In this document: positions 1 to 64,000 of the stretch, one piece after another
How the letters are laid out: each line of letters opens with the position of its first letter
How positions within the stretch are numbered: the first letter of the stretch is position 1
Source of the DNA: Escherichia coli
Lineage (GTDB): Bacteria; Pseudomonadota; Gammaproteobacteria; Enterobacterales; Enterobacteriaceae
Strand: one strand, 5' to 3'
Assembly (NCBI RefSeq): GCF_002854065.1
Contig: NZ_CP024147.1
DNA: 64,000 bases
The notes under the pieces: generated by a model
The model's database searches: none
Seen by the model: only the letters and a program-made list of their open reading frames with translations
Told to the model about the DNA's origin: nothing
Position numbers and translations under genes: made by a program

Positions 1-1015
1 CCGCGTATCGCAAATGTCGACCCGTGCCAGCGAGCTGGCGTTAGAGCAGGCAGGGTTGATTGGCGATCCGATATTAACCAGCGGCGAAACGGGCATTGCG
101 TACGGTTCATCGACCGGCAGTACCGGCCCGGTAAGCGAGTTCGCCACCATGCTGACGGAAAAGCACACCAATAACATCACTGGCACCACCTATGTGCAGA
201 TGATGCCGCACACCACCGCCGTTAATACTGGCCTCTTTTTCGGCCTGCGCGGGCGGGTGATCCCAACCTCCAGCGCCTGTACTTCCGGCAGCCAGGCAAT
301 CGGTTATGCGTGGGAAGCCATTCGCCACGGTTATCAAACGGTGATGGTTGCTGGTGGTGCCGAAGAGTTATGTCCTTCAGAAGCAGCGGTATTTGATACG
401 CTTTTCGCCACCAGCCAGCACAATGATGCGCCGAAAACCACACCTTCACCGTTCGATGAAAACCGCGACGGGCTGGTGATTGGTGAAGGCGCAGGTACGC
501 TCATTCTCGAAGAACTGGAGCACGCCAAAGCGCGCGGCGCGACCATTTACGGTGAAATCGTCGGCTTTGCGACTAACTGCGACGCGGCACATATTACCCA
601 GCCGCAGCGCGAAACCATGCAGTATTGTATGGAGCAATCGCTGAAAATCGCCGGGTTAAGCGCACAAGATATCGGCTATATTTCAGCGCATGGTACGGCG
701 ACCGATCGCGGTGATATGGCAGAAAGTCTGGCGACAGCAACCATTTACGGTGATAATGTGCCGCTCTCCTCGCTGAAAAGTTATTTTGGTCATACGCTTG
801 GTGCCTGTGGCGCGCTCGAAGCCTGGATGAGTCTGCAAATGATGCGCGAAGGTTGGTTTGCGCCTACGCTAAACCTGAATAAACCAGACCCGAATTGTGG
901 CGCGCTGGATTACATCATGCATGAAGCCCGCAAGGTTGATTGTGAGTTTTTGCAGAGTAACAACTTTGCCTTTGGCGGCATTAATACATCCATCATCATT
1001 AAACGTTGGCCCTGA
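1..1015 (+). CDS. 3-oxoacyl-ACP synthase (KAS I/II family), 5-prime partial; gene continues upstream of the window
   Basis: Frame open from window start; KAS motifs SSACTSGSQAIG (active-site Cys), SAHGTATDRGD and FGHTLGACGALE (His); stop TGA at 1013-1015. Confidence 0.8.
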   Translation, partial: RVSQMSTRASELALEQAGLIGDPILTSGETGIAYGSSTGSTGPVSEFATMLTEKHTNNITGTTYVQMMPHTTAVNTGLFFGLRGRVIPTSSACTSGSQAIGYAWEAIRHGYQTVMVAGGAEELCPSEAAVFDTLFATSQHNDAPKTTPSPFDENRDGLVIGEGAGTLILEELEHAKARGATIYGEIVGFATNCDAAHITQPQRETMQYCMEQSLKIAGLSAQDIGYISAHGTATDRGDMAESLATATIYGDNVPLSSLKSYFGHTLGACGALEAWMSLQMMREGWFAPTLNLNKPDPNCGALDYIMHEARKVDCEFLQSNNFAFGGINTSIIIKRWP

Positions 1016-1016
1016 T

Positions 1017-1604
1017 ATGTATCGGATAGTTCTGGGGAAAGTTTCGACCTTAAGCGCAGCTCCACTGCCACCGGGTTTACGCGAGCAAGCACCGCAAGGT
1101 CCACGACGCGAACGCTGGCTGGCGGGGCGTGCATTGCTTTCGCACACGCTTTCCCCGCTACCGGAGATCATCTATGGCGAACAAGGCAAACCTGCATTCG
1201 CGCCGGAAACGCCGCTATGGTTCAACTTAAGCCATAGCGGTGACGATATCGCCCTGCTGTTGAGTGATGAAGGCGAAGTCGGCTGCGATATCGAAGTGAT
1301 TCGCCCGCGCGCCAACTGGCGCTGGCTGGCGAACGCCGTGTTCAGCCTCGGGGAACACGCTGAAATGGACGCCGTGCATCCTGATCAGCAACTGGAAATG
1401 TTCTGGCGCATCTGGACGCGCAAAGAAGCCATCGTTAAACAGCGTGGCGGCAGCGCCTGGCAAATCGTCAGCGTAGACAGCACCTATCACTCCTCGCTGT
1501 CAGTCAGCCATTGTCAGCTAGAAAATTTAAGCCTTGCGATCTGCACCCCCACCCCCTTTACGCTCACCGCCGACAGTGTGCAATGGATCGATTCAGTTAA
1601 CTGA
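1017..1604 (+). CDS. acpT: 4-prime-phosphopantetheinyl transferase AcpT
   Basis: ATG at 1017 in frame with ORF 897-1604; product MYRIVLGK...WFNLSHSGD...WTRKEA has PPTase motifs; position immediately upstream of nikA. Confidence 0.85.
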   Translation: MYRIVLGKVSTLSAAPLPPGLREQAPQGPRRERWLAGRALLSHTLSPLPEIIYGEQGKPAFAPETPLWFNLSHSGDDIALLLSDEGEVGCDIEVIRPRANWRWLANAVFSLGEHAEMDAVHPDQQLEMFWRIWTRKEAIVKQRGGSAWQIVSVDSTYHSSLSVSHCQLENLSLAICTPTPFTLTADSVQWIDSVN

Positions 1605-1650
1605 TCCCGCCCACCCGACTGCCCATCTATTGATCCAGAACAGGTAATCA

Positions 1651-1678
1651 GTATGACGAATACTTAAAATCGTCATAC
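1651..1678 (+). promoter_or_regulatory. NikR operator (GTATGA-N16-TCATAC) in nikA promoter
   Basis: Perfect inverted half-sites GTATGA (1651-1656) and TCATAC (1673-1678) separated by 16 nt, about 40 nt upstream of nikA start. Confidence 0.8.
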
Positions 1679-1715
1679 TTATTTCCGCCATCTATTTTAA
1701 TCCATTGGGGTTACC

Positions 1716-3290
1716 ATGCTCTCCACACTCCGCCGCACTCTATTTGCGCTGCTGGCTTGTGCGTCTTTTATCGTCCATGCCGCTGCACCAGATGAAATCA
1801 CCACCGCCTGGCCGGTGAATGTCGGGCCACTAAACCCGCACCTTTACACGCCTAACCAGATGTTCGCCCAGAGCATGGTTTATGAACCGCTGGTGAAATA
1901 TCAGGCTGATGGTTCGGTGATCCCGTGGCTGGCAAAAAGCTGGACTCATTCAGAAGATGGTAAAACCTGGACCTTCACCCTGCGTGATGACGTGAAATTC
2001 TCCAACGGCGAACCGTTTGATGCAGAGGCGGCGGCAGAAAACTTCCGCGCAGTGCTCGATAACCGTCAACGTCACGCCTGGCTGGAGCTGGCAAACCAGA
2101 TTGTTGATGTTAAAGCACTCAGTAAAACAGAGCTGCAAATCACCCTGAAAAGCGCCTACTATCCTTTCCTGCAAGAACTGGCCCTGCCGCGCCCTTTCCG
2201 CTTTATCGCCCCCTCGCAGTTTAAAAACCATGAAACCATGAACGGGATTAAAGCGCCGATTGGCACCGGGCCGTGGGTTTTGCAGGAATCGAAACTGAAT
2301 CAGTACGATGTCTTCGTCCGTAACGAAAACTACTGGGGCGAAAAGCCGGCAATTAAGAAGATCACTTTTAACGTCATCCCGGACCCGACTACCCGCGCGG
2401 TGGCGTTTGAAACTGGCGATATCGACCTGCTGTACGGAAACGAAGGGTTATTACCGCTCGATACCTTCGCCCGCTTTAGCCAGAACCCGGCTTACCACAC
2501 CCAACTGTCACAGCCGATCGAAACCGTGATGCTGGCGCTCAATACCGCCAAAGCCCCCACCAACGAGCTGGCAGTACGTGAAGCTCTTAATTACGCGGTA
2601 AACAAAAAATCGCTGATTGATAACGCGTTATATGGCACCCAGCAGGTCGCCGACACTCTGTTTGCCCCTTCTGTGCCTTACGCTAATCTCGGCCTGAAAC
2701 CGCGCCAGTACGATCCGCAGAAAGCGAAAGCGTTGCTGGAAAAAGCCGGTTGGACGCTGCCTGCGGGCAAAGACATCCGCGAGAAAAATGGTCAGCCGCT
2801 GCGCATTGAACTGTCGTTCATCGGCACCGATGCGTTAAGCAAATCGATGGCGGAAATCATTCAGGCTGATATGCGCCAGATTGGCGCAGATGTCTCGCTG
2901 ATTGGCGAAGAAGAGAGCAGTATCTATGCTCGTCAGCGCGACGGTCGTTTTGGCATGATTTTCCACCGCACCTGGGGCGCGCCATATGATCCACACGCCT
3001 TCCTGAGTTCAATGCGCGTACCGTCACACGCTGACTTCCAGGCACAGCAAGGATTAGCCGACAAACCGCTGATTGATAAAGAGATCGGCGAAGTGCTGGC
3101 GACCCATGACGAAACGCAACGTCAGGCGCTGTATCGCGACATTCTGACCCGTCTGCATGACGAGGCGGTTTATCTGCCTATCAGTTACATCTCAATGATG
3201 GTGGTATCAAAACCGGAGCTGGGTAACATCCCCTACGCGCCGATCGCCACCGAAATTCCGTTCGAACAGATTAAACCGGTGAAACCTTAA
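1716..3290 (+). CDS. nikA: nickel ABC transporter periplasmic binding protein NikA
   Basis: 524-aa ORF with signal peptide, first of five-gene ABC operon followed by nikR. Confidence 0.95.
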
Positions 3291-4230
3291 TGTTGCGTTA
3301 CGTATTACGCCGCTTTCTGCTGCTGCTCCCCATGGTGCTCGCCGCCTCGGTGATCATTTTTCTGATGCTGCGTCTCGGTACCGGCGACCCGGCGCTCGAT
3401 TATTTGCGTCTGTCTAACCTGCCGCCGACGCCGGAGATGCTGGCCTCTACCCGCACCATGCTGGGACTGGATCAGCCGCTGTACGTCCAGTACGGTACCT
3501 GGTTGTGGAAGGCGCTGCATCTTGACTTTGGTATCTCATTCGCCAGCCAACGCCCGGTGCTGGACGATATGCTGAACTTCCTGCCCGCCACGCTGGAACT
3601 TGCAGGTGCCGCGCTGGTATTAATTCTGCTCACTTCTGTGCCGCTCGGTATCTGGGCGGCGCGCCATCGCGATCGTCTGCCGGATTTCGCCGTACGTTTC
3701 ATCGCGTTTCTCGGCGTGTCGATGCCCAACTTCTGGCTGGCATTTTTACTGGTGATGGCGTTTTCGGTGTATCTGCAATGGCTACCCGCGATGGGCTACG
3801 GCGGCTGGCAGCACATCATTTTGCCTGCGGTTTCCATTGCCTTTATGTCGCTGGCGATTAACGCACGGCTGCTGCGCGCCAGTATGCTGGACGTCGCCGG
3901 TCAGCGTCACGTCACCTGGGCGCGGCTACGCGGCCTGAATGACAAACAGACCGAGCGTCGTCATATTCTGCGCAATGCCTCGCTGCCGATGATCACCGCC
4001 GTGGGGATGCACATTGGCGAACTGATTGGCGGGACGATGATTATCGAAAACATCTTTGCCTGGCCCGGCGTCGGGCGCTATGCGGTGTCGGCGATTTTTA
4101 ACCGTGACTATCCGGTGATCCAGTGCTTTACGCTGATGATGGTGGTGGTTTTTGTGGTCTGTAATTTGATTGTCGATTTGCTCAACGCCGCGCTGGACCC
4201 ACGCATTCGTCGTCATGAAGGAGCGCACGC

Positions 4231-4234
<4 letters not shown>
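3290..4234 (+). CDS. nikB: nickel ABC transporter permease NikB
   Basis: 314-aa polytopic permease, start overlaps nikA stop. Confidence 0.95.
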
Positions 4235-7038
<2,804 letters not shown>

Positions 7039-7070
7039 GTTATTTCTGAAACGAGGAAAGAAAAGATATT

Positions 7071-7103
7071 AACTGAACTTAATTTATAAAATTAAGTTCA
7101 GTT
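7071..7103. terminator. 15-bp perfect-stem hairpin between convergent nikR and hicB-like gene
   Basis: AACTGAACTTAATTT (7071-7085), loop ATA, AAATTAAGTTCAGTT (7089-7103). Confidence 0.5.
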
Positions 7104-7157
7104 GCATAGATAGATCCTGTAAAGGCAGATATTCTGCGTAATGTACGCCGCTAAAAT

Positions 7158-7517
7158 TTATAAATGATTCAAACGCTCATTCAGTGTTTCAATAATATAG
7201 GTATTAACAGAGACTTGTTGCTGCGCAGCCGCATTATTAAGGCGTTCACTCAGCGATTCTGGATAGCGTAACGTAAAGGTCTTAATCTTTTCTGTACGCG
7301 CATACGGCTCAATACCCGCAGCTTTACAATCCTCAAGATACTCTCGCAGAGAAAGTTCCCCTTCTTTTTGCAGCCCCTGAATGCTGTCAGAGACAAAATC
7401 ACAATAACCTGACAAGCCCAGGAATTTGCCACGAAATGCATTCAGTTCTGGCACGTAAGTGATAACAGCAGGTTGCCCGGCAATCTCCATAGAGTTTGGC
7501 GTCTTCAGTTTGATCAT
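7158..7517 (-). CDS. HicB-like antitoxin (RNase H-like N-terminal region plus C-terminal ribbon-helix-helix)
   Basis: 119-aa ORF, 4-nt overlap with upstream HicA-like gene; C-terminal SLSERLNNAAAQQQVSVNTYIIETLNERL resembles an RHH DNA-binding tail. Confidence 0.55.
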   Translation of the reverse strand: MIKLKTPNSMEIAGQPAVITYVPELNAFRGKFLGLSGYCDFVSDSIQGLQKEGELSLREYLEDCKAAGIEPYARTEKIKTFTLRYPESLSERLNNAAAQQQVSVNTYIIETLNERLNHL

Positions 7518-7789
7518 GGTTTTACCCCTATACTTAGTAACCAGTCACGCACGCTTTCTACAGCGCCTTTGTCGGTATCTGGCGACGGATGAGGCCGATG
7601 GAAACACGCAACGCTCATATTTAGTATGAACTTACAACGCGAACCTCTTCCTTCCTTAATTTCTCCGCCTAATGCTTTAACCAGTGACTCTATATCAGAC
7701 CACTTGATCCCTTGAGGAACAGGAGATTTAAATATTTGATCCAATGTATTTTTTTGTTTCTTCCGTAAAGCCTGTACCTTGGTTCTCAT
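7514..7789 (-). CDS. HicA-like mRNA interferase toxin
   Basis: 91-aa basic ORF; pattern LGGEIKEGRGSRCKF...FHRPHP...DKGAVESV matches the HicA G-x-GSH...HP signature; toxin-first gene order typical of hicAB. Confidence 0.55.
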   Translation of the reverse strand: MRTKVQALRKKQKNTLDQIFKSPVPQGIKWSDIESLVKALGGEIKEGRGSRCKFILNMSVACFHRPHPSPDTDKGAVESVRDWLLSIGVKP

Positions 7790-7798
7790 GGCATGTCC

Positions 7799-7850
7799 TT
7801 ATGACTTCACTTTATGACATCAATAGTATGACATCACAGTATGAAGTCAA
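7799..7850. promoter_or_regulatory. Four-fold TATGA(C/A)NTCA repeat array upstream of the HicAB-like operon (putative antitoxin operator)
   Basis: TATGACTTCA (7800), TATGACATCA (7813), TATGACATCA (7827), TATGAAGTCA (7840) at 13-14 bp spacing, starting 10 nt upstream of the hicA-like start codon. Confidence 0.5.
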
Positions 7851-7861
7851 GTTTCCCTTCC

Positions 7862-8989
7862 TCACGCCATTGTCCCAATCGTCTTCCTGAATCGCAGCAG
7901 TGCGATGGTGAAAAACGCGCCGCCAATTGCCATCAGCGTCAGGAACTGCGGCCAGACGATTTCGAATCCGGCACCCCGGTAGAGAATGGCCTGCGCGAGG
8001 CTAACAAAGTGTGTCGTCGGCATGGTCAGCATAATGTCCTGCACCATCTGCGGCATACTTTCGCGCGGCGTGGAGCCACCGGAAAGCATTTGCAGCGGCA
8101 GCAGCACCAGAATCACCAGCAGCCCCAGTTGCGGCATTGAACGCGCTATCGTCCCCATAAAAATGCCGATTGACGTGGTGGCAAACAGACTGAGCGCCAC
8201 GCCCAGCATAAACAGCGGGATCGAGCCTTCAATCGGTACGCCCAGCACGCCTTTCACCATCAGCACCAGCGATAATCCCGATACCACCAGCACCACCAGC
8301 CCCATCGACCAGACCTTAGCCATCATGATCTCAAACGGCGTTATCGGCATCACCAGTAAATGTTCCACCGTGCCGTGTTCACGCTCGCGGATCAGCGCCG
8401 ATCCGGTCAATACAATCGCCAGCATGGTAATGTTGTTGATGATTGCCATCACCCCGCCAAACCACGCGGGATCAAGGTTCGGGTTAAAGCGCATCCGGGT
8501 TTCCAGCGATACCAACGGTTCGCTGTTATCGCGGTAGCGCGCGACAAAGCTGTTCACTTCACCGTTGATAATATTCTGGATATACCCGTTGCCGGTAAAT
8601 GCCTGGCTCATGCGCGTGGCATCGACGTTCACCTGAATATCTGGCTGGCGTCCAGCGAGGACATCACGCTGAAAATTAGGCGGAATATTTATCGCGAAGG
8701 TATAGCGTCCGGCGTCCAGTCCGGCATCCATCTCATCGGCGGTGATCATCTCCGGTGGCAAAAACCACGGGCGATAGAAGCTGTTAACGATCCGATTCGA
8801 TAACTGCGATTGATCCATATCGGCAATGGCGATCGGTGCCAGGTTCAACGATCCTGGCGTAACGGTCGCTGACGAATACACCGACACCGTAAACGAGAAG
8901 ACAATCAATGTCAGCATCGCTTTATCACCGAGTAGACTGCGCAACTCTTTGATACCCAGATTAAAAATATTGCGTAAATGGCGCATCAT
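7862..8989 (-). CDS. yhhJ: ABC-2 family transporter permease YhhJ
   Basis: Polytopic permease; start MMRHLRNIF with ATG overlapping rbbA stop (ATGA); the longer ORF to 9070 is judged an upstream extension. Confidence 0.85.
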
Positions 8990-11721
8990 CCCTCCTGTTT
9001 TTTCAACAGCAGGATGCTTAAGCCCATCACCAGCGGTATGGCTATCAGCAACGGGATAAAAAGTTGCCACAAATCAGTCAGATCCAGCGCTTTCGAGAAC
9101 GTCCCGCGGGCGATAGTCAGAAAATGACTGGTCGGGTAAACCTCGCCGATCCAACGTCCCGGCCCTTCCAGCGAAGCTACCGGATCGATCATCCCGGAAA
9201 ACTGTGTCGCCGGGATCAACGTGATAATCGCCGTACCGAAAATGGCGGCAATCTGGCTTTTCATAAAGGTGGAGATCAGCAGCCCCATTCCGGTGGCGAT
9301 GATGATATACAGCAGCGCCGCCAGGGTGAGCGTCAGGAAACTGCCTTTATGCGGTACGCCAAACACAAACACCGACAGGCCGCAGAGCAGGAAAAAGTTC
9401 AGCATCCCCAGCGCGATGTACGGTAGCTGTTTGCCAAGCAAAAATTCGCTACGGGTGGTGGGAGTCACGTAAAGGTTGATAATCGACCCTAGTTCTTTTT
9501 CCCGCACCACGCTAAGGGCGCTTAGCATTGACGGGATCATCATCAGCAGAAGCGGGATCACCGCCGGAACAATCGCTGGCAGGCTTTTTACGTCCGGGTT
9601 ATAGCGATAGCGCGTCTCAATATTCATCAGCACGCTTTGGCTGGCGGGTGTGGATTGTCGGCTTGCCACATCCTGAAGCCAACTCTGGTGCATTGCCTGC
9701 ACGTAACCTTTTACCGTTTCGGCACGACTGGGCATCGCTCCGTCGATCCAGACGCCGAGTTCCACAGGCGTACCACGCGCGATATCACGCCCGAAATTTG
9801 GAGGGATCTCAATTGCCACCGTGATATCGCCCGCACGCATCCGACGATCAAGCTCGTCATAACTGGTAAGCGGCGGCTGTTCGATAAAGTAACGGGAACC
9901 GGAGAGGTTGAGCGTCCACGCCTGGCTACTGACGGTCTGGTCGCGGTCAAGCACCGCAAAGCGCAGGTTTTCCACATCCATACTGATGCCGTAACCCATT
10001 ATCAGCATCAGGATCACCGTTCCCATCAGCGCCAGCGTCGAACGGACCGGATCGCGGCGCAATTCCAGTGCTTCGCGCCGGCTGTAGCTAAACAGACGGC
10101 GCAGGCTAAATCCCTGGCGCGGCGCGTGTGTAGCATCGTGTATCACGGGAGGCGCTTCGGCTTCGTTGCTCTGTCCTGCCGCTTCCTGCAAATAGGCGAT
10201 AAATGCCTCTTCCAGACTGGCGGCTCCGCGTTTCTCAACCAGTTCCTGCGGTGTACCGCTGGCGAGCACTTTTCCGGCGTGCATCAGTGAGATACGGTCG
10301 CAGCGTTCCGCTTCGTTCATAAAGTGGGTGGAGATGAAGATAGTCACTTTGTCCTGGCGCGAGAGATCGACCATCAACTGCCAGAACATATCCCTCGCCA
10401 CCGGATCGACGCCAGAAGTAGGTTCATCGAGGATTAACATTTCCGGGCGATGAATCACCGCCACCGCCAGCGAAAGCCGCTGGCGAATGCCGAGCGGCAA
10501 TGACTCCGGCAGAACATCTTCAACGTCGTTGAGTTTAAAACGCTCGCTCATTTCAGCCACTCGCGCGGGAATTTCCGCTTCCGGGATGTGAAACAAACGG
10601 GCATGTAACTCAAGGTTTTGCCGCACGGTGAGTTCGTTATAGAGCGAAAACGCCTGCGACATATAGCCCACCCGACGGCGGGTATCGATATCTTTTGGAT
10701 CAACCGGTTGCCCAAATAGCCACGCCTCACCTTCGCTGGCGGGCAGCAGTCCGGTAAGCATTTTCATGGTGGTGGATTTACCGCAGCCATTCGAACCAAG
10801 AAAACCAAAAATCTCCCCGCGTGGAATGCGGAAATTAACGTGATCAACGGCAACGAAGGAACCAAAACGCATGGTCAGATCGCGCGCTTCGATGGCAATC
10901 TCTGCGTTTTCAGGTTGATACGGTGGGATCACTACCGCCTGATGCGCCTGGCGTTGTGCTTGCGGTAACAGATTAATAAATGCTTCTTCCAGCGTGGCGC
11001 TTTGCGTTTGCTGCCGCAGCTCTTCGGCGCTGCCAGTTGCCAGCACTTCTCCGGCATTCATCGCTACCAGCCAGTCGAAGCGTTCGGCCTCTTCCATATA
11101 GGCGGTGGCGACCAGCACGCTCATATTGCTCTGCCGCTGGCGAATACTGTCGATCAGATCCCAGAACTGGGCGCGGGAGAGCGGGTCAACCCCCGTTGTT
11201 GGCTCATCAAGAATCAACAGTTCCGGGTCGTGGATTAACGCACAGCACAGCCCCAGTTTTTGCTTCATCCCGCCGGAGAGTTTCCCTGCCGGACGATCGC
11301 GAAACGGTGCTAACCCGGTGCTGGTCAGCAGCTCATTAATTCGGACTTCCCGCTCCGCTTTATCGTGACCGAACAAGCGAGCGAAAAAATCGACATTTTC
11401 ATACACCGATAAGGTGTGGTAGAGATTTTTGCCCAGCCCCTGCGGCATCCAGGCGATGCGCGGGCAGACGTCGCGGCGATGCTTCGGGTCGCGCATATCG
11501 CCGCCCAGCACCATCACATTGCCCTGTTCAATGACGCGGGCACCGGAAATCAACGACAACAAGCTCGACTTCCCGACGCCATCCGGACCAATCAGCCCGA
11601 CCATACAGCGGGCCGGAATATCGAGTGTGATATTGTTCAGCGCAACGGTTTTTCCATAATGCTGGCTCACGCCCGCCAGTTGCGCGACAGGCGGGACGGG
11701 AACCAGTTCCAGATGCGTCAT
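8986..11721 (-). CDS. rbbA: ribosome-associated ATPase RbbA (tandem ABC ATPase domains fused to ABC-2 permease)
   Basis: 911 aa; two Walker A motifs ([18 protein letters not shown]), two signature motifs, C-terminal membrane domain. Confidence 0.9.
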
Positions 11722-12785
11722 TGCGGCAACCTCACCACGAGGTCGTCAGGCCACGGAAGTTCTTCATTCACCCGCACCCACGCTACGCCCGGCAAGCCCG
11801 TTTTGACATATTCCAGATGCTGCTGGAGTAATTCCGGTGGGATACGCGCTTTGACGCGGAACATCAGTTTCAGCCGTTCATCGCTGGTTTCGACGGTTTT
11901 TGGCGTGAACTGGGCGACACTGGCGACAAAACTGATGGTTGCAGGAATACGCAGATCTGGCGCGGCATCGAGGATCAGCCGGGCTTCACCGCCAAGTTTC
12001 AGCGTGCCCGCCTGTTCGGTTGGCAGAAAGAAGGTCATATAGACGTCGCTGAGATCGACCATATTCAGCACCCGACCGCCTGCCGCCAGCACTTCCCCTG
12101 GCTCGGCAACCCGATACTGCACGCGTCCGTCACGCGGGGCTTTCAGTTCGCTGTCATCGATATCTGCGACAATGCGCCGTTCAGTGGCTTGTGCGGCTTC
12201 GACGCGGGTTTGCGCCTGAATGATATTGGTGCGTGCCGCTTCTATAGCGGCTTTAGAAGCCGAAACCTGGGCTTTTGCTGATTCCAGCGCAGCTCGGGCG
12301 CTCTCAGCGGCGGCGCGGTCGTCATCCAGCTGTTGCGCAGAAATAGCCCCTCGTTGGGCCAGTGAACGGGAACGCGTATGACGTTTTGCTACGGAGTCCA
12401 GTTCTGCCTGGCGTTGATTAACCAGCGACTGTGCGGCACGAGTTTCGCTTTGGCGTTGCTCCAGCAAAGCCTGCGCGGCGGCAACGGCGCTTTGTGCCTC
12501 TTTGATTTGCGCGATGGCTTCCAGTCGCTGCTCCTGCAACACGCGAGTATCCATCTTCGCCAGCACTTCGCCTTCGCGAACAAACTGGCCTTCTTTCACC
12601 AGAATGGTGTCGATACGCCCGGCAATTTTGCTGGCGATATCCACTTCCGTCGCTTCAATGCGCCCATTGCTGACGGCAAAGCCTTCTGGCACACCTGCCG
12701 GGCGCAACAGCCACCACGCCACTATAGCCGCCACCGCCAGTAACCCGACAACCCACCACGCCAGATGGCGCTTACTTTTATCCAT
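11718..12785 (-). CDS. yhiI: HlyD-family membrane fusion protein YhiI
   Basis: 355 aa, N-terminal TM anchor, long coiled-coil, 4-nt overlap with rbbA start. Confidence 0.85.
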
Positions 12786-13150
12786 AATCGACCCGCCATA
12801 ATCCCTGTAAGCAAACGACGCGTGTTACAACTGCCGCCGAACGACGTTCAGCGGATTCTTCCATCCGGGATAAGAAGGAAACGGCAAATACGACCAGCGC
12901 GCAGAGCATTGAGCGCCAACGGGGAAGGCTTAGTGAAAACGGGTAGTAATGTTGTCATCATCAGCATTCCTGGCCGTAAATGAAACACGCATACTCATAA
13001 GTGTGATCTATAAAACTGGCTGACAAAACGGTATCCATCCTGTTGGATAGCGTTTCACGCCTGTTCAGTTGCAGGAACAGAGCATTCCTTTTTACGTTTT
13101 ATCAACAGTCTCAACCAGATAGTAACATTAATATTCATGTTGTCTATGGT

Positions 13151-25132: not shown

Positions 25133-27175
25133 TCAGCCCTTAATGCCGTAATGCTCCAGCATCGCATCCAGCTGCGGTTCACGCCCACGGAAGCGTTTGA
25201 ACAGATCCATCGGCTCTTCTGAACCGCCACGGCTCAGAATGTTGTCGAGGAACGACTGTCCGGTTTCACGGTTGAAAATGCCCTCTTCCTCAAAGCGCGA
25301 GAAGGCATCTGCCGCCAGCACGTCGGCCCACAGGTAGCTGTAGTAACCTGCGGCATAACCACCGGCGAAAATATGGCTGAAAGCGTGCGGGAAACGGCCC
25401 CAGGATGGAGACGGTACTACGGCAACCAGTTTCTTGATTTCTGCCAGAGTTTCGAGGATTTTCGCTCCCTGATCCGGGCGGAACTCGGCATGGAGGCGGA
25501 AATCGAACAGGCCGAACTCCAGCTGGCGCAGAATAAACAGCGCCGCCTGGTAGTTCTTCGCCGCCAGCATTTTATCCAGCAACTCTTTCGGCAGCGGTTC
25601 GCCGGTTTCGTAGTGACCGGAGATAAACTCCAGCGCCTCAGGCTCCCAGCACCAGTTTTCCATAAACTGACTCGGCAGTTCGACCGCATCCCACGGCACC
25701 CCGCTGATACCAGATACACCGGCAGTTTCGATGCGGGTCAGCATATGGTGCAGACCATGACCGAACTCGTGGAACAGGGTGATCACTTCGTCATGGGTAA
25801 ACAGCGCCGGTTTACCATTCACCGGGCGGTTGAAGTTACAGGTCAGATACGCGACCGGTTTTTGCAGCGAACCGTCGGCTTTACGCATCTGGCCTACGCA
25901 GTCATCCATCCACGCCCCGCCGCGCTTGTTTTCACGGGCATACAGGTCGAGGTAGAAGCTACCGCGCAGTTCGTTGTTCTCGTCATACAGTTCGAAGAAA
26001 CGTACATCCGGATGCCAGACATCAACATCTTTACGCTCTTTAGCGGTGATGCCGTAAATACGTTTCACCACTTCAAACAGGCCGTTAACCGCTTTGTTTT
26101 CCGGGAAGTACGGACGCAGCTGTTCGTCACTGATGCTGTAAAGGTGCTGTTTTTGTTTTTCGCTGTAGTATGCGATATCCCACGGTTGCAACTCATCCAC
26201 GCCAAATTCGGCTTTGGCGAAGGCACGCAGTTGCGCCAGCTCTTTTTCGCCCTGCGGACGCGCGCGTTTTGCCAGATCGGTTAAGAAATCAAGCACCTGC
26301 TGCGGGTTTTCCGCCATTTTGGTAGCCAGTGATTTAAACGCGTAGTTTTCAAAGCCCAGCAGTTGCGCCAGTTCGTGACGCAGCGCGAGGATCTCTTCCA
26401 TCACCTTGCTGTTATCCCATTTACCGGCGTTTGGACCTTGATCTGAAGCGCGGGTGCTGTAAGCGCGATACATCTCTTCGCGCAGAGCCTGGTTGTCGCA
26501 GTAGGTCATTACCGGCAGGTAGCTTGGGATATCCAGCGTCAGCAGGTAGCCTTCAAGTTCTTTCGCTTCAGCCTGGGCTTTTGCCGCAGCCAGCGCGCTT
26601 TCTGGCATCCCCGCCAGTTCCGCTTCGTCGGTAACGAGTTTGGTCCAGCCCATTGTCGCATCGAGGACGTTGTTGCTGTACTGGTTGCCCAGCTCGGAAA
26701 GACGAGTGGCAATCTCACCGTAGCGTTGTTGTTTCTCTTTTGGCAGACCGATGCCAGAGAGTTCGAAGTCGCGCAGTGCGTTATCAACCGCTTTTTTCTG
26801 CGCCGTGTTCAGCGTGGCGTAATGATCGCCATCGCGCAGGTCGCGATACGCTTTATACAGCCCTTCATGTTGCCCTACCCAGGTGCTGTATTCCGACAGC
26901 AGCGGCAGGGTTTGCTCGTACGCTTCACGCAGTTCCGGGCTATTTTTCACCGAGTTCAGGTGGCTGACCGGGGAGAAGATACGCCCCAGCACATCGTCCA
27001 CTTCCGCCAACGGCTGGCAGAGATTTTCCCAGGTGTACGGTGCTCCTTGCGCTACTACGCGCTCCACATTTTCGCGGCAGTCGTTCAGCGCCTTAGTCAC
27101 GGCTGGAACGACATGTTCCGGGAGAATTTTAGAAAACGGAGGCAATTCAAAGGGAGTCAGTAACGGATTCGTCAT
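25133..27175 (-). CDS. prlC: oligopeptidase A (M3 family)
   Basis: Zn-binding HEFGHGLHH motif; start [14 protein letters not shown] at 27175. Confidence 0.9.
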
Positions 27176-27377
27176 TAGCGCAGTCCTGGTTAAAGAGGTT
27201 AAGGAAGCGCTCAACAGGCGCTTTACATAATGTGTGTAGCATGGGGTTAAGTGTAGTGAATTTCAATGAGAAACGTTACGCTTTCGCGGCGGCGGCCTCT
27301 TTTCGGTATACTGTCCTGATAGGCTTTTGTGCGCCCCGAATACGGGCCGATTTTTACTTACCGGAACACCTTTACCC

Positions 27378-28220
27378 ATGCTCAGTTATCGCCACAGCTT
27401 TCACGCTGGCAACCACGCCGACGTCCTTAAACATACCGTTCAGAGCCTGATCATTGAGTCGCTGAAAGAGAAAGATAAACCGTTTCTCTATCTCGACACC
27501 CACGCAGGGGCCGGGCGTTATCAGTTAGGCAGCGAACATGCCGAGCGTACCGGCGAATATCTCGAAGGTATCGCCCGTATCTGGCAGCAGGACGATTTGC
27601 CTGCGGAGCTGGAGGCGTATATCAATGTGGTAAAACACTTTAACCGTAGCGGTCAGTTGCGTTACTACCCCGGTTCACCGTTGATTGCCCGCCAGCTACT
27701 GCGCGAACAGGACAGCCTGCAACTGACCGAACTGCACCCGAGCGATTACCCGTTGCTGCGTTCTGAATTTCAGAAAGACAGCCGTGCGCGCGTTGAAAAA
27801 GCCGACGGTTTCCAGCAGCTTAAGGCCAAACTGCCGCCGGTTTCCCGCCGTGGTTTAATCCTTATCGACCCGCCGTATGAAATGAAAACCGACTATCAAG
27901 CGGTGGTCAGCGGGATAGCAGAAGGTTACAAACGTTTCGCCACTGGTACATACGCACTGTGGTATCCGGTGGTGCTGCGTCAGCAAATTAAGCGCATGAT
28001 CCACGATCTGGAAGCGACCGGTATTCGCAAAATTCTGCAAATTGAACTGGCGGTACTGCCAGACAGCGATCGCCGTGGCATGACCGCTTCCGGCATGATT
28101 GTGATTAACCCGCCGTGGAAGCTGGAACAGCAGATGAATAACGTGCTGCCGTGGCTGCACAGCAAACTGGTTCCGGCAGGCACCGGGCACGCCACCGTAA
28201 GCTGGATCGTGCCGGAGTAA
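27378..28220 (+). CDS. rlmJ: 23S rRNA (adenine2030-N6)-methyltransferase RlmJ
   Basis: Start MLSYRHSFHAGNHADVLKH at 27378; catalytic LIDPPYE motif. Confidence 0.85.
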   Translation: MLSYRHSFHAGNHADVLKHTVQSLIIESLKEKDKPFLYLDTHAGAGRYQLGSEHAERTGEYLEGIARIWQQDDLPAELEAYINVVKHFNRSGQLRYYPGSPLIARQLLREQDSLQLTELHPSDYPLLRSEFQKDSRARVEKADGFQQLKAKLPPVSRRGLILIDPPYEMKTDYQAVVSGIAEGYKRFATGTYALWYPVVLRQQIKRMIHDLEATGIRKILQIELAVLPDSDRRGMTASGMIVINPPWKLEQQMNNVLPWLHSKLVPAGTGHATVSWIVPE

Positions 28221-28291
28221 TTGCAGCCATCGCTGGCACCTATTACGTCTCGCGCTACAATCGCGGTAATCAACGATAAGGACACTCTGTC

Positions 28292-29647
28292 ATGACTAAA
28301 CACTATGATTACATCGCCATCGGCGGCGGCAGCGGCGGTATCGCCTCCATCAACCGCGCGGCTATGTACGGCCAGAAATGCGCGCTGATTGAAGCCAAAG
28401 AGCTGGGCGGCACCTGCGTGAACGTCGGCTGCGTACCGAAGAAAGTGATGTGGCACGCGGCGCAAATCCGTGAAGCGATCCATATGTACGGCCCGGATTA
28501 TGGTTTTGATACCACTATCAATAAATTCAACTGGGAAACGTTGATCGCCAGCCGTACCGCCTATATCGACCGTATTCATACTTCTTATGAAAACGTGCTC
28601 GGTAAAAATAACGTTGATGTAATCAAAGGCTTTGCCCGCTTCGTTGATGCCAAAACGCTGGAAGTAAACGGCGAAACCATCACGGCCGCTCATATCCTGA
28701 TCGCCACCGGCGGTCGTCCGAGCCACCCGGATATTCCGGGCGTGGAATACGGTATTGATTCTGATGGTTTCTTTGCCCTTCCTGCTTTGCCAGAGCGTGT
28801 GGCGGTTGTTGGCGCGGGTTACATCGCCGTGGAACTGGCAGGCGTGATTAACGGCCTCGGCGCGAAAACGCATCTGTTTGTGCGTAAACATGCGCCGCTG
28901 CGCAGCTTCGACCCGATGATCTCTGAAACGCTGGTCGAAGTGATGAACGCCGAAGGCCCGCAGTTGCACACCAACGCCATCCCGAAAGCGGTAGTGAAAA
29001 ATGCCGATGGTAGCCTGACGCTGGAGCTGGAAGATGGTCGCAGTGAAACGGTGGATTGCCTGATTTGGGCGATTGGTCGCGAGCCTGCCAATGACAACAT
29101 CAACCTCGAAGCCGCTGGCGTTAAAACCAACGAAAAAGGCTATATCGTCGTCGATAAATATCAAAACACCAACATTGAAGGTATTTACGCGGTGGGCGAT
29201 AACACGGGTGCAGTAGAACTGACACCGGTGGCAGTTGCAGCGGGTCGCCGCCTCTCTGAGCGCCTGTTTAATAACAAGCCGGATGAGCATCTGGATTACA
29301 GCAACATTCCGACCGTGGTCTTCAGCCATCCGCCGATTGGTACTGTTGGTTTAACGGAACCGCAGGCGCGCGAGCAGTACGGCGACGATCAGGTGAAAGT
29401 GTATAAATCCTCTTTCACCGCGATGTATACCGCCGTCACCACTCACCGCCAGCCGTGCCGCATGAAGCTGGTGTGCGTTGGACCGGAAGAGAAGATTGTC
29501 GGTATTCACGGCATTGGTTTTGGTATGGACGAAATGTTGCAGGGCTTCGCGGTGGCACTGAAGATGGGGGCGACCAAAAAAGACTTCGACAATACCGTCG
29601 CCATTCACCCGACGGCGGCAGAAGAGTTCGTTACCATGAGAGGTTAG
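28292..29647 (+). CDS. gor: glutathione-disulfide reductase
   Basis: 451 aa; FAD site GGGSGG, redox-active [14 protein letters not shown]-terminal HPTAAEE. Confidence 0.95.
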
Positions 29648-29683
29648 TGTAGAAAAACCATACCTACACCTTTGCAAATCTGG

Positions 29684-29713
29684 AAAACTGGCCGTAACAA
29701 GCCAGTTTTTTCT
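29684..29713 (+). terminator. gor rho-independent terminator
   Basis: AAAACTGGC / GCCAGTTTT stem with 8-nt loop then T-run. Confidence 0.6.
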
Positions 29714-29919
29714 TTATAAGAATGATAGTTGACACTCTTGTTTATGTGTATTCTATATAAAATATTGATACCATAATTAAACAGATGAGAATAAAAAAGC
29801 ATCAATTACTTGTTTATATAGAGAACCAATTCTTAGATTTTTCGCATGATTTGAAATAGAAATTGATGATGTATTCGCGTCATTGAATTCCATTTTAAAA
29901 TCTGTTTCTCTAGGTTTAT

Positions 29920-31164
29920 TTAAATATTTTTTTGTATGGTGTCCGGAGATAAGGATAAACTCTCATGCCTAGATAATGGGCGTTCATCTTCTTGTGTATA
30001 TATAACTTTATAATCTTTTGGTAAGTCTTCAGCCAGGCGACCGGAGAATAAAGTTAGTTCGTCAGTAGCCATCGTAAATAACCAAGCTTCCTGATTTATA
30101 CTCTGGTTAACTCGTAAAATTCTACCCAGTACCTGCCTGAAATAGAGCTCAGTTTTAACAGCGCTTAGATGACAGCAAACCTGAAGTCGAGGGATGTCTG
30201 TACCCTCACTGATCATGCCAACACTGACAATCCACTCGGTAGTCGCATGTCGATAATGGTCAATTTTAGAAATGGCTCTTCTATCGTGATATGTCACAAT
30301 AGTTGTAGTTTGGCCAAACTCGTTTTCTAAAATACTTAGTAGTTCATATGCATGCTCGACTGATGAAGCAACAACCAGACCACCTGCGTCAGGGTTAAAT
30401 TTTCTAATTTCACGAAGTTTTTCACATCCAGATTTGATTACATACCTCATTGCATCAGGATACCAAATTATTGATTGATATGAAGTTACTGTCTCATTCA
30501 AAAAGTCTGCTATAGAACTATAATTTTTCATTGTTTCATCGGATGAGATAGCCAAATTGCTACTATTTACAAGGACAATTTTTGGCTTACGACAAACGTT
30601 ATCTGCAATAGCTTCTCTGAGACCGTATTCATAGTCACAGCTAACCACTCCATCCGAATCAGTGTAATTTGAAAACACTATTGGTGTATTGTCTGTTCGC
30701 CATGGAGTTCCTGTTAATGCCAATGTGTAACTGACACATTGTTGAACTTGAGACAGTATTTCCCCGCCCCAGACATTTGCATTTTCCAATGAATCACCAG
30801 AGCAATGATGTATTTCGTCGAAAACAGCCAACACACGATGACGCTTCAAAGAATCCCAGAAACGTTTATCGAAATACATCAGACTATGATAAGTATACAC
30901 CGCGCCAACCGCACCAAAGTCTCCATCAAAACTTCTTTCCAGAATACGGGAAAAATTACTTTTTATAGATGAGACTACCGCTGTTGAGGGGGCAAAGCAT
31001 ATAACCAGATCAACCATATCGAGCTCAAGCATTCTTTTGGTGACTTCGGCCGCCATTACAGTTTTTCCAGCACCAGGACTTGCAAGACATAGAAAGTGCT
31101 GTAATCCAGATTGATACTTTGTTAGCGCAGCGGCAACGCATTCTTTCTGCCAATCTCTCAACAT
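29920..31164 (-). CDS. compact SF2 (DEAD/DEAH-type) helicase, function unknown
   Basis: 414 aa, low GC; motif I SPGAGKT, motif II FDEIHH, motif III LTGTP, motif VI QVLGRILR; no extra nuclease domain. Confidence 0.7.
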   Translation of the reverse strand: MLRDWQKECVAAALTKYQSGLQHFLCLASPGAGKTVMAAEVTKRMLELDMVDLVICFAPSTAVVSSIKSNFSRILERSFDGDFGAVGAVYTYHSLMYFDKRFWDSLKRHRVLAVFDEIHHCSGDSLENANVWGGEILSQVQQCVSYTLALTGTPWRTDNTPIVFSNYTDSDGVVSCDYEYGLREAIADNVCRKPKIVLVNSSNLAISSDETMKNYSSIADFLNETVTSYQSIIWYPDAMRYVIKSGCEKLREIRKFNPDAGGLVVASSVEHAYELLSILENEFGQTTTIVTYHDRRAISKIDHYRHATTEWIVSVGMISEGTDIPRLQVCCHLSAVKTELYFRQVLGRILRVNQSINQEAWLFTMATDELTLFSGRLAEDLPKDYKVIYTQEDERPLSRHESLSLSPDTIQKNI

Positions 31165-31280
31165 ACTCGATGCTCATCACTATGTTGACTAGACTGGCCC
31201 CCTGAATCTCCAGACAACCAATATCACTTAAATAAGTGATAGTCTTAATACTAGTTTTTAGACTAGTCATTGGAGAACAG

Positions 31281-31646
31281 ATGATTGATGTCTTAGGGCC
31301 GGAGAAACGCAGACGGCGTACCACACAGGAAAAGATCGCAATTGTTCAGCAGAGCTTTGAACCGGGGATGACGGTCTCCCTCGTTGCCCGGCAACATGGT
31401 GTAGCAGCCAGCCAGTTATTTCTCTGGCGTAAGCAATACCAGGAAGGAAGTCTTACTGCTGTCGCCGCCGGAGAACAGGTTGTTCCTGCCTCTGAACTTG
31501 CTGCCGCCATGAAGCAGATTAAAGAACTCCAGCGCCTGCTCGGCAAGAAAACGATGGAAAATGAACTCCTCAAAGAAGCCGTTGAATATGGACGGGCAAA
31601 AAAGTGGATAGCGCACGCGCCCTTATTGCCCGGGGATGGGGAGTAA
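31281..31646 (+). CDS. insC: IS2 transposase OrfA (InsC)
   Basis: Product [30 protein letters not shown]... HTH protein. Confidence 0.85.
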
Positions 31647-32509
31647 GCTTAGTCAGCCGTTGTCTCCGGGTGTCGCGTGCGCAGTTGCACGTCATTCTCA
31701 GACGAACCGATGACTGGATGGATGGCCGCCGCAGTCGTCACACTGATGATACGGATGTGCTTCTCCGTATACACCATGTTATCGGAGAGCTGCCCACGTA
31801 TGGTTATCGTCGGGTATGGGCGCTGCTTCGCAGACAGGCAGAACTTGATGGTATGCCTGCGATCAATGCCAAACGTGTTTACCGGATCATGCGCCAGAAT
31901 GCGCTGTTGCTTGAGCGAAAACCTGCTGTACCGCCATCGAAACGGGCACATACAGGCAGAGTGGCCGTGAAAGAAAGCAATCAGCGATGGTGCTCTGACG
32001 GGTTCGAGTTCTGCTGTGATAACGGAGAGAGACTGCGTGTCACGTTCGCGCTGGACTGCTGTGATCGTGAGGCACTGCACTGGGCGGTCACTACCGGCGG
32101 CTTCAACAGTGAAACAGTACAGGACGTCATGCTGGGAGCGGTGGAACGCCGCTTCGGCAACGATCTTCCGTCGTCTCCAGTGGAGTGGCTGACGGATAAT
32201 GGTTCATGCTACCGGGCTAATGAAACACGCCAGTTCGCCCGGATGTTGGGACTTGAACCGAAGAACACGGCGGTGCGGAGTCCGGAGAGTAACGGAATAG
32301 CAGAGAGCTTCGTGAAAACGATAAAGCGTGACTACATCAGTATCATGCCCAAACCAGACGGGTTAACGGCAGCAAAGAACCTTGCAGAGGCGTTCGAGCA
32401 TTATAACGAATGGCATCCGCATAGTGCGCTGGGTTATCGCTCGCCACGGGAATATCTGCGGCAGCGGGCTTGTAATGGGTTAAGTGATAACAGATGTCTG
32501 GAAATATAG
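31604..32509 (+). CDS. insD: IS2 transposase OrfB (InsD), DDE integrase-like
   Basis: 301-aa ORF in the frame overlapping insC 3-prime end, as expected for IS3-family frameshift expression. Confidence 0.85.
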
Positions 32510-33063
32510 GGGCAAATCCATTGACCAAGTACTTTTGTTAAAGCGGTAACTCTGCCAAGCAATTCTGCCGACTGATTTTTTGCCTGCTGATAAAGGTCCA
32601 TAAAACATATCTTCTTGGCTGGAAAACGTTCCATCAAAGATTGATATTCTTCTAGCTCGCCCAGAATCACAGCAAGTTTGGCTTCATGAATAACTTTTTC
32701 TTTTTCTATATCGACCAAGAAACGATCAGCCCCCGGTGCCGACGGTTTCATTTTTTCGGGCATAGCGATAAGCCGCGAATTCTTTGGCAACGCTCTTGGT
32801 ATGAAAATAGTTGAATGAAAACTTTCCGTTTTCTTATACACACTTCTGGACTTGCCACCACTACTCTCAATTTTATAGATGAAGCCCAGGGACTCTAACC
32901 GAAGAAGTTGTCGGTGAATGAATTTTCTAGCCTCAGTAACTTCTGCGTAGTCATCTGTAATCTTCAGCAAAGCATCCCTGAGATGGATAGCGCAGAACTC
33001 ATTAAAACCCATCTCAATCAATAACTTATACATATATGGATGCAACTTTACTGCAGATTTCAT
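32434..33063 (-). CDS. hypothetical protein with putative winged-helix region; native C-terminus displaced by IS2 (last 27 codons are IS2-encoded)
   Basis: ORF reads into IS2 at 32520; removing IS2 and one TTGAC copy restores ...VLGQHSDEHRVC-stop, ending 4 nt downstream of the helicase ATG. Confidence 0.55.
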
Positions 33064-33161
33064 TATAAAAAATCCAAAATAACAAACTTAGAATTGCTAA
33101 GTATACAGAAACCAACGAAACTTAGACAATCTCAGCACCCTAAGGCAATGATGATGAATAC

Positions 33162-33473
33162 GTGGCTCACCCAAACCCGATACCCGAGAGGCTCAAAGCG
33201 GCCAGAACAAAAGCTGGGATCACTCAGAAGGAATTGGGGATCCGAATTGGCATGGAACCCAGCTCGGCGAGTGGTCGTATGAACCATTATGAGAAAGGGA
33301 GACACACTCCTGACATTGATACCCTCAAGCGTATGGCTGATGAACTTGGGGTACCAATTAACTATTTCTTTTGCGAGAACGACATAACTGCAGAATTAGC
33401 ATGTCTGATAGCTAAAATGACTGAGCAGCAGCAGATTGAATTGATTGCTATGCTAAAGAAAAATCAATCTTAG
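33162..33473 (+). CDS. XRE-family helix-turn-helix transcriptional regulator
   Basis: 103 aa; HTH LKAARTKAGITQKELGIRIGMEPSSASGRMNHYEKG typical of Cro/C1-type regulators. Confidence 0.7.
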   Translation: MAHPNPIPERLKAARTKAGITQKELGIRIGMEPSSASGRMNHYEKGRHTPDIDTLKRMADELGVPINYFFCENDITAELACLIAKMTEQQQIELIAMLKKNQS

Positions 33474-33861
33474 ATTTTTCACAGAACTCATACCTGAATA
33501 ATATCAGGGTTTCTTAGATATCCTTGACCTGCGACGTATACGCCTCCTCGAAGGGTATCCGCAATTTCTTATCTCATGTATCAGCTACCACCCAAACCGA
33601 ATCTTCATCAGTTCCGGACGTCATGTAATAAACCATAATTCTGGAAATCAAGGAAGCAAATCTAATTGTGTAAATGACCCCGTTGTTTCAGTAATTGAGT
33701 AACATGCCATAAACGGGATTAATAAAGACTTCATTTTAATTTCAACGCCCTTATCAGCCTGAAGTAAAATATGACTTGCAGATCACGTGAATACCTAAGC
33801 TGGAAGAGTATCTTTTACTATTGCAGTCCAACGTGAGAAAACAACAAGTCAACAAGGATTC

Positions 33862-36474
33862 ATGATGCTCAGTAGCGAGTTTTTGCGCTTTTTTCAAACC
33901 TTAAACACAACAGAAGTCCCCAGTAATGTCAGGAAAATAGCGAATCTTGTGTGGGATAACCTAGATGATATAACCCCATTGGGCACTTCGCAGGGTCAGC
34001 GAGTCAGGCGCATTGTCTCTCTGGCACAGTCTGCATGGGATGCCCTCAGTACAGAAGTACAGCCACTACCAGAGCAGACCGCTGAACGCGTCTCCACGTT
34101 TAGTCGGCTGAGAAAGATATCTGTTGGACCATTTAGAGGGTTTGCAAAGCAAGAAGAATTTGATCTGGATTCACGTCTAGTGCTGATTTACGGCCCCAAT
34201 GGTACTGGGAAGTCAAGTTTCTGCGAAGCGCTTGAATATACATTACTGGGCAATGTGGCTGAGGCCGAAAGCAAGCGTTTCCGGAATCAAAACGACTATT
34301 TTAAAAATGCACATGTCAATCGGTTTTCTGTTCCAGAGATAATTGGTGTCGGAGATCATGGGCAGGATGTGTCGATTGAGAATAACGAAGCACAGTATCG
34401 CTTTTGCTTTGTTGAAAAAAATCGTATCGACAACTTTTCAAGAATCGCGGCTCTGGTCCCAACAAGGCAGACTGAACTTATCTCAACACTATTCGGGCTA
34501 GATAGTTTTAATGATTTTGTGCGAAATTTTACATCAGATATTGATGCCAGATACATCGATCTAACAGGCGTAAAAGCAGGTCAGTTGGCAGAAAAGCGCA
34601 AGTCTCTTCTGGCTGCACAGCAGCAATTGGCGACAGGTCAGGCTGCCCTGGAAGGGTTGGCATCAGAGGAACAGACACTGGCTTCTGTTTATCGTGAAGG
34701 CCTGTCTTACCAGCAGATGCTAGCTGAGTTAAAAGGGGATGAACAAAATATCGGAACCATCCGACAGCTTGAAACAGAGTTACAAACGCCACTTCCGAAT
34801 CAGAGTAGCCTGACATCTGCTATTTTGAACGATATAAGTAGCGCTGTTGAAACGGCACTTATAGATCTGGAAAGCAAGCAGAAGCAACTGGCAGAGGCAA
34901 GTCAGCAGGTTTCATATAAAAATTTATTTGAAGCAGTTGTCCAGTTACAGGGTACCAGCCCGGAACAATGCCCTGCATGCCATACCCCTCTTCAGCAAAC
35001 CGCCAAAAACCCCTACAGCCATGCCTGTGATGAATTGCTAAAGCTTGAGTTTCTGTCGACATTACAGGGAGAAATAACTCAGCTGGAAAAATTAATTGGC
35101 CAGTTGATGTACAGTGTTTCACAAGTAATCGGCACATGCTGTCAGTTTTTGCCACATGACAATGCTCTTGAAGTATTCCGAAATGAAAATGGCATCACTT
35201 TATGGCGTAATCTGCGGCAGCAAACAGGAGATGGCATAACTCCCTGGGCTCAGCTTGAAAAACAGGTGTGGCATCTGGAGGGAGAAGATAAAAAAATAGA
35301 GGAAGCAACTAAATTGCGAGAATCCCGTCAGCGGGATCTTGCGAGAATGCGTGAATCTGATCGCCAGATAACGATTTTGCAGACAAGAAGAGATACGATA
35401 GAAAAAACCATCTCTGCGGCTCAGTTGTTGATTGGCAACTTTGATACTGAAAACAGGCAGCTAATTGAAGAAGTTGCTCACGAAGAAGACATTGTAAGGA
35501 AAAACAAAGCAATTTCAGAAGCGTATTCCCGGTTCGTTTTACAGCTGAACGCCTATAAAGAGGGATTACCTCAGAGACTTGTAGCGAATCTTGGGGATCA
35601 CATTGTCACTCTCTACAACGCATTTAACCGTAATGACCCCCCGGGAGAAAAGCTAGCAGGTATCAAACTACCTCTGCTGCAGAATCAGCGACTGGAAGTA
35701 GCGTTTCAGAATAATCCAACGCAACTATTCGATGCCCTGCATGTACTTAGTGAGGGGCATGTACGCTGTATAGGGCTGGCTATTTTGTTGGCAAAAAACA
35801 TTAATGAACAGTGTCCACTTTTGATATTTGATGACCCGGTCAATGCTATTGATGACGATCACAGAGAATCGATTCGGAGAACGTTGTTTGAAGATGCTTT
35901 CTTTGCTGAAAAACAAATCATTCTGGCCTGCCATGGAGAGGAATTCTTCAAAGACATCCAGAATTTATTGCCAGCGCCGGTTGCCGCACAGTCCAAGACT
36001 TTCAGCTTCTTACCGCGTCTTGACGAATTGCATATCCGCGTAGATTTTAACTGCGCTCCCAGGAACTATATTATTTCTGCACGAGGGCATTATGAGCGTA
36101 ATGAGATTCGGGAGGCGCTTGCAAAATGCAGACAGTCACTTGAATCGTTGATGAAGGGGAGAGTCTGGCGATATGTAAATAAATATGGTGATGGTAATCT
36201 TAGTCTCAAGCTAAGGTCAGCAACGGCACCTATTGAGTTACGTAACTTGTCGGATCAATTGAAGAAACAGATCAATAAAGCTGAGTTCCGTGACCAAAAT
36301 AAAAACGCCGTATTCACACCAATTGATGTGTTAACTGGGCTAAGTGGAGAATCACGAGAATGGCGCTATCTAAATAAAGGTACGCATGAGGAAGACGGCA
36401 GGGCTGAGTTTGATCGAGCAACAGTAGAAACCATGATTTCTGCCCTTGAGGCGCTCGATCAGGCTGTGAGTTAA
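33862..36474 (+). CDS. SMC/Rad50/RloC-like ABC ATPase with central CxxC hook and uncharacterised C-terminal domain
   Basis: 870 aa; Walker A LIYGPNGTGKSS, about 500 aa Q/E/L-rich coiled-coil with EQCPACH midway, signature-like LSEGHVRCIGLA, Walker B/D-loop LLIFDDPVNAIDDDH, H-loop ILACHGEEF, then about 170 aa of unknown function. Confidence 0.65.
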   Translation: MMLSSEFLRFFQTLNTTEVPSNVRKIANLVWDNLDDITPLGTSQGQRVRRIVSLAQSAWDALSTEVQPLPEQTAERVSTFSRLRKISVGPFRGFAKQEEFDLDSRLVLIYGPNGTGKSSFCEALEYTLLGNVAEAESKRFRNQNDYFKNAHVNRFSVPEIIGVGDHGQDVSIENNEAQYRFCFVEKNRIDNFSRIAALVPTRQTELISTLFGLDSFNDFVRNFTSDIDARYIDLTGVKAGQLAEKRKSLLAAQQQLATGQAALEGLASEEQTLASVYREGLSYQQMLAELKGDEQNIGTIRQLETELQTPLPNQSSLTSAILNDISSAVETALIDLESKQKQLAEASQQVSYKNLFEAVVQLQGTSPEQCPACHTPLQQTAKNPYSHACDELLKLEFLSTLQGEITQLEKLIGQLMYSVSQVIGTCCQFLPHDNALEVFRNENGITLWRNLRQQTGDGITPWAQLEKQVWHLEGEDKKIEEATKLRESRQRDLARMRESDRQITILQTRRDTIEKTISAAQLLIGNFDTENRQLIEEVAHEEDIVRKNKAISEAYSRFVLQLNAYKEGLPQRLVANLGDHIVTLYNAFNRNDPPGEKLAGIKLPLLQNQRLEVAFQNNPTQLFDALHVLSEGHVRCIGLAILLAKNINEQCPLLIFDDPVNAIDDDHRESIRRTLFEDAFFAEKQIILACHGEEFFKDIQNLLPAPVAAQSKTFSFLPRLDELHIRVDFNCAPRNYIISARGHYERNEIREALAKCRQSLESLMKGRVWRYVNKYGDGNLSLKLRSATAPIELRNLSDQLKKQINKAEFRDQNKNAVFTPIDVLTGLSGESREWRYLNKGTHEEDGRAEFDRATVETMISALEALDQAVS

Positions 36475-36607
36475 TATATGTAAAGTGGTCTATAAAATTG
36501 GCCACAACATGAGAATTACTGTTCGTTGGTTCCTGGCACAGAGCGTCTGTCAGATTTAGTTTAGCTCTGTGTCATACCAGTGGTAGCTCAAGTCGCGGCT
36601 AATGCAA

Positions 36608-37336
36608 TTAATCACTGAATACCAACGAATCTAATACACCTTGTCCACTATGAACTCCTCCTTCAACTGACTCTGCTGATTTGCTACGGATCAAATACCC
36701 AGCAAAACTGTGATCAGCGCTAGATGCATTGTTACCTATCTGGACGGAGAACATTCCTAGTTCGCTGACCAGATCAGTAACCTGATATAACTCCCCTTTA
36801 CGGACAACCAGAGAAGGTGTAGCTCGCGGGACAGGATGTATCCGACGCATGAACGACCAGGATTGATATTGCAGCGGGTCAAGTCTTGCCAGTTTTAACT
36901 GGATATCAGAGCCAAACAGACAATGCCCACCCCCTTCGCCCTGGTTTTTGAGAACCCATGAATCAGAAGGAGACTCTTTTACAATGCTGATTGTATCAGG
37001 GCTAACAGGAAGCATTTCGCCCAACACCATTTTTATGATATCAACCTCTTCCGGCTTCAGTCCAAAAGCAATCAGTTCATCGCACCCCAAATGAGAGAGC
37101 AACATTTGTACTCGCTTACTTGTCGCAAGTTGCTGAGCGACTGTTGCATTCACCGCAACTCGGTGCTGCTCAATCAATACTCGCGTGGCCATTAGCGTCT
37201 GGCAACACTCCTTCTCATTGAGACTGGCGGCTTCATAATCTGAGTATTGATATCCGGCACGTAAGTAAACAGAAGTAGTATGGGTGTATGAACTTGTCAT
37301 TGTTTTGACATTTATCAAATATATTCGATTATGCAT
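36608..37336 (-). CDS. hypothetical cysteine-containing protein, divergent from arsR
   Basis: 242-aa ORF (alternative start at 37300); no motif recognised. Confidence 0.4.
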   Translation of the reverse strand: MHNRIYLINVKTMTSSYTHTTSVYLRAGYQYSDYEAASLNEKECCQTLMATRVLIEQHRVAVNATVAQQLATSKRVQMLLSHLGCDELIAFGLKPEEVDIIKMVLGEMLPVSPDTISIVKESPSDSWVLKNQGEGGGHCLFGSDIQLKLARLDPLQYQSWSFMRRIHPVPRATPSLVVRKGELYQVTDLVSELGMFSVQIGNNASSADHSFAGYLIRSKSAESVEGGVHSGQGVLDSLVFSD

Positions 37337-37393
37337 ATGTGTTGTTGATTTTCATCTCCGCAGGAGATATCGTTACCTAAACGAACAGGAGGA

Positions 37394-37747
37394 ATGATGT
37401 CGCTTACTTCCCTACAACTCTTTAAGAATCTGTCTGATGAAACACGTCTGGGTATTGTTCTCATACTCAGAACTATGGGGGAGTTGTGCGTATGTGATCT
37501 TTGCACTGCACTTGATCAATCACAGCCTAAGATCTCCCGGCATCTGGCTATGTTGCGAGAAAGTGGGATTTTGCTTGATAGTAAACACGGTAAATGGGTT
37601 CATTACCGGTTATCCCCACACATTCCTTCATGGGCTGCACAGATTATTGAGCAGGCCTGGTTAAGCCAACAGGACGATCTTCAGGCCATCGCCCGTAAAC
37701 TGGCTTCAGTCAACTGCACTAACAGCAGTAAGGCTATTTGTATTTAA
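37394..37747 (+). CDS. arsR: arsenite-responsive repressor ArsR
   Basis: HTH plus As(III)-binding ELCVCDLC motif. Confidence 0.9.
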   Translation: MMSLTSLQLFKNLSDETRLGIVLILRTMGELCVCDLCTALDQSQPKISRHLAMLRESGILLDSKHGKWVHYRLSPHIPSWAAQIIEQAWLSQQDDLQAIARKLASVNCTNSSKAICI

Positions 37748-37787
37748 AAATTTGCCTGAATATATATGATTTCCCACATATGAGGTA

Positions 37788-38156
37788 TTGAGAATGAAAA
37801 CGCTAGCGGTATTCGACCCGGCAATGTGTTGTAGCACCGGTGTCTGCGGTACTGATGTCGATCAGGCTCTGGTTGATTTTTCCGCGGATGTGCAATGGCT
37901 GAAACAACGAGGTGTTCAGGTAGATCGTTTCAATCTGGCACAGCAACCGATGAGCTTTGTCCAGAACGAGAAAGTTAAAGCATTTATTGAGGCTTCTGGT
38001 GCGGAAGGGCTGCCATTACTGTTACTGGATGGCGAAACAGTGATGGCCGGGCGTTATCCGAAACGGGCTGAACTTGCACGGTGGTTTGGAATTCCGCTGG
38101 AGAAAGTAGGATTAGCGCCTTCAGGCTGCTGCGGTGGTAATACTTCTTGTTGTTAA
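37788..38156 (+). CDS. arsD: arsenic metallochaperone/regulator ArsD
   Basis: N-terminal MCCSTGVCG (Cys12/13/18) and C-terminal CCGGNTSCC. Confidence 0.9.
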   Translation: MRMKTLAVFDPAMCCSTGVCGTDVDQALVDFSADVQWLKQRGVQVDRFNLAQQPMSFVQNEKVKAFIEASGAEGLPLLLLDGETVMAGRYPKRAELARWFGIPLEKVGLAPSGCCGGNTSCC

Positions 38157-38173
38157 GTATGTCAGGAGGACAT

Positions 38174-39925
38174 ATGAAATTCTTACAGAACATCCCCCCT
38201 TATCTGTTTTTTACTGGTAAAGGAGGCGTTGGTAAAACCTCTATTTCCTGCGCCACGGCGATCCGTCTGGCAGAACAGGGTAAACGAGTGCTGCTGGTCA
38301 GTACCGATCCGGCCTCAAACGTAGGCCAGGTCTTTGGCCAGGTTATTGGCAATACTATTCAGCCAATAGCCACTGTTCCTGGATTGTCGGCACTTGAGAT
38401 TGATCCTCAGGCCGCTGCGCAACAGTACCGGGCCAGAATCGTTGACCCTATTAAAGGTGTCCTGCCTGATGACGTCGTTAGCAGCATCAACGAACAACTG
38501 TCTGGTGCATGCACAACAGAGATTGCGGCTTTTGATGAGTTTACCGGATTACTGACAGACGCCTCTTTGCTGACCCAGTTTGACCATATCATCTTTGATA
38601 CCGCGCCAACCGGCCATACTATTCGCCTTCTCCAGTTGCCAGGCGCCTGGAGCAGCTTTATTGACAGCAATCCCGAGGGCGCATCCTGCCTCGGCCCGAT
38701 GGCGGGGCTGGAAAAACAGCGTGAACAGTATGCCCATGCCGTTGAAGCACTGTCCGACCCAGCGCGTACCCGCCTGGTTTTAGTTGCCAGACTGCAAAAA
38801 TCCACCCTGCAAGAAGTCGCCCGAACTCATTTAGAACTCGCCGCAATTGGCCTTAAAAATCAGTACTTGGTCATTAATGGCGTTCTGCCCAAAACTGAAG
38901 CGGCAAACGATACACTGGCTGCGGCTATATGGGACCGTGAACAGGAGGCGCTGGCCAATCTTCCTTCTGACCTTTCCGGTCTGCCAACTGACACGTTATT
39001 CCTCCAACCACTCAATATGGTCGGCGTGGCTGCATTAAGTGGGCTTCTCTCCTCTCAGCCTGAGGCAGCATCATCTTCTGAAGAATACATTCAGCAACGA
39101 CCTGAAATTCCGTCGCTCTCAGCGTTAGTCGATGATATTGCCCGTAACGAACATGGTCTGATAATGCTAATGGGCAAAGGCGGTGTGGGGAAAACCACGA
39201 TGGCGGCAGCCATTGCCGTCAGACTGGCCGAAATGGGATTTGATGTCCATCTGACCACCTCAGATCCAGCAGCACACCTCAGCACAACCCTGAACGGTAG
39301 CCTTAACAATCTGCAGGTCAGTAGAATCGATCCTCACGAGGAAACAGAACGCTATCGTCAGCATGTTCTTGATACCAAGGGTGGAGAACTGGATGAAGCG
39401 GGTAAACGCCTGCTGGAAGAAGATTTACGCTCTCCTTGTACCGAAGAGATTGCGGTCTTCCAGGCCTTTTCACGGGTGATTCGTGAAGCGGGTAAGCGCT
39501 TCGTGGTCATGGATACGGCACCCACCGGGCATACCCTACTGCTGCTGGATGCCACCGGGGCGTATCACCGCGAAATTGCTAAGAAAATGGGCGATAAAGG
39601 CCATTTCACCACGCCAATGATGCAGCTTCAGGACCCGGAGCGAACCAAAGTGTTACTGGTCACGCTGCCGGAAACCACGCCCGTGCTTGAGGCGGCAAAT
39701 TTGCAGGCCGACCTTGAACGCGCAGGGATTCATCCCTGGGGCTGGATTATCAATAACAGCCTTTCCATTGCGGATACCCGTTCGCCGCTGCTTCGTCTGC
39801 GGGCGCAACAGGAACTTCCGCAGATCGAGAGTGTTAAACTCCAGCATGCCAGTCGCGTAGCTCTTGTTCCTGTACTGGCGTCAGAACCGACCGGCATCGA
39901 CAAACTCAAACAACTCGCTGGTTAA
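38174..39925 (+). CDS. arsA: arsenite pump ATPase ArsA
   Basis: Start [23 protein letters not shown]; duplicated P-loops (GKGGVGKTS / GKGGVGKTT) and DTAPTGH motifs. Confidence 0.9.
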
Positions 39926-39972
39926 TTATTGTCATTACTCGGGGCAGCTTTGCTGCCCTTTCGGGAGGTTAT

Positions 39973-41262
39973 ATGTTACTGGCAGGAGCCATTTTTATCC
40001 TGACCATCGTGTTGGTTATCTGGCAGCCAAAGGGATTAGGCATTGGCTGGAGCGCCACGCTGGGTGCCGTACTGGCTCTGGCATCGGGTGTGATTCATAT
40101 CGCCGATATTCCGGTGGTGTGGAATATCGTCTGGAACGCCACGGCCACCTTTATTGCCGTCATTATCATCAGTCTGTTGCTGGATGAGTCCGGCTTTTTT
40201 GAATGGGCTGCACTGCACGTTTCCCGCTGGGGCAATGGGCGTGGACGTCTGCTATTTACCTATATTGTTCTGCTCGGCGCGGCGGTGGCGGCATTGTTTG
40301 CCAACGATGGCGCGGCGTTAATTCTGACGCCGATCGTTATCGCCATGCTACTGGCGCTGGGATTCAGTAAAAGCACCACGCTGGCTTTCGTGATGGCCGC
40401 AGGGTTTATTGCCGATACCGCCAGCTTGCCACTTATCGTATCGAACCTGGTCAATATCGTTTCGGCTGATTTCTTCAAACTGGGATTCACGGAGTATGCG
40501 TCAGTTATGGTGCCGGTGGATATTGCCGCCATTGTCGCCACGCTGGTGATGCTGCATCTTTTTTTCCGCAAAGATATCCCGCCCACTTATGAGCTGGCGC
40601 GACTGAAAGAACCCGCAAAAGCCATCAAAGATCCTGCGACGTTCAGAACCGGCTGGGTTGTGCTCCTCCTTCTGCTGGTCGGTTTTTTTGTCCTTGAGCC
40701 GATGGGGATCCCTGTGAGTGCGATTGCGGCAGTGGGGGCGGCAATCCTGTTTGCGGTGGCCAAAAAAGGTCATGGTATTAACACCGGTAAAGTGCTGCGC
40801 GGCGCGCCCTGGCAGATCGTGATCTTCTCACTGGGGATGTATCTGGTGGTATACGGGTTGCGTAACGCCGGTCTGACGGATTATCTCTCTGACGTGCTGA
40901 ACGTACTGGCAGATAAAGGACTGTGGGCCGCGACGCTGGGGACAGGATTCCTGACTGCATTCCTCTCTTCTATCATGAACAATATGCCGACCGTACTGGT
41001 TGGCGCACTGTCGATTGATGGCAGCACCGCGACCGGCGTTATCAAAGAAGCGATGATTTATGCCAACGTCATTGGCTGCGATCTGGGGCCGAAAATCACC
41101 CCTATTGGTAGCCTGGCGACACTGCTCTGGCTGCACGTGCTTTCACAGAAGAATATGACAATCTCGTGGGGATACTACTTCCGCACCGGGATTATCATGA
41201 CCCTGCCTGTGCTGTTTGTAACGCTGGCTGCGCTGGCGCTACGTCTCTCTGTCACTTTGTAA
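39973..41262 (+). CDS. arsB: arsenite efflux permease ArsB
   Basis: 429-aa polytopic membrane protein between arsA and arsC. Confidence 0.9.
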
Positions 41263-41274
41263 TGAGATTCTGAT

Positions 41275-41700
41275 ATGAGCAACATCACTATTTATCACAA
41301 CCCAGCCTGCGGCACCTCGCGTAATACGCTGGAGATGATCCGCAACAGCGGTACCGAGCCGACCATTATTCTTTACCTTGAGAACCCACCTTCGAGGGAT
41401 GAATTGGTCAAACTCATTGCCGATATGGGTATTTCAGTACGAGCGCTGCTGCGTAAAAACGTTGAGCCTTACGAGCAACTGGGTCTTGCAGAAGATAAAT
41501 TTACTGACGATCAGCTCATCGACTTTATGTTGCAACACCCAATTCTGATTAACCGTCCGATCGTGGTTACGCCGCTGGGAACCAGACTGTGCCGTCCTTC
41601 TGAAGTGGTTCTGGATATCCTGCAGGATGCGCAGAAAGGGGCTTTCGCTAAGGAAGACGGTGAAAAGGTCGTTGATGAAGCAGGAAAACGGCTGAAATAA
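41275..41700 (+). CDS. arsC: arsenate reductase ArsC (glutaredoxin-coupled type)
   Basis: 141 aa, catalytic HNPACGTSRN motif. Confidence 0.9.
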   Translation: MSNITIYHNPACGTSRNTLEMIRNSGTEPTIILYLENPPSRDELVKLIADMGISVRALLRKNVEPYEQLGLAEDKFTDDQLIDFMLQHPILINRPIVVTPLGTRLCRPSEVVLDILQDAQKGAFAKEDGEKVVDEAGKRLK

Positions 41701-41702
41701 AT

Positions 41703-41728
41703 AATAAGGGGGCGAATGCCCCCTTATT
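41703..41728. terminator. 11-bp perfect palindrome after arsC
   Basis: AATAAGGGGGC gaat GCCCCCTTATT. Confidence 0.55.
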
Positions 41729-41734
41729 CGTACC

Positions 41735-42271
41735 TCAGAGCATCATGCCTGAATCCGATGGTAACGTGCTGTTCCCTTCGCCCAGATTTCGTTGCAGCAA
41801 CACTGTGTCAAGCCAACGACCATGCTTGAAGCCAATATTTTTCAGCGTACCAATCTCAGTAAATCCAACCTGCTGATGGACTTTCAGCGAACCTTGATTA
41901 TTGCTATCGCCGACAATAGCAATCATCTGCCGATAGCCGTGAGTTTCTGCCCAGGCAATGACGTAGCGCAGCAACGCTTTTCCTGTCCCCTGACGCTGTG
42001 CGTCCGGGTGAATATAAATCGAATCTTCGAGAGTGTGGCGGTAGGCGTAGCGTTCACGGTAACGAGTGAGATAACAATACCCGATAACCTTTTCTTCCTC
42101 TAACGCGACAACCCACGGTAGCGCCTGATTGCGGATCTTTTTCAGGCGGGTAAGCATCTCGTGGGTATCCGGAGGTTCAGTTTCAAAGCTGGCGGTACCG
42201 TGAAGAACATGATGGGCGTAGATATCGCGTATAGCGGGGATGTGCTTTTCTTCTGCGTTAACGATTTTCAT
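41735..42271 (-). CDS. GNAT family N-acetyltransferase (phosphinothricin acetyltransferase-like; possible ArsN-type)
   Basis: 178 aa; acetyl-CoA binding region QRQGTGKALL; located between two ars operons. Confidence 0.65.
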   Translation of the reverse strand: MKIVNAEEKHIPAIRDIYAHHVLHGTASFETEPPDTHEMLTRLKKIRNQALPWVVALEEEKVIGYCYLTRYRERYAYRHTLEDSIYIHPDAQRQGTGKALLRYVIAWAETHGYRQMIAIVGDSNNQGSLKVHQQVGFTEIGTLKNIGFKHGRWLDTVLLQRNLGEGNSTLPSDSGMML

Positions 42272-42483
42272 TGTTCTGTTCCCGTTGGCATCTTTTTCAA
42301 GGTTACTTGAAAATCCTGAGGAAAGGTAAATACAAAAGCTTATGACCCAATAAGCAGGCTAATCTTCAATCCCATCTTTTGTTTTCATTCATGCAGGGAG
42401 ACAAATATGTGCTTCCAGTATCCTTATTTTTTATGTTACCTTTTCCGTTATGTCTAAAATGACATAACGGAAAAGGTAAACCC

Positions 42484-43308
42484 ATGTCCTCAGAATCAAA
42501 ACGGAACGGAAAAGGTTTTTTATCAGGCACGTTAATCGGTGCTTTAGGCGGCTTAATTGGCCTCGGTGGCGCTGAGTTCCGCCTTCCCGTCCTGATGGGT
42601 AGTTTCAAAATGCCGACGCTTGAAGCGGTTATTTTTAACAAAGCGATGAGCCTTACTGTTGTCGCTGTTGCTTTGATATTCCGCACAAAATCCATCGCCG
42701 TCGACCAGCTGTTTGCTCATCTTGATATTGTCATCAATTTGCTGGCCGGGAGCCTTATAGGTGCATGGTGGGCAGCAGGAAGAGCCATAAAAATGTCCCG
42801 TATTTGGCTGGACAGAACCATTCTGCTCCTGCTTGTTATCCTGTCATTCGTCATGTTTTCAGAAGCATTGATGCCTCTGCATGATAGCTCCGCTGGATTA
42901 TTCCAGCCCGGAATCGCGACCATTATTGCGGGTGTTATTGCGGGTGTTATTGCGGGTTTCTTCATCGGGAATGTTGCTGCTTTGCTGGGTGTTGCAGGGG
43001 GAGAGCTCCTGATACCAACTATCGTTATCCTTTTTGGGGCTGACATTAAACTGGCTGGCAGTTTGTCACTCATGATCAGTTTACCGACGATGATTGTGGG
43101 GTTCTCTCGCTACACTAATGCAGATGCTTTCCAGATCCTGAGAAAAGAGAAAAAACTTTTTGTGTGGATGGTCATCGGTTCCGTTATAGGTGCCGCTATT
43201 GGGGGCCTTATGCTCGGTATGTTCCCGGTAAGAGTACTTATGACTCTGTTAGGCGCGGTACTTCTTATTTCCGCGATCAAAACCTTTAAGCATACCCGGC
43301 AAAGATAA
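42484..43308 (+). CDS. TauE/SafE (TSUP) family membrane transporter
   Basis: 274-aa, 4+4 TM repeat architecture with GxxGG motifs (GALGGLIGLGGAEF, AALLGVAGGELL). Confidence 0.7.
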   Translation: MSSESKRNGKGFLSGTLIGALGGLIGLGGAEFRLPVLMGSFKMPTLEAVIFNKAMSLTVVAVALIFRTKSIAVDQLFAHLDIVINLLAGSLIGAWWAAGRAIKMSRIWLDRTILLLLVILSFVMFSEALMPLHDSSAGLFQPGIATIIAGVIAGVIAGFFIGNVAALLGVAGGELLIPTIVILFGADIKLAGSLSLMISLPTMIVGFSRYTNADAFQILRKEKKLFVWMVIGSVIGAAIGGLMLGMFPVRVLMTLLGAVLLISAIKTFKHTRQR

Positions 43309-43370
43309 TAGCCGTTTACGCTTTGGACTATTCCGCATTACAGAGAAAATGATTTCGAAAAGGTATCAGA

Positions 43371-43739
43371 ATGAAAAAGAATCCCCTTAAATCAAACTTA
43401 ATCTTAGTCAGACCGAGGATCTATATTAACGACAACATCTCGCTGGGGCCGGGGAAGGTTGACCTTTTAAGGGCGATTGATGGCTTTCACTCTCTTTCTG
43501 CGGCAGCTAAAGATTTGGGGATACCTTATAAAAAAGCATGGCTCTTAATTGACACTTTGAATAAAGGGATTGGTCAGCCAGTTGTAACCACTTCCACTGG
43601 TGGTAACAAGGGCGGTGGTACAGTTCTGACGCCATTGGGGCGTAGCCTGCTGATCTGGTATGACCAGGCCGAGGCCCACCTCAATGAGCAATCTCAGCAA
43701 CAGTTAATCGAACTTGAAAAGATTCTTTTTGGAAAATGA
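43371..43739 (+). CDS. ModE N-terminal-domain-like winged-helix regulator
   Basis: LGPGKVDLLRAIDGFHSLSAAAKDLGIPYKKAW...GGNKGGGTVLTPLG matches the ModE-type HTH pattern. Confidence 0.6.
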   Translation: MKKNPLKSNLILVRPRIYINDNISLGPGKVDLLRAIDGFHSLSAAAKDLGIPYKKAWLLIDTLNKGIGQPVVTTSTGGNKGGGTVLTPLGRSLLIWYDQAEAHLNEQSQQQLIELEKILFGK

Positions 43740-43784
43740 CAGAGACCTTTGTTATCCATCGGGAAAATAGAGTGACAGCAATGC

Positions 43785-43810
43785 ATGAAGGGGGCTAATG
43801 CCCCCTTCAT
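43785..43810. terminator. 11-bp perfect palindrome, near-copy of the hairpin at 41703
   Basis: ATGAAGGGGGC taat GCCCCCTTCAT between convergent ModE-like gene and arsA2. Confidence 0.55.
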
Positions 43811-43812
43811 TA

Positions 43813-45570
43813 TTACTTCGCCATTTCTTCCAGCAGGTCAATACCAACCGGCTCTTCGCTCTGTAGCGCTGTTAATGCAATACGCTTTGCATACTGCTCT
43901 TCCACATCAGAGATGAGAGGCAGCTCGCGGTTAGCTCTGGTCTTCAGGAAAGGTGAAGACGGCTCAGCAGCTGCCAGGCTGTTATTCACAACCCATGCCC
44001 ACGGCTCAATGCCAGCCCGACGCAGATCCTGCTGCAGGTTAGCGGCTTCCAGTACAGGTGTCGTTTCGGCAAGCGTCACGATAATCACCTTCGTCTTCTC
44101 CGGGTCCTGCAATTGCATCATTGGCGTCATCACATGGTCATGTGTTTGCCCCATCTGGCGCACCATTTCCCGGTGATAGGCTCCAGTCGCATCCAGTAGC
44201 AGAAGTGTGTGACCCGTTGGCGCGGTGTCCATAATGACAAAATGATCGTCTGCCTCTTTGATTATCCGCGAGAATGCCTGGAAGACGGCGATCTCTTCAG
44301 TACATGGTGAGCGGAGATCTTCTTCCAGCACCGCCAGCCCCTCAGCGTCTAATCCTTTGCCCTGATTCTCCAGTACAAAACGGCGATAACGCTCTGTCTC
44401 CACCTTCGGATCGATACGGCTGACCTGCAGATTTGGCAGCGAGCCATCCAGCGTGTAAGACAGATGTGCTGCCGGATCGGACGTGGTCAGATGGACTTTA
44501 TGACCGCGTTTTGCCAGCGATACCGCGACCGATGCTGCAACAGTCGTTTTGCCCACGCCGCCTTTCCCCATCGTCATTACCAGCCCTTTGCCTGTCAGAC
44601 TGAGTTCATCCACTAACGAGGAAAGTTTCGGTAAATCCAGAGCATTTAGCGTTGTATTGGAGAGAGACAGTGGCGCTTTGCTCTCTGTTAATAACTCTCG
44701 CAGGGCTTCCAGACCGACCAGATTAAATGGCTTCAGAGACAGCTGCGAGCGGGGAAGATTAACCAGATTATCAGGCATTGCCTGTAATGCTTTTTCTTCC
44801 CGAGCCAGAATACTTTGCGCCAGTGGATCATTTTCACCGGCAAACGGTGGCAGCACACCATTAATGGCAAGGTGTTGATGCTGCAAACCAATAGCAGAAA
44901 GCTCATCGTGCGTATGAGAAACCTCTTTCAGCGTTGAAGCCTGAGCTCGGGCAACCAGCACTAAGCGTGTGAGAGCTGCGTCGGACAGCGCTTTAACCGC
45001 ATCGGAGTACTGGTGCTGTTGTTTCTCAAGCCCTACCAGAGGTCCAAGGTTTGCAGCGGCATCAGGGTTCGCTTCGAGATAACCGCTCCAGGCTCCCGGC
45101 AATTCAAGCATGCGGATGGTGTGACCGGTTGGCGCGGTATCAAATACGATATGGTCATATTTTCCCCGCAGCTCATGATTGGTCAGCAGACCAGTAAACT
45201 CATCAAACGCAGCGATTTCCGTGGTGCATGAGCCGGAAAGCTGCTCTTCAATGCTGCTGACCACATCGGCTGGCATCAGCCCGCGAACAGGGTCGAGCAC
45301 ACGGTCACGATAGGCTTGCGCTGCAGCCATCGGATCAACTTCCATCGCGGCAAGATTTTCTACAGTACTGATATCTGTGATTCGGTGGCCGATAGTCTGG
45401 CTAAATACCTGGCCGACATTGGAAGCCGGATCGGTACTCACCAGAAGCGTTCTCTTACCCTGATCGGCCAGCCATACTGCAGTAGCACAGGCCAGGGATG
45501 TCTTACCCACTCCACCTTTACCAGTGAAGAAGATGAACGGGGGAATGTCTTTTAAAAATGGCATATTCAT
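43813..45570 (-). CDS. arsA: second arsenite pump ATPase ArsA paralogue
   Basis: Start [25 protein letters not shown]; duplicated P-loops and DTAPTGH motifs; diverged from the copy at 38174. Confidence 0.85.
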   Translation of the reverse strand: MNMPFLKDIPPFIFFTGKGGVGKTSLACATAVWLADQGKRTLLVSTDPASNVGQVFSQTIGHRITDISTVENLAAMEVDPMAAAQAYRDRVLDPVRGLMPADVVSSIEEQLSGSCTTEIAAFDEFTGLLTNHELRGKYDHIVFDTAPTGHTIRMLELPGAWSGYLEANPDAAANLGPLVGLEKQQHQYSDAVKALSDAALTRLVLVARAQASTLKEVSHTHDELSAIGLQHQHLAINGVLPPFAGENDPLAQSILAREEKALQAMPDNLVNLPRSQLSLKPFNLVGLEALRELLTESKAPLSLSNTTLNALDLPKLSSLVDELSLTGKGLVMTMGKGGVGKTTVAASVAVSLAKRGHKVHLTTSDPAAHLSYTLDGSLPNLQVSRIDPKVETERYRRFVLENQGKGLDAEGLAVLEEDLRSPCTEEIAVFQAFSRIIKEADDHFVIMDTAPTGHTLLLLDATGAYHREMVRQMGQTHDHVMTPMMQLQDPEKTKVIIVTLAETTPVLEAANLQQDLRRAGIEPWAWVVNNSLAAAEPSSPFLKTRANRELPLISDVEEQYAKRIALTALQSEEPVGIDLLEEMAK

Positions 45571-45590
45571 CAGTGATAGCTCCTCTGGAA

Positions 45591-45953
45591 TTAAGGCATA
45601 CGTGGAATGCTGCAGCAACGCGGTTGCGTACTGTCTTCACTCCAGTCCTGAGTTAGCGGAATATCTGCCCAACGGGCGATATCTTCACGAGTCGGCAGTT
45701 TGCCTGCCATCACCAGCTTGCCGTCGAGCAAGGTGACAGGGAGGGATTCCATCCCTGATGTGTTCATAAACTCTTTGATTACAGGGGTATTCAGGAACTG
45801 CTGCGGGTTTTTCGCAAGGCTGTAGCGCTGAATATCAACGCCATTCTTTTTCGCCCATTCGGCGCTGGCATTCCATTTGACGGCTTCGTCGCTCACCACA
45901 ACGCTGCTGGTTGCGCAGCAGCCTGCTGCTTCAAAGATCTCAATTTTTGACAT
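45591..45953 (-). CDS. arsD: divergent ArsD-like metallochaperone
   Basis: 120 aa; vicinal Cys pair (AAGCCATS) at the ArsD Cys12/13 position but lacks Cys18; C-terminal CC. Confidence 0.7.
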   Translation of the reverse strand: MSKIEIFEAAGCCATSSVVVSDEAVKWNASAEWAKKNGVDIQRYSLAKNPQQFLNTPVIKEFMNTSGMESLPVTLLDGKLVMAGKLPTREDIARWADIPLTQDWSEDSTQPRCCSIPRMP

Positions 45954-46028
45954 GGATTGTTTACCTCAGTGTTTAGTCATTTGGCTTTACACTGAGGTAA
46001 ACGAAGGTGGTGGGAAAAAGATGCGCGA

Positions 46029-46586
46029 TTAATTCATTTTTTTGTGGCAGCAGACAAAAGATGTGTCATCCGCCTCAATCTGGCAGAGTTCTGTCATCGT
46101 CTCTTTCAGGTGTTTTCTGGCCCGAAGTAGTCGGGATTTAAACGCTGTAAGCGTGATTCCCCATTCATCGGCCAGGGACTGCTGGGGACGCCGGTTAAGG
46201 TCGGACTCTTCAATCAACCACCGCTCATCTTCGGGTAAAGCCTGTAATGTTTCAGGCAGGCAAATATCCAGTGTTGAGATTGCATCAAGGGATGCGTCTG
46301 TTAATAGGGCATCTTCTTCCAGCTCAACAAACGCCCTGGTGGTTCGGTACTCATCAATCAGCAGATTCCTTGCTACCCGATACAACCAGGCTCGCGGATT
46401 TTCCATCTCACAAAAAATGTCTGAATGGGCTCGGGCACGCAGGAAAAGGTCTTGCAGAAGGTCTGCTGCTTTTTCGCTATCGCCTGTCTTCGATATCAGA
46501 AAGCGAGAAAATTCGCCTTCATGCTGCCGCCAGAACACGCTCATACAGCTGTTGAATGCTGTTATGTCACTCATACTAACCTTCAA
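46029..46586 (-). CDS. sigma-70 family (ECF-like) RNA polymerase sigma factor with Cys-rich C-terminal tail
   Basis: Region 2-like [13 protein letters not shown]...[15 protein letters not shown] and region 4-like HTH; C-terminus [16 protein letters not shown]. Confidence 0.6.
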
Positions 46587-47293
46587 ATTTTGCTCTGATT
46601 AACCCGTCGGGAAAGTTCTTCTGCAGACTCTTTTCGTTCACTGTAGCGATCGACAAGATAGGCAGAATTTGCCCGGGTCAACAATGTAAACTTCATCAAT
46701 TCTTCCATCACATCCACGATGCGGTCGTAATATGGTGACGGTTTCATACGTCCATCGTCATCAAACTCCTGCCAGGCTTTTGCTACCGAGGACTGGTTCG
46801 GAATAGTGATCATTCTCATCCAACGACCAAGCACGCGCATCTGGTTGACTGTGTTGAATGACTGGGAACCTCCACACACTTGCATAACAGCCAGAGTTTT
46901 TCCCTGAGAAGGACGAACAGCACCTTCAGATAATGGTATCCAGTCAATTTGTGCCTTCATAATACCAGTCATCGCTCCGTGTCGTTCCGGAGAGCACCAC
47001 ACCATTCCTTCAGACCAGCGGACCAGTTCACGCAACTCCATAACTTTTGGATGTGACTCCGGTGCATCATCAGGAAGTGGAAGGCCAGATGGATTAAAAA
47101 TGCGGACTTCTGCGCCCATCGCAGTTAACAACCGACCAGCTTCCTCTGTCGCCAGTCGACTGTATGAGCGCTCACGAACTGAGCCATAAAGCATTAGTAT
47201 ACGAGGGGGGTGAGATATTGTCGGTATCCCCATTTTTTGCTCAGTTATTGCAGCATCAAATAAATCAGGAACTATATTATTTAGCTTATTCAT
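46583..47293 (-). CDS. arsH: ArsH, NADPH-dependent FMN reductase family
   Basis: 236 aa with [12 protein letters not shown] flavodoxin-like motif. Confidence 0.85.
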
Positions 47294-47391
47294 TTTTTAT
47301 TTTCCCTATAGATTCGGGATCTTAGTAGGATGGATTCAGACGGTTCGATGCAGCTTTCGTCAATCATGACAGTTATGAGTTTTTCGGTTAC

Positions 47392-47715
47392 TTATCCATT
47401 TTTGCCAGCGGGTTCCGTAACATCTGTTTTACTGTTTACACAGCACTCTTCACGTAAGAATTCGATGATAGCTTCCAGTATTTCGTATTGAGAGACGCAC
47501 ATGAGCGTTCGACTCTCCCGGTTTTGTGTGACGAGTCCTACTGATACTAAGGCTGAAATATGATGACTTAACGTTGATGAGGGAATGCCAAGCTGCTTTT
47601 GCAATTCACCTACAGGCAAACCTTGTTCTCCAGCTTTTACAAGATGTTTGAATATGAACAAACGGGTCGGGTGACCCAGCTCTTTTAGTGCTTTAGCTAC
47701 TTCTTCCAATTGCAT
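47392..47715 (-). CDS. arsR: ArsR/SmtB-family repressor (second ars regulator) with C-terminal vicinal cysteines
   Basis: 107 aa, HTH LPVGELQKQLGIPSSTLSHHISAL, C-terminal EECCVN. Confidence 0.75.
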   Translation of the reverse strand: MQLEEVAKALKELGHPTRLFIFKHLVKAGEQGLPVGELQKQLGIPSSTLSHHISALVSVGLVTQNRESRTLMCVSQYEILEAIIEFLREECCVNSKTDVTEPAGKNG

Positions 47716-47820
47716 GTGACAACCCTCTGTCTAATGATATTTCGATAATACCAGAAATATCTTGACCAGAATTATATTTCGATTATTCTAGAAATGTAGA
47801 TTTTGTCAAGAGGGTTTAGT

Positions 47821-48954
47821 ATGAATAGTTGGATTTCTATGCTGCAAGATGCCGCAGAGATGTTTTTGTTTTTGGCCGTCGAGCTATCTTTGCTGTTTAT
47901 TGTCATCAGTGCCGGTGTGAGCCTGATAAGGCAAAAGGTCCCGGACCATAAAATCCAGCAATTGTTGGGGGCGAAAAAAGGAAAAGGCTACCTGCTGGCC
48001 TCGTTGTTGGGAGCCGTTACCCCTTTCTGTAGTTGCTCAACAATTCCAATGCTACGAGGGTTGTTGTCGGCGAAAGCAGGGTTTGGTCCGACACTCACTT
48101 TTTTGTTTGTTTCACCGTTGCTTAATCCCATTATCGTGGGGTTAATGTGGGTTACCTTTGGCTGGAAAGTAACTTTGTTGTACGCGATCATCGCTGCCGG
48201 TGTCTCAGTCCTTGCCAGTATCGTATTGGATTTACTAGGATTTGAACGTCATATTGTTGATCACAAAAACTCAGCATCAAGTGGTTGCGCCACCAAATGT
48301 GATGATTCCGAAGCTTCGGTAAAAACGTCGGCGGGTTCCAGTTGTTGCAGCACTAGCTCGACTCAATTGCCTGTAAAAACGAGTTGCTGTACTTCATCAG
48401 CGAACCCCATAATTAACTTAAGGACGGTAAAGAACGAGCAGAACGTATCAACGTGTTGTTCATCAATATCATCTGAACAACCAGCTGTTAGCTGTTGCAG
48501 CAGCGAGAATCTGGGCAATGTGAATCTCACACCGAATACCACCTCTGGCCCAATAAAGTTAGCTATGAAAGATGCCTTACAGCAGTTTAAGGATGTTCTG
48601 CCTTATCTTTTGTTAGGTGTATTAATAGGTTCATTTATTTATGGCTTTATCCCTTCAGAGTGGATTGCAGCTCATGCCGGAGCAGATAATCCCTTAGCCA
48701 TACCGCTGAGTGCAGTTGTTGGTATTCCGTTGTATATACGCGCAGAGGCAGTGATACCACTTGCATCAGTGCTGATGACTAAAGGAATGGGCCTGGGGGC
48801 ATTAATGGCCTTGATAATCGGTAGTGCTGGAGCGAGTTTGACAGAAGTAATACTGCTTAAATCAATGTTCAGAATGCCTATGATAGTCGCTTTTCTGACA
48901 GTTATCTTAGGTATGGCAATTCTAATGGGTTATCTGACTCAATTCTTGTTTTAA
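47821..48954 (+). CDS. arsP: ArsP-type permease with extended Cys/Ser-rich loop
   Basis: TPFCSCS motif in TM region; ATG at 47821 after GAGGG; large S/T/C loop with four CC doublets. Confidence 0.75.
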   Translation: MNSWISMLQDAAEMFLFLAVELSLLFIVISAGVSLIRQKVPDHKIQQLLGAKKGKGYLLASLLGAVTPFCSCSTIPMLRGLLSAKAGFGPTLTFLFVSPLLNPIIVGLMWVTFGWKVTLLYAIIAAGVSVLASIVLDLLGFERHIVDHKNSASSGCATKCDDSEASVKTSAGSSCCSTSSTQLPVKTSCCTSSANPIINLRTVKNEQNVSTCCSSISSEQPAVSCCSSENLGNVNLTPNTTSGPIKLAMKDALQQFKDVLPYLLLGVLIGSFIYGFIPSEWIAAHAGADNPLAIPLSAVVGIPLYIRAEAVIPLASVLMTKGMGLGALMALIIGSAGASLTEVILLKSMFRMPMIVAFLTVILGMAILMGYLTQFLF

Positions 48955-49412
48955 AGCATTACAACAAGGGTCTTCTGCCTCAAGATCGAAGACCCTTCAG
49001 TTTCACTAGCAGATTGCCAGTTCTAGTAGCCAATTAAGAGAGGAGTGGATTGTTCTTTGGGTATTCGCAAACCCAGCAACGGTAAAATCAGGACTGACCC
49101 AAAAATTCAACGAGAATCCACCCCTTTAAATCTTTGATCCCTTCCCGGAAGCAGTATACGGCATATCTGAGTTAATCGTTTCTATTGGAGCTTCAGGGAA
49201 GCGACTCTTAATAGAAATCTGTTAATACTGTCCAAAACTGATTCCCTTTATCCCGAGCTGAACCGTAACAAAACCATCTCTCTTTGAGATCTCACATACT
49301 CAACGAACATAAGCCATTGCTGCTACATACAATTTTACGAAGCATATCACCTTAGTTGATCATGAAATCCATCCTGAATACAGATTGATTTTTATACTAT
49401 ATTAAGTGAGAT

Positions 49413-50756
49413 ATGATCTTCTTTAGAGTTGAGCTAAAAGGAGTCGAGGCGATGGCCAGGATAATCCAATCAGCCGGTATCAATCATGGTGCAACAGCAA
49501 AAATAATTTCCGATTCAATAGATTATAACTCCGGCATACATATTGCAGGATTACCAACGCTATATAATAAAGATGGTCATTTTGTAGAAATTGTAAATTT
49601 GTGGTTTTTGGATTTGATAACCGTTAAGAGGCTAGAGGATATTAGTTCTTCAGCCAGAGCAATTCTTCGTTACTGGTCTTTTCTAGAACGAGAAGAGCTT
49701 ACATGGAGTCATTTTCCTCCAGTGAAACGCCTGAAACCCACATACCTTTTCCGTAGCAACGACTTGTTAAAAGCAGTTAAAGAGGGAAGACTGGCGTACT
49801 CAACTGCAAATACTTATATGGGACATTTAGTTCAGTTTTACATCTGGGCAATTGAAAATCATCATCTTGTCATATCAAGTGAAAAAGAAGCTCCCTTTAC
49901 TATTGAGTTTGTTAAGCGTAACAATAGAGGCCTGCTGGCACATCTTCGCCCAATGATCAGTGTGCAAACGAGCGATTTACGTATCCGCGTTCCTAAAGTT
50001 ACAAACGCCGAGATCCAGTCATTAACTCCTTTAACTCAAGATCATCTTTCCTTACTATCATTCAACTTAAGCCATCAATCTGTTGAATTTATGTTGATGA
50101 CTTTACTGGCCTGTAAAAGTGGTTTGAGACTTCGTGAAGCATGTAGCCTCACAATTGAGGCTTTATCTCAAGCTTTGCCCGCCAACGAATTAAAGCTACG
50201 CTATATGATCAACATTTGGCCCCACAATGGTGTTGATACAAAATTTAGAAAAAAAAGAAATATTGAAGTCCCCTGGCCTCTACTAAACGCATTACAACGC
50301 TACTCGCTGTCAGAAAGAAGGCAAAAAAGACTTTCAAAATTACAGACAAAAATAGCCATTCCCTCAATTTCGGAAAAGATTAAAGAATCCCACAATAAAG
50401 CATCTCGATTCGAACCTCTTTTTATCAGTCAGCAAGGAAATTGTATCCAGCCCGAAGTTCTAAATGCAAGGTGGGTTGCATTTAGAAATGAACTTGCCAA
50501 AAAAGAACCTAGTTTTCGTTATCGTTTCCACGACCTCCGATGTACCTATGCCACATACAGACTTCAAGACCTGCTGGATAGCAATCTCTCAGAAGGGGAT
50601 GCCCTAGACTGTCTTATGGGATGGATGGGACACAATAACGAAAGAACCACATTTAAATATATCCGCTACTTGAAGAAAAACGAGATGCTCAAGTGTGCTT
50701 TTTCGCTATTAGACTCAGTGATGGATAATGCAATAAGGGATAATTTAAATGACTGA
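49413..50756 (+). CDS. tyrosine site-specific recombinase (first of trio)
   Basis: R...HxxR...H...Y signature: LRLREACSL, FHDLRCTYATY, GHNNERTTFKYIRY. Confidence 0.8.
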   Translation: MIFFRVELKGVEAMARIIQSAGINHGATAKIISDSIDYNSGIHIAGLPTLYNKDGHFVEIVNLWFLDLITVKRLEDISSSARAILRYWSFLEREELTWSHFPPVKRLKPTYLFRSNDLLKAVKEGRLAYSTANTYMGHLVQFYIWAIENHHLVISSEKEAPFTIEFVKRNNRGLLAHLRPMISVQTSDLRIRVPKVTNAEIQSLTPLTQDHLSLLSFNLSHQSVEFMLMTLLACKSGLRLREACSLTIEALSQALPANELKLRYMINIWPHNGVDTKFRKKRNIEVPWPLLNALQRYSLSERRQKRLSKLQTKIAIPSISEKIKESHNKASRFEPLFISQQGNCIQPEVLNARWVAFRNELAKKEPSFRYRFHDLRCTYATYRLQDLLDSNLSEGDALDCLMGWMGHNNERTTFKYIRYLKKNEMLKCAFSLLDSVMDNAIRDNLND

Positions 50757-52472
50757 TAAAATCCCTCAATCCAGACTCGGCCATGAAATACTACTGGAGG
50801 TTACAGATGGTGGAAATCGTTCTAAAACACTAGATTTCAATCGCTACAACTATTTATACTTCCCCACTCGAAATAAAATAAATAGAGGTCACAGTACATT
50901 TCAAGATAGATCAGTCAGCGCTGAATCGTTATATGTAGCATTCAGAGATTCAGACTACTCATCAGCCACAAAATATTATCTTTTTGAATACCTCAGGCAA
51001 TATATTGTATTTTGCGACAAGTGTCACCATCCCATTTTCACTAATGAATCCGTGCAGGCCTACTGTGATCTCCTTATTTATAAAAATAAATCAGGAATTA
51101 TTTTGAATAGTACTTATACTGCTATCATTAGTGCCACAAAACGCTTATTCGTTATGCTTGACTTACCTGGGCGGTGGTTTGATGAATTACCAACCTTAGG
51201 AAAGTCACAGGCACAGCCCTATAAGGCCTATAGTGACAATGATTTAAAAAAACTACTCCCTTTACTGAGGATATTTTTCAAGCAAATTTCCAATAAGTTC
51301 CTACAAGACCCCGCTTTGTATCTTTCTCAAGGTAAGAATGAAACTGATATGTTTTTCAGGTGGAATGGTAAAATATATGCAGTATATGGTAGTGTCGGGC
51401 AACTAATGGCTTCTGCTGTATATCTACTGTCTTACTATACATGGGCAAACACAAATACATTACTTTCTCTTGAAAGACCAGACATATGTGAAAGTAATGT
51501 AAATGGAGAATGGTACCAAATGCCAGCATTTAAGCGCCGGGCATTTAGAGTCATCACTATTCAGATCGGTGCCCACGACCAGATCAACATTCCAAAGTAT
51601 TCAATGGAATTTTTCAACCAACTTCTAAAAGTCTCAAAAGCTATTTCAGTTGAAAGTAACTTACTTTTTCAGTCCGGTTCATGTAATCGCATCACCCCAT
51701 TATCAGCGGTCCACTTACAAAATTTCAACAGTTTTCTCAAAAAGAACTTTAGATTAACTGATGATAAAGGACTTAGCTATCACCTGTAATATCGAGATTT
51801 CGTGCTACTGGTAGTCAATTTACGCAATTGCATTACTCTCATACACATAGTGCATCGCTATTAGGAAATTCACCGAAAACAACTCGCAAGCATTATTCAG
51901 AAGGGAATGAATACCAAAATCAGTCAATGCTCCAGGACTCTGTCTCTGTTTTTGCAGACAAGGCGGTAAATGGCGGGAATATAGAGACGTCTAAAAAAAG
52001 AATAAAAAGTGAACTTAATGTTGAGATTTTAACATATGAAAGTATGCTTAAAATGAAATCTCCACCAATGCGACAGGCCCACGGCAGTTACTGTAAAGAT
52101 CCATTCGGGGAGCAGGCTAAAAAGTTCTTGCTACGCGCCCAACGTCACGATTTGCTTTCTACAGAAAAATTTGCTTGCTCAGATCTACTGATGTGTTTTT
52201 CCTGTCCTCATCAAGTTGTGATAGCTGAACCTACTGATATTTGGTGTTTGCTGAGTTTTAAAGAATGCATAGAAGAGAGTATTTACAAGCATGTCAATCA
52301 CACTCATTTCCATAATAACTATGACTCTGTGTTGTCGGCAATTGAAAAAATTTTAATGAGTATTGATAAAAAAATACTTTCAAGTGCAACTCAAAAATTT
52401 CTCGATGAGGGTCCTCACCCTTTATGGAGAGACCAGTCATTTCTATATCCATATAGCAATAAGGATACATGA
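50749..52472 (+). pseudogene. tyrosine recombinase (second of trio) interrupted by a frameshift within the catalytic region
   Basis: ORF 50749-51789 ends ...DDKGLSYHL-stop; the overlapping frame continues ...LSPVISRFRATGSQFTQLHYSHTHSASLLGNSPKTTRKHY, carrying the box II and Tyr motifs; frames overlap only in 51777-51789. Confidence 0.6.
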
Positions 52473-54271
52473 TGAAAAAAGATACATTAAAAATTTATTT
52501 ACCCGATAGTGTAAATGAGAATCAGTGTCCTGAGGCTTGTGATGTAATATTTCTTCATAGAAGGCAATGCTGGGGGGAGTTAAATGACATTCCTATTTGC
52601 ATTGATAATAAGGGGAATGTAGTCGCCAGGTTTGGCGATATCATATGGAATTTGGAGCCTCTGGTCGTAACTAAAAATGCAACACATAGGCAAATTAATT
52701 TCTCAGTACTAAAGTCCCATCCATCTCTCTTATATGAGATGAAACTCATTTGCTACGGTTGGCTGTTCACAAAGAACATGCAATACAGTTTACCGACTAA
52801 AATATCAACAATCATCGGAAGAGCATCGGGTCTGAAGATGAGTTATAAATATCTGATGTCAAATTCCCTGGATAGTATTTCTCGTATATGCGAACCTGAA
52901 ATATGGGGGAAATATCTGAACTTTCTTGAAGAACAAAAAAAGAGCGCAGGGACTTTAGTTCATATACTGTGTTCCCTTCAGCAAGCCTATCTACTATTTC
53001 CATGGATGGGACTTGATTACCGAGAAATTAAATTCAGCCCTACGAATTTAAGTAAAAAAATATGTCGAGATGAAGCAATTGAGAGAGCACAAACCCTGGC
53101 TATACCGGAAGATATCGCAGATAAATTATTACACTTTGCAGTAAACCTCGTAGATACCGCATGGCAATACAGGGAGCAACTGGGTGAAACAGAACGACGC
53201 ATTCAGGAAAACTATAAGTTAGGAGAACAGGCGGTTCAAAACAAAATAATATCGGGCCAATGGAAGTGGCTAACGACTGAAGAAGGTACCCCTGCTTTTA
53301 GACACCATTTTGCCAAAGAAGCGGCCCGCTTCTTCCCCTTTAACCCAGCTGAAATCATATCTGAACTTCTCACTGACTACCCTGATCGCCCGACAGATGC
53401 TAATGGTTCCTGGTGGCATTTACAGCGAGGCAATCTTACATCAGCCTGTTTTGTTTGCTGTGCTGCATTCTCAGGTATGCGGGAAAGTGAACTTTATGAG
53501 CTAACATCTGAGAGTTATTACAATGCTGTTTACAGCGGCAGAACCTTTCATTTTCTAAAAGGCAAGACTCATAAAATGGGGGAAAGGCATACTGAGTGGG
53601 TTGTTGCCCCTATCGTTCAAAAAGCAGTCGAAGTTATGAGTGCCTTAACGAAACACTTAAGAGAGTATTTGCTACAAGATGCTTCAACTGCACGGGATAA
53701 AGAACTCGCGCAATGCCTTTGGCTTTCCCAGGGGCAGCGCTCAACTCAACCCAAAAGAATATCATGCTGGGCCCTACGCCTCACAAATTTCTCCAAATAC
53801 TCTGGTGCAATCGTTTCTGAAAAAGATTACGCAGAATGCCTTCGTTCCAACCCGAATAGTCAGGAAAAGATTAAAAATCATGTTCACATTGGAAAACACT
53901 GGGCGCTTTCCCCTCATCAGTTCAGAAGGACTCTTGCCTTTTTTACAATAAAAAATAGATTGGGAAATGCGATAGCCATCAAACAGCAATTCAAGCACCT
54001 CTATCTCCAGATGTCTGAGTGGTATTGCGAAGGTGGTATCCCTTCGCGCCTGGATGAAGTCGAGGCCGACAAAGAATTGCAGAAAATGATAGATACAGTA
54101 AGCAATGAGCAAATTACCCAAAAATACTGGTCATGGTTTCATGGTACCGAAACACTTTCAGGGAGTCATGGCAAAGATATTCTGAAGCTCAGGGATGATT
54201 TGCCAATCATGTTTAGAAGTTGGGAGAAATTATACAAATTGGTGAAAGATAAAAGGATCACGCTACACTGA
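52469..54271 (+). CDS. tyrosine site-specific recombinase (third of trio)
   Basis: 600 aa; FSGMRESELYEL, SPHQFRRTLAFF (HxxR), C-terminal KHLYLQMSEWY; 4-nt overlap with preceding gene. Confidence 0.75.
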   Translation: MMKKDTLKIYLPDSVNENQCPEACDVIFLHRRQCWGELNDIPICIDNKGNVVARFGDIIWNLEPLVVTKNATHRQINFSVLKSHPSLLYEMKLICYGWLFTKNMQYSLPTKISTIIGRASGLKMSYKYLMSNSLDSISRICEPEIWGKYLNFLEEQKKSAGTLVHILCSLQQAYLLFPWMGLDYREIKFSPTNLSKKICRDEAIERAQTLAIPEDIADKLLHFAVNLVDTAWQYREQLGETERRIQENYKLGEQAVQNKIISGQWKWLTTEEGTPAFRHHFAKEAARFFPFNPAEIISELLTDYPDRPTDANGSWWHLQRGNLTSACFVCCAAFSGMRESELYELTSESYYNAVYSGRTFHFLKGKTHKMGERHTEWVVAPIVQKAVEVMSALTKHLREYLLQDASTARDKELAQCLWLSQGQRSTQPKRISCWALRLTNFSKYSGAIVSEKDYAECLRSNPNSQEKIKNHVHIGKHWALSPHQFRRTLAFFTIKNRLGNAIAIKQQFKHLYLQMSEWYCEGGIPSRLDEVEADKELQKMIDTVSNEQITQKYWSWFHGTETLSGSHGKDILKLRDDLPIMFRSWEKLYKLVKDKRITLH

Positions 54272-54310
54272 ACTCTGCATAGTTATTGTAAGAACGGATA
54301 TGATTGTGAG

Positions 54311-54565
54311 ATGGAAGGGGTCATTAACCCAGCATTTTGTATAGATTGTAGTACAAATGGTAGTATTATTGATGGCGAACAAGCTGCCTGGTGGAAAAGC
54401 AAACATAATGCACTGATCTTATATTTGAGTGAAAACGCAGAGATATCTACTGCTGTTTATATTCACTGCCTAACACAAATTCATGCAGCTGAGAAGGTAA
54501 TGTCTGATTTTTCAATAGAATACATTCCATTTCAGCCCGAAATAGAGATCAGAACAGATGAGTAA
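54311..54565 (+). CDS. small hypothetical protein downstream of recombinase trio
   Basis: 84-aa ORF, 8-nt overlap with next ORF. Confidence 0.4.
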   Translation: MEGVINPAFCIDCSTNGSIIDGEQAAWWKSKHNALILYLSENAEISTAVYIHCLTQIHAAEKVMSDFSIEYIPFQPEIEIRTDE

Positions 54566-55013
54566 AAAAGACAACACACTGCTACTGCTTGAGGCAGCTC
54601 TGGACCGTATTTTACGCGGTGAATCACAGAAAATAGCACCATCCCGAAAACTCAGTGTTCGGGCGGTTGAGGTAGAATCAGGACTCGGTAATGGTAGTGC
54701 ATATTACCACACTAAAATTATCGAAAAAATCAAACAAATAAAAAACTCTTCCATAACGACAGGAAGTTTAAATCATCAACATCGAAAATGGAAACAAAAA
54801 GCACTTAAGGCTGAAAAATTAAAAAACAAATTCCGGGATGAAAACATTGCATTAAAATTATTAAATTCACAAATTGCCGCAGATCAGTATAGACAAATGA
54901 GCACTTTAAGAGATGCCTTACAACGTATATTGGAACTCGAAAAAACAATTGAAGAATTGAACATTGAACTGGTTGAGACCAGACGTAAAAACATTACTCT
55001 ATTTAAGCAATAA
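54558..55013 (+). CDS. small coiled-coil hypothetical protein, possible recombination accessory factor
   Basis: 151-aa ORF, basic and coiled-coil rich, translationally coupled to the preceding ORF. Confidence 0.45.
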   Translation: MSKKDNTLLLLEAALDRILRGESQKIAPSRKLSVRAVEVESGLGNGSAYYHTKIIEKIKQIKNSSITTGSLNHQHRKWKQKALKAEKLKNKFRDENIALKLLNSQIAADQYRQMSTLRDALQRILELEKTIEELNIELVETRRKNITLFKQ

Positions 55014-55738
55014 CTCAGTTATAACACAATACGATTTACAATAGATAGTTTCGCGATGATAAGCATTACTGCGTACCGTGAATATCCTACGTTATACAGG
55101 GTTACGGGTAAAAACTATCGGGTCTGCGGTGAGACATGTCATTTTCATCGGTACATCCCCCGTTAAAGGGGAAATTATCTTTCCGGTCTTCATTTTCTTA
55201 ATAAAGTCCAATTTTTGCTCAGTGTCATCCTGGTATCTCTTTCATTTCTGATTATCCCACACAGAGGATTCAGCCAGAAAAGTACATTTTTCAGTTTCTA
55301 TCCCCTCACTCCGGCTCCTCCCCTTTCAACACTGATTTCGGGAAAACAAGCATGCGCCTAAAAAACAATCAAAACAGTCCGTATAAGTTACTTAGGTTGT
55401 CTGCTACTACAATCCCCTACCTTCTCAGTCAGTTGTTTATGGACTGACAGGAAGTAAAAAAGCCTATTAAAAAGAGCAAAAATAAGCAGCTAAACAAACA
55501 GGAAGCCTCTCAATCAAATGATAGTATTCCGAAATCAGCAGTTCAGCATGTAATAGGTACACGAGGGAGTTATGGTCTCTAATGAGTCGAGTTCACCAAG
55601 CACAAGAAGGATGGAAATTGCCGGACACCAAACTCTGGAAAAGTCCCATCCTGCCCAGAAGCCTTCCCCCACAAGGCTTTCCAGTTTTTCTACAGTTAAA
55701 TCGTGTATGGGTACTGCGTGACCATGCGTTAAATGTTA

Positions 55739-55769
55739 AAGGGCTAAGAGTAGTGTGCTCTTAGCCCTT
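55739..55769 (-). terminator. hairpin downstream of dinQ
   Basis: AAGGGCTAAGAG tagtgtg CTCTTAGCCCTT. Confidence 0.4.
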
Positions 55770-55785
55770 AATTACGTTTCCGCTA

Positions 55786-55869
55786 TCAGTTCAGAAGCTG
55801 AAGCAGAAAGCGGATCAGTTCCAGCAGCGCAATTAACGCCCCAAGAACGATGATTGCTTTATCAATCAC
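55786..55869 (-). CDS. dinQ: DinQ small membrane toxin (27-aa peptide; longer in-frame ATG at 55914)
   Basis: Minus-strand translation gives VIDKAIIVLGALIALLELIRFLLQLLN-stop from GTG 55869; below the size cutoff of the ORF track. Confidence 0.75.
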   Translation of the reverse strand: MIDKAIIVLGALIALLELIRFLLQLLN

Positions 55870-55929
55870 CCGTTTTCTCCATGCGATGGAGTGAGAATGC
55901 ATCCGCTTACTCATCCATTGCCTGTCACG

Positions 55930-56020
55930 GCGCATGCCCTATTGTTAGATAATGGCATTCTCACTCCGGCCAGAGCATCAGTTAACGGCACCACCCGTAC
56001 CACTGATCAGGACTTTGAAA
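55930..56020 (+). ncRNA. agrA: agrA-like antisense region overlapping the dinQ 5-prime leader (approximate bounds)
   Basis: 33-nt core GTTAGATAATGGCATTCTCACTCCGGCCAGAGC (55944-55976), repeated 199 bp downstream; part is reverse-complementary to the dinQ leader segment GGAGTGAGAATGC (55888-55900). Confidence 0.4.
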
Positions 56021-56062
56021 GCGTTTATGCGCATTGCCAGAGTGAAAATGCCTCAGAGCTAA

Positions 56063-56078
56063 CTGGATAATCATACAG
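56063..56078 (-). promoter_or_regulatory. candidate LexA box (CTGT-N8-CCAG) for dinQ
   Basis: Minus-strand CTGTATGATTATCCAG about 150 nt upstream of the longer dinQ start. Confidence 0.35.
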
Positions 56079-56129
56079 TATATTCAGGTTATAAAACCAG
56101 CATGTCCTTGCAATAGTTTCAGTATGGTA

Positions 56130-56227
56130 TTAGCATTGATGCGTTAGATGATGGCATTCTCACTCCAGCCAGAGCCACCAACTCAGGGCTGGAAAGTAAA
56201 AAAACCGACGCAAAGTCGGTTTTTTTA
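56130..56227 (+). ncRNA. agrB: agrB-like small RNA with intrinsic terminator (approximate bounds)
   Basis: Second copy of the 33-nt core (56143-56175, 31/33 identical) followed by ACCGAC gcaaa GTCGGT hairpin and T-run (56197-56227). Confidence 0.4.
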
Positions 56228-56334
56228 CGTCCTGATTCAGACCTCCTTTCAAATGAATAGCCAACTCAAAATTCACACCTATTACCTTCCTCTGCACATA
56301 CGCATTCGTTAAACCATATATGTTTTTGACTTAT

Positions 56335-56391
56335 CCGCTTTGGTTTGTAACGCTGGTGGCGCTGGCGCTACGTCTCTCTTTCACTTTGTAA
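56335..56391 (+). pseudogene. arsB: arsB 3-prime remnant (last about 17 codons)
   Basis: ...PLWFVTLVALALRLSFTL-stop closely matches the C-terminus of the intact island ArsB; no upstream arsB sequence present. Confidence 0.6.
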
Positions 56392-56403
56392 TGAGATAAT
56401 GAT

Positions 56404-56772
56404 ATGAGCAACATTACCATTTATCACAACCCGGCCTGCGGCACGTCGCGTAATACGCTGGAGATGATCCGCAACAGCGGCACAGAACCGACCATTATCC
56501 ATTATCTGGAAACTCCGCCAACGCGCGATGAACTGGTCAAACTCATTGCCGATATGGGGATTTCCGTACGCGCGCTGCTGCGTAAAAACGTCGAGCCGTA
56601 TGAGGAACTGGGTCTTGCAGAAGATAAATTTACTGACGATCGGTTAATTGATTTTATGCTGCAACATCCTATCCTGATTAACCGTCCGATTGTGGTGACG
56701 CCGCTGGGAACTCGCCTATGCCGCCCCTCGGAAGTGGTGCTGGAAATTCTGCCAGATGCGCAAAAAGGCGCG
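56404..56772 (+). pseudogene. arsC: arsC truncated at about codon 123 by IS1
   Basis: MSNITIYHNPACGTSRN... reads into the IS1 terminal repeat at 56773; differs from the island arsC at several residues. Confidence 0.8.
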
Positions 56773-56787
56773 GGTAATGACTCCAAC

Positions 56788-57291
56788 TTATTGATAGTGT
56801 TTTATGTTCAGATAATGCCCGATGACTTTGTCATGCAGCTCCACCGATTTTGAGAACGACAGCGACTTCCGTCCCAGCCGTGCCAGGTGCTGCCTCAGAT
56901 TCAGGTTATGCCGCTCAATTCGCTGCGTATATCGCTTGCTGATTACGTGCAGCTTTCCCTTCAGGCGGGATTCATACAGCGGCCAGCCATCCGTCATCCA
57001 TATCACCACGTCAAAGGGTGACAGCAGGCTCATAAGACGCCCCAGCGTCGCCATAGTGCGTTCACCGAATACGTGCGCAACAACCGTCTTCCGGAGCCTG
57101 TCATACGCGTAAAACAGCCAGCGCTGGCGCGATTTAGCCCCGACGTATCCCCACTGTTCGTCCATTTCCGCGCAGACGATGACGTCACTGCCCGGCTGTA
57201 TGCGCGAGGTTACCGACTGCGGCCTGAGTTTTTTAAATGGCGGAAAATCGTGTTGAGGCCAACGCCCATAATGCGGGCGGTTGCCCGGCAT
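56788..57291 (-). CDS. insB: IS1 InsB
   Basis: 167-aa ORF inside IS1. Confidence 0.85.
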
Positions 57292-57485
57292 CCAACGCCA
57301 TTCATGGCCATATCAATGATTTTCTGGTGCGTACCGGGTTGAGAAGCGGTGTAAGTGAACTGCAGTTGCCATGTTTTACGGCAGTGAGAGCAGAGATAGC
57401 GCTGATGTCCGGCAGTGCTTTTGCCGTTACGCACCACCCCGTCAGTAGCTGAACAGGAGGGACAGCTGATAGAAACAGAAGCCAC
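57210..57485 (-). CDS. insA: IS1 InsA
   Basis: 91-aa zinc-finger/[28 protein letters not shown]. Confidence 0.85.
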
Positions 57486-57554
57486 TGGAGCACCTCAAAA
57501 ACACCATCATACACTAAATCAGTAAGTTGGCAGCATCACCTTACCAGGGATACG

Positions 57555-58058
57555 ATGTTCTTCACCGCGATGAAAAACATTCTGAGTAAAGGTAATGTCG
57601 TTCATATACAGAACGAAGAAGAGATCGACGTAATGTTGCATCAGAATGCCTTCGTCATTATTGATACATTAATGAATAATGTATTTCATTCTAATTTTCT
57701 CACTCAAATCGAACGATTAAAACCTGTCCATGTCATTATTTTCTCCCCCTTTAATATTAAACGCTGCCTGGGGAAAGTGCCGGTGACCTTTGTTCCGCGG
57801 ACTATCACTATCATTGATTTTGTCGCACTCATCAATGGCAGTTACTGCTCCGTGCCTGAAGCGAATGTGTCACTTTCGCGCAAGCAACATCAGGTTCTGA
57901 GCTGCATTGCGAATCAAATGACAACGGAAGATATTCTGGAGAAACTGAAAATATCGCTAAAAACGTTCTACTGCCATAAACACAATATCATGATGATCCT
58001 CAATCTTAAGCGGATCAATGAGCTGGTACGCCATCAGCATATTGATTATCTGGTGTGA
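57555..58058 (+). CDS. dctR: LuxR-family regulator DctR (YhiF)-like, 5-prime end and promoter replaced by IS1
   Basis: C-terminal LuxR HTH; reading frame is open back into the IS1 end; first in-frame ATG at 57555. Confidence 0.6.
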   Translation: MFFTAMKNILSKGNVVHIQNEEEIDVMLHQNAFVIIDTLMNNVFHSNFLTQIERLKPVHVIIFSPFNIKRCLGKVPVTFVPRTITIIDFVALINGSYCSVPEANVSLSRKQHQVLSCIANQMTTEDILEKLKISLKTFYCHKHNIMMILNLKRINELVRHQHIDYLV

Positions 58059-58118
58059 ACGATTGATCAATATAAAGAGGCCCAGCAATAAATAGCCAGA
58101 CCTCCCGTTAATTATACG

Positions 58119-59147
58119 TTATGCAGCAACGCCTTCCGGTATCAGCGAAGCAATTTGCTTACGCCATTGCGCTTGCTCCTGTTCGCCTTCTGTACGTTGA
58201 CCATAAAGTTGCGCTATCTGCGTACCATCATGGGCAAACAATTCCAGACTGGTTACGTAGCCATCGCTGGTCGGTTTACGGGTAACCCAGGCTTCAGCAA
58301 TGCTCTCTTCTAATAGATGAAGAGTAAACGTCGGGTTGAAAATATTCAGCCAACCTTTCATTGGCACCACTTTTTCTACCACACCAGTGAAAATCTGTAC
58401 GCAGCCACGGTTGCCAACAAACACCATGATTTCATTACCATCCTGCTGTGCAGATTCAAGAATTTGCGCCAACGCACTGTTGGATACTTTGCAGGCCAAA
58501 TCGTCTGCCACCAGATTGAACGCCTGTTGGCGCGTCAGATTGTGGCGCTTTAGCAACGTAAAAAACTGATGAACGTCGGTCATCGCCCGCCACTCTTGCT
58601 CGACCACAGTGGCATCGGCTCGCGTTTGAACAACTGGCGCATCAACGGCTTTTAACTCAAGCGGCATATTCTCATCGGTGATAAACCGTGCCAGAAGCTC
58701 ACTCCATGCCGCCATATCGGTATTGTCGGTGGCATAAACTTTTAGTAATGCATCACCCTGATGATCAAAGAACTGAATACTCTGGCGTTCGCCACGAGCC
58801 GTGTTTTCTTTGATGTGGAAAACACTGGCCCATTGATTGAGAAACAGACGTAAATCCAGCGCGCGCGGATTGAGGATCAATCCGGCATGTCCGTTCAAAT
58901 GCTGGTTTGTGAACGTACCAACTTGCTCATGGACTGCATATTCATTACGACAAATACATTTGGTTTCGCCAACACTTTCGAGCGCCGCCAGAATTTCACG
59001 GATATCGCCGTGCATCCGCCACGCATCGTGCGTGACGCGTGCAAATGCCAGTTCTGCTTCTCTAATATTCATTAACCCTGCGATGTCACGCGCGTACTTT
59101 CCGGGATTTTGTTCTTTTAACTCAAGCCAGCGTGTGTAGTGGTTCAT
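58119..59147 (-). CDS. chuS: heme utilisation/degradation protein ChuS
   Basis: 342-aa ORF immediately downstream of chuA. Confidence 0.8.
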   Translation of the reverse strand: MNHYTRWLELKEQNPGKYARDIAGLMNIREAELAFARVTHDAWRMHGDIREILAALESVGETKCICRNEYAVHEQVGTFTNQHLNGHAGLILNPRALDLRLFLNQWASVFHIKENTARGERQSIQFFDHQGDALLKVYATDNTDMAAWSELLARFITDENMPLELKAVDAPVVQTRADATVVEQEWRAMTDVHQFFTLLKRHNLTRQQAFNLVADDLACKVSNSALAQILESAQQDGNEIMVFVGNRGCVQIFTGVVEKVVPMKGWLNIFNPTFTLHLLEESIAEAWVTRKPTSDGYVTSLELFAHDGTQIAQLYGQRTEGEQEQAQWRKQIASLIPEGVAA

Positions 59148-59195
59148 TGTCTCTCTTCCTTCCAGATAAATGCCCCGAAATATCGGGGCAGATGA

Positions 59196-61178
59196 TTACC
59201 ATTGATAACTCACGAAAATTTTTCCGTTACGACCATCCTGTGGGATGCCTTGCGGCGACCAGTACTCTTTGTCGAAAGCGTTACCCAACACCAAAGTAGT
59301 GGTCATACCTTTGAGCGCCTGTTGTCCTTGATAACTGACGTAGAAATCATTCACGCCATAGCCTGGTTGTTTGCTGTAACTGCTGCTGATATGTGTTGAG
59401 CGATCGGCAAACGTACCAACCCACCCAACAGAGAAGCCACTGTGAGCGATCGGAATATTCAGAGTGCTGGTAACAGTATCCGGGTTAATGCTGGAGATGT
59501 ATTCGCCGGTATCGGTGTCTTTGCCGCGGGTACGGTTATAGGCCACATCAAGGCTAAACAGATCAGTGGTATATTTCGTCATCACATCCCAGCCCCAGAT
59601 TTTGGCGTTCGGGACGTTATACGACATAGTCGTCGCCGCCGCGAAATCGACGGTCGTGGAGATGTAATCCTTCGCTTTGGTATCAAAGTAGCTGGCTTTA
59701 AATTCCAGAGCATCATTGGACAACATCAGGTCATCAAAACGCAGCCCAAAACCGTACTCCTGAGTTTCGTTAGTTTCCGGACGTAAGTTCGGGTTTGGCA
59801 CCCAATAGTTGGTATAGAAGCGACCAATCGAGAAGTGCTTAGAATCGTTATACATTTCGCCCATCGTCGGGGCGCGGAATGCCTGGGCATATGAGCCAAA
59901 TAACATCAGCCAGTTAGTCGGATTGATAGTCATCCCCGCACGAGATGACCATTTGTCGGCATCAACATCTTTGTAACCGTCACTGCTACCGCGATAACTG
60001 TCATAGCGGGTTCCGCCAAGCAGGGTAATCGGCAGATCGCGTAAGGTGATCTCATCCTGTAGCCAGCCGGAGCTAAAATCGATTTTTGCTTGCGGGAAGC
60101 CCGTCGTCGCGCCGCCCGGATGTTGTTCCTGACGATAATACTCACCGCCATATGTCAGTAAGTGAGAAGCGAAACTGTCGGCAAAGAGAGTGGAACGGTT
60201 CTCCAGCCTGGCTCCTTTTGTTATCTGTTCACGATACTCGCCGGAACTCCCCGTGTTTTGCGCATTAATACGGACTTCCGACCAATAAATTTTTGCATCT
60301 GCATTTAACCAGTCGTTGCCCTGCGGGGCGAGTTTATAAGAAAGCTGCGCATCGCGTTGAATTGTTGAACGATCAACCATCGGGTTGCTGCTTTCAGAAG
60401 CCTCAACGGTCTGCGGATTTTTTGGTTCACGCGCGTCGTTGTTGTAGTAACGCACTAAACCGCTCAGAGACTGGGCTGAATCAATTTGCCAGGTCCCTTT
60501 CGCCAGCATGTTATTAATGGACTCGTCATTCGGCGCGGTTTCACCATTGCTTTGCCGTAAATCACCCCGATCGCGACTGGACCAGGCCACAATACCATCC
60601 AGATTTTCAGTTCGCCCAAACGCGCTCGCGCCTAATCCCAGGCTATGGTCCCCCGTACCGCCAGTACCAAAGACACGAAAACCACTGCTTTGTCCTTCCT
60701 GCAATAAATCTTTTGCATCGACCGTATCGTAGGAGATCACTCCACCCAGCGCGCCACTGCCATACAGTAATGCTGAAGGTCCGCGAACAATCTCAACACG
60801 CTTGATCAGCGCCGGATCGAGAAAAGTGCCATTCAGGTGTCCGGTATCCGTTCCCTGGCGAACACCATCGATAAGAACCAGCACGCCGCGATGATCATAG
60901 CCACGCATATTTACATCCTGACCGTTGGTTCGTCCGGTACCATCCAGAGTAATTCCAGGAACATGACGCAGCAGATCGGTGGCTGAAGTAGCCGTTTGAT
61001 TTTCAGGAGCGGAAGTGTCGATGACGCTGACCATCATAGGCGTTTCGAAGGAACTACGGGCATTCCCCGTTGCCGTAACGGTCATGGTTTCAGTAGCAAA
61101 AGCAAACGTTGGCAAGGTGGCAGAAACAGCCAAGGCCAACAAACTCAAACGCAACGAGGTAAATTGCGGACGTGACAT
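59196..61178 (-). CDS. chuA: TonB-dependent outer-membrane heme receptor ChuA
   Basis: 660 aa; signal peptide, TonB box ETMTVTA, C-terminal ...FVSYQW. Confidence 0.9.
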   Translation of the reverse strand: MSRPQFTSLRLSLLALAVSATLPTFAFATETMTVTATGNARSSFETPMMVSVIDTSAPENQTATSATDLLRHVPGITLDGTGRTNGQDVNMRGYDHRGVLVLIDGVRQGTDTGHLNGTFLDPALIKRVEIVRGPSALLYGSGALGGVISYDTVDAKDLLQEGQSSGFRVFGTGGTGDHSLGLGASAFGRTENLDGIVAWSSRDRGDLRQSNGETAPNDESINNMLAKGTWQIDSAQSLSGLVRYYNNDAREPKNPQTVEASESSNPMVDRSTIQRDAQLSYKLAPQGNDWLNADAKIYWSEVRINAQNTGSSGEYREQITKGARLENRSTLFADSFASHLLTYGGEYYRQEQHPGGATTGFPQAKIDFSSGWLQDEITLRDLPITLLGGTRYDSYRGSSDGYKDVDADKWSSRAGMTINPTNWLMLFGSYAQAFRAPTMGEMYNDSKHFSIGRFYTNYWVPNPNLRPETNETQEYGFGLRFDDLMLSNDALEFKASYFDTKAKDYISTTVDFAAATTMSYNVPNAKIWGWDVMTKYTTDLFSLDVAYNRTRGKDTDTGEYISSINPDTVTSTLNIPIAHSGFSVGWVGTFADRSTHISSSYSKQPGYGVNDFYVSYQGQQALKGMTTTLVLGNAFDKEYWSPQGIPQDGRNGKIFVSYQW

Positions 61179-61467
61179 AGCGATTCTCCATGAGGAAAAT
61201 AAAAAATGCTGGCTGCCTGGGTTAATACCGGGGTGGCTGGCGAAAAATAAATTTATTTAAAATTCAGAGCGATAATATTCGCCGGGTGAGTTTACAGGCG
61301 TTTATATCCCATGAAATTGCCTGATAACTCGGCAATTACGCAAAAGCACGCCCTCTTTGTCAGGCAAAACGATATGCCCCATCAGGAGTGAAGAGAGCTG
61401 TGCGTTATCCCTTGCAAATGCTATGGTTTTGTTATCCATATGGTCGTGTTTTGTTAAATGCAAACGT

Positions 61468-61486
61468 GATAATGAGAATTATTATC
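61468..61486. promoter_or_regulatory. Fur box upstream of chuA
   Basis: GATAATGAGAATTATTATC, 17/19 match to GATAATGATAATCATTATC; about 290 nt upstream of chuA start. Confidence 0.6.
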
Positions 61487-61818
61487 GATCAATTTTTTAT
61501 GATCAAGTTTTTTTTTAACCACCATTAACACAATAAACAGGGGGTTATGAAACCTATCCTGCGCCCTGTAAACCACCTTGTTTTTATGGTTATCCCCCCA
61601 TGCCTCATCACTAAATTTTGTCGTTAACAGTGATAATTTTTTCTTCTCTTTGCTCTGCAAGCCTCGATATCTCTGGGTTATCAGCTTTTTCCCGCGATGA
61701 AATTTAGTCGGTAACAAGAACGTTAGCTGACGAAGCATCTTGATAAAAATCAAAAATAAATACGCTTGTAACGCCTTGCGTATTGAATCGACGGTTGTAT
61801 TTCATATATAACTCAAAT

Positions 61819-61837
61819 GATAATCATAATCATTCTC
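61819..61837. promoter_or_regulatory. Fur box upstream of chuT
   Basis: GATAATCATAATCATTCTC, 17/19 match to consensus; 24 nt upstream of ATG 61861. Confidence 0.6.
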
Positions 61838-61860
61838 AATTTGATAAGAGTTCTCACATT

Positions 61861-62775
61861 ATGCCAAGGATCATCACCAGGCCGTTTCTTTTTTCCCCAC
61901 TGACGTTATGTATTTCAGCCGTGGCCTCTGCCGCGAAGACCGCAGTAAAACGAAAAAAATTGTTTACGGCAGTACTGGCTCTTAGCTGGGCTTTTAGCGT
62001 AACGGCTGCCGAACGTATCGTGGTCGCAGGAGGATCGCTGACGGAGCTAATCTACGCGATGGGCGCTGGCGAACGCGTGGTTGGTGTCGATGAAACGACA
62101 TCTTATCCACCAGAAACCGCCAAACTGCCGCATATTGGCTACTGGAAACAACTCAGCAGCGAAGGCATTTTGTCACTTCGCCCGGATAGCGTAATTACCT
62201 GGCAGGATGCCGGGCCACAAATTGTGCTCGACCAACTACGAGCGCAGAAAATCAACGTCGTCACCCTGCCGCGTGTGCCTGCCACCCTTCAGCAGATGTA
62301 CGCCAACATTCGCCAACTGGCAAAAACGCTACAGGTTCCTGAACAAGGCGAGGCACTGGTGACAAAAATCAGCCAACGCCTGGAGCGAGTACAGCAAAAC
62401 GTGGCGGCCAAAAAAGCCCCGGTTAAAGCCATGTTTATTCTCTCCGCGGGCGGAAGTGCGCCACAAGTTGCCGGTAAAGGCAGCGTCGCGGACGCCATTC
62501 TTTCGCTTGCCGGAGCAGAAAACGTCGCTCCCCACCAGCAGTACAAAAGCTACAGTGCAGAATCACTGATTGCGGCTAATCCAGAAGTGATTGTCGTAAC
62601 CTCACAAATGGTTGATGGCGATATTAATCGGCTACGTTCTATTGCTGGAATTACCCACACTGCCGCATGGAAAAACCAGCGCATTATCACCGTTGATCAA
62701 AACCTGATTCTGGGAATGGGTCCGCGTATTGCTGATGTCGTTGAGTCTTTACACCAGCAGCTTTGGCCGCAATAA
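61861..62775 (+). CDS. chuT: periplasmic heme-binding protein ChuT
   Basis: ATG at 61861 downstream of the Fur box; the ORF-track start at 61783 would overlap the Fur box. Confidence 0.8.
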   Translation: MPRIITRPFLFSPLTLCISAVASAAKTAVKRKKLFTAVLALSWAFSVTAAERIVVAGGSLTELIYAMGAGERVVGVDETTSYPPETAKLPHIGYWKQLSSEGILSLRPDSVITWQDAGPQIVLDQLRAQKINVVTLPRVPATLQQMYANIRQLAKTLQVPEQGEALVTKISQRLERVQQNVAAKKAPVKAMFILSAGGSAPQVAGKGSVADAILSLAGAENVAPHQQYKSYSAESLIAANPEVIVVTSQMVDGDINRLRSIAGITHTAAWKNQRIITVDQNLILGMGPRIADVVESLHQQLWPQ

Positions 62776-62794
62776 ATGGATTTAAATCAGACGA

Positions 62795-64000: not shown

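Follow-up and report, generated by a model that had tools for sequence, protein, structure and literature searches.

In an Escherichia coli chromosome, acpT directly follows a ketosynthase gene and very probably closes an aryl-polyene cluster

The aryl-polyene cluster APE_Ec, from the uropathogenic E. coli strain CFT073, is attributed to Cimermancic et al. (2014). Aryl polyenes are pigment lipids of the outer membrane that are implicated in protection from oxidative stress and in biofilm formation, and the CFT073 cluster yields APE_Ec on heterologous expression (PMC8253772). In E. coli O157:H7, the genes Z4851-Z4861 constitute O-island 138, in which Z4854 encodes a putative acyl carrier protein (PMC2907692). 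Johnston et al. 2021 (PMC8253772) relate, with De Lay and Cronan (2006, Mol Microbiol 61:232) as their source, that the ApeEF homologues of EDL933 are activated by AcpT in vitro, and they tie the O157:H7 carrier proteins of that work to ApeE and ApeF; PMC4103896 and PMC8174602 also cite the AcpT work. The concept of an Asp-Xxx-Glu Mg triad in such transferases is set out in PMC4103896. In Acinetobacter baumannii, the gene after apeR encodes a protein of unknown function and not a phosphopantetheinyl transferase (PMC8358021). A 2026 preprint on APE expression mentions neither AcpT nor promoters (PMC12871727).

We analysed a stretch of 64,000 nucleotides of E. coli DNA (NZ_CP024147.1), hereafter the window, which begins inside apeR. 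The features at its start are listed below, where AbApeR is the ApeR of A. baumannii (structure 7F27).

2..1015, + strand: 3' part of apeR, codons 73-409 and the TGA stop, assigned by Pfam, NF006587 and identity to ApeR of CFT073 (c1186)
140-142, 191-193 and 392-394, + strand: codons of ApeR Phe119, Tyr136 and Phe203, equivalent to the aryl-stacking Phe118, Tyr135 and Phe202 of AbApeR
278..280, + strand: codon of the catalytic Cys165 of ApeR in the motif SSACTSG (nt 269-289), aligned to Cys164 of AbApeR
689-691 and 791-793, + strand: codons of ApeR His302 and His336, the catalytic partners of Cys165, from sequence reading and alignment to 7F27
997..1015, + strand: last 19 nt of apeR (CATTAAACGTTGGCCCTGA), its last six codons and stop, and the sole remnant of the cluster in cluster-less E. 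coli
1016..1016, + strand: spacer between apeR and acpT, a single base read from the sequence; a gap of 1-3 nt is kept across species
1017..1604, + strand: acpT, encoding a 195-residue Sfp-type (group II) 4'-phosphopantetheinyl transferase, with its TGA at 1602-1604
1281-1295, + strand: Mg site of AcpT, D91-x-E93 in GCDIE (residues 89-93), from sequence reading
1413-1439, + strand: WTRKEAIVK of AcpT (residues 133-141), the W/F-x-x-K-E-A-x-x-K motif, from sequence reading
1605..1715, no strand: intergenic region between acpT and nikA, the end of the ape-acpT gene string

On the + strand, the frame entered at base 2 runs uninterrupted until the TGA at 1013-1015 and gives a product of 337 residues. 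Just one base, T1016, separates this stop codon from the acpT ATG at 1017 (TGA-T-ATG), exactly as the initial annotation had described when it placed the end of a ketosynthase ORF 1 nt before the acpT start, and profile matches confirm the families of both products. The next gene downstream of acpT, nikA, starts at 1716. A consensus promoter and terminator scan of window positions 1-1800, the apeR-acpT junction included, found no terminator-like and no sigma-70-like site, and the acpT ATG is not preceded by a clear Shine-Dalgarno sequence. Of 5426 complete E. coli genomes, 569 contain the whole 1604-base segment with 95-100% identity, and their annotation there names a beta-ketoacyl-ACP synthase and then acpT. 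The TGA-T-ATG junction, its lack of an obvious Shine-Dalgarno sequence and its conservation make it most likely, as far as the geometry tells, that acpT shares a transcript with apeR and that the translation of the two genes is coupled.

We read the genes upstream of the window in two near-identical complete genomes. CUWW06 (NZ_CP182139.1) is 100% identical to the window over positions 1-25000 and, apart from an indel of 80 nt, 99.98% identical over the rest, where 10 bases mismatch; strain 100416 shows 8 differences over 21,604 bases. Both genomes have 18 co-oriented, mostly overlapping genes in the 15.4 kb that separate yhhT from acpT, all annotated intact, with apeR as the final gene after apeQ.

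yhhT-acpT interval, genes 1-4: lipoprotein, methyltransferase, ketosynthase chain-length factor, lysophospholipid acyltransferase
yhhT-acpT interval, genes 5-9: two carrier proteins, COG4648 protein, AMP-binding (adenylating) enzyme, FabZ-like dehydratase
yhhT-acpT interval, genes 10-14: family-2 glycosyltransferase, thioesterase, LolA-like protein, MMPL/RND transporter, DUF3261 protein
yhhT-acpT interval, genes 15-18: ketosynthase, ApeP-family dehydratase, FabG2 (ketoreductase), the ketosynthase of the window (ApeR)

The order and the predicted functions of these genes correspond gene for gene to apeA-apeR (Table 1 of PMC8253772), and family scans identify the chain-length factor, the 4-coumarate-ligase-like ApeH and a methyltransferase of the FlxJ family. 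Along the string from apeA to acpT, neighbouring genes overlap or lie no more than 40 nt apart at 17 of 18 junctions, a pattern that the 1-nt gap between apeR and acpT fits. Both carrier proteins carry the motif LDSID, with Ser41 in the 85-residue ApeE and Ser40 in the 83-residue ApeF, and they match NF006617 with 90.8 bits (cutoff 70) and NF003757 with 146 bits (cutoff 65). Taken together, the cluster is very probably the aryl-polyene (type II PKS-like) cluster apeA-R with acpT as effectively its 19th gene, and deletion of this cluster orphaned acpT in K-12. The initial annotation had proposed a fatty-acid or polyketide-like cluster with acpT at its end: the polyketide-like half of this proposal is borne out by the 18 type II PKS-like genes in the two genomes, and the fatty-acid half is not. 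It had also expected the strain to retain the cognate carrier-protein genes, and the upstream inspection that it suggested located two of them in tandem in both genomes, which supports this expectation.

The closest described counterpart is O-island 138 with acpT in O157:H7 EDL933, which occupies the same site (yhhT, cluster, acpT, nikA) and has the same 18 genes. In the comparison strain F6321, also O157:H7, ApeR and AcpT are identical to those of the window (AcpT being the same WP_000285784.1), ApeE and ApeF differ by one residue each (98.8% identity), and ApeC and ApeG are 94% and 96% identical. The strain background differs from O157:H7, the best matches being isolates from wastewater and from Gambian stool. 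The APE_Ec cluster of CFT073 (c1186-c1204; PMC8253772) shares all 18 genes and their order, and its proteins are 94-100% identical to those of this cluster (96-100% for ApeJ-ApeR) except for ApeA (65%), ApeH (66%), ApeI (72%) and ApeG (82%); these four divergent proteins indicate that the acpT-linked version and the CFT073 version are mosaics. We assume that both versions make the same pigment, with ApeH only 66% identical between them. However, the CFT073 copy lies on a pathogenicity island beside dgcT/pgaA together with an integrase, and it ends at the apeR stop without acpT. The proteins of the CFT073 locus share accessions with the pathogenicity-island copy that we compared, and this copy has no phosphopantetheinyl transferase of its own; therefore, physical linkage to acpT is not required for function.

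All but one of the 5426 complete E. coli genomes (5425) carry acpT, matching over the full 997-1604, with or without the APE cluster; APE carrier genes are missing from about 85% of them. At least 80% of the ketosynthase segment is found in 824 of the 5426, and the carrier-protein pair likewise in 824, each counted separately. By subtraction, about 255 E. coli genomes have the cluster away from acpT, and the single such locus examined is CFT073-like and lies on a pathogenicity island. An AcpT scan with one genome per species retrieved 80 enterobacterial loci, and in 53 of these species representatives apeO-P-Q-R lie directly upstream of acpT; the genera with this arrangement include Citrobacter, Raoultella, Klebsiella, Enterobacter, Leclercia, Lelliottia, Kosakonia, Pluralibacter, Kluyvera and Cedecea. 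The apeR stop and the acpT start lie 1 nt apart in 22 loci, 2 nt apart in 28 and 3 nt apart in one, which makes 51 of the 53, and the other two loci have a damaged apeR. The remaining 27 representatives have yhhT followed by acpT and no cluster.

K-12 belongs to the cluster-less type. Its acpT follows yhhT after a 54-nt spacer and has no ketosynthase beside it, in agreement with the statement of the initial annotation that acpT lacks such neighbours in K-12. Homology between K-12 and the cluster-bearing genomes ends at the last codon of yhhT and resumes with the last 19 nt of apeR, so that yhhT is followed by a 38-nt filler, these 19 nt, T and acpT. Among the matches listed, all cluster-less E. 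coli align to the query from base 997 onward. A CFT073-type apeR, which has no acpT behind it, ends in the same codons with two synonymous differences, which shows the 19 nt to be apeR sequence and the K-12 arrangement to be the scar of a deletion. These 19 nt (997..1015) are probably the translation-initiation region of acpT, and they are also conserved before orphan acpT. The 38-nt filler gave only chance 10-13-mers in a short-word BLAST against island-bearing and CFT073-type loci.

The 3' remnants of apeR in the cluster-less spacers vary in length, from 19 nt in Escherichia to at least 57 nt in some Enterobacter and Leclercia, and remnants of different lengths indicate loss of the cluster rather than gain. 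One alignable scar is common to Escherichia, Salmonella enterica subsp. arizonae/diarizonae, one Citrobacter group and the C. freundii complex, where it is 8-9 nt longer. Cluster-bearing and cluster-less alleles coexist within Escherichia and within Citrobacter. The species survey, the remnants and the shared scar together lead us to conclude that the cluster-bearing arrangement is ancestral for the family and was lost several times.

These distributions also bear on a different account of the adjacency, namely that a horizontal island was inserted by accident beside an unrelated resident acpT and that the adjacency is functionally meaningless. Such an account would accommodate an acpT in 5425 of the 5426 E. 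coli against a carrier pair in only 824, as well as a CFT073-type island copy far from acpT and without a phosphopantetheinyl transferase. It is nevertheless very improbable, since the 1-3 nt gap is kept in 51 species representatives from more than 10 genera, the differing lengths of the apeR remnants point to loss, the GC content of the cluster (0.555) is similar to that of its flanks (0.53-0.57), and AcpT is reported (PMC8253772) to modify the island carrier proteins.

The full-length ApeR has 409 residues and is a FabB/FabF-like beta-ketoacyl synthase, of which the window holds the last 337 codons. The fragment matches the N- and C-terminal ketoacyl-synt domains PF00109 (E 5.5e-28) and PF02801 (E 2e-27), and the equivalog NF006587, "beta-ketoacyl-ACP synthase", with 650.8 bits (cutoff 470) over model positions 72-407 of 408, the 72 N-terminal residues being missing; from this model coverage, apeR begins about 72 codons (about 216 nt) upstream of the window. 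In the alignment to 7F27, the Cys-His-His triad and the aryl-stacking residues are all present. The best matches of ApeR among solved structures are 4EWG of Paraburkholderia phymatum (E 1e-164, 552 bits) and AbApeR itself (7F27, E 4.9e-158, 530 bits), and ApeR is 99.76% identical to c1186 of CFT073. The catalytic residues, the intact full-length gene in the two near-identical genomes and the presence in 824 genomes rule out a pseudogene or a chance ORF.

It may be asked whether the cluster is instead a second fatty-acid synthase that makes an unusual fatty acid or lipid, with the ketosynthase as a FabF/FabB paralogue; the FabF/FabB fold with its Cys-His-His triad and the FabG-, FabZ- and acyltransferase-like genes of the cluster would agree with this. 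We find the proposal scarcely credible. Without its first 72 residues, the query reaches 307.8 bits on the FabF equivalog TIGR03150 and 233.7 bits on the FabB equivalog NF005935, below the respective cutoffs of 493.75 and 630, whereas NF006587 passes. With FabF structures as targets the full-length ApeR gives about 250 bits and with FabB about 195, far below the 530-552 bits of its matches to the ApeR homologues; thus, a housekeeping FabF/FabB paralogue is ruled out. Furthermore, its near-identical CFT073 counterpart comes from an APE_Ec-producing cluster, the aryl-stacking Tyr and Phe are kept, and the chain-length factor, ApeH and the FlxJ-family methyltransferase are present.

Least credible of all is a cluster truncated or disrupted in the source strain, with acpT behind a ketosynthase fragment only: the window does show just 337 apeR codons and the closest complete genome does differ beyond 25 kb by the mismatches and the indel given above, but all 18 genes are annotated intact in both near-identical genomes, the ketosynthase segment (80% of it or more) and the carrier pair are each present in 824 E. 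coli, counted separately, and the apeR codons in the window form an open frame with all the catalytic residues kept.

As for the transferase, AcpT matches its equivalog NF007676 with 396 bits (cutoff 174) over residues 1-195 of 195, and PF01648 with 44.1 bits (cutoff 25). Its 100% identity to the O157:H7 AcpT and the 98.8% identity of ApeE and ApeF to their O157:H7 counterparts suggest that the AcpT of the window phosphopantetheinylates ApeE and ApeF, to judge from the sequences. AcpT would transfer 4'-phosphopantetheine from CoA to Ser41 of ApeE and Ser40 of ApeF, and the holo carriers would then support the pathway, as published for the clusters of Xenorhabdus, Acinetobacter and CFT073. ApeH would load 4-hydroxybenzoate on a carrier protein, and ApeR may carry out the initiation or the early condensations and elongations. 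Further elongation cycles by ApeO-ApeC, ApeQ and ApeI/P would complete the polyene, which ApeB would methylate and ApeK release. ApeD/J may join the product to a lipid, and ApeL/M/N may export it to the outer membrane. In K-12 and about 85% of E. coli, a deletion that reaches from the last yhhT codon to the last 19 nt of apeR has removed the 15.4-kb cluster, leaving acpT orphaned.

The orphaned gene shows no sign of relaxed constraint. It is intact in all 27 cluster-less representatives (192-206 residues), and the median pairwise dN/dS (Nei-Gojobori) of acpT is 0.12 in cluster-less and 0.17 in cluster-bearing representatives, rough values with many inter-genus pairs near saturation (dS 1.4-2.0). 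We relied mainly on the pair of K-12 and E. albertii, with a dN/dS of 0.11 at a dS of 0.32. Since acpT is kept and remains under purifying selection when orphaned, the modification of ApeE and ApeF may not be its sole role. With this conservation of acpT, the scar shared by Escherichia, Salmonella and Citrobacter and the two alleles within genera allow a tentative reading, in our view rather doubtful, in which the "orphan" acpT is no relic and the 15.4-kb presence/absence polymorphism is ancient or repeatedly exchanged. If this were true, it would imply an additional substrate or function of AcpT, or a recurrent re-acquisition of the cluster.

For annotation, the strain has the chromosomal, acpT-linked version of the aryl-polyene cluster, with the transferase in its ancestral position. 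The comparative data firm up the 2006 account of orphaning by deletion, with an adjacency that is ancestral across the Enterobacteriaceae, and they raise the modest question of why purifying selection keeps acpT after the loss of the cluster. The finding is correct but ordinary, and it matters little beyond correct annotation.

The apeR-acpT arrangement was already known from O157:H7 (2006), with the link to aryl polyenes made in 2021. What is added here is incremental: the adjacency, with a 1-3 nt gap in 51 of 80 enterobacterial species representatives and as such in 569 of 5426 complete E. coli genomes, and the intact orphan acpT with a dN/dS of about 0.1. AbApeR (PMC8358021) and 4EWG are orthologues from other orders, and they align end to end with the ApeR of the window and share the triad, the gating Phe and the equivalents of Tyr135 and Phe202. 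The apeR-acpT linkage was seen only among the enterobacterial loci retrieved with AcpT. Sfp/EntD-type transferases encoded in or beside PKS/NRPS clusters belong to the same family as AcpT (PF01648, with the Asp-x-Glu Mg site and W-x-x-K-E-A) and follow the same logic, a dedicated enzyme at the edge of the cluster whose carriers need activating. AcpT differs in that nearly every E. coli genome retains it, including those that have lost the cluster.

The acpT gene of the window (1017-1604) was compared with the acpT genes of 80 enterobacterial species representatives (L005-L084), and the gene is intact in all of the cluster-less representatives (27/27). The dN/dS of acpT is no higher without the aryl-polyene (ape) cluster, at ~0.12 in cluster-less versus 0.17 in cluster-bearing genomes. 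In addition, a full-length acpT match is present in 5425 of 5426 E. coli genomes, despite the absence of the genes for the carrier proteins ApeE and ApeF from ~85% of them. Because it is intact, has a low dN/dS and is nearly universal in E. coli, the "orphan" acpT appears, from these sequence comparisons, to be under selection.

The deletion scar left between yhhT and acpT was compared in K-12 (L002:5967-6020) and in the yhhT-acpT spacers of the representatives L006-L009, L013, L015, L016, L018, L020, L022-L026, L028, and L029. One scar is common to Escherichia species, Salmonella enterica subsp. arizonae and diarizonae, and Citrobacter; the homologous spacers are 51-63 nt long and keep the proximal ~19 nt of apeR. 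The scars of Enterobacter and Leclercia differ from it. Escherichia and Citrobacter each also contain cluster-bearing alleles. Taken together, this distribution suggests either that the polymorphism is ancient or that the alleles have been exchanged laterally.

Two E. coli versions of the cluster, both located outside the window, were also compared: an acpT-linked version (L085:2999-18015) and the CFT073-type version on a pathogenicity island (L003:5994-21015). The two are mosaics, with 96-100% protein identity from ApeJ to ApeR but only 66% in ApeH, 65% in ApeA, 72% in ApeI, and 82% in ApeG, and ~1 kb around apeG and apeH does not align at the megablast level. ApeH is the starter-activating enzyme of the cluster, and, judging from these protein sequences, the two versions might load different aryl starters.

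The remainder of the window contains the following features:

~7158-7789, minus strand: hicB/hicA type II toxin-antitoxin pair, between nikR and yhhJ
~13151-16624, minus strand: yhiJ and a second copy, two tandem DUF4049 paralogues
~29.8-55.7 kb: insert of ~26 kb, between gorA (28292-29647) and dinQ (55788-55871)
~49454-50758: site-specific integrase, within this insert and with hypothetical genes after it
~56789-57486: IS1 element, within the region ~56405-57620
~58.0-64.0 kb, end of the window: chu/shu heme-uptake genes chuS, chuA, shuT, and hutW

The gorA-dinQ insert is an integrative arsenic-resistance island. Besides an arsDABC operon it carries a second set of arsenic genes, arsA/arsD/arsH/arsR, accompanied by a sigma-70-family factor; a DEAD/DEAH helicase, IS2, and an AAA ATPase are also present. 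Overall, the window has a low GC content (0.485), probably because of this island. The IS1 element overlaps the end of an arsC gene annotated at that place and adjoins a truncated helix-turn-helix regulator gene; the 80 nt at 57541-57620 are missing from the E. coli genome CUWW06, which is otherwise 99.98% identical. The chuA gene is not known to be present in E. coli phylogroups A and B1; its presence here therefore indicates that the strain probably belongs to neither.

The gene content between nikR and yhhJ is variable: in K-12, nikR is directly followed by rhsB, inside which the K-12 stretch compared ends, and in O157:H7 an additional GntR-PTS-aldolase block separates nikR from hicB.

Follow-up and report, generated by a model that had tools for sequence, protein, structure and literature searches.

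The nik locus and its surroundings

The window, by which we mean the whole 64-kb stretch of E. coli DNA analyzed here, carries the nickel import genes nikABCDE and the repressor gene nikR, with acpT as their upstream neighbor (Table 1). The open reading frames that follow the acpT-nikA intergenic region encode proteins of 524, 314, 277, 254, 268, and 133 amino acids. In a profile search, the NCBIfam equivalog models for NikA, NikB, NikC, NikD, NikE, and NikR all scored far above their curated cutoffs, and the RefSeq annotation of the same DNA gives the same gene names. All five transporter genes are full length, and none of the nik genes carries a pseudogene flag. The window is colinear with E. 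coli strain CUWW06 (NZ_CP182139.1) and identical to it in the compared stretches, with the annotation reproducing the open reading frame coordinates base for base. Within the intergenic region, a palindromic operator begins 46 bp past the acpT stop codon and lies 38 bp from the start codon of nikA, the first gene under its control. The last gene, nikR, is placed ∼5 kb downstream of the operator and 5 bp past the nikE stop codon.

Table 1. Positions of the nik genes and of the elements of the nikA promoter in the window
Feature	Position	Strand	Basis or remark
acpT, upstream neighbor	1017-1604	+	NF007676 at 396 bits; annotation
FNR-like box TTGATccagAACAG, putative class II activator site of the nikA promoter	1630-1643	+	8/10 consensus positions
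Left arm of perfect 10-bp inverted repeat, AGTATGACGA	1650-1659	.	includes half-site GTATGA (1651-1656)
NikR operator GTATGA-N16-TCATAC, 28-bp dyad	1651-1678	.	exact, unique match; identical in K-12 MG1655
Inferred -10 hexamer TAAAAT, within the operator spacer	1665-1670	+	-12 to -7 by the FNR distance of -40.5
Right arm of perfect 10-bp inverted repeat, TCGTCATACT	1670-1679	.	includes half-site TCATAC (1673-1678)
Inferred nikA transcription start (+1)	1677	+	published FNR distance of -40.5 and box position
nikA, periplasmic nickel-binding protein, 524 aa	1716-3290	+	TIGR02294 at 840 bits (cutoff, 393); RefSeq annotation
nikB, nikC, nikD, nikE (permeases and ATPases), full length	3290-6631	+	NCBIfam equivalogs above cutoff; K-12 lengths
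nikR, Ni(II)-responsive ribbon-helix-helix repressor	6637-7038	+	133/133 identical to K-12 NikR

Several other features of the window were observed. At its upstream end (1 to 1604), a beta-ketoacyl-ACP synthase gene, the last gene of its cluster, lies upstream of acpT; in strain ECNB21-M121 the same cluster encodes an acyl carrier protein, an AMP-binding protein, dehydratases, a glycosyltransferase, an MMPL transporter, a LolA-like protein, and FabG2. A hicA/hicB toxin-antitoxin pair (7158 to 7789) is located downstream of nikR. Between gorA and dinQ, positions 29700 to 55700 hold a segment of ∼26 kb that is missing from the otherwise closest strain and was found whole in 1 of the 5,426 complete E. 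coli genomes (CUWW06, from wastewater in Thailand), with parts of it being ∼93% identical to E. coli plasmids. Its annotation includes a site-specific integrase, IS2, an arsR-D-A-B-C operon, an AAA ATPase, a DEAD/DEAH helicase, and a second arsD/arsA/arsH set with an ECF-type sigma factor. Beside this island, at 55700 to 57600, the native chromosomal ars locus appears rearranged: compared with strain ECNB21-M121, it lacks arsR and arsB and retains arsC, next to which lies an IS1B copy; the annotation gives the regulator gene that follows (at the dctR position) as truncated at its N terminus, and slp is absent. Two Rfam matches scored above the gathering threshold, namely, the AgrB antisense RNA in the dinQ region (56144 to 56228, plus strand; 103 bits) and the shuA/chuA 5′-UTR RNA thermometer upstream of chuA in the heme uptake cluster (61176 to 61207, minus strand; 60.1 bits).

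A single exact NikR operator in the nikA promoter

Positions 1651 to 1678 read GTATGACGAATACTTAAAATCGTCATAC and match GTATGA-N16-TCATAC exactly, with both half-sites intact, in inverted orientation, and spaced by 16 bp. In a pattern search of both strands, this was the only match in the 64 kb; the pattern was absent from all 100 dinucleotide-preserving shuffles of the window, and a pattern with 12 fixed bases would, by simple expectation, occur ∼0.004 times in 64 kb. When up to three mismatches were allowed, the window contained 32 sites versus 22.8 ± 5.0 expected, but no second operator was found in the window, as all other sites of this set carry at least two mismatches and occur at chance level. 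The original prediction that the palindrome stands at the nikA promoter with perfect half-sites is thus borne out by an exact and unique match. The dyad symmetry even exceeds the hexamers considered in that prediction, since the arms are perfect over 10 bp; they flank a 10-bp center, and weaker complementarity extends out to 1643 to 1686.

This palindrome is well characterized in the literature. Ni(II)-NikR binds GTATGA-N16-TCATAC of the nikABCDE promoter with nanomolar affinity (PMC7055735), and nikABCDE has been described as the single target of E. coli NikR, bound there at a well-defined palindrome (PMC3177205). Comparison with the characterized nikA promoter, which had been proposed along with the prediction as a way to check it, showed that the operator and its flanks, out to the FNR box on one side and the nikA ATG on the other, are identical to those of K-12 MG1655, for whose sequence nickel-dependent NikR binding and repression in vivo are established in the literature (PMC7055735, PMC3177205). 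More precisely, in an alignment with K-12 MG1655 (NC_000913.3), the window is identical from position 1609 to beyond the nikA start codon, and the intergenic regions differ only by an additional C of the window, in a run of C residues at ∼1605 to 1608 just past the acpT stop codon.

Conservation within E. coli

A 501-bp query across the site matched 5,425 of the 5,426 complete E. coli genomes, always in the annotated setting of acpT and nikA. The 96-bp promoter segment between the FNR box and the nikA ATG, both included, was likewise present in 5,425 of the 5,426 genomes, with 4,916 of them matching at 99% identity or more. A 30-bp query centered on the operator, which seeds only on an exact 28-mer, recovered the exact operator in 5,299 genomes, all at 100% identity. 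This leaves ∼126 of the 5,425 genomes without an exact 28-mer across the operator; these remaining genomes were matched at 95 to 99% identity in a sensitive 40-bp search.

Among three low-ranking promoters that we examined, two carry A1660G, a change of the first base of the central spacer. The half-sites are unchanged in all three, and all three carry changes at 1622, 1629, and 1646, which fall outside the operator. The carriers of A1660G are strains EC21Z-144 and 1424KP, in which it is linked to the changes at 1622, 1629 (a position adjoining the FNR box), and 1646; the combination suggests a distinct promoter haplotype. Generally, the E. coli operator is nearly invariant, and the sampled natural variation avoids its half-sites.

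Occurrence of the palindrome in other species

We scanned 100,044 species-representative genomes for the longer pattern GTATGACG-N12-CGTCATAC, which misses operators with T/A at the seventh position and therefore gives an incomplete cross-species list. The scan returned 67 loci, a number similar to the ∼70 chance matches that a pattern of 16 fixed bases should give in 298 Gb. In a tblastn comparison of the Nik proteins of the window with these loci, about 21 of the 67 matches had a nikA or nikR homologue within ∼200 bp. Such nik-adjoining sites belong to E. coli, E. albertii, E. whittamii, two further Escherichia species, Kosakonia arachidis, about fourteen alphaproteobacteria, and one Gemmatimonadota metagenome-assembled genome. 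Since chance matches would essentially never adjoin nikR, their recurrence there independently supports the identification of the palindrome as a NikR box. The exact 8+12+8 palindrome was seen directly up- or downstream of nikR homologues at loci L008, L015, L017, L020, L034, L039, L041, L064, and L073 as well as at others. The NikR homologues adjoining the alphaproteobacterial boxes are mostly ∼48 to 56% identical to E. coli NikR, with some of those of Hyphomicrobium at only 27 to 29%. The half-sites are unchanged in the other species examined, and the NikR half-site is unusually conserved across classes.

The NikA protein of Kosakonia is 81% identical, yet most of the intergenic region has diverged there, and a single block, extending from the FNR box through the operator, remains conserved. 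Within this block, the TAAAAT hexamer is kept, the spacer carries two substitutions, and the FNR box reads TTGATccagGACAG.

Two Escherichia strains carry insertions between the operator and nikA. In Escherichia sp. MOD1-EC7003 (locus L049, 4025 to 4173), ∼112 bp are inserted between the NikR operator and the nikA start, that is, in the mRNA leader; the insertion is an ERIC/IRU-like repeat dispersed in intergenic regions (median, 8 copies per E. coli genome), and its end, GAAGTATGACGAGTAT, includes the NikR-half-site-like sequence GTATGACG. The insertion in Escherichia sp. E1V33 (locus L055, 3218 to 3688) measures ∼430 bp and contains an 81-bp GC-rich palindromic unit repeated 3.1 times in tandem; beyond the insertion, the right half-site region recurs in a degenerate second copy, aatcgtcGCcatacttatttc.

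The repressor and autoregulation

NikR of the window is identical to K-12 NikR at 133 of 133 residues and, over its full length, to the proteins in PDB entries 1Q5V, 2HZA, 2HZV, and 3OD2, of which 2HZV is the complex of NikR with operator DNA. The nickel ligands of E. coli NikR, defined as H87, H89, and C95 together with H76 (PMC7055735), are all present, as are the potassium-site residues E30, D34, I116, Q118, and V121 listed in the same review (PMC7055735). When bound to DNA, the NikR tetramer is in the cis conformation, in which both of its ribbon-helix-helix domains lie on the same side (PMC7055735).

The original prediction had further stated that nickel-dependent autoregulation of the operon is preserved. 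The first part of this claim stands as a prediction, as the intact operator, NikR, and transporters indicate a preserved nickel control circuit. The term autoregulation, on the other hand, holds only insofar as nikR is cotranscribed from the nikA promoter. Since nikR starts 5 bp after the nikE stop codon, it should be readable from that promoter, and to that extent NikR would regulate itself. A weak constitutive promoter has reportedly been assigned to nikR by De Pina et al. in 1999. A promoter scan of the 3′ end of nikE, just ahead of nikR, revealed nothing consensus-like, which neither supports nor refutes the reported weak promoter.

Promoter geometry and a model of repression

The sequence TTGATccagAACAG is the only FNR-like box of the acpT-nikA intergenic region. 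It has two mismatches to TTGAT-N4-ATCAA, and matches of equal quality are common in the window (64 versus 40.6 expected); its assignment as the FNR site is made because FNR chromatin immunoprecipitation sequencing identified nikABCDE as directly activated by FNR from one site at -40.5 (PMC3688515) and because the box is conserved in Kosakonia. With the center of the box, at 1636.5, set at -40.5, the nikA transcript would start at 1677, and the hexamer at -12 to -7 would be TAAAAT. The operator would then span approximately -26 to +2 of the FNR-dependent promoter and enclose its -10 hexamer, both the +1 and the -10 positions being inferred from this distance. A simple sigma-70 scan of positions 1500 to 1800 found no promoter, as is expected for an activator-dependent promoter that has no -35 hexamer, but it lends the assigned positions no positive support.

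Because the operator encloses the putative -10 hexamer, binding of Ni-NikR should block RNA polymerase, and we propose the following model. Under anaerobiosis without excess nickel, FNR at 1630 to 1643 would activate nikA transcription. Rising cytoplasmic Ni(II) would fill the four square-planar sites of the central tetramerization domain of NikR, each formed by H87, H89, and C95 and by H76 of the neighboring chain. The tetramer has a ribbon-helix-helix dimer at each end; both dimers would then dock on the same face of the DNA, and the beta-ribbon of each would enter the major groove at one half-site, GTATGA or TCATAC, the two being roughly two helical turns apart. NikR bound in this way would exclude RNA polymerase and switch off synthesis of the importer, together with whatever fraction of the nikR mRNA originates at the nikA promoter. 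Sequence, uniqueness, K-12 identity, and conservation enter the model from this analysis, and nickel-dependent binding, structure, and the FNR distance of -40.5 enter it from the literature. The exact +1 and -10 positions, and hence the geometry of occlusion, are deduced by combining the two.

The consensus of the NarL heptamer is TACYYMT. The sequence TACTTAT at 1676 to 1682 matches it perfectly and overlaps both the TCATAC half-site and the putative +1. Such heptamers number 46 in the window versus 37 expected, and comparison of the intergenic regions showed that this one is not conserved in Kosakonia. A 2009 survey counted nikA among the NarL-regulated promoters without a detectable NarL site (PMC2718512). 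TACTTAT may be a candidate site for repression of nikA by nitrate and NarL, although we regard this as doubtful; if true, nickel and nitrate would both act on nikA through one shared stretch of a few base pairs.

Alternative readings of the palindrome

The palindrome might instead, or additionally, form an RNA hairpin serving to terminate read-through from acpT or to insulate against it; the acpT stop codon is only 46 bp upstream. The RNA of positions 1640 to 1692 does fold at -15.6 kcal/mol (z = -5.6 versus shuffles) with a core stem of 10 bp, and UAUUUCC follows the stem. However, any perfect dyad folds well, which makes the z-score uninformative, and the hairpin has an A/U-rich stem, a 10-nt loop, and a short, interrupted run of U residues (UAUUU) in place of the G+C-rich stem, short loop, and immediate U-run of a rho-independent terminator; consistently, a terminator scan of positions 1500 to 1800 found none. 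The alphaproteobacterial loci, where the same palindrome stands directly upstream of nikR in varied gene orientations, also fit a protein-binding site and not a terminator. We thus consider the hairpin reading improbable, with a terminator role being at most secondary to that of the NikR operator.

Even less probable is that the operator is intact but a relic of a circuit that has lost function through another component, such as a defective NikR or transporter. Expression cannot be read from sequence alone, which leaves some room for such a case, but the repressor is identical to the functional K-12 protein at all 133 residues, NikA to NikE are full length, above their equivalog cutoffs, and without pseudogene flags, and the FNR box, -10 hexamer, leader, and start codon are all identical to those of K-12. 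As for a palindrome that arose by chance and has no function, short dyads do arise by chance in general, but nothing else speaks for this reading. It would have to accommodate the absence of the pattern from all 100 shuffles, the identity to the experimentally characterized K-12 operator, the near-invariance in 5,425 genomes, in which only the spacer and flanks vary, the conserved island in the diverged Kosakonia intergenic region, and the recurrence beside nikR across phyla. We give it practically no credence, and the conservation data rule it out.

The palindrome is exact and unique, it stands in the nik locus together with a promoter and a NikR that are identical to those of K-12, and it is conserved. 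For these reasons we conclude that it is almost certainly the textbook NikR operator of nikABCDE-nikR, a site that is already known, and repression through it is predicted for this strain. No observation of this analysis contradicts that conclusion, and annotation of the site as a regulatory feature can be made with confidence. Nickel import supplies [NiFe] hydrogenases under anaerobiosis, and this E. coli isolate appears to keep the standard circuit for its control, a prediction of little importance beyond annotation. The cross-species survey adds modest context in that the 8+12+8 palindrome marks nikR loci in distant proteobacteria.

Comparison with known NikR systems

The closest known system is the nikA operator of K-12, the NikR box said to have been described by Chivers and Sauer in 2000. 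It shares with the window the same 28 bp, the same flanks, the 38-bp distance to the start codon, and the same repressor protein. The wider neighborhoods differ: upstream of acpT, K-12 has yhhT where the window has the acyl carrier/ketosynthase gene cluster, and downstream of nikR, K-12 has rhsB where the window has hicAB.

The alphaproteobacterial NikR boxes (in Bradyrhizobium, Tardiphaga, Pleomorphomonas, Aureimonas, Hyphomicrobium, Defluviicoccus, and others) have the same 8-bp arms, GTATGACG and CGTCATAC, and the same 12-bp spacing, whereas their spacer sequences are unrelated to that of E. coli. Their arrangement is also different. They usually lie 20 to 130 bp upstream of nikR, which amounts to true autoregulation, or between nikR and a transporter gene, and not, as in E. 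coli, before a nikABCDE operon that ends in nikR.

By comparative genomics, the enterobacterial NikR signal has been given as GTATGAT-N13/14-ATCATAC (PMC545781). It has the same architecture as the site in the window, an inverted repeat of 27 to 28 bp with a GTATGA core, but the consensus has T/A at the seventh position, where E. coli, and likewise Kosakonia, has C/G (GTATGAC...GTCATAC). The half-sites of the deltaproteobacterial NikR differ (GTGTTAC-N13/14-GTAACAC [PMC545781]), and H. pylori NikR is pleiotropic, acting both as an activator and as a repressor (PMC3177205). The operators of these two systems are nevertheless two-fold symmetric like that of E. coli, and they are likewise read by a tetramer with two ribbon-helix-helix domains.

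What the first reader, a model, noticed from the sequence alone, without database searches (positions are those of the whole stretch)
7158..7850. HicAB-like toxin-antitoxin pair with a four-fold operator repeat where K-12 carries rhsB
A 91-aa HicA-like and 119-aa HicB-like gene pair with 4-nt overlap lies between nikR and yhhJ. Its promoter has four TATGA(C/A)NTCA repeats at 13-14 bp spacing, with outer copies forming an inverted pair, which suits binding by an RHH antitoxin. In K-12 this interval holds the rhsB element (established knowledge), so this is a variable integration site. The HicA assignment is by motif only.
Basis: partly seen in the sequence, partly recalled or inferred. Interest (0 to 1): 0.45.

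Follow-up and report, generated by a model that had tools for sequence, protein, structure and literature searches.

The report
HicAB toxin-antitoxin operon with four-box operator
This is a real but largely ordinary HicA/HicB toxin-antitoxin gene pair, already named as such in public E. coli annotation, whose promoter carries four copies of a conserved binding box for its own antitoxin; its one unusual trait is that the toxin lacks the histidine that all tested HicA toxins need.

Summary
Two minus-strand ORFs, 91 aa (7514-7789) and 119 aa (7158-7517), overlap by 4 nt. They lie between nikR and yhhJ. Both pass the Pfam HicA_toxin and HicB gathering scores, and AlphaFold models match solved HicA and HicB structures best. 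RefSeq already names them HicA/HicB family proteins, and about 2060 of 5426 complete E. coli genomes carry them at this site.

The four TATGA(C/A)NTCA repeats are the only matches in the 64 kb window. Their 8-bp core, TGAnnTCA, covers the -35 hexamer, the spacer, the predicted start site and the 5'UTR. In 27 orthologous loci the box is about 44-fold enriched upstream of hicA, always with 13-nt spacing within a pair. The box sequence changes with the HicB ribbon-helix-helix beta-strand (KTFTLRY with TGACTTCA; GKFNVRL with GGTACTA; GKFALRL with GATATCA). This is strong comparative support for an autoregulatory operator.

Three refinements:
- hicAB sits beside nikR in Citrobacter, Klebsiella and Enterobacter too, so it is probably ancestral and K-12's rhsB is derived.
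- The whole subfamily has GSR where canonical HicA has the catalytic GSH, plus an invariant His64 on the neighbouring strand.
- About 790 genomes carry a decayed allele that lacks one repeat unit, including the -10 hexamer, and has a stop at hicA codon 2.

No experiment on this subfamily was found. Interest is modest.

The parts
7514..7789 (-). hicA, 91-aa HicA-family protein of the 'GSR' subfamily. It has an N-terminal two-helix extension (residues 1-29) followed by an alpha-beta-beta-beta-alpha core (residues 30-86).
   Evidence: ORF. Pfam PF07927 scores 37.7 bits against a cut-off of 27. The AF2 model has pLDDT 95.1. The best Foldseek matches in the PDB are HicA toxins 6g26, 1whz, 4c26 and 6hpb. 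RefSeq protein WP_001259382.1 is named HicA family toxin.
7158..7517 (-). hicB, 119-aa antitoxin. It has an N-terminal partial RNase-H-like domain (residues 8-67) and a C-terminal Arc-like ribbon-helix-helix domain (residues 77-118; beta-strand K79-T-F-T-L-R-Y85).
   Evidence: ORF. Pfam PF05534 scores 56.8 bits against a cut-off of 21, with weak Arc and CopG hits. The family profile matches AmrZ and Arc at E about 4e-4. The AF2 model has pLDDT 89.7. The best Foldseek matches are HicB structures 6g26_B, 4p7d, 4p78 and 6u0i, plus Arc 1b28.
7514..7517 (-). ATGA overlap of the hicA stop codon and the hicB start codon. Translational coupling is inferred.
   Evidence: Sequence. The same -4 overlap is present in most of the 74 related loci parsed.
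7842..7849 (-). Operator box 1 (coding strand TGACTTCA). It overlaps the -35 hexamer TTGACT at 7850..7845.
   Evidence: TTGACTTCA at about -60 from the ATG is conserved in Enterobacterales orthologues.
7829..7836 (-). Operator box 2 (coding strand TGATGTCA). It lies in the promoter spacer, directly upstream of the -10 hexamer.
   Evidence: This box is degenerate in Citrobacter, Klebsiella and Enterobacter. It is removed, together with the -10 hexamer, by a 14-bp deletion allele.
7823..7828 (-). Predicted -10 hexamer TACTAT.
   Evidence: Consensus scan only. An equivalent -10 (TATAAT, TAAAAT) sits directly before box 3 in orthologues.
7815..7822 (-). Operator box 3 (coding strand TGATGTCA). It lies immediately downstream of the -10 hexamer, over the predicted transcription start.
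   Evidence: A box at about -32 to -35 from the ATG is conserved in nearly all clade A loci.
7802..7809 (-). Operator box 4 (coding strand TGAAGTCA, inverted relative to box 1). It lies in the 5'UTR just upstream of the Shine-Dalgarno sequence AAGGA (7796-7800).
   Evidence: A box at about -19 to -22 from the ATG is conserved, in either orientation.
7071..7103 (.). Perfect 15-bp-stem AT-rich palindrome between the convergent nikR and hicB genes. It is a candidate bidirectional terminator.
   Evidence: Terminator-like scan hit on the minus strand, which is a consensus match only. It lies outside the 7147-7864 segment that is shared with O157-like genomes.

Best explanation
This is a chromosomal type II toxin-antitoxin operon of the HicAB family. 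[quoted passage not shown]

A single sigma-70-type promoter (-35 TTGACT, -10 TACTAT) is predicted to drive both genes. hicB translation is coupled to hicA through the ATGA overlap.

The N-terminal partial RNase-H-like domain of HicB is inferred to bind and neutralise HicA. Its C-terminal Arc-like RHH domain dimerises and is inferred to bind the four 8-bp pseudo-palindromic boxes TGAnnTCA. These boxes lie at 13/14/13-bp intervals over the -35 hexamer, the spacer, the start site and the 5'UTR. Bound HicB, or the HicAB complex, would therefore block RNA polymerase and autorepress the operon.

HicA has the dsRBD-like fold of the HicA mRNA interferases and is under purifying selection. Its mode of toxicity is inferred, not shown. 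The canonical catalytic His is replaced by Arg51. The invariant His64, which lies directly across from Arg51 on the neighbouring beta-strand, is the most likely substitute.

What is shown: the ORFs, family and fold membership, the box anatomy, box conservation and covariation, the synteny, and the decay alleles. What is inferred: DNA binding by HicB, neutralisation of HicA, toxicity and RNase activity.
For: - Family: Pfam hits above the curated cut-offs for both proteins. PGAP uses the same names. A near-identical HicB (PIA10431.1) is listed as class 4 RHH in Gerdes 2024 Table S1.
- Fold: the HicA model has pLDDT 95 with H30-39, E43-46, E51-56, E59-64 and H74-86. HicA toxins (6g26, 1whz, 4c26, 6hpb_A) make up most of the top Foldseek hits, though with weak E-values of 0.7-2.3. 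The HicB model has pLDDT 90, and its best hits are the solved HicB proteins and Arc. The RHH profile matches Arc and AmrZ.
- Operator in the window: all four matches to the repeat pattern lie within 50 nt and overlap the promoter-like site.
- Operator across species: in 27 loci with the KTFTLRY strand, box density is 32 per kb in the 100 nt upstream of hicA against 0.73 per kb elsewhere, and spacing within a pair is always 13 nt. This holds although synonymous sites between genera are saturated, with pS about 0.8.
- Covariation: box type follows the RHH beta-strand residues.
- Selection: in close pairs dN/dS is 0.07-0.18 for hicA and 0.04-0.08 for hicB.
- Decay alleles hit hicA and its promoter but leave hicB intact: a frameshift at GRG|SR seen on 588 contigs, and a 14-bp promoter deletion with a stop at codon 2 in about 790 genomes. 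This is the pattern expected if HicA is harmful without HicB.
- Precedent: Y. pestis HicB3 and B. pseudomallei HicB are RHH tetramers that bind operators overlapping the -10 hexamer (PMC11594946).
Against: - No experiment exists for this locus or this subfamily in the literature searched.
- The His of the GSH motif, which is essential in every HicA tested (His36 in S. pneumoniae, PMC6159526; His24 in N. gonorrhoeae, PMC12297915), is Arg51 here and in all 72 aligned relatives.
- The PHP histidine that is retained (His67) was dispensable in the gonococcal toxin.
- NCBIfam and PADLOC give no hit.
- The Foldseek E-values for the small HicA domain are weak.
- The promoter is a consensus match only.
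- Box 2 is poorly conserved in the closest genera, so four-fold occupancy is not assured.
Confidence: 0.8

Rival explanations
1. The pair is no longer a toxin-antitoxin system. Because it has lost the catalytic histidine, the 91-aa protein is a non-toxic RNA-binding or HicB-binding partner. The operon would then be only an autoregulated RHH regulator with an accessory subunit.
For: Arg replaces the essential GSH histidine in the whole subfamily. No toxicity data were found for any member. The retained PHP histidine was dispensable in gonococcal HicA.
Against: hicA shows strong purifying selection, and the residues G49, S50, R51, F63, H64, R65, P66, H67 and P68 are invariant across phyla. The subfamily is spread over at least 377 species and occurs on plasmids, as expected of an addictive module. 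E. coli lineages repeatedly inactivate hicA while keeping hicB identical. His64 lies opposite position 51 in the beta2-beta3 hairpin of the model, so an active site could be rebuilt.
Confidence: 0.13
2. The system is a functional HicAB pair, but its main biological role is abortive-infection phage defence in a variable island, not stress response or simple genomic addiction.
For: Gerdes 2024 (PMC10865869) argues that HicA modules often sit in defence islands. The interval is a variable spot that holds rhsB/ISEc1 or a sugar-utilisation island in other strains.
Against: PADLOC gives no hit. The neighbours here are housekeeping genes (nik operon, yhhJ-rbbA), not defence genes. The pair sits beside nikR in four genera, which points to long vertical residence rather than defence-island turnover. 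This role was not tested here.
Confidence: 0.2
3. The four repeats are not a HicB operator. They could be sites for another host regulator, or scars of the event that brought the cassette in.
For: Binding has not been measured. The repeats start only 12 nt from the yhhJ stop codon, which is also the boundary of the variable segment.
Against: The same box recurs upstream of hicA in genera with unrelated flanks, at fixed positions relative to the -35 hexamer, the -10 hexamer and the ATG. The box sequence switches exactly when the residues of the HicB RHH strand switch.
Confidence: 0.03

Closest known systems
Yersinia pestis HicA3-HicB3 (PDB 4p78, 4p7d) and Burkholderia pseudomallei HicAB (PDB 6g26): class 4 hicAB with an RHH HicB
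   Same: The gene order is hicA then hicB. HicA has a dsRBD-like fold. HicB has a partial RNase-H fold plus a C-terminal RHH domain. The operators overlap the promoter and the -10 hexamer. These structures are the best Foldseek matches to both models.
   Different: Sequence similarity is too low for phmmer or a family profile to find the solved HicA and HicB proteins at a significant E-value; the best HicA hit is 9svk_A at E 0.24. HicA here is 91 aa with a 29-residue N-terminal helical extension. It has GSR in place of GSH. The operator is four 8-bp TGAnnTCA boxes at 13-14 bp, not the two 15-bp sites of Y. pestis or the single palindrome of B. pseudomallei.
E. coli K-12 HicAB (hicA/yncN and hicB/ydcQ; PDB 6hpb): class 3
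   Same: It is the same superfamily in the same species, with the same gene order. The HicA fold match has a target-normalised TM-score of 0.63.
   Different: K-12 HicB has an HTH domain, not an RHH domain. K-12 HicA is 58 aa with a catalytic His23. It lies at a different chromosomal locus. K-12 lacks the present pair altogether.
Phage P22 Arc repressor and P. aeruginosa AmrZ (Arc-type RHH repressors)
   Same: The HicB C-terminus aligns to Arc residues 6-47 and AmrZ residues 16-57. Arc's base-contacting strand residues Q9, N11 and R13 (their base-contacting role is from my own knowledge of Arc, not from a tool result) align with HicB T80, T82 and R84. In both cases a dimer recognises a short pseudo-palindrome and the sites are tandemly arranged.
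   Different: Here the RHH domain is fused to a toxin-neutralising domain. The box spacing is 13 bp and there are four boxes. The operator sequence is different.

Membership tests
HicA toxin family (Pfam PF07927 / COG1724) | Sequence match to the family HMM above the curated threshold | tested here: met
   37.7 bits against a gathering score of 27; residues 30-80 match profile positions 1-52 of 58. NCBIfam has no model that hits.
HicA toxin family (Pfam PF07927 / COG1724) | dsRBD-like alpha1-beta1-beta2-beta3-alpha2 fold | tested here: met
   The AF2 model (pLDDT 95.1) has H30-39, E43-46, E51-56, E59-64 and H74-86. HicA toxins 6g26_E/F, 1whz, 4c26 and 6hpb_A are among the best Foldseek matches, with target-normalised TM-scores of 0.52-0.66 but weak E-values of 0.7-2.3.
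HicA toxin family (Pfam PF07927 / COG1724) | Catalytic histidine at the start of beta2 (the G-S-H motif), essential in every HicA tested | tested here: not met
   The motif is G49-S50-R51 here, and it is invariant in 72 aligned relatives. R51 aligns to the His of RGSH in PDB 9svk_A and in a canonical plasmid HicA. Literature: PMC6159526 for His36 and PMC12297915 for His24.
HicA toxin family (Pfam PF07927 / COG1724) | Growth arrest through translation-independent RNA cleavage | not testable with these tools
   This needs expression and RNase assays. The only indirect support is purifying selection and the natural hicA-inactivating alleles.
HicB antitoxin family (Pfam PF05534; class 4 of Gerdes 2024) | Sequence match to the family HMM above the curated threshold | tested here: met
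   56.8 bits against a gathering score of 21. An orthologue about 80% identical (by eye; not computed) is listed as class 4 RHH in Table S1 of PMC10865869.
HicB antitoxin family (Pfam PF05534; class 4 of Gerdes 2024) | N-terminal partial RNase-H fold (beta-beta-beta-alpha core) | tested here: met
   The model has E8-12, E15-22, E27-32, E40-43 and H46-67. It matches HicB 6g26_B (E 4.5e-3, probability 1.0), 4p78_A (target-normalised TM-score 0.59), 6u0i, 6hpb_B and 2dsy.
HicB antitoxin family (Pfam PF05534; class 4 of Gerdes 2024) | C-terminal ribbon-helix-helix DNA-binding domain | tested here: met
   Weak Pfam hits to Arc, CopG and FitA at residues 76-116. The family profile matches AmrZ at 3.7e-4 and Arc at 4.6e-4. 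Foldseek matches Arc 1b28 with a target-normalised TM-score of 0.70. The model has helices at 87-99 and 104-118.
HicB antitoxin family (Pfam PF05534; class 4 of Gerdes 2024) | hicA upstream of hicB in one operon, closely linked | tested here: met
   There is a 4-nt overlap here, and the same overlap is found in most related loci.
Type II toxin-antitoxin system (general) | The antitoxin binds operator sites in its own promoter and autorepresses | tested here: inconclusive
   Comparative evidence is strong: 44-fold box enrichment, fixed positions relative to the promoter, and covariation with the RHH strand. Binding and repression were not and cannot be measured here.
Type II toxin-antitoxin system (general) | The antitoxin protein neutralises the toxin by direct binding | not testable with these tools
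   This needs co-purification or rescue assays. No multimer prediction was available.

The most novel reading that the evidence does not exclude
The 91-aa protein represents a widespread HicA clade that has not been characterised experimentally. It occurs in at least 377 species and also on plasmids. In this clade the active site has been rebuilt. The canonical catalytic His at the start of beta2 is replaced by an invariant Arg (R51). An invariant His (H64) has appeared directly opposite it at the end of beta3. A two-helix N-terminal extension has been added.

If so, these toxins cleave or bind RNA by a mechanism, and perhaps with a specificity, different from all studied HicAs. E. coli itself supplies natural intact, frameshifted and promoter-deleted alleles with which to test this.
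Probability: 0.35. Interest if true: 0.5.

Novelty: new member of a known kind. Interest (0 to 1): 0.3.

Why it matters
The locus is a second HicAB system, absent from K-12, that sits in more than a third of complete E. coli genomes, including O157:H7 and O55:H7. It has never been studied as far as the searched literature shows.

The comparative analysis gives a ready-made operator code for this HicB clade. A change in the RHH strand goes with a change in the box, and the 13-bp spacing stays constant. That could be tested directly and used to predict regulons or to design orthogonal repressors.

The missing catalytic histidine means that either this large clade is not toxic or HicA catalysis is more plastic than is assumed. 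Either answer would adjust how HicA genes are annotated as toxins.

None of this overturns current understanding. It is an incremental addition to a well-known family.

Tried and rejected
- NCBIfam and PADLOC returned no hit for either protein.
- Rfam found no RNA family in 6900-8000 at E up to 1.
- phmmer of HicA against PDB sequences found nothing. The family profile gave only a weak HicA hit, 9svk_A at E 0.24.
- A literature search for the RefSeq accessions and for hicAB together with yhhJ found no study of this locus.
- I checked whether any experimentally tested HicA belongs to this GSR clade. Three do not. S. meliloti HicA keeps the conserved His. N. gonorrhoeae HicA is 60 aa with GSH. 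E. amylovora has a 59/136-aa pair and was reported non-toxic. For the IncI2 plasmid p45 the HicB carries pfam15919, not the PF05534 domain found here, but the HicA sequence itself was not examined.
- Two papers could not be read because they are not held: PMC6302177 and PMC2631989. I therefore could not check whether the founding H. influenzae hicAB belongs to this clade.
- I looked for a remnant of hicAB in K-12-like genomes. There is none: the sequences diverge from the nikR stop codon to the yhhJ stop codon.
- I considered that the repeats might be insertion scars. I rejected this because the boxes recur in unrelated genomic contexts.
- dN/dS between E. coli and other genera could not be computed because synonymous sites are saturated, so closer pairs were used.

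Full report
**1. The observation.**
The region was read directly and its ORFs listed.
- On the minus strand there is a 91-aa ORF at 7514..7789 and a 119-aa ORF at 7158..7517. They share the 4-nt ATGA overlap.
- nikR (6637..7038, +) lies to the left. The convergent yhhJ ends at 7862 on the right.
- The pattern TATGAMNTCA matches at 7800, 7813, 7827 and 7840 and nowhere else in the 64 kb window. Chance predicts 1.28 scattered matches.
- The outer cores, TGACTTCA at 7802-7809 and TGAAGTCA at 7842-7849, are exact reverse complements.
- A sigma-70-like site on the coding strand overlaps the repeats: -35 TTGACT at 7850..7845, a 16-nt spacer, and -10 TACTAT at 7828..7823.

On the coding strand the order is as follows. 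Box 1 is the -35 hexamer. Box 2 is in the spacer. The -10 hexamer comes next. Box 3 covers the predicted start site. Box 4 follows, then the Shine-Dalgarno sequence AAGGA (7796-7800), then the ATG.

**2. What the proteins are.**
- Both proteins pass the curated Pfam thresholds. HicA_toxin scores 37.7 bits against 27. HicB scores 56.8 bits against 21. The HicB C-terminus also gives weak Arc, CopG and FitA ribbon-helix-helix hits.
- RefSeq/PGAP already names them 'type II toxin-antitoxin system HicA family toxin' and 'HicB family antitoxin'.
- AlphaFold models built on alignments of 72 and 70 relatives are confident.
  - HicA has pLDDT 95.1. It shows two N-terminal helices and then the alpha-beta-beta-beta-alpha dsRBD-like core.
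  - HicB has pLDDT 89.7. It shows a four-strand-plus-helix N-terminal domain and two C-terminal helices typical of an RHH monomer.
- Foldseek against the PDB gives matching results.
  - For HicA, B. pseudomallei HicA ranks first, and T. thermophilus TTHA1913 and E. coli HicA are also among the top matches. Those E-values are weak because the domain is small.
  - For HicB, the B. pseudomallei, Y. pestis and E. coli HicB proteins rank at the top, and Arc also matches.
- A profile of the HicB family aligns its C-terminus to Arc and AmrZ at E about 4e-4. This places HicB T80, T82 and R84 at the Arc positions Q9, N11 and R13, which contact bases (their role in Arc is from my own knowledge, not a tool result).
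- Gerdes (2024, PMC10865869) classifies hicAB operons with an RHH HicB as class 4. His Table S1 contains a 119-aa HicB that is clearly orthologous to this one.

**3. The operator.**
Relatives of HicA were collected from one genome per species. At least 377 species encode one, and 80 loci were fetched.

The upstream regions show a clear footprint.
- In 27 loci whose HicB has the RHH strand (K/R)TFTLRY, the 8-mer TGACTTCA or its complement (at most one mismatch) occurs at 32 per kb in the 100 nt before hicA.
- It occurs at 0.73 per kb in the other ~5 kb of each locus. These loci are from Enterobacterales and Pasteurellaceae, with HicA 56-85% identical to the query.
- Start-to-start spacing within a pair is always 13 nt.
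- Synonymous sites between these genera are saturated, with pS about 0.8. Neutral conservation therefore cannot explain the boxes.

The usual layout in these loci is as follows.
- Box, 5 nt, then a box that is also the -35 hexamer.
- About 16-17 nt of spacer, then the -10 hexamer.
- Box, 5 nt, box.
- The Shine-Dalgarno sequence and the ATG.

In Escherichia, Citrobacter, Klebsiella and Enterobacter the far-upstream box is missing, and a weaker box sits in the spacer. E. coli has the best-preserved four-fold array.

The 46 loci with other RHH strands lack TGACTTCA entirely and carry different boxes at the same 13-nt spacing.
- Strands of the form GxF(N/Q/V/S)xR go with RGTACYR boxes, at 2-4 per locus against 0.08 in the first group.
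- Strands of the form GK(F/L)A(L/V)R go with GATATCA.

A box sequence that switches when the DNA-reading strand switches is what a cognate operator would show. Binding itself was not measured.

**4. How it most likely works.**
By analogy with the tested class 4 systems, a single promoter transcribes hicA-hicB. In those systems (Y. pestis HicB3 and B. pseudomallei HicB) the antitoxin is an RHH tetramer that binds operators overlapping the -10 hexamer (PMC11594946).
- hicB is translationally coupled to hicA through the ATGA overlap, which is conserved in most relatives.
- HicB would neutralise HicA through its N-terminal domain.
- HicB would repress the promoter through RHH dimers seated on the TGA/TCA half-sites of each box. 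The boxes occlude the -35 hexamer, the spacer and the start site.
- These steps are inferred.

**5. The unusual feature.**
Every HicA tested depends on the histidine of a G-S-H motif at the start of beta2. This is His36 in S. pneumoniae (PMC6159526) and His24 in N. gonorrhoeae, where the downstream PHP histidine was dispensable (PMC12297915).
- Here the motif is G49-S50-R51, invariant in all 72 aligned relatives.
- Profile alignments place R51 on the canonical His. They place H67 on the PHP histidine and H64 on a Thr.
- In the model, beta2 spans 51-56 and beta3 spans 59-64. In that hairpin H64 pairs directly across from R51. This register is an inference from the secondary structure; I could not inspect coordinates.

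The clade is nevertheless under purifying selection, with hicA dN/dS of 0.07-0.18 in close pairs. E. coli also shows alleles that disable hicA while keeping hicB.
- One is a frameshift exactly at GRG|SR, seen on 588 contigs.
- The other is a precise 14-bp deletion of one repeat unit, TGATGTCATACTAT, which is box 2 plus the -10 hexamer. It comes with ATG-TAA at codon 2 and is present in about 790 of 2057 carrier genomes.
- This pattern fits a protein that is harmful when unopposed. It is not proof.
- I found no experimental work on any member of this clade.

**6. The genomic site.**
- K-12-like genomes and the window diverge exactly from the nikR stop codon to the yhhJ stop codon, and no hicAB remnant is present.
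- About 2060 of 5426 complete E. coli genomes carry hicAB here.
- O157-like strains also have a ~6-kb island (GntR regulator, PTS, FGGY kinase, aldolase) between nikR and hicB.
- Citrobacter has the identical rbbA-yhhJ-hicA-hicB-nikR order. Klebsiella and Enterobacter also have hicAB abutting nikR.
- hicAB is therefore probably the old resident, and the Rhs/IS element is the replacement.

**7. Verdict.**
The object is a member of a well-known family that annotation pipelines already recognise.

This analysis adds four things:
- a defined operator with comparative support and an apparent recognition code;
- the evolutionary polarity of the site;
- the decay alleles;
- the missing catalytic histidine.

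Only the missing histidine could be of wider interest. Interest is 0.3. Novelty is 'new member of a known kind'.

Noticed in passing
window 7815-7836 (repeat units 2-3); locus L085:1006-1108: A common E. coli allele has a precise 14-bp deletion of one repeat unit, TGATGTCATACTAT. This removes box 2 and the predicted -10 hexamer. The same allele has ATG-TAA at hicA codon 2 and a cluster of substitutions in the 5' half of hicA, while hicB is identical. It accounts for about 790 of the 2057 genomes that hold the promoter region.
   Followed up: partly
window 7637-7645 (GSR codons of hicA); protein P0103: A 55-aa frameshifted HicA (…EGRGGAVSSY) breaks exactly at the GSR motif. It is recorded on 588 contigs and is named 'HicA-like protein [Escherichia coli]'. 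Other truncated variants (P0071, P0066, P0036) also exist. Which lineages carry them was not determined.
   Followed up: partly
loci L086, L087 (Citrobacter), L088 (Klebsiella), L005 (Enterobacter sp. JUb54): hicAB lies next to a convergent nikR in four genera. Citrobacter has the same rbbA-yhhJ-hicA-hicB-nikR order as the window. This suggests the pair is ancestral at this site and that K-12's rhsB-yhhH-ISEc1 block is the derived state.
   Followed up: yes
locus L002:6353-11962 (E. coli 2009C-3378): O157-like genomes carry a ~6-kb island between nikR and hicB. It encodes a GntR regulator, PTS IIA/IIB/IIC of the galactitol type, an FGGY kinase, HPr and a class II aldolase. The shared hicAB segment starts at window position 7147.
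   Followed up: no
window 7071-7103: A perfect 15-bp-stem AT-rich palindrome (AACTGAACTTAATTT…AAATTAAGTTCAGTT) lies between the convergent nikR and hicB genes. It looks like a bidirectional terminator. It is absent from both the K-12-like and the O157-like versions of the interval.
   Followed up: partly
loci L034-L083 (alpha-, beta- and gamma-proteobacteria, cyanobacterial and other MAGs): Distant members of the same HicAB clade carry two boxes of a different sequence at the same 13-nt spacing over the -10 region. The boxes are GGTACTA/AGTACTA, GATATCA, or GACACTA…TAGTATCA. The box type tracks the residues of the HicB RHH beta-strand.
   Followed up: yes
window 7862-7864 (yhhJ stop codon): The variable segment is bounded exactly by the two stop codons. 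The yhhJ stop is TGA in the window but TAA in the rhsB-carrying and O157-like genomes. The nikR stop is TGA here and in the K-12-like genome but TAA in the O157-like genome.
   Followed up: no
proteins P0052, P0057, P0060, P0079: Several database records name HicA homologues of this clade 'hexulose-6-phosphate synthase'. The records are from Pectobacterium, Leminorella and E. coli. This is evidently a propagated misannotation.
   Followed up: no
plasmid hits H28-H39: Relatives of this HicA clade (35-49% identity) are common on Piscirickettsia salmonis plasmids (89 records), on Sinorhizobium and Rhizobium megaplasmids, and on Deinococcus plasmids. The clade is therefore mobile outside Enterobacteriaceae, although it is chromosomal and syntenic within that family.
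   Followed up: no

Follow-up and report, generated by a model that had tools for sequence, protein, structure and literature searches.

Gene content of the interval between gor and dinQ

In the 64,000-nucleotide stretch of Escherichia coli contig NZ_CP024147.1 analyzed here (subsequently designated the window), gor and dinQ are separated by roughly 26 kb, as compared to 54 bp in strain K-12. Alignment of the window to K-12 placed the end of homology at position 29638 and its restart at 55717, thereby defining the junctions relative to an island-free chromosome. Since in 5,420 out of 5,422 complete E. coli genomes the match begins only at 55717, the wide spacing reflects an insertion, which bears out the island that a preliminary description of this DNA had placed between the two genes. 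The core region, i.e. the recombination genes of the island, was detected in 2 of 5,426 complete E. coli genomes with a clean empty site in all others, and the GC content is 45% in the element and 51% in the flanks. When the literature was searched for a named arsenic island at gor, only chromosomal arsRDABC genes in phylogroup D ST69 E. coli were retrieved for this region. The flanking genes and the cargo are as follows:

28292..29647, plus strand: gor (glutathione reductase), the target gene; its final 16 nt (29632-29647) stem from the element
29920..31164, minus strand: ResIII/DEAD-box helicase of 414 aa, with a frame shift at a T7/T8 run (29927); relatives have 462 aa
31190..32520, plus strand: IS2, lying within the 3' end of the VspR-like gene and bordered by a 5-bp target duplication (TTGAC)
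32434..33063, minus strand: protein with VspR_N/VspR_C domains (189 aa in relatives), C-terminus changed by IS2
33162..33473, plus strand: XRE/C-protein-like helix-turn-helix (HTH) regulator (PADLOC "control protein", E 5e-26)
33862..36474, plus strand: SMC/AAA ATPase resembling LmuB, candidate defence gene
36608..37336, minus strand: truncated eukaryotic-type glutathione synthetase (478 aa in the Salmonella variant), at which a 7.8-kb deletion ends
37394..41700, plus strand: arsR-arsD-arsA-arsB-arsC cluster (annotation)
41735..43739: GNAT acetyltransferase (minus strand), TauE/SafE exporter and winged-helix regulator (both plus strand) (annotation)
43813..47715, minus strand: second arsenic cluster with arsA, arsD, a sigma-70 family factor, arsH and arsR (annotation)
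47803..48954, plus strand: ArsP-type permease
55786..55869, minus strand: dinQ, with which the chromosomal genes resume to the right of the element

As noted earlier, the island contains IS2, both ars clusters and the low-GC genes for a helicase and an ATPase, and the cargo, as judged from sequence, is composed of two arsenic-resistance clusters and candidate defence genes. Genes for a relaxase, type IV secretion or phage functions are not annotated within the 26 kb, and the sole DDE transposase in the element is that of the inserted IS2.

The recombination module

The right part of the island carries four overlapping genes on the plus strand:

49413..50756, plus strand: intA, tyrosine recombinase of ordinary size (Pfam Phage_integrase, E 5e-7; PHROG integrase, E 5e-17)
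50749..52472, plus strand: tfp (tyrosine-recombinase-fold protein), a pseudogene with a 1-nt deletion at 51778; 574 aa when intact
52469..54565, plus strand: intB, large tyrosine recombinase, 697 aa when intact; G>T at 54269 converts Gly601 to a stop codon
54558..55013, plus strand: srap, small accessory protein with a coiled-coil C-terminus (WP_032288336.1, present in the published srap ortholog list)

The lesions in tfp and intB were defined by comparison with a copy in gor of Salmonella, whose core is intact (for example in GCA_005639195.1) and 99.9% identical to that of the E. coli element. In this copy, genes of 447, 574, 697 and 151 aa overlap in the order intA-tfp-intB-srap, which is the order known from SEs (integrative elements that circularize with a strand bias). 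The window contains the same four genes in the same order, with tfp and intB split. The 8-nt and 4-nt overlaps of the preliminary description are real, while its gene count changes: the ORFs at 50749-51789 and 51828-52472 are not separate genes but a single tfp interrupted by the 1-nt deletion, and of the two small coupled ORFs at the end only 54558-55013 stands alone, as 54311-54565 is the tail of intB (the remainder being 52469-54271). The nonsense change in intB removes a conserved Cys-rich tail. The position of srap and its 8-nt overlap with intB are kept in all relatives. Because tfp is frameshifted and intB is truncated, the copy in the window is probably immobile by itself unless helped in trans.

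As protein reference for SEs we used SE-Pda04Ya311 on pAQU1. In BLASTP searches IntA, Tfp and IntB each matched only their positional counterpart (E values of 1e-12 to 1e-16; 21-28% identity), and IntA was 25% identical to IntA of this element (E 3e-13). Tfp is closer to WP_121636909.1, the Tfp of SE-PagHa2018B (38% identity, E 5e-119). Both Tfp and Srap belong to published SE ortholog groups: the ortholog table of Idola et al. 2023 (PMC10214605, Additional file 3) gives, for NZ_CP024147.1, a tfp-srap block made up of WP_050438664.1, which corresponds to the C-terminal Tfp fragment of the element, and WP_032288336.1.

Only IntA is recognized by Pfam Phage_integrase; IntB and the other core proteins are not. 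NCBIfam and PHROGs returned nothing useful for Tfp, IntB and Srap, and a sequence-profile search with IntB against PDB chains retrieved nothing relevant. Assignment of IntB therefore required fold comparison, which revealed a recombinase fold; the R, K, HxxR, H and Y residues are invariant. IntA and the unusually large IntB both carry a predicted tyrosine recombinase RHRY motif. For Tfp, Foldseek detected the Cre/Tre/XerA fold (E 5e-5, probability 1.0), and there is a weak SAM-like core-binding domain. Both catalytic His positions, mapped by eye, seem to be replaced, so the active site of Tfp is apparently degenerate, but R264, R352 and Y383, at positions like those of recombinases, are invariant in the clade, and Tfp is not necessarily inactive. 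PGAP names just one gene "site-specific integrase" and leaves two of the three recombinase-fold genes "hypothetical".

Termini, spacer and attachment sites

Comparison with the island-free site allowed delimitation of the element, whose boundaries are formed by the following features:

29626..29631, plus strand: GTTCGT, the central 6 bp of attB, kept beside motif C in attL
29632..29652, plus strand: left terminus, motif C (TACCATGAGAGGTTAGTGTAG), similar to published SE motifs C
55694..55713, plus strand: right terminus, motif C' (AGTTAAATCGTGTATGGGTA), an imperfect inverted repeat of C
55714..55719, plus strand: CTGCGT, the 6-bp spacer ("footprint") brought by the element; the original gor end GACCATGCGTTAA comes next

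The element thus comprises 26,082 bp (window positions 29632-55713), to which the 6-bp spacer CTGCGT (55714-55719) is added, and it is integrated site-specifically at the last codons of gor. In island-free E. coli, attB consists of GAAGA, GTTCGT and GACCATGCGTTAA in succession, the latter beginning with GACC. In the window, attL reads ...GTTCGT followed by C, and attR reads C' followed by CTGCGT and GACC.... The three sites match exactly the pattern "element plus 6 bp" expected from the spacer rule of SEs. We inferred the register of the 6-bp spacer, which is ambiguous by about 1 base at the junction, because target and element can share bases there: the base beside C can be common to both (t/T at trhU; C in pK820-1), and ACCATG at gor is present in target and element alike. 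With the insertion, the C-terminus of Gor reads ...VTMRG instead of ...VTMR.

Motif C is identical at 18/20 positions to the published C of SE-EasCA1043 and at 16/20 to that of SE-PmiBC1123. As in other SEs, C and C' are imperfect terminal inverted repeats; when both are read inward, TACCATGAGAGG..TGTAGAAAAAC pairs with TACCCATACACG..TGTAGAAAAAC. Further C-like or C'-like motifs were not found in the 64-kb window. Across both junctions there is in addition a 10/14 imperfect direct repeat (GTTCGTTACCATGA and CTGCGTGACCATGC), which arises because motif C mimics the gor end. The exact ends, which the preliminary description had left unresolved, with no obvious direct repeats, lie at 29632 and 55713; classic direct repeats are lacking and imperfect inverted ones are present instead, apart from the 10/14 direct repeat.

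Relatives, gene order and family assignment

The same C junction base was found at gor of E. coli, Salmonella and Buttiauxella, and at trhU of the IncHI2 plasmid CP172812.1. The non-coding ends of relatives are only about 65% identical and escape blastn alignment, for which reason motif searches were employed. With respect to its left junction and cargo, the CP172812.1 copy begins at the same C and runs through the cargo to arsP. It was not recovered by a query with the 84-aa IntB fragment and evidently does not encode this fragment. A complete 22-kb relative resides between trhU and trhN of pK820-1, a second IncHI2 conjugative plasmid, and has as its footprint GTTTGT, the same hexamer that lies beside C in Salmonella gor. 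Taken together, the 3' end of trhU of IncHI2 plasmids appears to be a secondary landing site. The E. coli and Salmonella copies share the footprint CTGCGT, which would be unexpected if one chromosomal gor copy had directly donated the other. In Buttiauxella the layout from C and the helicase to intA and srap is as in the window, with different cargo; the right end of this element was not found within the retrieved locus.

The position of the core operon in the window is unusual. In canonical SEs C lies approximately 0.1-2.5 kb from intA, and a cargo-free SE of 6.35 kb exists. Here, the start of intA is 19.8 kb from motif C and the end of srap 0.7 kb from C', so that almost all cargo is located between C and intA, and the core operon is transcribed toward the near right end, with 700 bp following srap. 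The operon is thus not at the motif C end, a position that the SE paper uses as a descriptive rather than a mechanistic criterion. Relatives likewise have long distances between intA and C (4.8 kb in Buttiauxella, 7.9 kb in pK820-1 and >7 kb in four others). In formal terms, the canonical order is circularly permuted: pPSV has the gene circle intA-tfp-intB-srap-helicase-VspR-like-HTH-cargo opened upstream of intA, the present element between srap and the helicase. Identity to the pPSV counterparts amounts to 75-91% for the helicase, VspR-like and HTH genes, whereas the core reaches only 40-50%. We infer that the element may be of chimeric origin, combining the left arm of a canonical SE devoid of core genes with the core of a second SE.

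Published SEs in gor include SE-EasCA1043 of Enterobacter asburiae and SE-PmiBC1123 of Proteus mirabilis (Idola et al. 2023, PMC10214605, Additional files 6 and 8). Our comparison, covering target, termini and gene layout, showed that they share with the element the last gor codons as target, a nearly identical C that re-creates the gor stop and a four-gene core transcribed in the direction of gor. However, their intA is located 1.7-2.5 kb from C and cargo follows srap, whereas here the distance is 19.8 kb with cargo in between. The prototypes of the family, SE-6283 and SE-6945 of Vibrio alfacsensis and SE-Pda04Ya311 on pAQU1, have in common with it the order intA-tfp-intB-srap, imperfect terminal inverted repeats, the 6-bp spacer rule, lack of transfer genes and carriage on MOBH conjugative plasmids. 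They differ in that they originate from marine Vibrionaceae and use other targets, their proteins (those of pAQU1) being only distantly related, while the present element belongs to Enterobacteriaceae, carries arsenic resistance, has its core away from C and its tfp and intB broken. Also in keeping with SEs, the element possesses neither conjugation or mobilization genes nor a DDE or HUH enzyme of its own. We therefore consider it very probable that the 26 kb are an SE inserted at the gor end.

The preliminary description had favored a GInt-like element, i.e. a genomic island with three integrases that is moved by a ginABCD operon. The general features hold: there is a site-specific island with three tyrosine-recombinase-fold proteins and a small coiled-coil protein encoded in overlapping frames, a gene 3' end is targeted such that gor is not destroyed, and the 10/14 repeat falls into the range of the 10-17 nt imperfect direct repeats flanking GInts, although such a repeat does not discriminate between the families. 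In GInts all four proteins are needed for recombination, and some GInts likewise leave no empty site. What speaks against the GInt family is the identity, order and placement of the genes. No BLASTP similarity was detectable to GinABCD of E. coli Sakai (ECs_3509-3512, among them the listed ginC-ginD block; best E 0.15), and among the matches listed the proteins of the element appear under tfp and srap and not under ginC or ginD. The GInt order is catalytic, catalytic, non-catalytic, small (Bardaji et al. 2017, PMC5385486), whereas here the apparently degenerate recombinase (Tfp) is second and the third (IntB) has the full set of invariant residues. Moreover, the GInt operon is located at the 5' end with cargo directly after ginD and a short, AT-rich 3' end (PMC5385486), while in the window the operon sits at the end toward which it is transcribed and its first recombinase gene is preceded by the cargo (29.7-49.0 kb). 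Together with inverted-repeat termini that match published SE termini, this renders a GInt highly improbable. RIT (recombinase-in-trio) elements, also named for comparison, likewise have inverted repeats that enclose three neighboring recombinase genes of one orientation. They consist of three ordinary recombinases, each recognizable by integrase profiles, and are not known to have a fourth small gene; here, only IntA matches Pfam Phage_integrase and srap is a conserved fourth gene. Tn554 of Staphylococcus, set beside the element by description, has no tfp counterpart and belongs to Firmicutes.

The odd layout could also be accounted for by two elements side by side, namely an older arsenic/helicase island at gor next to a cargo-free 6.3-kb SE (~49.3-55.7 kb) with its own left end upstream of intA. 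The short distance between C and intA in canonical SEs, the known 6.35-kb SE without cargo and the gap in identity to pPSV between the helicase trio and the core, which implies that the two halves have different histories, would all fit. However, C- or C'-like motifs are absent from the interior of the element and, in four relatives, from the 7 kb preceding intA. A search upstream of intA for a direct repeat of the gor end likewise gave nothing, which argues against a separate 6.3-kb element. Furthermore, the CP172812.1 copy extends from the same C through the cargo to arsP, Buttiauxella keeps the layout of C, helicase, intA and srap, and in the complete relative on pK820-1 C and intA are 7.9 kb apart; we regard two adjacent elements as very unlikely. 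Finally, the region might be ancestral, or a prophage or ICE remnant with an integrase at its end and no discrete transposable unit, as could be suspected from the single "site-specific integrase" named by PGAP and from degradation by IS2, deletions and pseudogenes. Such a scenario is hardly credible in view of the rarity of the core among E. coli genomes with a clean empty site elsewhere, the GC difference to the flanks, the lack of annotated phage, relaxase and type IV secretion genes, and identical ends in different genera and on a plasmid.

As an SE, the element would be non-conjugative and moved by tyrosine recombinases, using a module predicted from sequence features to consist of catalytic IntA, Tfp with a recombinase fold, large catalytic IntB with a Cys-rich tail and the coiled-coil helper Srap. 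Circularization, strand bias and lack of an empty donor site are documented by published experiments on other SEs. By analogy, IntA, Tfp, IntB and Srap would recombine attL with attR on one strand to produce a circle, leaving the donor site occupied, and the circle would then integrate into a gor-like target. Insertion added the element plus 6 bp, such that the central 6 bp of attB stayed beside C and a spacer from the previous site came to lie beside C', while motif C re-creates the gor end. Spread between cells would occur through hops into the 3' end of trhU of IncHI2 conjugative plasmids, and the right junction of the CP172812.1 copy would read ...GTGTATGGGTA, 6 nt and TCGCTACGTTCC.

SEs were first described in 2022-2023 and have been reported in 0.3% of Escherichia replicons; few elements have been studied experimentally. 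The locus adds a fully delimited enterobacterial SE with arsenic resistance, common to E. coli and Salmonella. The 6-bp spacers of the natural copies obey the published fingerprint/footprint rule and provide comparative support for that model. For genome annotation caution is warranted, as Pfam and NCBIfam fail to see two out of three recombinase-fold genes. The helicase, VspR-like and HTH genes accompany the core in several lineages. It is conceivable, albeit rather unlikely, that in the SE clade at gor and trhU the recombination operon need not adjoin C and that this trio constitutes a fifth module. If true, the trio might unwind, replicate or regulate the single-strand circle rather than being mere cargo. 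IncHI2 conjugative plasmids, in turn, could carry an element that has no transfer genes.

Insertion at the 3' end of gor and definition of the termini

In K-12, gor and dinQ are separated by 54 bp. Alignment of the gor-dinQ interval with K-12 breaks off at position 29638 and picks up again at 55717, and in 5,420 of the 5,422 complete E. coli genomes matching the right flank the match also begins only at 55717. The 26 kb in between therefore represent an insertion that few E. coli carry, bearing out the island of about 26 kb that had been proposed at this position. GC content is 45% within the element versus 51% in the flanks.

The preliminary description had left the ends unplaced and had noted no obvious direct repeats. 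They have since been placed and are imperfect inverted repeats, with motif C starting at 29632 on the gor side and motif C' ending at 55713 on the dinQ side. Two integrative elements of the strand-biased circularizing type (SEs) at the end of gor are shown in Additional file 6 of Idola et al. 2023 (PMC10214605), with the attL sequence ...GAGTTGTG/TACCATGACACGTTAGTGTA; the left junction studied here reads ...GAAGAGTTCGT/TACCATGAGAGGTTAGTGTAG. Motif C, comprising 20 nt from 29632, is identical in 18/20 positions to the published C of SE-EasCA1043 and in 16/20 to that of SE-PmiBC1123. Its counterpart on the right, ...CGTGTATGGGTA at 55713, repeats the left end imperfectly in inverted orientation, with a perfect TGTAGAAAAAC present at both termini. 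No second C-like or C'-like motif was found elsewhere in a motif search of the 64-kb window. The sites compare as follows, with slashes marking borders:

attB (empty gor site): GAAGA/GTTCGT/GACCATGCGTTAA
attL (left junction): ...GTTCGT/C
attR (right junction): C'/CTGCGT/GACCATGCGTTAA

The insertion therefore consists of a 26,082-bp element plus 6 bp, in exact agreement with the SE model. The end of gor is rebuilt by motif C with one additional glycine.

The right flank differs from K-12 as well. Right of dinQ (55720-56853), the chromosomal ars operon is cut down to arsC (56404-56853), the K-12 positions for arsR and most of arsB are missing, and one Agr antisense RNA only is present (AgrB, 56144-56228) versus agrA and agrB in K-12. 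The end of arsC is overlapped by an IS1, beyond which lies a dctR-like regulator truncated at its N-terminus (56788-57980). Therefore, the yhiS-slp segment, which is present in K-12 and strain 100416, is missing here.

Recombination genes and family assignment

A recombinase trio followed by two small coupled ORFs had been described at the right edge. The three recombinase-fold genes stand, but the ORF boundaries had been misread. On a Salmonella contig, the module is present at 99.9% DNA identity with all four genes intact and overlapping (447, 574, 697 and 151 aa). Relative to Salmonella, a 1-nt deletion at 51778 splits the second gene (tfp) into ORFs of 346 and 214 aa, and a G>T exchange at 54269 converts Gly601 of the third gene (intB) to a stop. 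The 600-aa ORF has a homolog of 697 aa that matches it at 100% identity, and the 84-aa "small ORF" is the detached tail of intB. Both broken alleles recur in many E. coli contigs and are thus real lineage mutations, which rules out assembly error as their cause.

IntA matches Pfam Phage_integrase (E 5e-7) and also a PHROG integrase family, while the structure model of Tfp matches Cre/Tre, XerA, IntI and lambda Int (E down to 5e-5, probability 1.0). Read by eye, the alignment suggests that, at the positions expected to be catalytic, Tfp no longer has either histidine but keeps one Arg and one Tyr. Alignments revealed conserved Cys- and His-rich C-termini in IntB (residues 599-680; C606, C612, C623, C626) and Tfp (446-560; C449, C477, C483, C486), across which both structure models have low confidence. 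The Gly601 stop strips this region from IntB in the window copy. Ordinary tyrosine recombinases are not known to have such C-terminal regions.

The island had initially been considered GInt-like, which is close in spirit but the wrong family. GInt elements have the order catalytic, catalytic, non-catalytic, small, whereas this element runs catalytic, degenerate, large catalytic, small, as SEs do (intA-tfp-intB-srap), with the degenerate member second rather than third. Assignment to the SEs agrees with three tests. In Additional file 3 of Idola et al. 2023 (PMC10214605), the element's proteins WP_050438664.1 and WP_032288336.1 constitute the tfp-srap block of NZ_CP024147.1; they are absent among the ginC/ginD table rows listed. 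Tfp shares 38% identity, across 95% of its length, with that of published SE-PagHa2018B (WP_121636909.1). In BLASTP against SE-Pda04Ya311 (pAQU1), each of the three recombinase-fold proteins matched its namesake and no other (E 3e-13 for IntA, 6e-12 for Tfp, 4e-16 for IntB), while the comparison with ginABCD, represented by Sakai GInt proteins ECs_3509-3512, yielded nothing better than E 0.15. We therefore reject the GInt assignment: the island is an SE, already caught as a tfp-srap block in the published survey, although not included among its elements with defined termini (Idola et al. 2023, PMC10214605).

Gene order, relatives and plasmid sites

SE core genes were placed at the motif C end (Idola et al. 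2023, PMC10214605). In the pAQU1 SE, intA begins 200 bp from C, and the gap is 1.7-2.5 kb in SE-EasCA1043 and SE-PmiBC1123. In contrast, intA lies 19.8 kb from C in the present element and srap only 0.7 kb from C'. None of four other relatives has C within 7 kb of intA; in these, C' follows 0.5-1.1 kb past srap. These four and the Buttiauxella element show that a core distant from C is a clade trait.

Buttiauxella: C-helicase(-)-VspR-like(-)-HTH(+)-AIPR-intA-tfp-intB-srap
pPSV (IncHI1B plasmid): C-113 bp-intA-tfp-intB-srap-helicase(-)-VspR-like(-)-HTH(+)

Compared with pPSV, the present element thus has the same gene circle in circularly permuted order, its termini falling between srap and helicase. 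Over its first ~48 bp past C it is similar to the pPSV post-C region; beyond, the sequence changes to a hairpin found between srap and helicase in pPSV. Identity to pPSV is 75-91% in the helicase module and only 40-50% in the core. These resemblances, the switch and the identity gap make it plausible that the element is a chimera of two gor-targeting SEs. The helicase module sits directly upstream of intA, in inverted orientation, in pK820-1 and a Pseudescherichia-like contig.

The C junction recurs, same to the base, in gor of Salmonella (hexamer GTTTGT) and other E. coli, and with one mismatch in C in Buttiauxella gor (ATTCGT). It is also found as left junction in the trhU 3' end of the 302-kb IncHI2-type plasmid CP172812.1 (TTGTGT), a site seen empty in pAPEC-O1-R. 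pK820-1 (IncHI2A) carries a complete relative of 22,165 bp between trhU and trhN (IntB 65% identical), with GTTTGT directly after C', the hexamer beside C in Salmonella gor. In the opposite direction, the hexamer beside C' in chromosomal relatives is TTGTGT or TTGCGT, as seen beside C at the two plasmid sites. This reciprocal pattern fits the published fingerprint/footprint rule and suggests shuttling between gor and IncHI2 plasmids.

At the trhU 3' end of IncHI2 plasmids, two different SEs (IntB 65% identical mutually) share one insertion point, which costs TrhU about ten residues. Their target, ACTG TTGTGT TCGC, resembles that in gor and may be a regular secondary landing site. The positions concerned are:

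L010: 5844
L052: 5060 and 27224
L028: 7240

The spacer CTGCGT beside C' is common to the E. coli copy, the Salmonella copy and a distant metagenomic relative (L026), and was found beside C at no sampled donor site. This points either to a donor site outside the sample or to a spacer with less freedom to vary than the model implies.

Cargo and decay of the E. coli copy

Annotation confirmed the IS2, helicase and ATPase genes and two ars clusters noted previously. The cargo and neighboring genes comprise:

29920-33063: VspR-domain protein and PbeA-like helicase
33162-36474: C-protein-like regulator and LmuB-like SMC ATPase
further cargo: truncated glutathione synthetase, arsRDABC, GNAT acetyltransferase, TauE exporter
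second ars cluster: arsA-arsD-sigma factor-arsH-arsR, then arsP

The two gene pairs listed first are candidate anti-phage genes; equivalent places in relatives hold AIPR, a Bub-like ubiquitin system, SIR2, TrlF and type I restriction genes.

In Salmonella variants, a further 7.8 kb of arsenic-related genes occupies the point of the synthetase truncation (Salmonella locus L011, 13408-21188); compared with these variants, the window has a deletion at 37263-37272. This segment encodes full-length glutathione synthetase, a low-molecular-weight phosphatase-type ArsC, a phosphatase, and a 1008-aa molybdopterin oxidoreductase with Fe-S partners. Insertion of the IS2 left a 5-bp duplication. Given this insertion, the frameshifted tfp and the stop in intB, the E. 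coli copy is a decaying element, most likely incapable of moving by itself. In E. coli strain 100416 the same element is broken otherwise, by IS3 and IS1. In E. coli GCA_031650735.1 (L012, 17350-18460) the island runs from gor to arsRDABC and then straight into chromosomal slp, dctR and chuS; everything right of arsC is gone, a loss that takes in the second ars cluster, all of the recombinase module and dinQ, apparently through homologous recombination between island and chromosomal arsC.

The window is nearly identical to NZ_CP182139.1 (E. coli CUWW06 chromosome), with about ten differing positions, among them three single-base homopolymer indels (29927, 47293, 56198) and six substitutions. 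T7 or T8 at 29927 sets the helicase length (414 vs 462 aa); the 414-aa form is found also in a Salmonella chromosome and the IncHI2 plasmid copy.

Taken together, the island is a new, well-delimited SE with atypical gene order, and it is useful as natural evidence supporting the SE integration rule and carriage on plasmids.

Follow-up and report, generated by a model that had tools for sequence, protein, structure and literature searches.

The seventh-pandemic island VSP-1 of Vibrio cholerae is an acquired island in which the gene for the small repressor VspR has as neighbors VC0176, coding for a small putative regulator, and a CBASS operon; vspR is reportedly followed by capV-dncV-cap2-cap3 and is not known to precede a helicase gene there. 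In the operator of the controller (C) protein C.Csp231I, two palindromic boxes, CTAAG-N5-CTTAG, precede the C gene with a spacing of ∼18 bp (PMC4321490). Two such motifs upstream of xre are bound by the Xre regulator of I-F3b CRISPR transposons (CASTs), which also binds one motif upstream of tniQ-cas and represses both promoters (bioRxiv 10.1101/2020.07.02.184150). In V. parahaemolyticus, VpxR represses the divergent gene VPA1392, which was labeled "hypothetical" and of unknown relation to the CAST, and whose promoter (PVPA1392) is silenced by H-NS, ToxR, and LeuO (PMC12150760). [quoted passage not shown] In E. coli, GInts are known as defense-carrying islands (PMC10121019).

Within the window, i.e., the whole stretch of 64,000 nucleotides of E. 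coli DNA that was analyzed (contig NZ_CP024147.1 of assembly GCF_002854065.1), the gene pair at 29920-33063 represents a damaged version of a three-gene unit that is widespread and consists of an XRE regulator, a VspR-type repressor, and a helicase. The initial annotation had described a small gene split from a helicase gene by IS2, and this interruption was confirmed: the insertion (31190-32520, plus strand) has the length (1,331 bp), ends, and orfA/orfB of IS2 (IS3 family), is flanked by a 5-bp target duplication (TTGAC at 31185-31189 and 32521-32525), and is >99% identical across thousands of E. coli records. On one side of it, the 5' part of the VspR-family gene (181 codons; 32521-33063, minus strand), assigned from Pfam matches on 98 to 100% identical proteins and an AlphaFold2 (AF2) model, runs on into IS2 as a 209-aa open reading frame (32434-33063). 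On the other side, its displaced last 8 codons and stop (HSDEHRVC; 31158-31184, minus strand), recognized by reading the sequence and by comparison with an intact homologue, overlap the helicase ATG (31164-31162) by 7 nt. Removal of IS2 and one repeat copy yielded a 189-aa open reading frame ending in LTKVLGQHSDEHRVC and a stop codon. The proposal that the restored gene would stop 4 nt past the helicase ATG was matched by a naturally intact copy, an uninterrupted pair adjoining gor in E. coli strain 100416 (NZ_CM128593; annotated as WP_032288315, 189 aa, and WP_202794843, 462 aa). There, the small gene ends in VLGQHSDEHRVC and a stop codon, and the overlap with the helicase ATG is 7 nt (ATGTTGA, i.e., the ATG plus 4 nt). 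The pair originally formed a two-gene operon with overlapping reading frames, which were probably translationally coupled before IS2 split them.

The helicase gene (29920-31164, minus strand), identified from the open reading frame list, Pfam, phrog_16, and sequence motifs, codes for an SF2 helicase (DExH, ResIII/Helicase_C) of 414 aa with a frameshift-truncated C terminus. Three-way DNA alignment revealed a run of seven T at 29927-29933 in the window and of eight T in strain 100416 and in RefSeq CUWW06, the latter being otherwise 100% identical to the window. In two RefSeq genomes, the intact helicase comprises 462 aa and its end would fall at ∼29777 of the window; as judged from this alignment and the intact-copy translation, the out-of-frame 3' end (29777-29933, minus strand) corresponds to a linker and a conserved terminal helix in intact copies. 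The length of 414 aa initially reported is therefore an artifact or a lesion of the window, caused by a 1-nt homopolymer loss that removes the conserved C-terminal helix. Likewise, the description as a minimal helicase without accessory domain applied to a frameshifted copy, the intact protein having ∼80 further residues that include this helix. An alignment of 12 diverse members (A3) showed family lengths of 457 to 470 aa, a variable linker, and the conserved C-terminal helix (L.LG.F.QRVI.AF). In the same alignment PGAGKT, DEIHHC, TGTPWR, the SVGMISEGTDIPRLQVCCH block, and FRQVLGRILR were invariant or nearly so, and the previously assigned motifs I, II, III, and VI are thus real. The features of an SF2 helicase were all found, namely, Walker A (I), DExH (II), motif III, an arginine finger (VI), and two RecA-like domains, with matches to ResIII (4e-11), Helicase_C (1.8e-3), and phrog_16 (DNA helicase; 5e-40); the AlphaFold model was poor (mean pLDDT of 55.8 from a 12-sequence alignment). 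The closest characterized or solved proteins are RadD and XPB (RadD NCBIfam, 8e-15; PDB 6jde, 5e-5; XPBII, 5e-6), and a two-RecA-domain DExH core is common to the window helicase and RadD (YejH)/XPB-type SF2 helicases. In contrast to RadD, the window helicase family lacks the C-terminal zinc and SSB-binding parts and has a conserved terminal helix of its own. Orthology to RadD was dropped because the score of 54.2 bits is far under the curated cutoff of 720 (NCBIfam NF053632, equivalog).

A winged-helix segment had been suspected in the upstream protein, and both structure prediction and domain matches agree with it. The AF2 model (mean pLDDT of 80.8) displays a winged helix-turn-helix (wHTH) at residues 1 to 90 followed by a helical hairpin, i.e., the N-terminal wHTH and C-terminal helical dimerization-type domain of the VspR family. 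Precomputed Pfam matches to PF27213 (VspR_N) and PF27192 (VspR_C) were present on proteins 98 to 100% identical to the restored small protein and on all of its homologues. A local Pfam-A search of the small protein gave no match, using a library older than these two families, and a PDB sequence search returned nothing significant. The small protein is a member of the VspR family of winged-helix proteins, and by analogy with VspR (VC0177) of V. cholerae VSP-1, with which it shares Pfam family and size (about 175 to 190 aa), it would act as a repressor. Several sources label its Vibrio homologues "transcriptional regulator VspR," and the sequence relationship between the E. coli protein and V. 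cholerae VspR is distant. A profile search with the VspR alignment in a word-indexed database recovered close relatives only and not V. cholerae VspR, and cluster look-up of ten VspR-like representatives returned "VspR" names and no V. cholerae member.

Divergently from the VspR-like/helicase operon, the XRE gene (33162-33473, plus strand) codes for a 103-aa C protein of the C.Csp231I class. The initial annotation was correct in placing an XRE regulator next to the pair in low-GC island DNA. Residues 9 to 97 matched residues 4 to 92 (of 98) of PDB 3lfp_A (phmmer, E = 1.1e-18), so that homology to C.Csp231I extends over the helix-turn-helix and the C-terminal extension, and the PADLOC Control_protein family was matched at 4.9e-26. 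The intervening region contains two C-boxes separated by 19 nt, a pairing kept in about 50 related loci. The proximal box (CTTAG-AATTG-CTAAG; 33087-33101), itself shared by about 50 related loci, stops 23 nt short of the vspR-like ATG; a -10-like TATACT hexamer of the predicted promoter that reads leftward into the vspR-like gene covers 2 nt of its upstream edge. The distal, degenerate box (CTTAG-ACAAT-CTCAG; 33121-33135) overlaps a -35-like TTGTCT hexamer of the predicted vspR-like promoter. Pairs of CTAAG-N5-CTTAG with a 19-nt spacer occur in about half of the related loci, and the half-sites are swapped (CTTAG-N5-CTAAG) in the rest and in the window.

Related loci were collected with the helicase alignment, giving 80 species-representative loci, all of which were seeded on the helicase or VspR. 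The VspR-like gene was located directly upstream of the helicase gene in 79 of the 80, so that the small protein and helicase do co-occur elsewhere. XRE, VspR, and helicase formed a fixed trio (79/80 loci), the divergent XRE being detected in 73 loci. The idea of a two-gene operon beside an XRE gene consequently held for the operon, but not for XRE as an unrelated neighbor, since the three genes share one C-box control region. The junction of the two genes could be evaluated in 75 loci: the stop of VspR overlaps the start of the helicase by 7 nt in 48 of them, and the others had overlaps of 1 to 11 nt or gaps of 0 to 5 nt. The trio is retained even at VspR identities of 22 to 27% (Klebsiella, Shewanella, and Pseudomonas), and pairwise identities of helicase and VspR are correlated (r = 0.71). 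At least 8 genomes contain two copies, and within E. coli the trio is rare (9 of 5,426 complete genomes). A literature search for links of VspR to helicases, Tn7/CAST, or GInt returned nothing relevant.

The trio is usually found in two unrelated classes of integrating element, next to their insertion genes and mostly at the junction of core and cargo: it abuts tnsABC of Tn7-like/I-F3 CRISPR transposons in 14 loci and the four-gene SE/GInt recombinase core in 24 loci. The distance from the XRE stop to the tnsC stop was -4 to +22 nt in all 14 Tn7-like loci, and the srap/ginD stop was <700 nt away in 12 of 17 SE/GInt loci. The trio was also found after tniQ-cas8-cas7-cas6 in two loci (L039 and L099), the latter being an I-F3 CAST with a 68-aa Xre in which the gene at the VPA1392-like position is a VspR family member. 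In 35 of the 80 loci, no transposition core was present within the available flanks, which on one side were shorter than 3 kb in 12 of these 35. Median identities were 40% for TnsB and 29% for TnsC versus 89% for XRE and 65% for the helicase; the trio is maintained despite divergence of the transposition genes. Divergence of trio and core was only weakly correlated (r about 0.3), which shows that elements swap the trio among themselves much as they do cargo.

In the window, the carrier is a 26-kb island of the SE/GInt kind at the 3' end of gor, with a GC content of about 0.40 to 0.46 compared to about 0.55 in the flanks; BLAST revealed the empty gor-dinQ site in K-12. As in described SEs and GInts, a four-gene operon of two or three tyrosine-recombinase-like genes and a small fourth gene is combined with site-specific insertion at a gene 3' end, short imperfect direct repeats, and terminal inverted repeats. 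Reading of the junctions placed the left copy of the imperfect 10-bp direct repeat (CGTTACCATG; 29629-29638) inside the gor 3' end as the left island boundary, and the right copy (CGTGACCATG) at 55717-55726 as the right boundary. The left terminal inverted repeat (TGTAGAAAAAC, 11 bp; 29648-29658) is a perfect inverted match to the right one (GTTTTTCTACA, 11 bp; 55684-55694), and a motif containing AAATCTGGAAAA at ∼29676-29687 resembles the inverted repeats flanking an SE-type core plus trio in two other loci (L040 and L046). The core (intA-like, tfp/ginB-like, intB/ginC-like, and srap/ginD-like; 49413-55013, plus strand), identified by jackhmmer and tblastn, is 80 to 92% identical to an intact E. 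coli set (L003) and only distantly related to Vibrio sets. Its distance from the left end is 19.8 kb, and it is oriented toward the right end, which is 0.7 kb distant: unlike the described SEs and GInts, in which the core occupies the 5' (attL) end and is followed by cargo, the core of the window island is at the right and directed outward, with the cargo upstream of intA. A tandem insertion was considered for this odd position, but the third att repeat or inverted repeat sought upstream of the core amounted to a 9-bp match (CCGTAACAA, at 29692 and 49263), which was too weak to speak for or against it. The tblastn comparison with the intact L003 proteins further revealed a frameshift in the second core gene and a premature stop in the third, so that two recombinase genes of the island are also broken. 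The window module itself is probably nonfunctional, because IS2 cuts the helicase gene off from the promoter and exchanges the final 8 VspR residues for others, and because the frameshift costs the helicase its conserved C terminus. What the window holds is a remnant, split by IS2 and frameshifted, within an island that has itself degenerated.

As the best, albeit tentative, explanation for the intact unit we favor an element-encoded control switch that has a cotranslated helicase as its output. An XRE dimer would bind the two C-boxes, which coincide with the -35 and -10 elements of the vspR-like promoter, and thereby repress it, as published experiments have shown for homologues. VspR in turn would repress promoters nearby, the xre-like one among them; this step is based on V. 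cholerae VspR, which Davies et al. reportedly found in 2012 to repress neighboring promoters. With such mutual repression, the XRE/VspR pair would act as a toggle, which might be reset when the element enters a cell without XRE (zygotic induction). The helicase, cotranslated with VspR, would be the enzymatic output of the "on" state, and we infer that it may act on DNA for the benefit of the element during establishment or mobilization. Studies of the core genes (PMC5385486, PMC10214605) implicate no helicase, and its contribution would therefore be accessory at most. With a little less conviction, we consider the XRE-VspR-helicase trio a possible, hitherto unrecognized and widely shared accessory module of RNA-guided Tn7-like transposons (I-F3 CASTs) and SE/GInt elements, in which the helicase might either aid establishment and mobility or provide helicase-based immunity as standard equipment.

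A role in immunity also underlies the strongest rival, which we regard as rather unlikely: the trio might be undescribed antiphage or antiplasmid defense cargo, with the helicase as effector or sensor under tight repression by XRE and VspR, by analogy with C proteins that delay restriction enzymes and with VspR repressing CBASS in V. cholerae. Defense systems very often flank the trio, and a defense role would fit equally well in this respect; when homologous pairs were inspected for their context, as suggested initially, defense neighbors were very often present, and neighboring replication genes or phage modules were not. The trio lies within defense islands, with BREX PglZ/BrxL ending right at XRE in one locus (L097), type I restriction-modification (R-M) following the helicase directly in 11 loci, and CBASS, retron, and PDC-S06/LmuB-like (Lamassu-like) ATPases among further flanking genes. 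Both GInts and Tn7-like elements are carriers of defense systems (PMC10121019; PMC8649781), toxic R-M effectors are typically controlled by C proteins, and the trio, which passes from element to element, shows better conservation than the cores. The helicase also shows weak similarity (E values of 1e-9 to 1e-5) to PbeA, type I/IV restriction helicase domains, and a Dnd restriction enzyme. However, its matches to PADLOC families (PADLOC-DB v2.0.0) were at the domain level only, the best one (PbeA, 1.9e-9) covering the helicase core alone; the small protein had no match in this database, and in none of the three proteins could a nuclease, toxin, or other effector domain be detected. The fixed position beside core genes in two unrelated element classes and the frequent presence of two copies per genome are unusual for ordinary defense cargo, and a homologue of XRE was shown to regulate transposition genes (bioRxiv 10.1101/2020.07.02.184150).

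It is improbable that the trio is instead a regulatory cassette for adjacent cargo, in which the helicase would serve VspR as a signal-sensing or DNA-remodeling cofactor, e.g., by evicting a repressor or countering H-NS. A paper citing Davies 2012 presents VspR as a negative regulator found by ChIP at the VSP-1 CBASS locus, CBASS adjoins the trio on plasmid pWL297 and in Shewanella, and silencing of PVPA1392 by H-NS, ToxR, and LeuO (PMC12150760) points in the same direction. Tight translational coupling moreover suggests a fixed VspR/helicase ratio, as a complex would need. On the other hand, the neighboring cargo differs completely between loci and hence offers no common regulatory target, our analysis identified no conserved VspR operator, and in one study a vspR mutation had no effect on a CBASS-dependent phenotype. 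An island, plasmid, or phage replication module of an initiator-like DNA-binding protein and a replicative helicase, raised in the initial annotation, is very improbable and largely refuted: distant helicase relatives (≤33% identity, 530 to 700 aa) are indeed phage "DNA helicases" (phrog_16, 5e-40; actinophage; IMG/VR) and the coupled genes resemble some initiator/helicase pairs, but the small protein had no match in 50,697 phage genomes, in which helicase matches reached at most 31% identity, and a single contig out of 2.9 million viral ones carried the pair. Phage helicases lack a VspR neighbor, and the 80 loci show no recurrent primase, polymerase, Rep, or origin-like repeats next to the trio. 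In addition, the helicase is of the monomer-type SF2 (RadD/XPB) and not the hexameric replicative kind, and autonomous replication is not known for the carrier elements.

If the trio is such an accessory module, the Xre regulators studied in CASTs would represent just one of the three parts of a conserved switch. Efforts to engineer I-F3 CASTs as tools for programmable DNA insertion are under way, and what is known of the native regulation of these elements concerns Xre proteins only. Inclusion of the VspR-like/helicase operon in the same circuit would explain the "hypothetical" VPA1392 repressed by VpxR, point to a dedicated helicase with a possible influence on host range or on how efficiently the element transposes, and tie VspR of the V. 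cholerae pandemic island to a much broader family of mobile-element switches. The presence of the module in SE/GInt elements as well suggests a control cassette that is traded between unrelated integrative elements carrying defense islands. For the window itself, the practical conclusion is modest, given a decayed copy of a module that is rare in E. coli.

Compared with described systems, the window XRE resembles the C.Csp231I/C.EcoO109I controllers in sequence over the whole domain and, in part, in operator layout, with two 15-bp boxes (palindromic CTAAG-N5-CTTAG in the controllers, half-sites swapped and the distal box degenerate in the window) separated by about 18 to 19 bp. Unlike in these systems, the divergent operon codes for a repressor and a helicase; no REase or MTase gene is adjacent to the window XRE, and the same-strand gene downstream codes for an 870-aa SMC/LmuB-like ATPase. 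Among the Xre regulators of I-F3 CASTs, RtbC is likewise of the C.Csp231I class, and the RtaC/VpxR type has its counterpart in trios whose XRE is 68 aa long and whose palindrome contains TATAAT. In 14 related loci, the XRE of the trio takes the published xre position of I-F3 elements directly after tnsC, and its paired C-boxes upstream of xre match the sites shown to bind Xre and mediate repression. In contrast to I-F3 CASTs, the window XRE resides in an SE/GInt-type island without Tn7 or CRISPR genes, and its half-sites are swapped (CTTAG-N5-CTAAG). The CAST papers cited here treat Xre alone and do not describe the conserved VspR-like/helicase operon, and the two SE and GInt papers cited make no mention of the trio. 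Unlike what is reported for VSP-1, the gene downstream of the VspR-like gene is a helicase gene in the window and at every other locus with downstream sequence, and its start overlaps the VspR-like stop or follows it by no more than 5 nt.

The small gene and the helicase gene in the window belong to a conserved XRE-VspR-helicase module, of which they form the VspR-helicase half. The module is one of I-F3 CASTs (Tn7-like CRISPR transposons) and SE/GInt elements (integrative elements with a four-gene tyrosine-recombinase core). A scan with the helicase alignment, limited to one genome per species, yielded 445 loci, the best 80 of which were analyzed by ORF calling and profile searches. Among these best 80 of 445, the VspR-like gene was located immediately upstream of the helicase gene in 79, the exception lying at a contig edge, and a divergent XRE gene was found in 73. 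Where the junction could be evaluated (75 loci), the end of the VspR-like gene and the helicase start overlapped by 7 nt in 48 loci and by 1 to 11 nt in 11 more, while they were 0 to 5 nt apart in 16. The arrangement was kept at 22 to 27% VspR identity in Klebsiella, Shewanella, and Pseudomonas plasmids and also in distant metagenomic members. Divergence of the helicase correlated with that of VspR at r = 0.71 versus r = 0.40 with that of XRE, and at least 8 genomes carried two copies of the trio. The two-gene operon proposed in the initial annotation is real and conserved; however, the choice offered there between defense and island replication should give way to a reading as a mobile-element module.

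The helicase is an SF2 DExH protein (Pfam ResIII, 4e-11, and a weak Helicase_C match), whose motifs PGAGKT, DEIHHC, TGTPWR, and FRQVLGRILR were invariant or nearly so in the family alignment. Its closest characterized relatives, RadD and XPB, fell far under the family thresholds; it also matched the broad phage family phrog_16, and PADLOC gave domain-level matches only. The small protein had no match in older Pfam, PHROGs, NCBIfam, or PADLOC. In a large protein database, it and all its homologues carried the newer Pfam domains VspR_N and VspR_C, and the family formed 616 clusters at 50% identity, with Vibrio members being named "transcriptional regulator VspR" by several sources. An AlphaFold model of the small protein (mean pLDDT, 80.8) comprised a winged helix-turn-helix (residues 1 to 90) and a long helical hairpin (residues 112 to 187). 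V. cholerae VspR is described as the VSP-1 repressor of CBASS genes. Judging from its matches to PDB 3lfp (E 1e-18 over residues 9 to 97) and PADLOC Control_protein (5e-26), the window XRE is a C.Csp231I-class restriction-modification controller protein.

The intergenic region between XRE and the VspR-like gene (∼100 bp) contained two 15-bp palindromic boxes with a conserved 19-nt spacer in about 50 loci. Boxes of the first operator class read CTAAG-N5-CTTAG, as in the C.Csp231I operator known from the literature, whose spacer is 18 bp (PMC4321490). In the second class, which includes E. coli, the half-sites were swapped (CTTAG-N5-CTAAG), and the 19-nt spacer TTTTACTGATTTCTGTATA was almost identical in both half-site-order classes (loci L018 to L097; window, 33087-33135). 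The third class, mostly from Shewanella, combined a 68-aa XRE with a different palindrome, CGGATTATAATCCG. In genomes with two trios, the operator classes sometimes differed between the copies, and from their sequences the classes look like immunity-group diversification of one switch. Candidate C-boxes in the window are located at 33087-33101 and 33121-33135 and coincide with a promoter-like TTGTCT and TATACT separated by 18 nt and directed toward the vspR-like gene. The case for a control region is made because the boxes are conserved across loci and not because of the promoter match, which on its own was not above chance. We tentatively read the trio as an element-encoded XRE/VspR toggle with a helicase output serving the element. 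VspR and XRE would repress each other, the helicase would be the co-translated output of the "on" state, and it would act for the element during establishment or mobilization after entry. In published experiments, homologues of XRE bound the boxes and repressed the promoter of their own gene, the divergent promoter, and the genes for transposition targeting.

The trio was usually found right beside core genes, mostly at the core-cargo junction, in two unrelated classes of integrative elements. An SE/GInt-type four-gene core was present within 10 kb in 24 of the 80 loci (in 17 it lay upstream in the same orientation, in 6 downstream and convergent, and in 1 otherwise), and Tn7-like tnsA-tnsB-tnsC lay directly upstream in 14. 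Seven loci contained core fragments only, several of them cut by the locus edge, and 35 contained no core; in 12 of these 35, the flank on one side was shorter than 3 kb. The core-trio junction was precise, with the tnsC stop −4 to +22 nt from the XRE stop in all 14 Tn7-like loci and the srap/ginD stop at most 700 nt away in 12 of 17 loci. In loci L039 and L099, the trio followed tniQ-cas8-cas7-cas6, which is the other standard I-F3 CAST layout. Median identities in the Tn7-like loci (L023, L045, L051, L053, L060, L070, L075, L083, L084, L087, L093, L094, and L096) were 40% for TnsB and 29% for TnsC versus 89% for XRE and 65% for the helicase, and the divergences of trio and core were only weakly correlated (r = 0.29). 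The trio, being much better conserved than the neighboring transposition genes, is therefore either exchanged between elements or under much stronger constraint.

Other neighbors of the trio were mostly defense systems (type I restriction-modification, BREX, CBASS, retron, and PDC-S06/LmuB-like ATPases). The trio might itself be a regulated helicase-based defense system, but it belongs to no catalogued defense system, and we consider this reading possible, if doubtful. In two loci (L040 and L046), inverted repeats occurred just upstream of the core and 5 to 8 kb downstream of the helicase gene; if these are element ends, they would put the trio between the core and further cargo. A cassette regulating the adjacent cargo, with the helicase as a cofactor, is an unlikely alternative next to the toggle. 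The family is all but absent from phages, and few E. coli strains carry it (9 of 5,426 complete genomes); among 72,556 plasmids, it was found on 17, all of them large. A replication module is the least credible reading and highly improbable. The VspR-like protein had no match among 50,697 phage records, and the pair was present in 1 of 2.9 million viral contigs. Phage helicases from IMG/VR contigs (L103 to L148) form a sister family; they had ∼530 to 700 aa, showed 25 to 33% identity, and scored 120 to 225 bits against the family profile, and none had a VspR-like neighbor. The element helicase may have evolved from these larger proteins, or the two may be parallel branches.

The pair is carried by a low-GC island downstream of prlC, rlmJ, and gor, the limits of which (29629-55726, ∼26.1 kb) were set by comparison with the empty gor-dinQ site of K-12. 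The island is bounded by an imperfect 10-bp direct repeat (CGTTACCATG, 29629-29638, within the gor 3' end; CGTGACCATG, 55717-55726), with perfect 11-bp terminal inverted repeats just internal to it (29648-29658 and 55684-55694). From the left end, the gene order is helicase, IS2, the 5' portion of the small gene (on the minus strand, like the helicase gene), XRE (33162-33473, divergent from the small gene), an ATPase, arsenic-resistance genes, and, at the right end, a four-gene tyrosine-recombinase operon of the SE/GInt type (49413-55013). By its repeats and core, the island is a single SE/GInt-type element over its full 26 kb. An internal end might have left the 9-bp match CCGTAACAA (29692 and 49263) as a vestige. 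Downstream of XRE and on the same strand (33862-36474, plus strand), an 870-aa SMC/RecF-like ABC ATPase had its best PADLOC matches to LmuB (3e-26) and mad3, with weaker ones to PDC-S06, DndD, and PbeC; a partner gene of the Lamassu type was not seen. In a Vibrio locus (L041), a clear PDC-S06 homologue was located one gene upstream of XRE, beside a type I restriction subunit. A 242-aa ORF (36608-37336, minus strand; "glutathione synthetase" in PGAP) matched only the C-terminal half of the eukaryote-type enzyme (TIGR01986, 1e-29, model positions 263 to 471) and is fragment-like and odd for a bacterial island near gor. Of two arsenic-resistance clusters (38147-47293), one is arsD-arsA-arsB-arsC and the other contains arsA, arsD, and arsH along with a sigma-70 family factor. 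What is left of the chromosomal ars locus lies beyond the island (56343-56771), and a second strongly AT-rich stretch (13001-17000; GC, 0.33 to 0.38) lies far from the pair.

In the window, the pair is split by IS2 (1331 bp, 31190-32520, with a 5-bp duplication, TTGAC). Among E. coli chromosomes, this island occurs elsewhere only in strain 100416, where its start is the same but lacks IS2; the small gene there has 189 codons and the terminus VLGQHSDEHRVC-stop, and the helicase start codon is inside the last 7 nt of the small gene (ATGTTGA). This copy exactly matched the overlapping genes that the initial annotation had reconstructed for the state before IS2. The 414-aa "minimal" helicase described there turned out to be a frameshift truncation at a T7 homopolymer (29927-29933), the intact protein having 462 aa in two RefSeq genomes. 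The run is T8 in strain 100416 and in the CUWW06 chromosome (NZ_CP182139), to which the window is 100% identical except for one base; T7 may be a genuine lesion or may stem from an error in sequencing or assembly. Family members have 457 to 470 aa and carry, after the helicase core, a linker that varies and then a conserved terminal helix (L.LG.F.QRVI.AF), which the window helicase lacks. The window copy of the trio is degenerate, because IS2 cuts the helicase off from its promoter and takes the place of the last 8 VspR residues and because the helicase C terminus is frameshifted and the distal C-box is imperfect. Two core genes (50749-54565) are also broken when set against the intact E. coli core set in L003: the second, tfp/ginB-like, carries a frameshift near 51.7 kb, and the third, intB/ginC-like, is cut short by a premature stop near 54272. 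The island has probably lost its mobility. In strain 100416, the VspR-like/helicase pair is intact, XRE is split into a pseudogene and a short ORF (17178-17489 of that locus), and an IS3-family element disrupts the ATPase (17878-19766). Decay strikes different parts of the module in the two strains.

The module is a good lead although the window copy is a remnant. As a unit it appears to be undescribed within the searchable literature, and no mention of the VspR-like/helicase operon or of the trio was found in accessible work on VspR, CASTs, and GInts. Petassi et al. reported that almost every I-F3 CAST has a conserved Xre gene lying between tnsABC and tniQ-cas; the I-F3b type has ∼100 aa and is C.Csp231I-like, and the I-F3a type has 68 aa. 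Xre bound two motifs ahead of its own gene and one ahead of tniQ-cas or the atypical array and repressed these targets, which they interpreted as zygotic induction (bioRxiv 10.1101/2020.07.02.184150). A later review named the two regulators RtaC and RtbC. VpxR is the 68-aa Xre of V. parahaemolyticus VPaI-7. It represses VPA1392, a divergent gene labeled "hypothetical," whose relation to the CAST was stated as unknown (PMC12150760). In L099, an I-F3 CAST with a 68-aa Xre, the gene at the VPA1392 position is a VspR family member, followed by a short helicase-like ORF fragment at the contig end. GInts have been reported as defense carriers in E. coli (PMC10121019). Circularization of the window island would bring the helicase gene convergent with srap, as in plasmid pWL297 (L013) and Buttiauxella (L019). 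In its linear form, the island has the core at its right end, reading outward, with the cargo upstream of intA, whereas published SE/GInt elements have the opposite layout.

Follow-up and report, generated by a model that had tools for sequence, protein, structure and literature searches.

Organization of the locus

The window analyzed here comprises 64,000 nucleotides of Escherichia coli contig NZ_CP024147.1 (assembly GCF_002854065.1). It contains a three-gene cassette made up of an XRE-type HTH regulator gene, a VspR-like regulator gene divergent from it, and an SF2 helicase gene that follows the VspR-like gene on the same strand. The VspR-like gene is interrupted in its last codons by a complete copy of IS2, the only one in the window (Table 1). 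This copy matches, over its full length and with 100% identity, E. coli elements annotated as 'IS3-like element IS2 family transposase', and a Pfam scan located HTH_Tnp_1 and rve domains in its reading frames. Its two ends (TAGACTGGCCCC... and TGGATTTGCCCC...) align as imperfect inverted repeats; the terminal repeats of IS2 are described as 41 and 42 bp long, IRL being the 42-bp repeat, and the A6G frameshift window of the element is described in the same work (PMC3299598). All four attributes by which assignment to IS2 was judged were found: length and identity, terminal repeats, the orfA/orfB arrangement with the A6G window and a DDE core, and a 5-bp duplication. The first-pass annotation had reported identical TTGAC pentamers flanking complete IS2 ends, 21-25 nt upstream of the helicase start, and both statements hold, since the helicase ATG lies on the minus strand at 31164. 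The insertion point lies 20 nt upstream of this start, which overlaps the regulator stop.

Regulator codons 1-181 are native and run from 33063 to 32521, after which the frame continues for 28 codons into the right end of IS2 and stops at 32434-32436; the minus strand of IRR encodes the first part of this 28-residue tail. Removing IS2 and one TTGAC copy reconstructs a 189-aa regulator with the C-terminus HSDEHRVC, which agrees with the earlier statement that the last eight codons have been replaced, although translation yields 28 IS2-encoded residues and not the 27 first counted. The last invariant residue in the family alignment is K177, all invariant positions are retained in the hybrid, and positions 182-188 constitute the least conserved segment of the alignment to homologues. 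The VspR-like label is based on precomputed Pfam tables, which list VspR_N and VspR_C (PF27213, PF27192) for the regulator and all its homologues, and on one UniRef entry that names it 'Transcriptional regulator VspR'. The regulator family profile also returns a weak match (E = 0.0011) to the MarR-like winged-helix protein MJ223. By these domain assignments, the interrupted gene is a predicted small VspR-like winged-helix regulator of 189 aa. The 209-aa hybrid, annotated as a 'hypothetical protein', calls for caution and should not be taken as the native gene product.

The helicase scores 47 bits for ResIII, above the cut-off, and slightly under the cut-off for Helicase_C. The GAGKT and DEIHH motifs are invariant in its family, in keeping with an SF2 (DExH) helicase. 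Its family profile matches the structures of XPBII (6p4f) and RadD (6jde) at about 1e-7, and these are its closest solved relatives; in the NCBIfam equivalog test for RadD (YejH), however, its score of 53 bits is far below the cut-off, which is 720.

In the ancestral arrangement the regulator stop overlaps the helicase start in the heptamer ATGTTGA. This 7-nt overlap (ATGYTRA) is kept in 10 loci from six genera, from Vibrio to E. coli, and it implies translational coupling of the two genes. The inverted repeat at the junction (TCAACATA/TATGTTGA) was considered as a conserved coupling hairpin and rejected, given a folding energy of -10.3 kcal/mol that is no better than that of shuffled sequences (z = -0.66) and its absence from the consensus fold of nine homologous junctions. 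A scan of 30900-33900 found a single promoter-like site on the operon strand, the presumed operon promoter.

Table 1. Coordinates of the features of the interrupted cassette in the 64,000-nucleotide window
Feature	Position	Strand	Description
SF2 (XPB/RadD-like) helicase ORF	29920-31164	-	414 aa; full-length allele 462 aa, would end at ~29777
T7 run (A7 in coding strand)	29927-29933	-	T8 in CUWW06 and 100416; truncates helicase
Junction segment	31158-31188	-	Helicase ATG, ancestral regulator stop and 8-bp inverted repeat TCAACATA/TATGTTGA
Target-site duplication TTGAC, left copy	31185-31189	.	-25 to -21 from helicase ATG
Complete IS2	31190-32520	+	1331 bp; transposase strand antisense to interrupted operon
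IS2 IRL	31190-31231	+	orfA-proximal, abuts helicase start; begins TAGACTGGCC; sequence TAGACTGGCCCCCTGAATC...
IS2 orfA	31281-31646	+	121 aa
A6G frameshift window	31598-31604	+	Inside IS2 orfA
IS2 orfB frame (integrase core)	31604-32509	+	rve, rve_3 and HTH_21 domains
IS2 IRR	32480-32520	+	Abuts truncated regulator gene; begins TGGATTTGCC; reverse complement of end TGGATTTGCCCCTATATTTCC...
Target-site duplication TTGAC, right copy	32521-32525	.	Identical to left copy
Hybrid VspR-like regulator gene	32434-33063	-	209 aa: native residues 1-181 plus 28 IS2-encoded; native protein 189 aa
Promoter-like site TTGTCT-18-TATACT	33100-33129	-	Presumed operon promoter; consensus scan only
Divergent XRE-type HTH regulator gene (C-protein/CapH-like)	33162-33473	+	HTH_3; conserved position beside regulator gene

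The empty site and the distribution of the insertion

A search of 5,426 complete E. coli genomes with the reconstructed 3-kb empty site matched three records. In E. coli 100416 the site is uninterrupted, at 99.9% identity, and has a single TTGAC; E. coli CUWW06, a complete genome, carries the same IS2 at the same position, and a single SNP and a single indel separate it from the window over 28 kb; and the third record is an Enterobacter-type plasmid with a homologue at 78% identity. The comparison with IS-free relatives that the first-pass annotation had proposed thus confirms the insertion: because 100416 keeps the uninterrupted site, the IS-free junction is ancestral and IS2 is a simple insertion. 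The intact ends, the perfect duplication and the empty-site allele with one TTGAC likewise bear out the proposed simple transposition with no later rearrangement. Neither chance nor an assembly artefact accounts for the junction, which recurs in CUWW06, an independently assembled complete genome, and on nine contigs.

In a large protein collection, the exact 209-aa hybrid is found on these nine contigs, whereas the exact native 189-aa protein is found on 897. Draft assemblies also contain regulator fragments of 206, 207 and 180 aa at contig ends, with breaks at or near the IS2 junction. Among other truncated variants of the regulator, P0049 and P0050 appeared by eye to be frameshifts, and P0048 may be a frameshift or an insertion. 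The IS2 insertion is a marker of a minority E. coli lineage, and this is its chief use. The type of event is already known and this particular insertion is already annotated in RefSeq; taken as a whole, it is an ordinary IS polymorphism, and the pattern of recurrence described below is modestly interesting.

Conservation and genomic context of the cassette

The cassette of XRE-HTH, VspR-like and SF2 helicase genes is present in E. coli, Salmonella, Enterobacter, Citrobacter, Buttiauxella and Vibrio metschnikovii. CBASS operons often adjoin it; they are seen in Enterobacter loci and not in the window. In E. coli the accessory island that bears the cassette sits between gorA and dinQ; in the window, the cassette occupies its gorA edge, and the island also holds an SMC/LmuB-like ATPase, two ars clusters and an integrase. 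A scan of species-representative genomes yielded only two loci, too few for a systematic survey.

Searches with PADLOC v2 gave no system-level match for the cassette and no hit for the regulator. The XRE-HTH gene matched Control_protein (4.9e-26) and capH (6e-9), and the helicase gave only partial matches to PbeA and to type IV restriction, at 1e-9 or weaker. The possibility that the cassette is a known defence system was rejected, as PADLOC recognized no system and NCBIfam and PHROGs returned only generic helicase matches. A literature search with the VspR Pfam accessions, or for VspR together with a helicase, found nothing on the cassette. The gene interrupted by IS2 is part of a widely conserved, unstudied three-gene cassette that accompanies CBASS and further defence genes as it moves.

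An independent frameshift in the helicase

The helicase of the window carries a second lesion, which the first-pass annotation had overlooked. An A8-to-A7 frameshift shortens it to 414 aa, against a family-typical length of about 460 (462) aa, and removes the C-terminal motif L..G.....VIDAFLF, which is almost fully conserved from Vibrio through to E. coli. The exact 414-aa protein occurs on 14 E. coli contigs and a Salmonella form of it on 78, for 92 contigs together; since the same form is present on other contigs, the allele is not a sequencing quirk of the window. All four combinations of presence and absence of the frameshift and of the IS insertion exist in E. coli, and the frameshift and the IS insertions are independent events, because the 414-aa alleles include loci with an intact regulator-helicase junction. 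In CUWW06 the IS2 allele occurs together with a helicase of 462 aa that is free of the frameshift, so at least one genome that bears IS2 has retained an intact helicase ORF. In the window, the helicase is predicted to be compromised whatever IS2 does, because the frameshift removes the conserved C-terminal motif.

Expected effect of IS2 on helicase expression

The anatomy of the locus shows a single simple transposition of IS2 into the last codons of the vspR-like gene, just before the helicase start. The regulator retains residues 1-181 and exchanges its variable last eight residues for the 28 encoded by the element, and the helicase would be cut off from the operon promoter. The first-pass annotation had likewise concluded that the helicase is parted from its native promoter, and IS2 does lie between the promoter-like site at 33129-33100, identified by consensus scan, and the helicase ATG. 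These are now about 1.9 kb apart, of which IS2 and the duplication account for 1336 bp. The upstream reading frame stops 1.27 kb ahead of the helicase ATG and the start/stop overlap is therefore lost, so that coupling by termination and reinitiation at ATGTTGA would presumably be lost to the helicase as well.

The orientation of the element bears on whether it could substitute for the lost promoter. The outward -35 hexamer of IS2, which builds both the minicircle junction promoter and the ampC and acrEF fusion promoters, resides in IRR (PMC9330008 section 4.2; PMC3299598), and IRL has only a weak inward promoter, P_IRL (PMC3299598; PMC9330008). IS2 is inserted with IRL toward the helicase; polarity is therefore expected rather than activation, as IRL would supply no known outward promoter element. 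Promoter scans for an outward promoter near IRL found no site above 8/12 matches.

RNA reading through the element would carry some 1.27 kb of antisense IS2 sequence and would probably be a substrate for Rho-dependent termination, which is plausible because the antisense IS2 RNA is C-rich, G-poor and untranslated (C of 0.25-0.38 against G of 0.19-0.29 over most of its length). RNA leaving IRL at the junction of the IS2 allele is predicted to fold at -25.4 kcal/mol (z = -5.1), and the resulting hairpin would bury the helicase AUG.

Judging from this anatomy, polar silencing of the helicase by IS2, with a tail-modified regulator still made, is the most likely outcome. Some transcription may nevertheless arise from a weak hybrid promoter-like site at the IRL junction (8/12 matches), or by read-through of the operon promoter. 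Of the two consequences that the first-pass annotation had put forward, inactivation is therefore the better supported, and an IS2-derived promoter is unlikely given that IRL faces the helicase and the outward -35 lies in IRR. We consider it probable that the account as a whole is correct, namely one IS2 transposition, a helicase most likely silenced, a regulator with a changed tail and, in the window, a helicase frameshifted in any case.

Recurrent insertions at the junction and their possible causes

The regulator-helicase junction has been interrupted more than once. In Salmonella Agona, the same island (99.95% identical to the window) carries IS3, whose 3-bp duplication (ATG) lies at -13 to -11, and the regulator acquires the C-terminus ...HSDVILPT. 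In Enterobacter hormaechei, a homologue with 71% protein identity carries an IS3-like element with the duplication AAG at about -34 to -32, some 9 bp further upstream than the E. coli TTGAC; its regulator ends in ...SKVILPT, and the helicase behind the element is intact at 462 aa. The IS2, IS3 and IS3-like insertions thus constitute three independent events confined to 24 bp, and in each of them IRL faces the helicase. Another Enterobacter contig breaks off just after a candidate IS3-family-like terminus about 24 codons before the regulator stop. VspR residues are retained to at least position 165-177 in all insertion alleles, this candidate fourth included. The insertions were found through C-terminal variants of the regulator protein.

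This recurrence points either to selection for a helicase uncoupled from a retained regulator or to a hot spot for insertion. Under selection, IS3-family hits at the 3' end of the vspR-like gene would repeat because alleles with the helicase off or uncoupled and the repressor kept are favoured, an explanation that is compatible with polar silencing and would add an adaptive cause to it. The clustering and common orientation of the three events in E. coli, Salmonella Agona and E. hormaechei argue for it, as do the candidate fourth IS end, the preservation of most of the regulator in every insertion, and the frequency of the frameshifted helicase (the 92 contigs with the 414-aa form) next to an exact native regulator on 897. 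A rough estimate places the chance of three hits within 24 bp of the 570-bp gene at ~0.005, for a pattern that was found post hoc, in a comparison confined to variants of the regulator C-terminus. Against selection, the events number only three or four, three insertions would share an orientation by chance at 0.25, and the Enterobacter helicase downstream of its element is intact. We regard selection as possible, with the balance leaning against it. The repeated and independent disruption of the helicase arm does suggest a fitness cost.

The same cluster of three IS3-family insertions could also arise if local DNA shape or sequence made the junction a mechanistic hot spot for IS3-family transposases, with no selection involved. 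Targeting by similarity to IS termini has been reported for IS911. Near the present site, however, the best likeness to IS2 or IS3 termini is 7/12 and does not exceed chance (empirical P = 0.86 for IRL and 0.96 for IRR), and targeting of this kind was rejected. The local inverted repeat is not kept across the family, the Enterobacter target sequence is unlike that of E. coli, and the duplications differ in length among the elements (5 bp and 3 bp). A hot spot is favoured by the report that insertion of IS2 is non-random and occurs at sites of intrinsic curvature (PMC3299598). The negative results on terminus likeness and on conserved structure weaken this explanation somewhat, although DNA-shape effects may yet play a part, and we judge it improbable.

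A broader proposal would join these observations: a conserved cassette on VSP-1-like and CBASS-bearing islands, from Vibrio to E. coli, in which IS hits within 24 bp and the recurrent A8/A7 frameshift would repeatedly and specifically turn off the helicase arm, with the regulator preserved. On this view the helicase would be costly or conditionally harmful, and insertion of an IS at the junction would be a recurrent evolutionary off-switch. We put it forward tentatively and consider it rather doubtful in this full form. The recurrent disruption of the helicase arm is the sole aspect of the locus worth following up.

Continued expression or activation of the helicase in the IS2 allele, through an outward IS2 promoter or read-through and with a module that remains functional under an altered regulator, is distinctly improbable: fusion promoters made by IS2 are known, as at ampC and acrEF (PMC9330008), a weak hybrid promoter-like site with 8/12 matches (TTGTCT in IRL, 18 nt, TCTAGT) spans the IRL junction, and a full-length helicase ORF is kept behind IS2 in CUWW06, but an IS2-driven helicase is unlikely because the gene faces IRL while the outward -35, in IRR, points away from it, a standard promoter scan makes no call at IRL, translational coupling is lost in this allele, the helicase AUG would lie within the -25 kcal/mol hairpin of any transcript leaving IRL, and the helicase of the window is frameshifted. 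Polar silencing thus remains the preferred reading of the IS2 allele.

Comparison with known systems

On the VSP-1 island of V. cholerae, VspR (VC0177) represses the CBASS genes (bioRxiv 10.1101/2023.04.04.535582). Precomputed tables assign the regulator described here to VspR_N and VspR_C, and its homologues adjoin capV-dncV-cap2-cap3 CBASS operons in Enterobacter. Unlike VspR of VSP-1, it has no adjacent CBASS in the window, and an SF2 helicase gene always overlaps and follows it. This helicase is not known to be part of VSP-1. The XRE-HTH gene of the cassette resembles the CapH and C-protein-type regulators of defence operons, the C-proteins being those of restriction-modification systems, but no CapP protease partner is present. 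The helicase has ResIII and Helicase_C in common with both XPB/Rad25 and RadD, and differs from them in being shorter (462 aa) and in possessing a conserved C-terminal motif of its own.

The insertion itself resembles known IS2 insertions in the 1331-bp element, the 5-bp duplication and the location within an operon ahead of a distal gene. Polar effects of IS2 on downstream genes are known from the classical cases in the gal and lac operons. An IS2 fusion promoter at ampC was reportedly described by Jaurin and Normark in 1983. In the known IS2 fusion promoters IRR supplies the -35 element, whereas the helicase here faces IRL instead.

Insertions at the regulator-helicase junction

Two further elements of the IS3 family occupy the junction between the VspR-like regulator and SF2 helicase genes, one in Salmonella Agona and one in Enterobacter hormaechei, both at most 24 bp from the IS2 site and both oriented as IS2 is, with the left inverted repeat (IRL) toward the helicase. 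These insertions, the coordinates of which are listed in the table, are independent events. Separately, a regulator homologue in another locus (L024, 5480-5514) departs at the contig end into TGACCTGCTCCCCGTTGATTAGTACACCC, which may represent a fourth IS3-family terminus, roughly 24 codons ahead of the regulator stop.

In the predicted fold of minus-strand RNA from the IS2 allele (window 31165-31235), the IRL tip CCAGUCUA forms a duplex with AGAGAUUGG, codons 3-6 of the helicase. This lengthening of the local hairpin brings it to -25.4 kcal/mol (z = -5.1) and leaves the AUG buried. The complementarity between IRL tip and helicase codons appears to be fortuitous.

Allelic variation and annotation of the cassette genes

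Sequence comparison identifies a run of seven T at window 29927-29933, on the minus strand within the helicase gene, versus eight in E. coli strains CUWW06 (same IS2 junction) and 100416 (empty site). The shorter run yields a protein of 414 rather than 462 aa, with loss of a conserved C-terminal motif. This allele is common, with 14 contigs in E. coli and 78 in Salmonella, and IS insertions accompany it in some cases but not in others, which suggests recurrent slippage or recombination as its origin.

RefSeq describes the HTH gene as a single intact 103-aa gene in CUWW06, whereas its annotation of 100416 shows a pseudogene and a separate small XRE gene. Given that the gene is identical in the window and in 100416, this discrepancy is one of inconsistent annotation and does not reflect a difference in sequence.

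Genomic context

Features of the window and comparison loci
Feature	Location	Strand	Remarks
IS3, Salmonella Agona (L004-L007)	L005 6554-7810		3-bp duplication ATG
IS3-like element, E. hormaechei	L023 about 5633-6885		3-bp duplication AAG
XRE-HTH gene	window 33162-33473	+
XRE-HTH gene, strain 100416	L001 14138-14449
SMC/LmuB-like ATPase, 870 aa	window 33862-36474	+	PADLOC LmuB 3e-26
Accessory island	window about 29650-55800		between gorA and dinQ
Site-specific integrase in island	window 49413-50756		followed by four hypothetical genes
IS1	window about 56788-57485		just outside island

The accessory island carries two arsenic-resistance clusters and a glutathione-synthetase-like gene; near-identical segments in Salmonella adjoin gorA and are also found on a 302-kb plasmid (L004). 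The SMC/LmuB-like ATPase gene is intact in the window but frameshift-split in other E. coli (L015-L019), and in strain 100416 (L001) an IS3-family element interrupts it; no LmuA partner is recognisable next to the window copy.

Across the loci compared (the window, L008, L011 and L027-L031), the divergent XRE-HTH gene, VspR-like regulator and SF2 helicase form a cassette conserved from Vibrio to E. coli, with a start/stop overlap of 7 nt. The cassette is absent from the anti-phage defence models of PADLOC v2; its neighbours are frequently CBASS operons of types II and III or, in Vibrio, a reverse transcriptase gene.

Follow-up and report, generated by a model that had tools for sequence, protein, structure and literature searches.

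A stand-alone Rad50-like ATPase-HEPN fusion in an Escherichia coli integrative island: a candidate RloC-like defence protein

Fusions of an ABC ATPase to a HEPN domain are already known as a kind. RloC, an anticodon nuclease that excises the wobble nucleotide, has been described (Davidov & Kaufmann, 2008; PMC2610378), and a computational catalogue lists the ABC-HEPN families PrrC/RloC/APECO1_4465 and ERFG_01251 (Anantharaman et al., 2013; PMC3710099). The nuclease of RloC is switched on by its DNA-dependent ATPase (PMC3458546; PMC3874168), and its triad is defined as Arg-X3-Glu-X36-52-His, often with a Ser before the His (PMC2610378). In EcoPrrC, the residues essential to nuclease activity are R320, N321, E324, R349, N352 and H356 (PMC3025547). 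DndD and PbeC have a CxC hook and are universally linked to DndE/PbeD (PMC10853773). Our study compares these systems with an 870-aa protein encoded in a 64,000-nucleotide stretch of E. coli DNA, referred to here as the window. We consider it probable that this protein is a stand-alone, RloC-like defence or abortive-infection factor made of a single polypeptide, for which the neighbouring XRE gene would not be required; a single-gene anti-phage suicide system is a plausible description of it.

Domain layout of the 870-aa protein

The protein consists, in order, of an N-terminal helical domain, a split Rad50/SMC-type ABC head with a CPxC hook at the tip of its coiled coil, and a C-terminal HEPN domain (Table 1). 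RefSeq lists it as WP_032288318.1, 'AAA family ATPase', with the second Met (33865) as its start and a length of 869 aa. Conservation was assessed in an alignment of 83 relatives sharing 26-81% identity, and structure in a full-length AlphaFold model (pLDDT 90, pTM 0.70), where the two halves of the head are joined via the ascending and descending helical arms and the hook loop between them. All the ABC motifs of RloC-type proteins (Walker A, signature, Walker B/D-loop and switch His) are present and are invariant or nearly so: G111, N113, G114, G116, K117, S630, G632, D657, D658 and H691, as well as C370 and P371 of the hook, are found in 83/83 relatives, C373, E631 and H633 in 82 and T375 in 77. 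Judged from the alignment, this conservation of the ATPase and hook motifs is far beyond chance. The CPAC hook probably binds zinc, by analogy with Rad50 and RloC (PMC2610378). The best Foldseek matches of the ATPase part are Rad50, SMC and LmuB, and a PHROGs search returned a generic SbcC-like match and nothing else.

Table 1. Features of the ATPase-HEPN gene and of the adjacent XRE gene, with positions in the window.
Feature	Position	Strand	Evidence
XRE / C-protein-like HTH gene, 103 aa; island backbone, outside ATPase cassette	33162..33473	+	PADLOC, nucleotide identity
93-bp leader of ATPase-HEPN gene, presumed own promoter and RBS	33769..33861	+	blastn
870-aa ABC/Rad50-like ATPase - zinc hook - HEPN fusion gene	33862..36474	+	ORF, RefSeq, homologues, model
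N-terminal helical domain, residues 1-61, invariant R47	33862..34044	+	model helices, conserved pattern
ABC head N-terminal half, residues 82-230	34105..34551	+	Pfam AAA_23, AAA_15, SMC_N
Walker A GPNGTGKSS, residues 111-119	34192-34218	+	translation
Ascending coiled-coil arm, residues 237-364	34570..34953	+	long helices (model)
Hook loop, residues 365-383	34954..35010	+	CPAC (370-373) at 34969-34980
Descending coiled-coil arm, residues 384-574	35011..35583	+	helices 384-429, 461-530, 532-574 (model)
ABC head C-terminal half, residues 598-730	35653..36051	+	conservation; hhalign to RloC family covers region
Signature LSEGH, residues 629-633	35746-35760	+	translation
Walker B LLIFDDP, residues 653-659	35818-35838	+	translation
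H-loop H691	within 35926-35940	+	translation
C-terminal HEPN-fold domain, residues 736-869	36067..36468	+	
RQSLE (R757, E761)	36130-36144	+	HEPN domain motif
RYLNKGTH (R835, N838, H842)	36364-36387	+	HEPN domain motif

Ahead of the head, the model has helices at residues 2-13, 21-32, 34-37 and 43-61, followed by a lower-confidence linker (62-81), and the domain has the conserved pattern EF..F..L...LANL...GTA.G.R. Pfam gave no match to this domain in the query at E<=10 and chance-level matches only in other members of the family, and nothing meaningful was found among PDB sequences or when PADLOC was run on the separate N- and C-terminal pieces.

The last 135 residues form an all-alpha, up-and-down helical bundle of the HEPN fold. 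Their sequence matches to HEPN families are weak: Pfam, searched with the HEPN alignment, gave only weak DUF7014 matches, and the HEPN profile found nothing below E 0.1 among PDB sequences. Within the domain, R757, N838 and H842 are invariant in the 83 relatives and E761 is present in 82, in sequences down to 26% identity. The pattern reads R757-[Q/R]758-x2-E761 ... (R835)-x2-N838-x3-H842. Where HEPN enzymes have an Rx4-6H motif ahead of the last core helix, the 870-aa protein has a possible counterpart in R835-x6-H842; H842 is invariant, but R835 is kept in only 18/83 of these diverse relatives, the constant partner of H842 being N838 (83/83). R757, Q758, E761, R835, N838 and H842 are pattern counterparts of all six essential PrrC residues, and the pattern as a whole mirrors the 'RRIIE...WINDGSH' of a bona fide RloC ortholog. 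An alternative is that the HEPN domain is non-catalytic, serving in RNA or nucleotide binding or in dimerisation, and that the protein is an SMC/Wadjet/Lamassu-like DNA machine, e.g. for plasmid restriction or for island or plasmid maintenance, with partners possibly elsewhere. This would agree with the best PADLOC and Foldseek matches of the ATPase part (LmuB, Rad50, SMC), with the failure of the family as a whole to keep the canonical HEPN Arg, with the existence of HEPN families that lack catalysis (PMC3710099) and with the frequent occurrence of the family on conjugative plasmids. The near-complete conservation of four residues that match those essential to the PrrC nuclease, and the lack of any conserved LmuA, LmuC, kleisin or nuclease partner nearby, nevertheless make it unlikely.

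The first-pass annotation had recognised both open reading frames of Table 1, a split Rad50/SbcC-like head with a central CxxC hook, and the architecture of RloC, and all of this is borne out by the translated motifs, the 83 relatives and the AlphaFold model. It had seen no recognisable motif in the C-terminus and had proposed an effector domain there; the proposal fits the HEPN-fold domain that we found, whose invariant and near-invariant residues replace the view of a motif-free tail.

Analogy with RloC, PrrC, Rad50 and Lamassu LmuB suggests how an RloC-like factor of this layout might work. It would dimerise via the zinc hook and ATP-dependent engagement of the heads, and the head and coiled coil would sense DNA, most likely free ends or phage DNA that is damaged or replicating. 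An ATP-driven conformational change would then license the two HEPN domains, predicted to form a composite active site across the dimer, as is normal for HEPN enzymes, to cleave RNA of the cell, with tRNA anticodon loops as the likeliest target and with a stop in translation and abortion of the infection as the outcome. A role in sensing or autoinhibition can be proposed for the N-terminal domain, and the adjacent XRE gene would have no necessary part in the process.

The island and the neighbouring XRE gene

The ATPase-HEPN gene is sited in a low-GC integrative island (local GC 0.40-0.46 vs ~0.55 in the flanking core genes). The island is VSP-1-like; the cargo slot that carries the ATPase-HEPN gene here is occupied by CBASS in one relative. 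No SbcD-like gene lies near the ATPase-HEPN gene, no hsd genes occur in the island or flanking the gene in the window, and PADLOC matched no family to the neighbouring 209-aa and 242-aa proteins. The low-GC mobile setting and the missing DNA-repair partner had both been pointed out in the first-pass annotation; its pairing of the XRE gene with the ATPase gene is another matter. Such a two-gene module, with the XRE protein repressing or neutralising the ATPase in the manner of a C-protein or antitoxin and the pair as the functional unit, could be suggested by the adjacency and common orientation of the two genes across a 388-bp gap, by the match of the XRE protein to the RM 'Control_protein' model of PADLOC (4.9e-26) and by the recurrence of the pair in near-identical copies of the island. 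A VspR homologue in V. cholerae VSP-1 represses adjoining defence cargo (bioRxiv 10.1101/2023.04.04.535582), and local regulation of any gene that occupies the slot is thus conceivable.

Several observations stand against this pairing and make it very unlikely. Plasmid pWL297 carries the XRE gene together with divergent VspR-like and helicase genes and has no ATPase gene; the XRE region is 84% identical to it at the nucleotide level, the homology runs up to the XRE stop codon (33474) and no further, and the ATPase cassette starts 294 bp past this point. No XRE homologue was found within 6-8 kb of the ATPase gene in 21 other loci, nor any HTH gene among its called neighbours in 7 independent contexts, and a weak terminator-like hairpin (33493-33508) lies past the XRE gene. 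Nor is a role as an RM controller borne out: the island contains neither REase nor MTase, and the genes conserved with the XRE gene are the VspR-like gene and the helicase. By these nucleotide and neighbourhood comparisons, the XRE gene is a backbone gene of the island, travelling with the VspR-like gene and the helicase, and is no part of the ATPase cassette. The gene-pair reading is corrected accordingly. As a backbone gene, the XRE gene is a marker of this VSP-1-like island, and further cargo could usefully be sought in its cargo slot.

The upstream limit of the cassette comes from blastn comparisons with cassettes in unrelated contexts (L013, L020 and L007), which show 79-80% nucleotide identity with an onset at 33769-33776; the leader in Table 1 moves along with the gene. 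A consensus promoter scan of the leader gave nothing above shuffle expectation, promoter and terminator counts were likewise at or below shuffle expectation, and an Rfam scan of 29600-37500 gave no match.

Distribution and mobility of the family

The 870-aa protein has 953 homologues at E<=1e-5, nearly all of them 868-887 aa long among the 120 listed, and the family comprises at least 221 representatives or clusters at 50% identity, from Proteobacteria, Firmicutes, spirochaetes and other hosts. Among the 221 representatives, the C-terminal domain is found essentially only in the ATPase-HEPN architecture. The gene moves on its own, as a cassette of one gene, between islands, plasmids and the ends of prophages, with no conserved neighbour across the contexts compared. 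Matches to known or candidate PADLOC defence families are no more than two or three genes away in 6/7 independent contexts, namely Shango SngB/SngC (1e-186 and 3e-279), Mokosh-like MkoC (3e-64), a type IIG RM (3e-239), AbiU (2e-35), a Tin-like protein (7e-15) and a Cap4-like nuclease/PDC-M68A (4e-24); in the seventh the gene lies at the integrase end of a prophage, beside icd. Of the 33 plasmids that carry the family, 23 are conjugative; NDM-carrying plasmids from Klebsiella and Vibrio are among the conjugative ones. About 11 IMG/VR contigs also have it, and GenBank phages gave no homologue. In E. coli the family is rare and patchy (an intact allele in 1/5426 complete genomes). IS elements repeatedly interrupt its copies and many cluster members are truncated, which fits a costly gene.

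Family members are named 'chromosome segregation protein SMC' or 'RecF' in UniProt and GenBank, and a GO term for double-strand-break repair has been assigned automatically in plasmid records. Together with weak NCBIfam matches to RecF, Rad50 and SMC, these labels would point to a housekeeping DNA-repair ATPase of the SbcC/RecN/RecF/SMC type. This reading is extremely improbable and effectively refuted: the NCBIfam bit scores are far under the curated cut-offs (37 vs 172 for RecF, 28 vs 700 for Rad50, 18 vs 567 for SMC), neither a conserved syntenic nuclease partner nor vertical inheritance was seen, with no SbcD/Mre11 neighbour anywhere, and the protein is fused to a HEPN domain, encoded in a low-GC integrative island and intact in hardly any complete E. 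coli genome.

In the literature we found no mention of the 870-aa protein or its close accessions; nor did we find a name for its family, an experiment on it or a PADLOC 2.0 model dedicated to it. 'Undescribed', as the locus had first been called, is thus only partly right: it may hold for the protein's own family but not for ABC-HEPN fusions as a kind (PMC2610378; PMC3710099). With no PADLOC 2.0 model, defence inventories probably miss this family.

Comparison with RloC and other known systems

PrrC resembles the 870-aa protein in having an ABC ATPase N-domain with a 'DD' Walker B and a C-terminal HEPN nuclease, but it is only 341-416 aa long, has neither the coiled coil nor the hook, and is always encoded inside a type Ic hsd locus, by which it is kept silent. 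LmuB of Lamassu, a coiled-coil ABC ATPase in phage defence, gives the best PADLOC matches (3.3e-26 and 6.5e-26), and Salmonella LmuACB (9hqx/9hqu) is among the best structural matches (Foldseek, E about 1e-8). Lamassu, however, depends on LmuA as a separate effector, joined in type II by the LmuC kleisin, whereas the HEPN effector is in cis here, and no LmuA- or LmuC-like gene lies beside the ATPase-HEPN gene here or in 7 other contexts. ERFG_01251 differs, by its description, in being listed with an extra ~240-aa HEPN/Toprim-NTD1 that is absent from the 870-aa protein. PDC-S06, a PADLOC single-gene candidate of ~850 aa, is likewise one large ABC ATPase of nearly equal length, with signature and Walker B co-located (620-694 of 858 in the profile vs residues 626-701), but the match (E 1e-10 to 1e-6) is confined to ~75 residues of head motifs and leaves the C-terminus unmatched, so that the 870-aa protein belongs to a different family. 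DndD and PbeC match weakly (1e-10) and differ from the CPAC hook found here, and no DndE-like neighbour occurs in any context.

RloC is the closest in kind. Like it, the 870-aa protein is a single polypeptide with a coiled coil and CxxC hook splitting the ABC head and a C-terminal HEPN-type nuclease domain, shares a 'DDP' Walker B and conserved Arg-x3-Glu and Asn-x-Gly-[Ser/Thr]-His motifs, is within the RloC size range (658-897 aa), and is found on mobile elements, mostly with no linked partner genes and sometimes with RM genes adjoining. Full-length hhalign against the RloC family (Prob 95%, E 2.5e-8) spans the descending coil and the C-terminal half of the head and extends into the first HEPN helix, where it aligns R757/E761 with the R-x3-E of RloC; it shows a homology that is only distant. 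It could then be argued that the protein is a bona fide RloC orthologue and nothing new, given this alignment, the same three-part layout with motifs of the same types (DDP, LSEG, CP.C, R...E, N.G[ST]H), and Table S1 of PMC2610378, where several 'orthologs' of 850-890 aa, marked as having a 'poor ACNase triad', could be of this family.

We consider orthology quite unlikely. The triad elements R757-x3-E761 and T841-H842 are conserved, but Glu and His are 80 residues apart (70-85 in the family, vs 36-52 in RloC) because of an insert of ~40 residues with two extra helices, and inspection found no alternative R-x3-E at 36-52 residues ahead of H842. The 870-aa protein also has an extra conserved N-terminal helical domain of ~60 residues plus linker. 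BLASTP against a listed RloC orthologue (Shewanella ANA-3) aligned the Walker motifs only. True RloCs have Pfam AAA_13 as their main family match and carry the JGI name 'wobble nucleotide-excising tRNase', a name never seen among the family matches listed, whereas the AAA_13 matches here are weak and partial (9.6e-6 over 104-549, 0.09 over 649-716), with the C-terminus unmatched, and the top scores of the ATPase part are with LmuB, Rad50 and SMC and not with RloC; on AAA_13 and orthologue similarity the protein falls outside the RloC sequence family. HEPN-only profile comparisons with RloC were not significant (E 0.31 with the single sequence, 0.07 with a 119-sequence alignment), nor were they after deletion of the insert, taken as ~50 residues, in four registers, which did no better than a reversed-sequence control, so homology of the nuclease domains is carried by fold and short motifs only. 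A plasmid copy in Polaromonas JS666, whose genome was presumably public by 2006, is missing from the 2008 RloC list.

A possible but clearly weaker candidate than an RloC-like factor is a widespread immune sensor-effector, encoded by a single gene and independent of RloC. In it, a Lamassu/Rad50-type DNA-end-sensing ATPase would have acquired a HEPN RNase of its own in cis, along with an N-terminal domain not seen before that recognises a phage cue or gates the nuclease. If so, it would be a convergent solution to that of RloC, differing in its trigger, its RNA target or both, and would offer a minimal model, in one protein, of SMC-like DNA sensing coupled to effector release. Should the prediction of a stand-alone RloC-like protein hold, a single compact protein would place an RNase under the direct control of a Rad50/SMC-like DNA sensor, and would be an easier handle than the multi-subunit Lamassu and Wadjet systems on how coiled-coil ABC ATPases convert recognition of DNA into an immune output.

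Architecture of the ATPase and its C-terminal domain

The open reading frames proposed in the first-pass annotation were found where it had placed them (table below), and the ATPase has the split head and central CxxC hook described there. Its motifs, read by translation of the exact codons, fall at positions with full or almost full conservation across 83 aligned relatives (26-81% identity to the query). The full-length AlphaFold model built from this alignment is confident (pLDDT 90, pTM 0.70) and places the head halves at residues 82-230 and 598-730; long helices (237-364 and 384-574) link them, and residues 365-383 form a short hook loop. Its best Foldseek matches in the PDB are Rad50, the cohesin and condensin SMC heads and the Salmonella Lamassu protein LmuB. 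Reading frames, motifs, conservation, model and structural matches therefore all agree with the original observation. At the N-terminus, members of the family also share a conserved helical domain, which contains an invariant R47 and has no detectable relative.

Several named families were weighed. LmuB models gave the best PADLOC scores for the ATPase (3e-26), but there is no LmuA or LmuC gene nearby; matches to DndD/PbeC were weak, with no DndE gene, and NCBIfam scores for Rad50, RecF and SMC fell far below their cut-offs. The models of PADLOC candidate PDC-S06 agree with the ATPase in length and motif positions, yet the match covers only about 75 head residues.

The C-terminus, suspected earlier of being an effector but described as motif-free, is a HEPN domain. 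The effector idea fits this assignment; the lack of motifs does not, since R757, N838 and H842 are invariant among the 83 diverse members and E761 is kept in 82 of them (W769, W834, G840 and F850 are near-invariant). Modelling of residues 715-870 from 57 sequences gave a confident structure (pLDDT 88), and its first helix has weak sequence matches to DUF7014 and to the STM4504/CBY_0614 family, CBY_0614 being the published exemplar of an AbiJ-type HEPN protein (PMC3710099). The E. coli sequence reads R757-Q-S-L-E761 and R835-Y-L-N838-K-G-T-H842, and thus shares the pattern R-[N/Q]-x2-E ... R-x2-N-x3-H with EcoPrrC, whose nuclease toxicity requires R320, N321, E324, R349, N352 and H356, and in which the N321 position is Asn or Gln among homologues (PMC3025547).

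Coordinates of the features discussed (window positions unless a residue range or another locus is named)
Feature	Location	Strand	Details
ATPase, 870-aa frame	33862-36474	+	RefSeq start one codon later; RefSeq name 'AAA family ATPase'
GPNGTGKSS	residues 111-119		
CPAC	residues 370-373		
LSEGH	residues 629-633		
LLIFDDP	residues 653-659		
H-loop histidine	H691		
XRE gene	33162-33473	+	103 aa
Helicase/VspR-like/XRE trio	29776-33473; pWL297 (L003) 8591-10953		
Region of the IS2 insertion	29920-32509		transposase ORFs 31236-32509; IS2 between helicase and VspR-like gene
242-aa ORF	36608-37336	-	TIGR01986, 1.1e-29; Pfam GSH_synth_ATP
Site-specific integrase and five hypothetical genes	~49450-55010		RefSeq annotation of L015 8241-13802
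RloC and type I RM operon, Shewanella plasmid	L054 9580-20386		
Interrupted or truncated ATPase gene copy	L002 11342-13230		
Sister family (IMG/VR contigs)	L036 5764-8616; L038 5800-8619		

The island and the place of the XRE gene

The pairing of the XRE gene with the ATPase as one defence module, suggested by the first-pass annotation, is not supported: the XRE gene belongs to the island backbone. On plasmid pWL297, helicase, VspR-like and XRE-like genes stand together beside an integrase module, with the ATPase absent and a CBASS operon about 2 kb downstream of the trio. Nucleotide homology between the window and pWL297 stops at 33474, one base past the XRE stop codon, and homology to ATPase cassettes in three unrelated contexts starts at 33769-33776 and stops at 36474-36477. 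These boundaries on both sides delimit the ATPase as a one-gene cassette with a 93-bp leader; between it and the backbone lie 294 bp of unique sequence. With the XRE protein as query, phmmer found no match among all ORFs of 21 other loci with an ATPase family member, and no HTH gene lies directly upstream of the ATPase among the called neighbours in seven independent contexts.

The trio forms the conserved backbone of an integrative element, in which the site directly behind the XRE gene looks like a cargo slot. The slot holds the ATPase in the window, and gene fragments, a second HTH gene and then the CBASS operon on pWL297. Since VspR represses the CBASS cargo of V. cholerae VSP-1 (bioRxiv 10.1101/2023.04.04.535582), the island has the look of a VSP-1-type element with such a slot. 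The backbone regulators may act locally on cargo, but XRE and ATPase do not form a conserved partnership. On a Shewanella sp. ANA-3 plasmid, a genuine RloC adjoins a type I RM operon and is followed on the same strand by a 103-aa HTH gene; no similarity was detectable between its product and the XRE protein encoded in the window, so that their equal length is a coincidence.

The low-GC island is inserted between gorA and dinQ. From left to right it carries a DEAD/DEAH helicase, IS2, a 209-aa gene, the XRE gene and the ATPase, then a glutathione-synthetase-like fragment, two arsenic-resistance clusters, and an integrase with several hypothetical genes. The integrase and five of these genes form its low-GC right end directly before dinQ, which gives the island a length of about 26 kb; homologues of right-end genes adjoin the helicase module of pWL297, and some persist in strain 100416. 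Compared with E. coli CUWW06, the window is nearly identical: identity is 100% across the 5-kb query, and a stretch of 18.4 kb differs by a single mismatch and a single 1-bp indel. In its intact 187-aa form, the 209-aa gene contains Pfam VspR_N and VspR_C domains; IS2 takes the place of its 3' end (209 aa in the window versus 187-189 aa intact), and a 1-bp indel leaves the helicase ORF with 414 aa, compared with 462 aa in RefSeq NZ_CP182139.1. The window strain probably has a defective backbone module.

The 242-aa ORF between the ATPase and arsR aligns solely with the C-terminal half (263-471 of 473) of the eukaryote-type glutathione synthase TIGR01986, an odd match in E. coli, whose own enzyme, GshB, is unrelated. 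The ORF could represent either a gene that has been truncated or an independent ATP-grasp piece linked to the arsenic cluster. Two core low-GC patches are described from RefSeq annotation only: two paralogous DUF4049 genes (yhiJ and its neighbour, GC 0.33-0.38) at about 13000-17000, and a HicA/HicB toxin-antitoxin pair downstream of nikR at about 7150-7790.

Neighbours, spread and carriage of the family

No neighbour of the ATPase gene is conserved. Of seven independent contexts, six have a PADLOC match to a known or candidate defence family no more than two to three genes away: Shango SngB (1e-186) and SngC (3e-279) on one side and a Mokosh-like helicase (MkoC, 3e-64) on the other in E. coli; a type IIG restriction-modification enzyme (3e-239) in Buttiauxella; AbiU (2e-35), with an hsdS fragment 17 bp upstream, in Methylovorus; a Tin-like protein (7e-15), second gene downstream, in Cellvibrio; and a Cap4-like nuclease/PDC-M68A (4e-24) in Vreelandella, at the cargo end of a satellite-like element that carries a Toprim_3 primase and DUF927. 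In the seventh, from Morganella, the gene has icd on one side and a prophage integrase on the other.

Homologues at E<=1e-5 numbered 953 in a database search; among the 120 listed, almost all have 868-887 aa, and the source names are 'AAA family ATPase', 'SMC', 'RecF' and 'DndD' only. With the last 170 residues as query, 221 clusters were found at E<=1e-3 among 1.84 billion representatives. Full-length matches have 853-920 aa, and anything shorter looks like a fragment encoded on a short contig, so that the C-terminal domain is essentially confined to this architecture. AFDB matches place the family in Proteobacteria, Bacillota, spirochaetes and Desulfobacterota. It occurs on 33 plasmids (23 of them conjugative) and as about 11 full-length copies on IMG/VR contigs, with no copy in the GenBank phage genomes searched.

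The intact 5-kb region is present in only one of 5426 complete E. coli genomes; a second has the same island with the ATPase split by IS3. In E. coli, Salmonella and Klebsiella, time and again the gene is either broken by IS3-family elements or reduced to a cut-down or split ORF of 211-728 aa; examples are L002, plasmid NZ_AP022109.1 (H24) and many truncated cluster members. Such copies agree with counter-selection against a gene that is costly when intact.

Proteins of a sister family (939-950 aa) follow the same layout, with an N-terminal extension, ABC head, CP[AL]C hook, LSEGH, DD Walker B and 'CRIWFES ... NQEHHAF', that is, R-x3-E and N-x2-H-H, then an extra C-terminal coiled segment. Its identity to the query is about 24%, and similarity weakens over the HEPN region. 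This layout and these motifs suggest that hook-bearing ABC-HEPN proteins form a wider superfamily.

Proposed mode of action and relation to RloC

Domain composition, conserved catalytic-type residues, single-gene mobility and defence-island association have been demonstrated for the ATPase. By analogy with RloC (PMC2610378, PMC3458546, PMC3874168), PrrC (PMC3025547) and general knowledge of HEPN and Rad50/SMC proteins, it would dimerise via its zinc hook and through heads that engage in an ATP-dependent way. Its ATPase activity would be stimulated by DNA, probably in the form of ends or of damaged or replicating phage DNA, and the ensuing rearrangement would bring together or free two HEPN domains to give an active RNase, which would cut tRNA or other RNA, halt translation and abort the infection. 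A role as sensor or lock is conceivable for the N-terminal domain. That the protein would be an RloC-like, DNA-triggered HEPN RNase aborting infection seems to us a moderately probable overall reading; our confidence in the domain assignment is far higher than in this proposed biology.

The reference was an established RloC orthologue, the 746-aa protein of plasmid 1 in Shewanella sp. ANA-3 (Table S1, entry 60, of PMC2610378). With the ATPase it has in common a Walker B reading 'DDP', a signature reading 'LSEG' and a hook of the form 'CP.C', and it has 'RRIIE ... WINDGSH' at positions corresponding to the HEPN motifs, but in pairwise BLASTP the Walker motifs alone align. True RloCs have AAA_13 as their main Pfam family and the JGI name 'wobble nucleotide-excising tRNase', whereas the AAA_13 match of the ATPase family is weak, partial and stops short of the C-terminus; that name is never given to the family among the homologues listed. 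Full-length profile-profile comparison is significant (Prob 95%, E 2.5e-8). The aligned region covers the descending coil, the second half of the head and the start of the HEPN domain (its first helix), with R757/E761 placed on the RloC R-x3-E; a HEPN-only comparison gave no significant match, even with the insert deleted. The family further differs in its triad spacing (70-85, versus the published X36-52) and its extra conserved N-terminal helical domain. On this combined evidence, we class the ATPase as a distant relative of RloC that is predicted to work like it but falls outside the defined RloC family.

The first-pass annotation implied a categorically new system, which this is not: its kind has precedents in RloC, characterised in 2008 (PMC2610378), and in the ABC-HEPN fusions catalogued in 2013 (PMC3710099); 'undescribed' remains apt for a family that is unnamed and has new features, though not for its kind. 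One catalogued family, ERFG_01251, with a classical MNT-type HEPN (PMC3710099), may be the ATPase family. The novelty lies in the family itself: it is large, coherent and unnamed, and it combines an extra N-terminal domain and an expanded HEPN domain with an ATPase part closer to LmuB and Rad50 than to RloC. This makes it a good and inexpensive candidate for validation.
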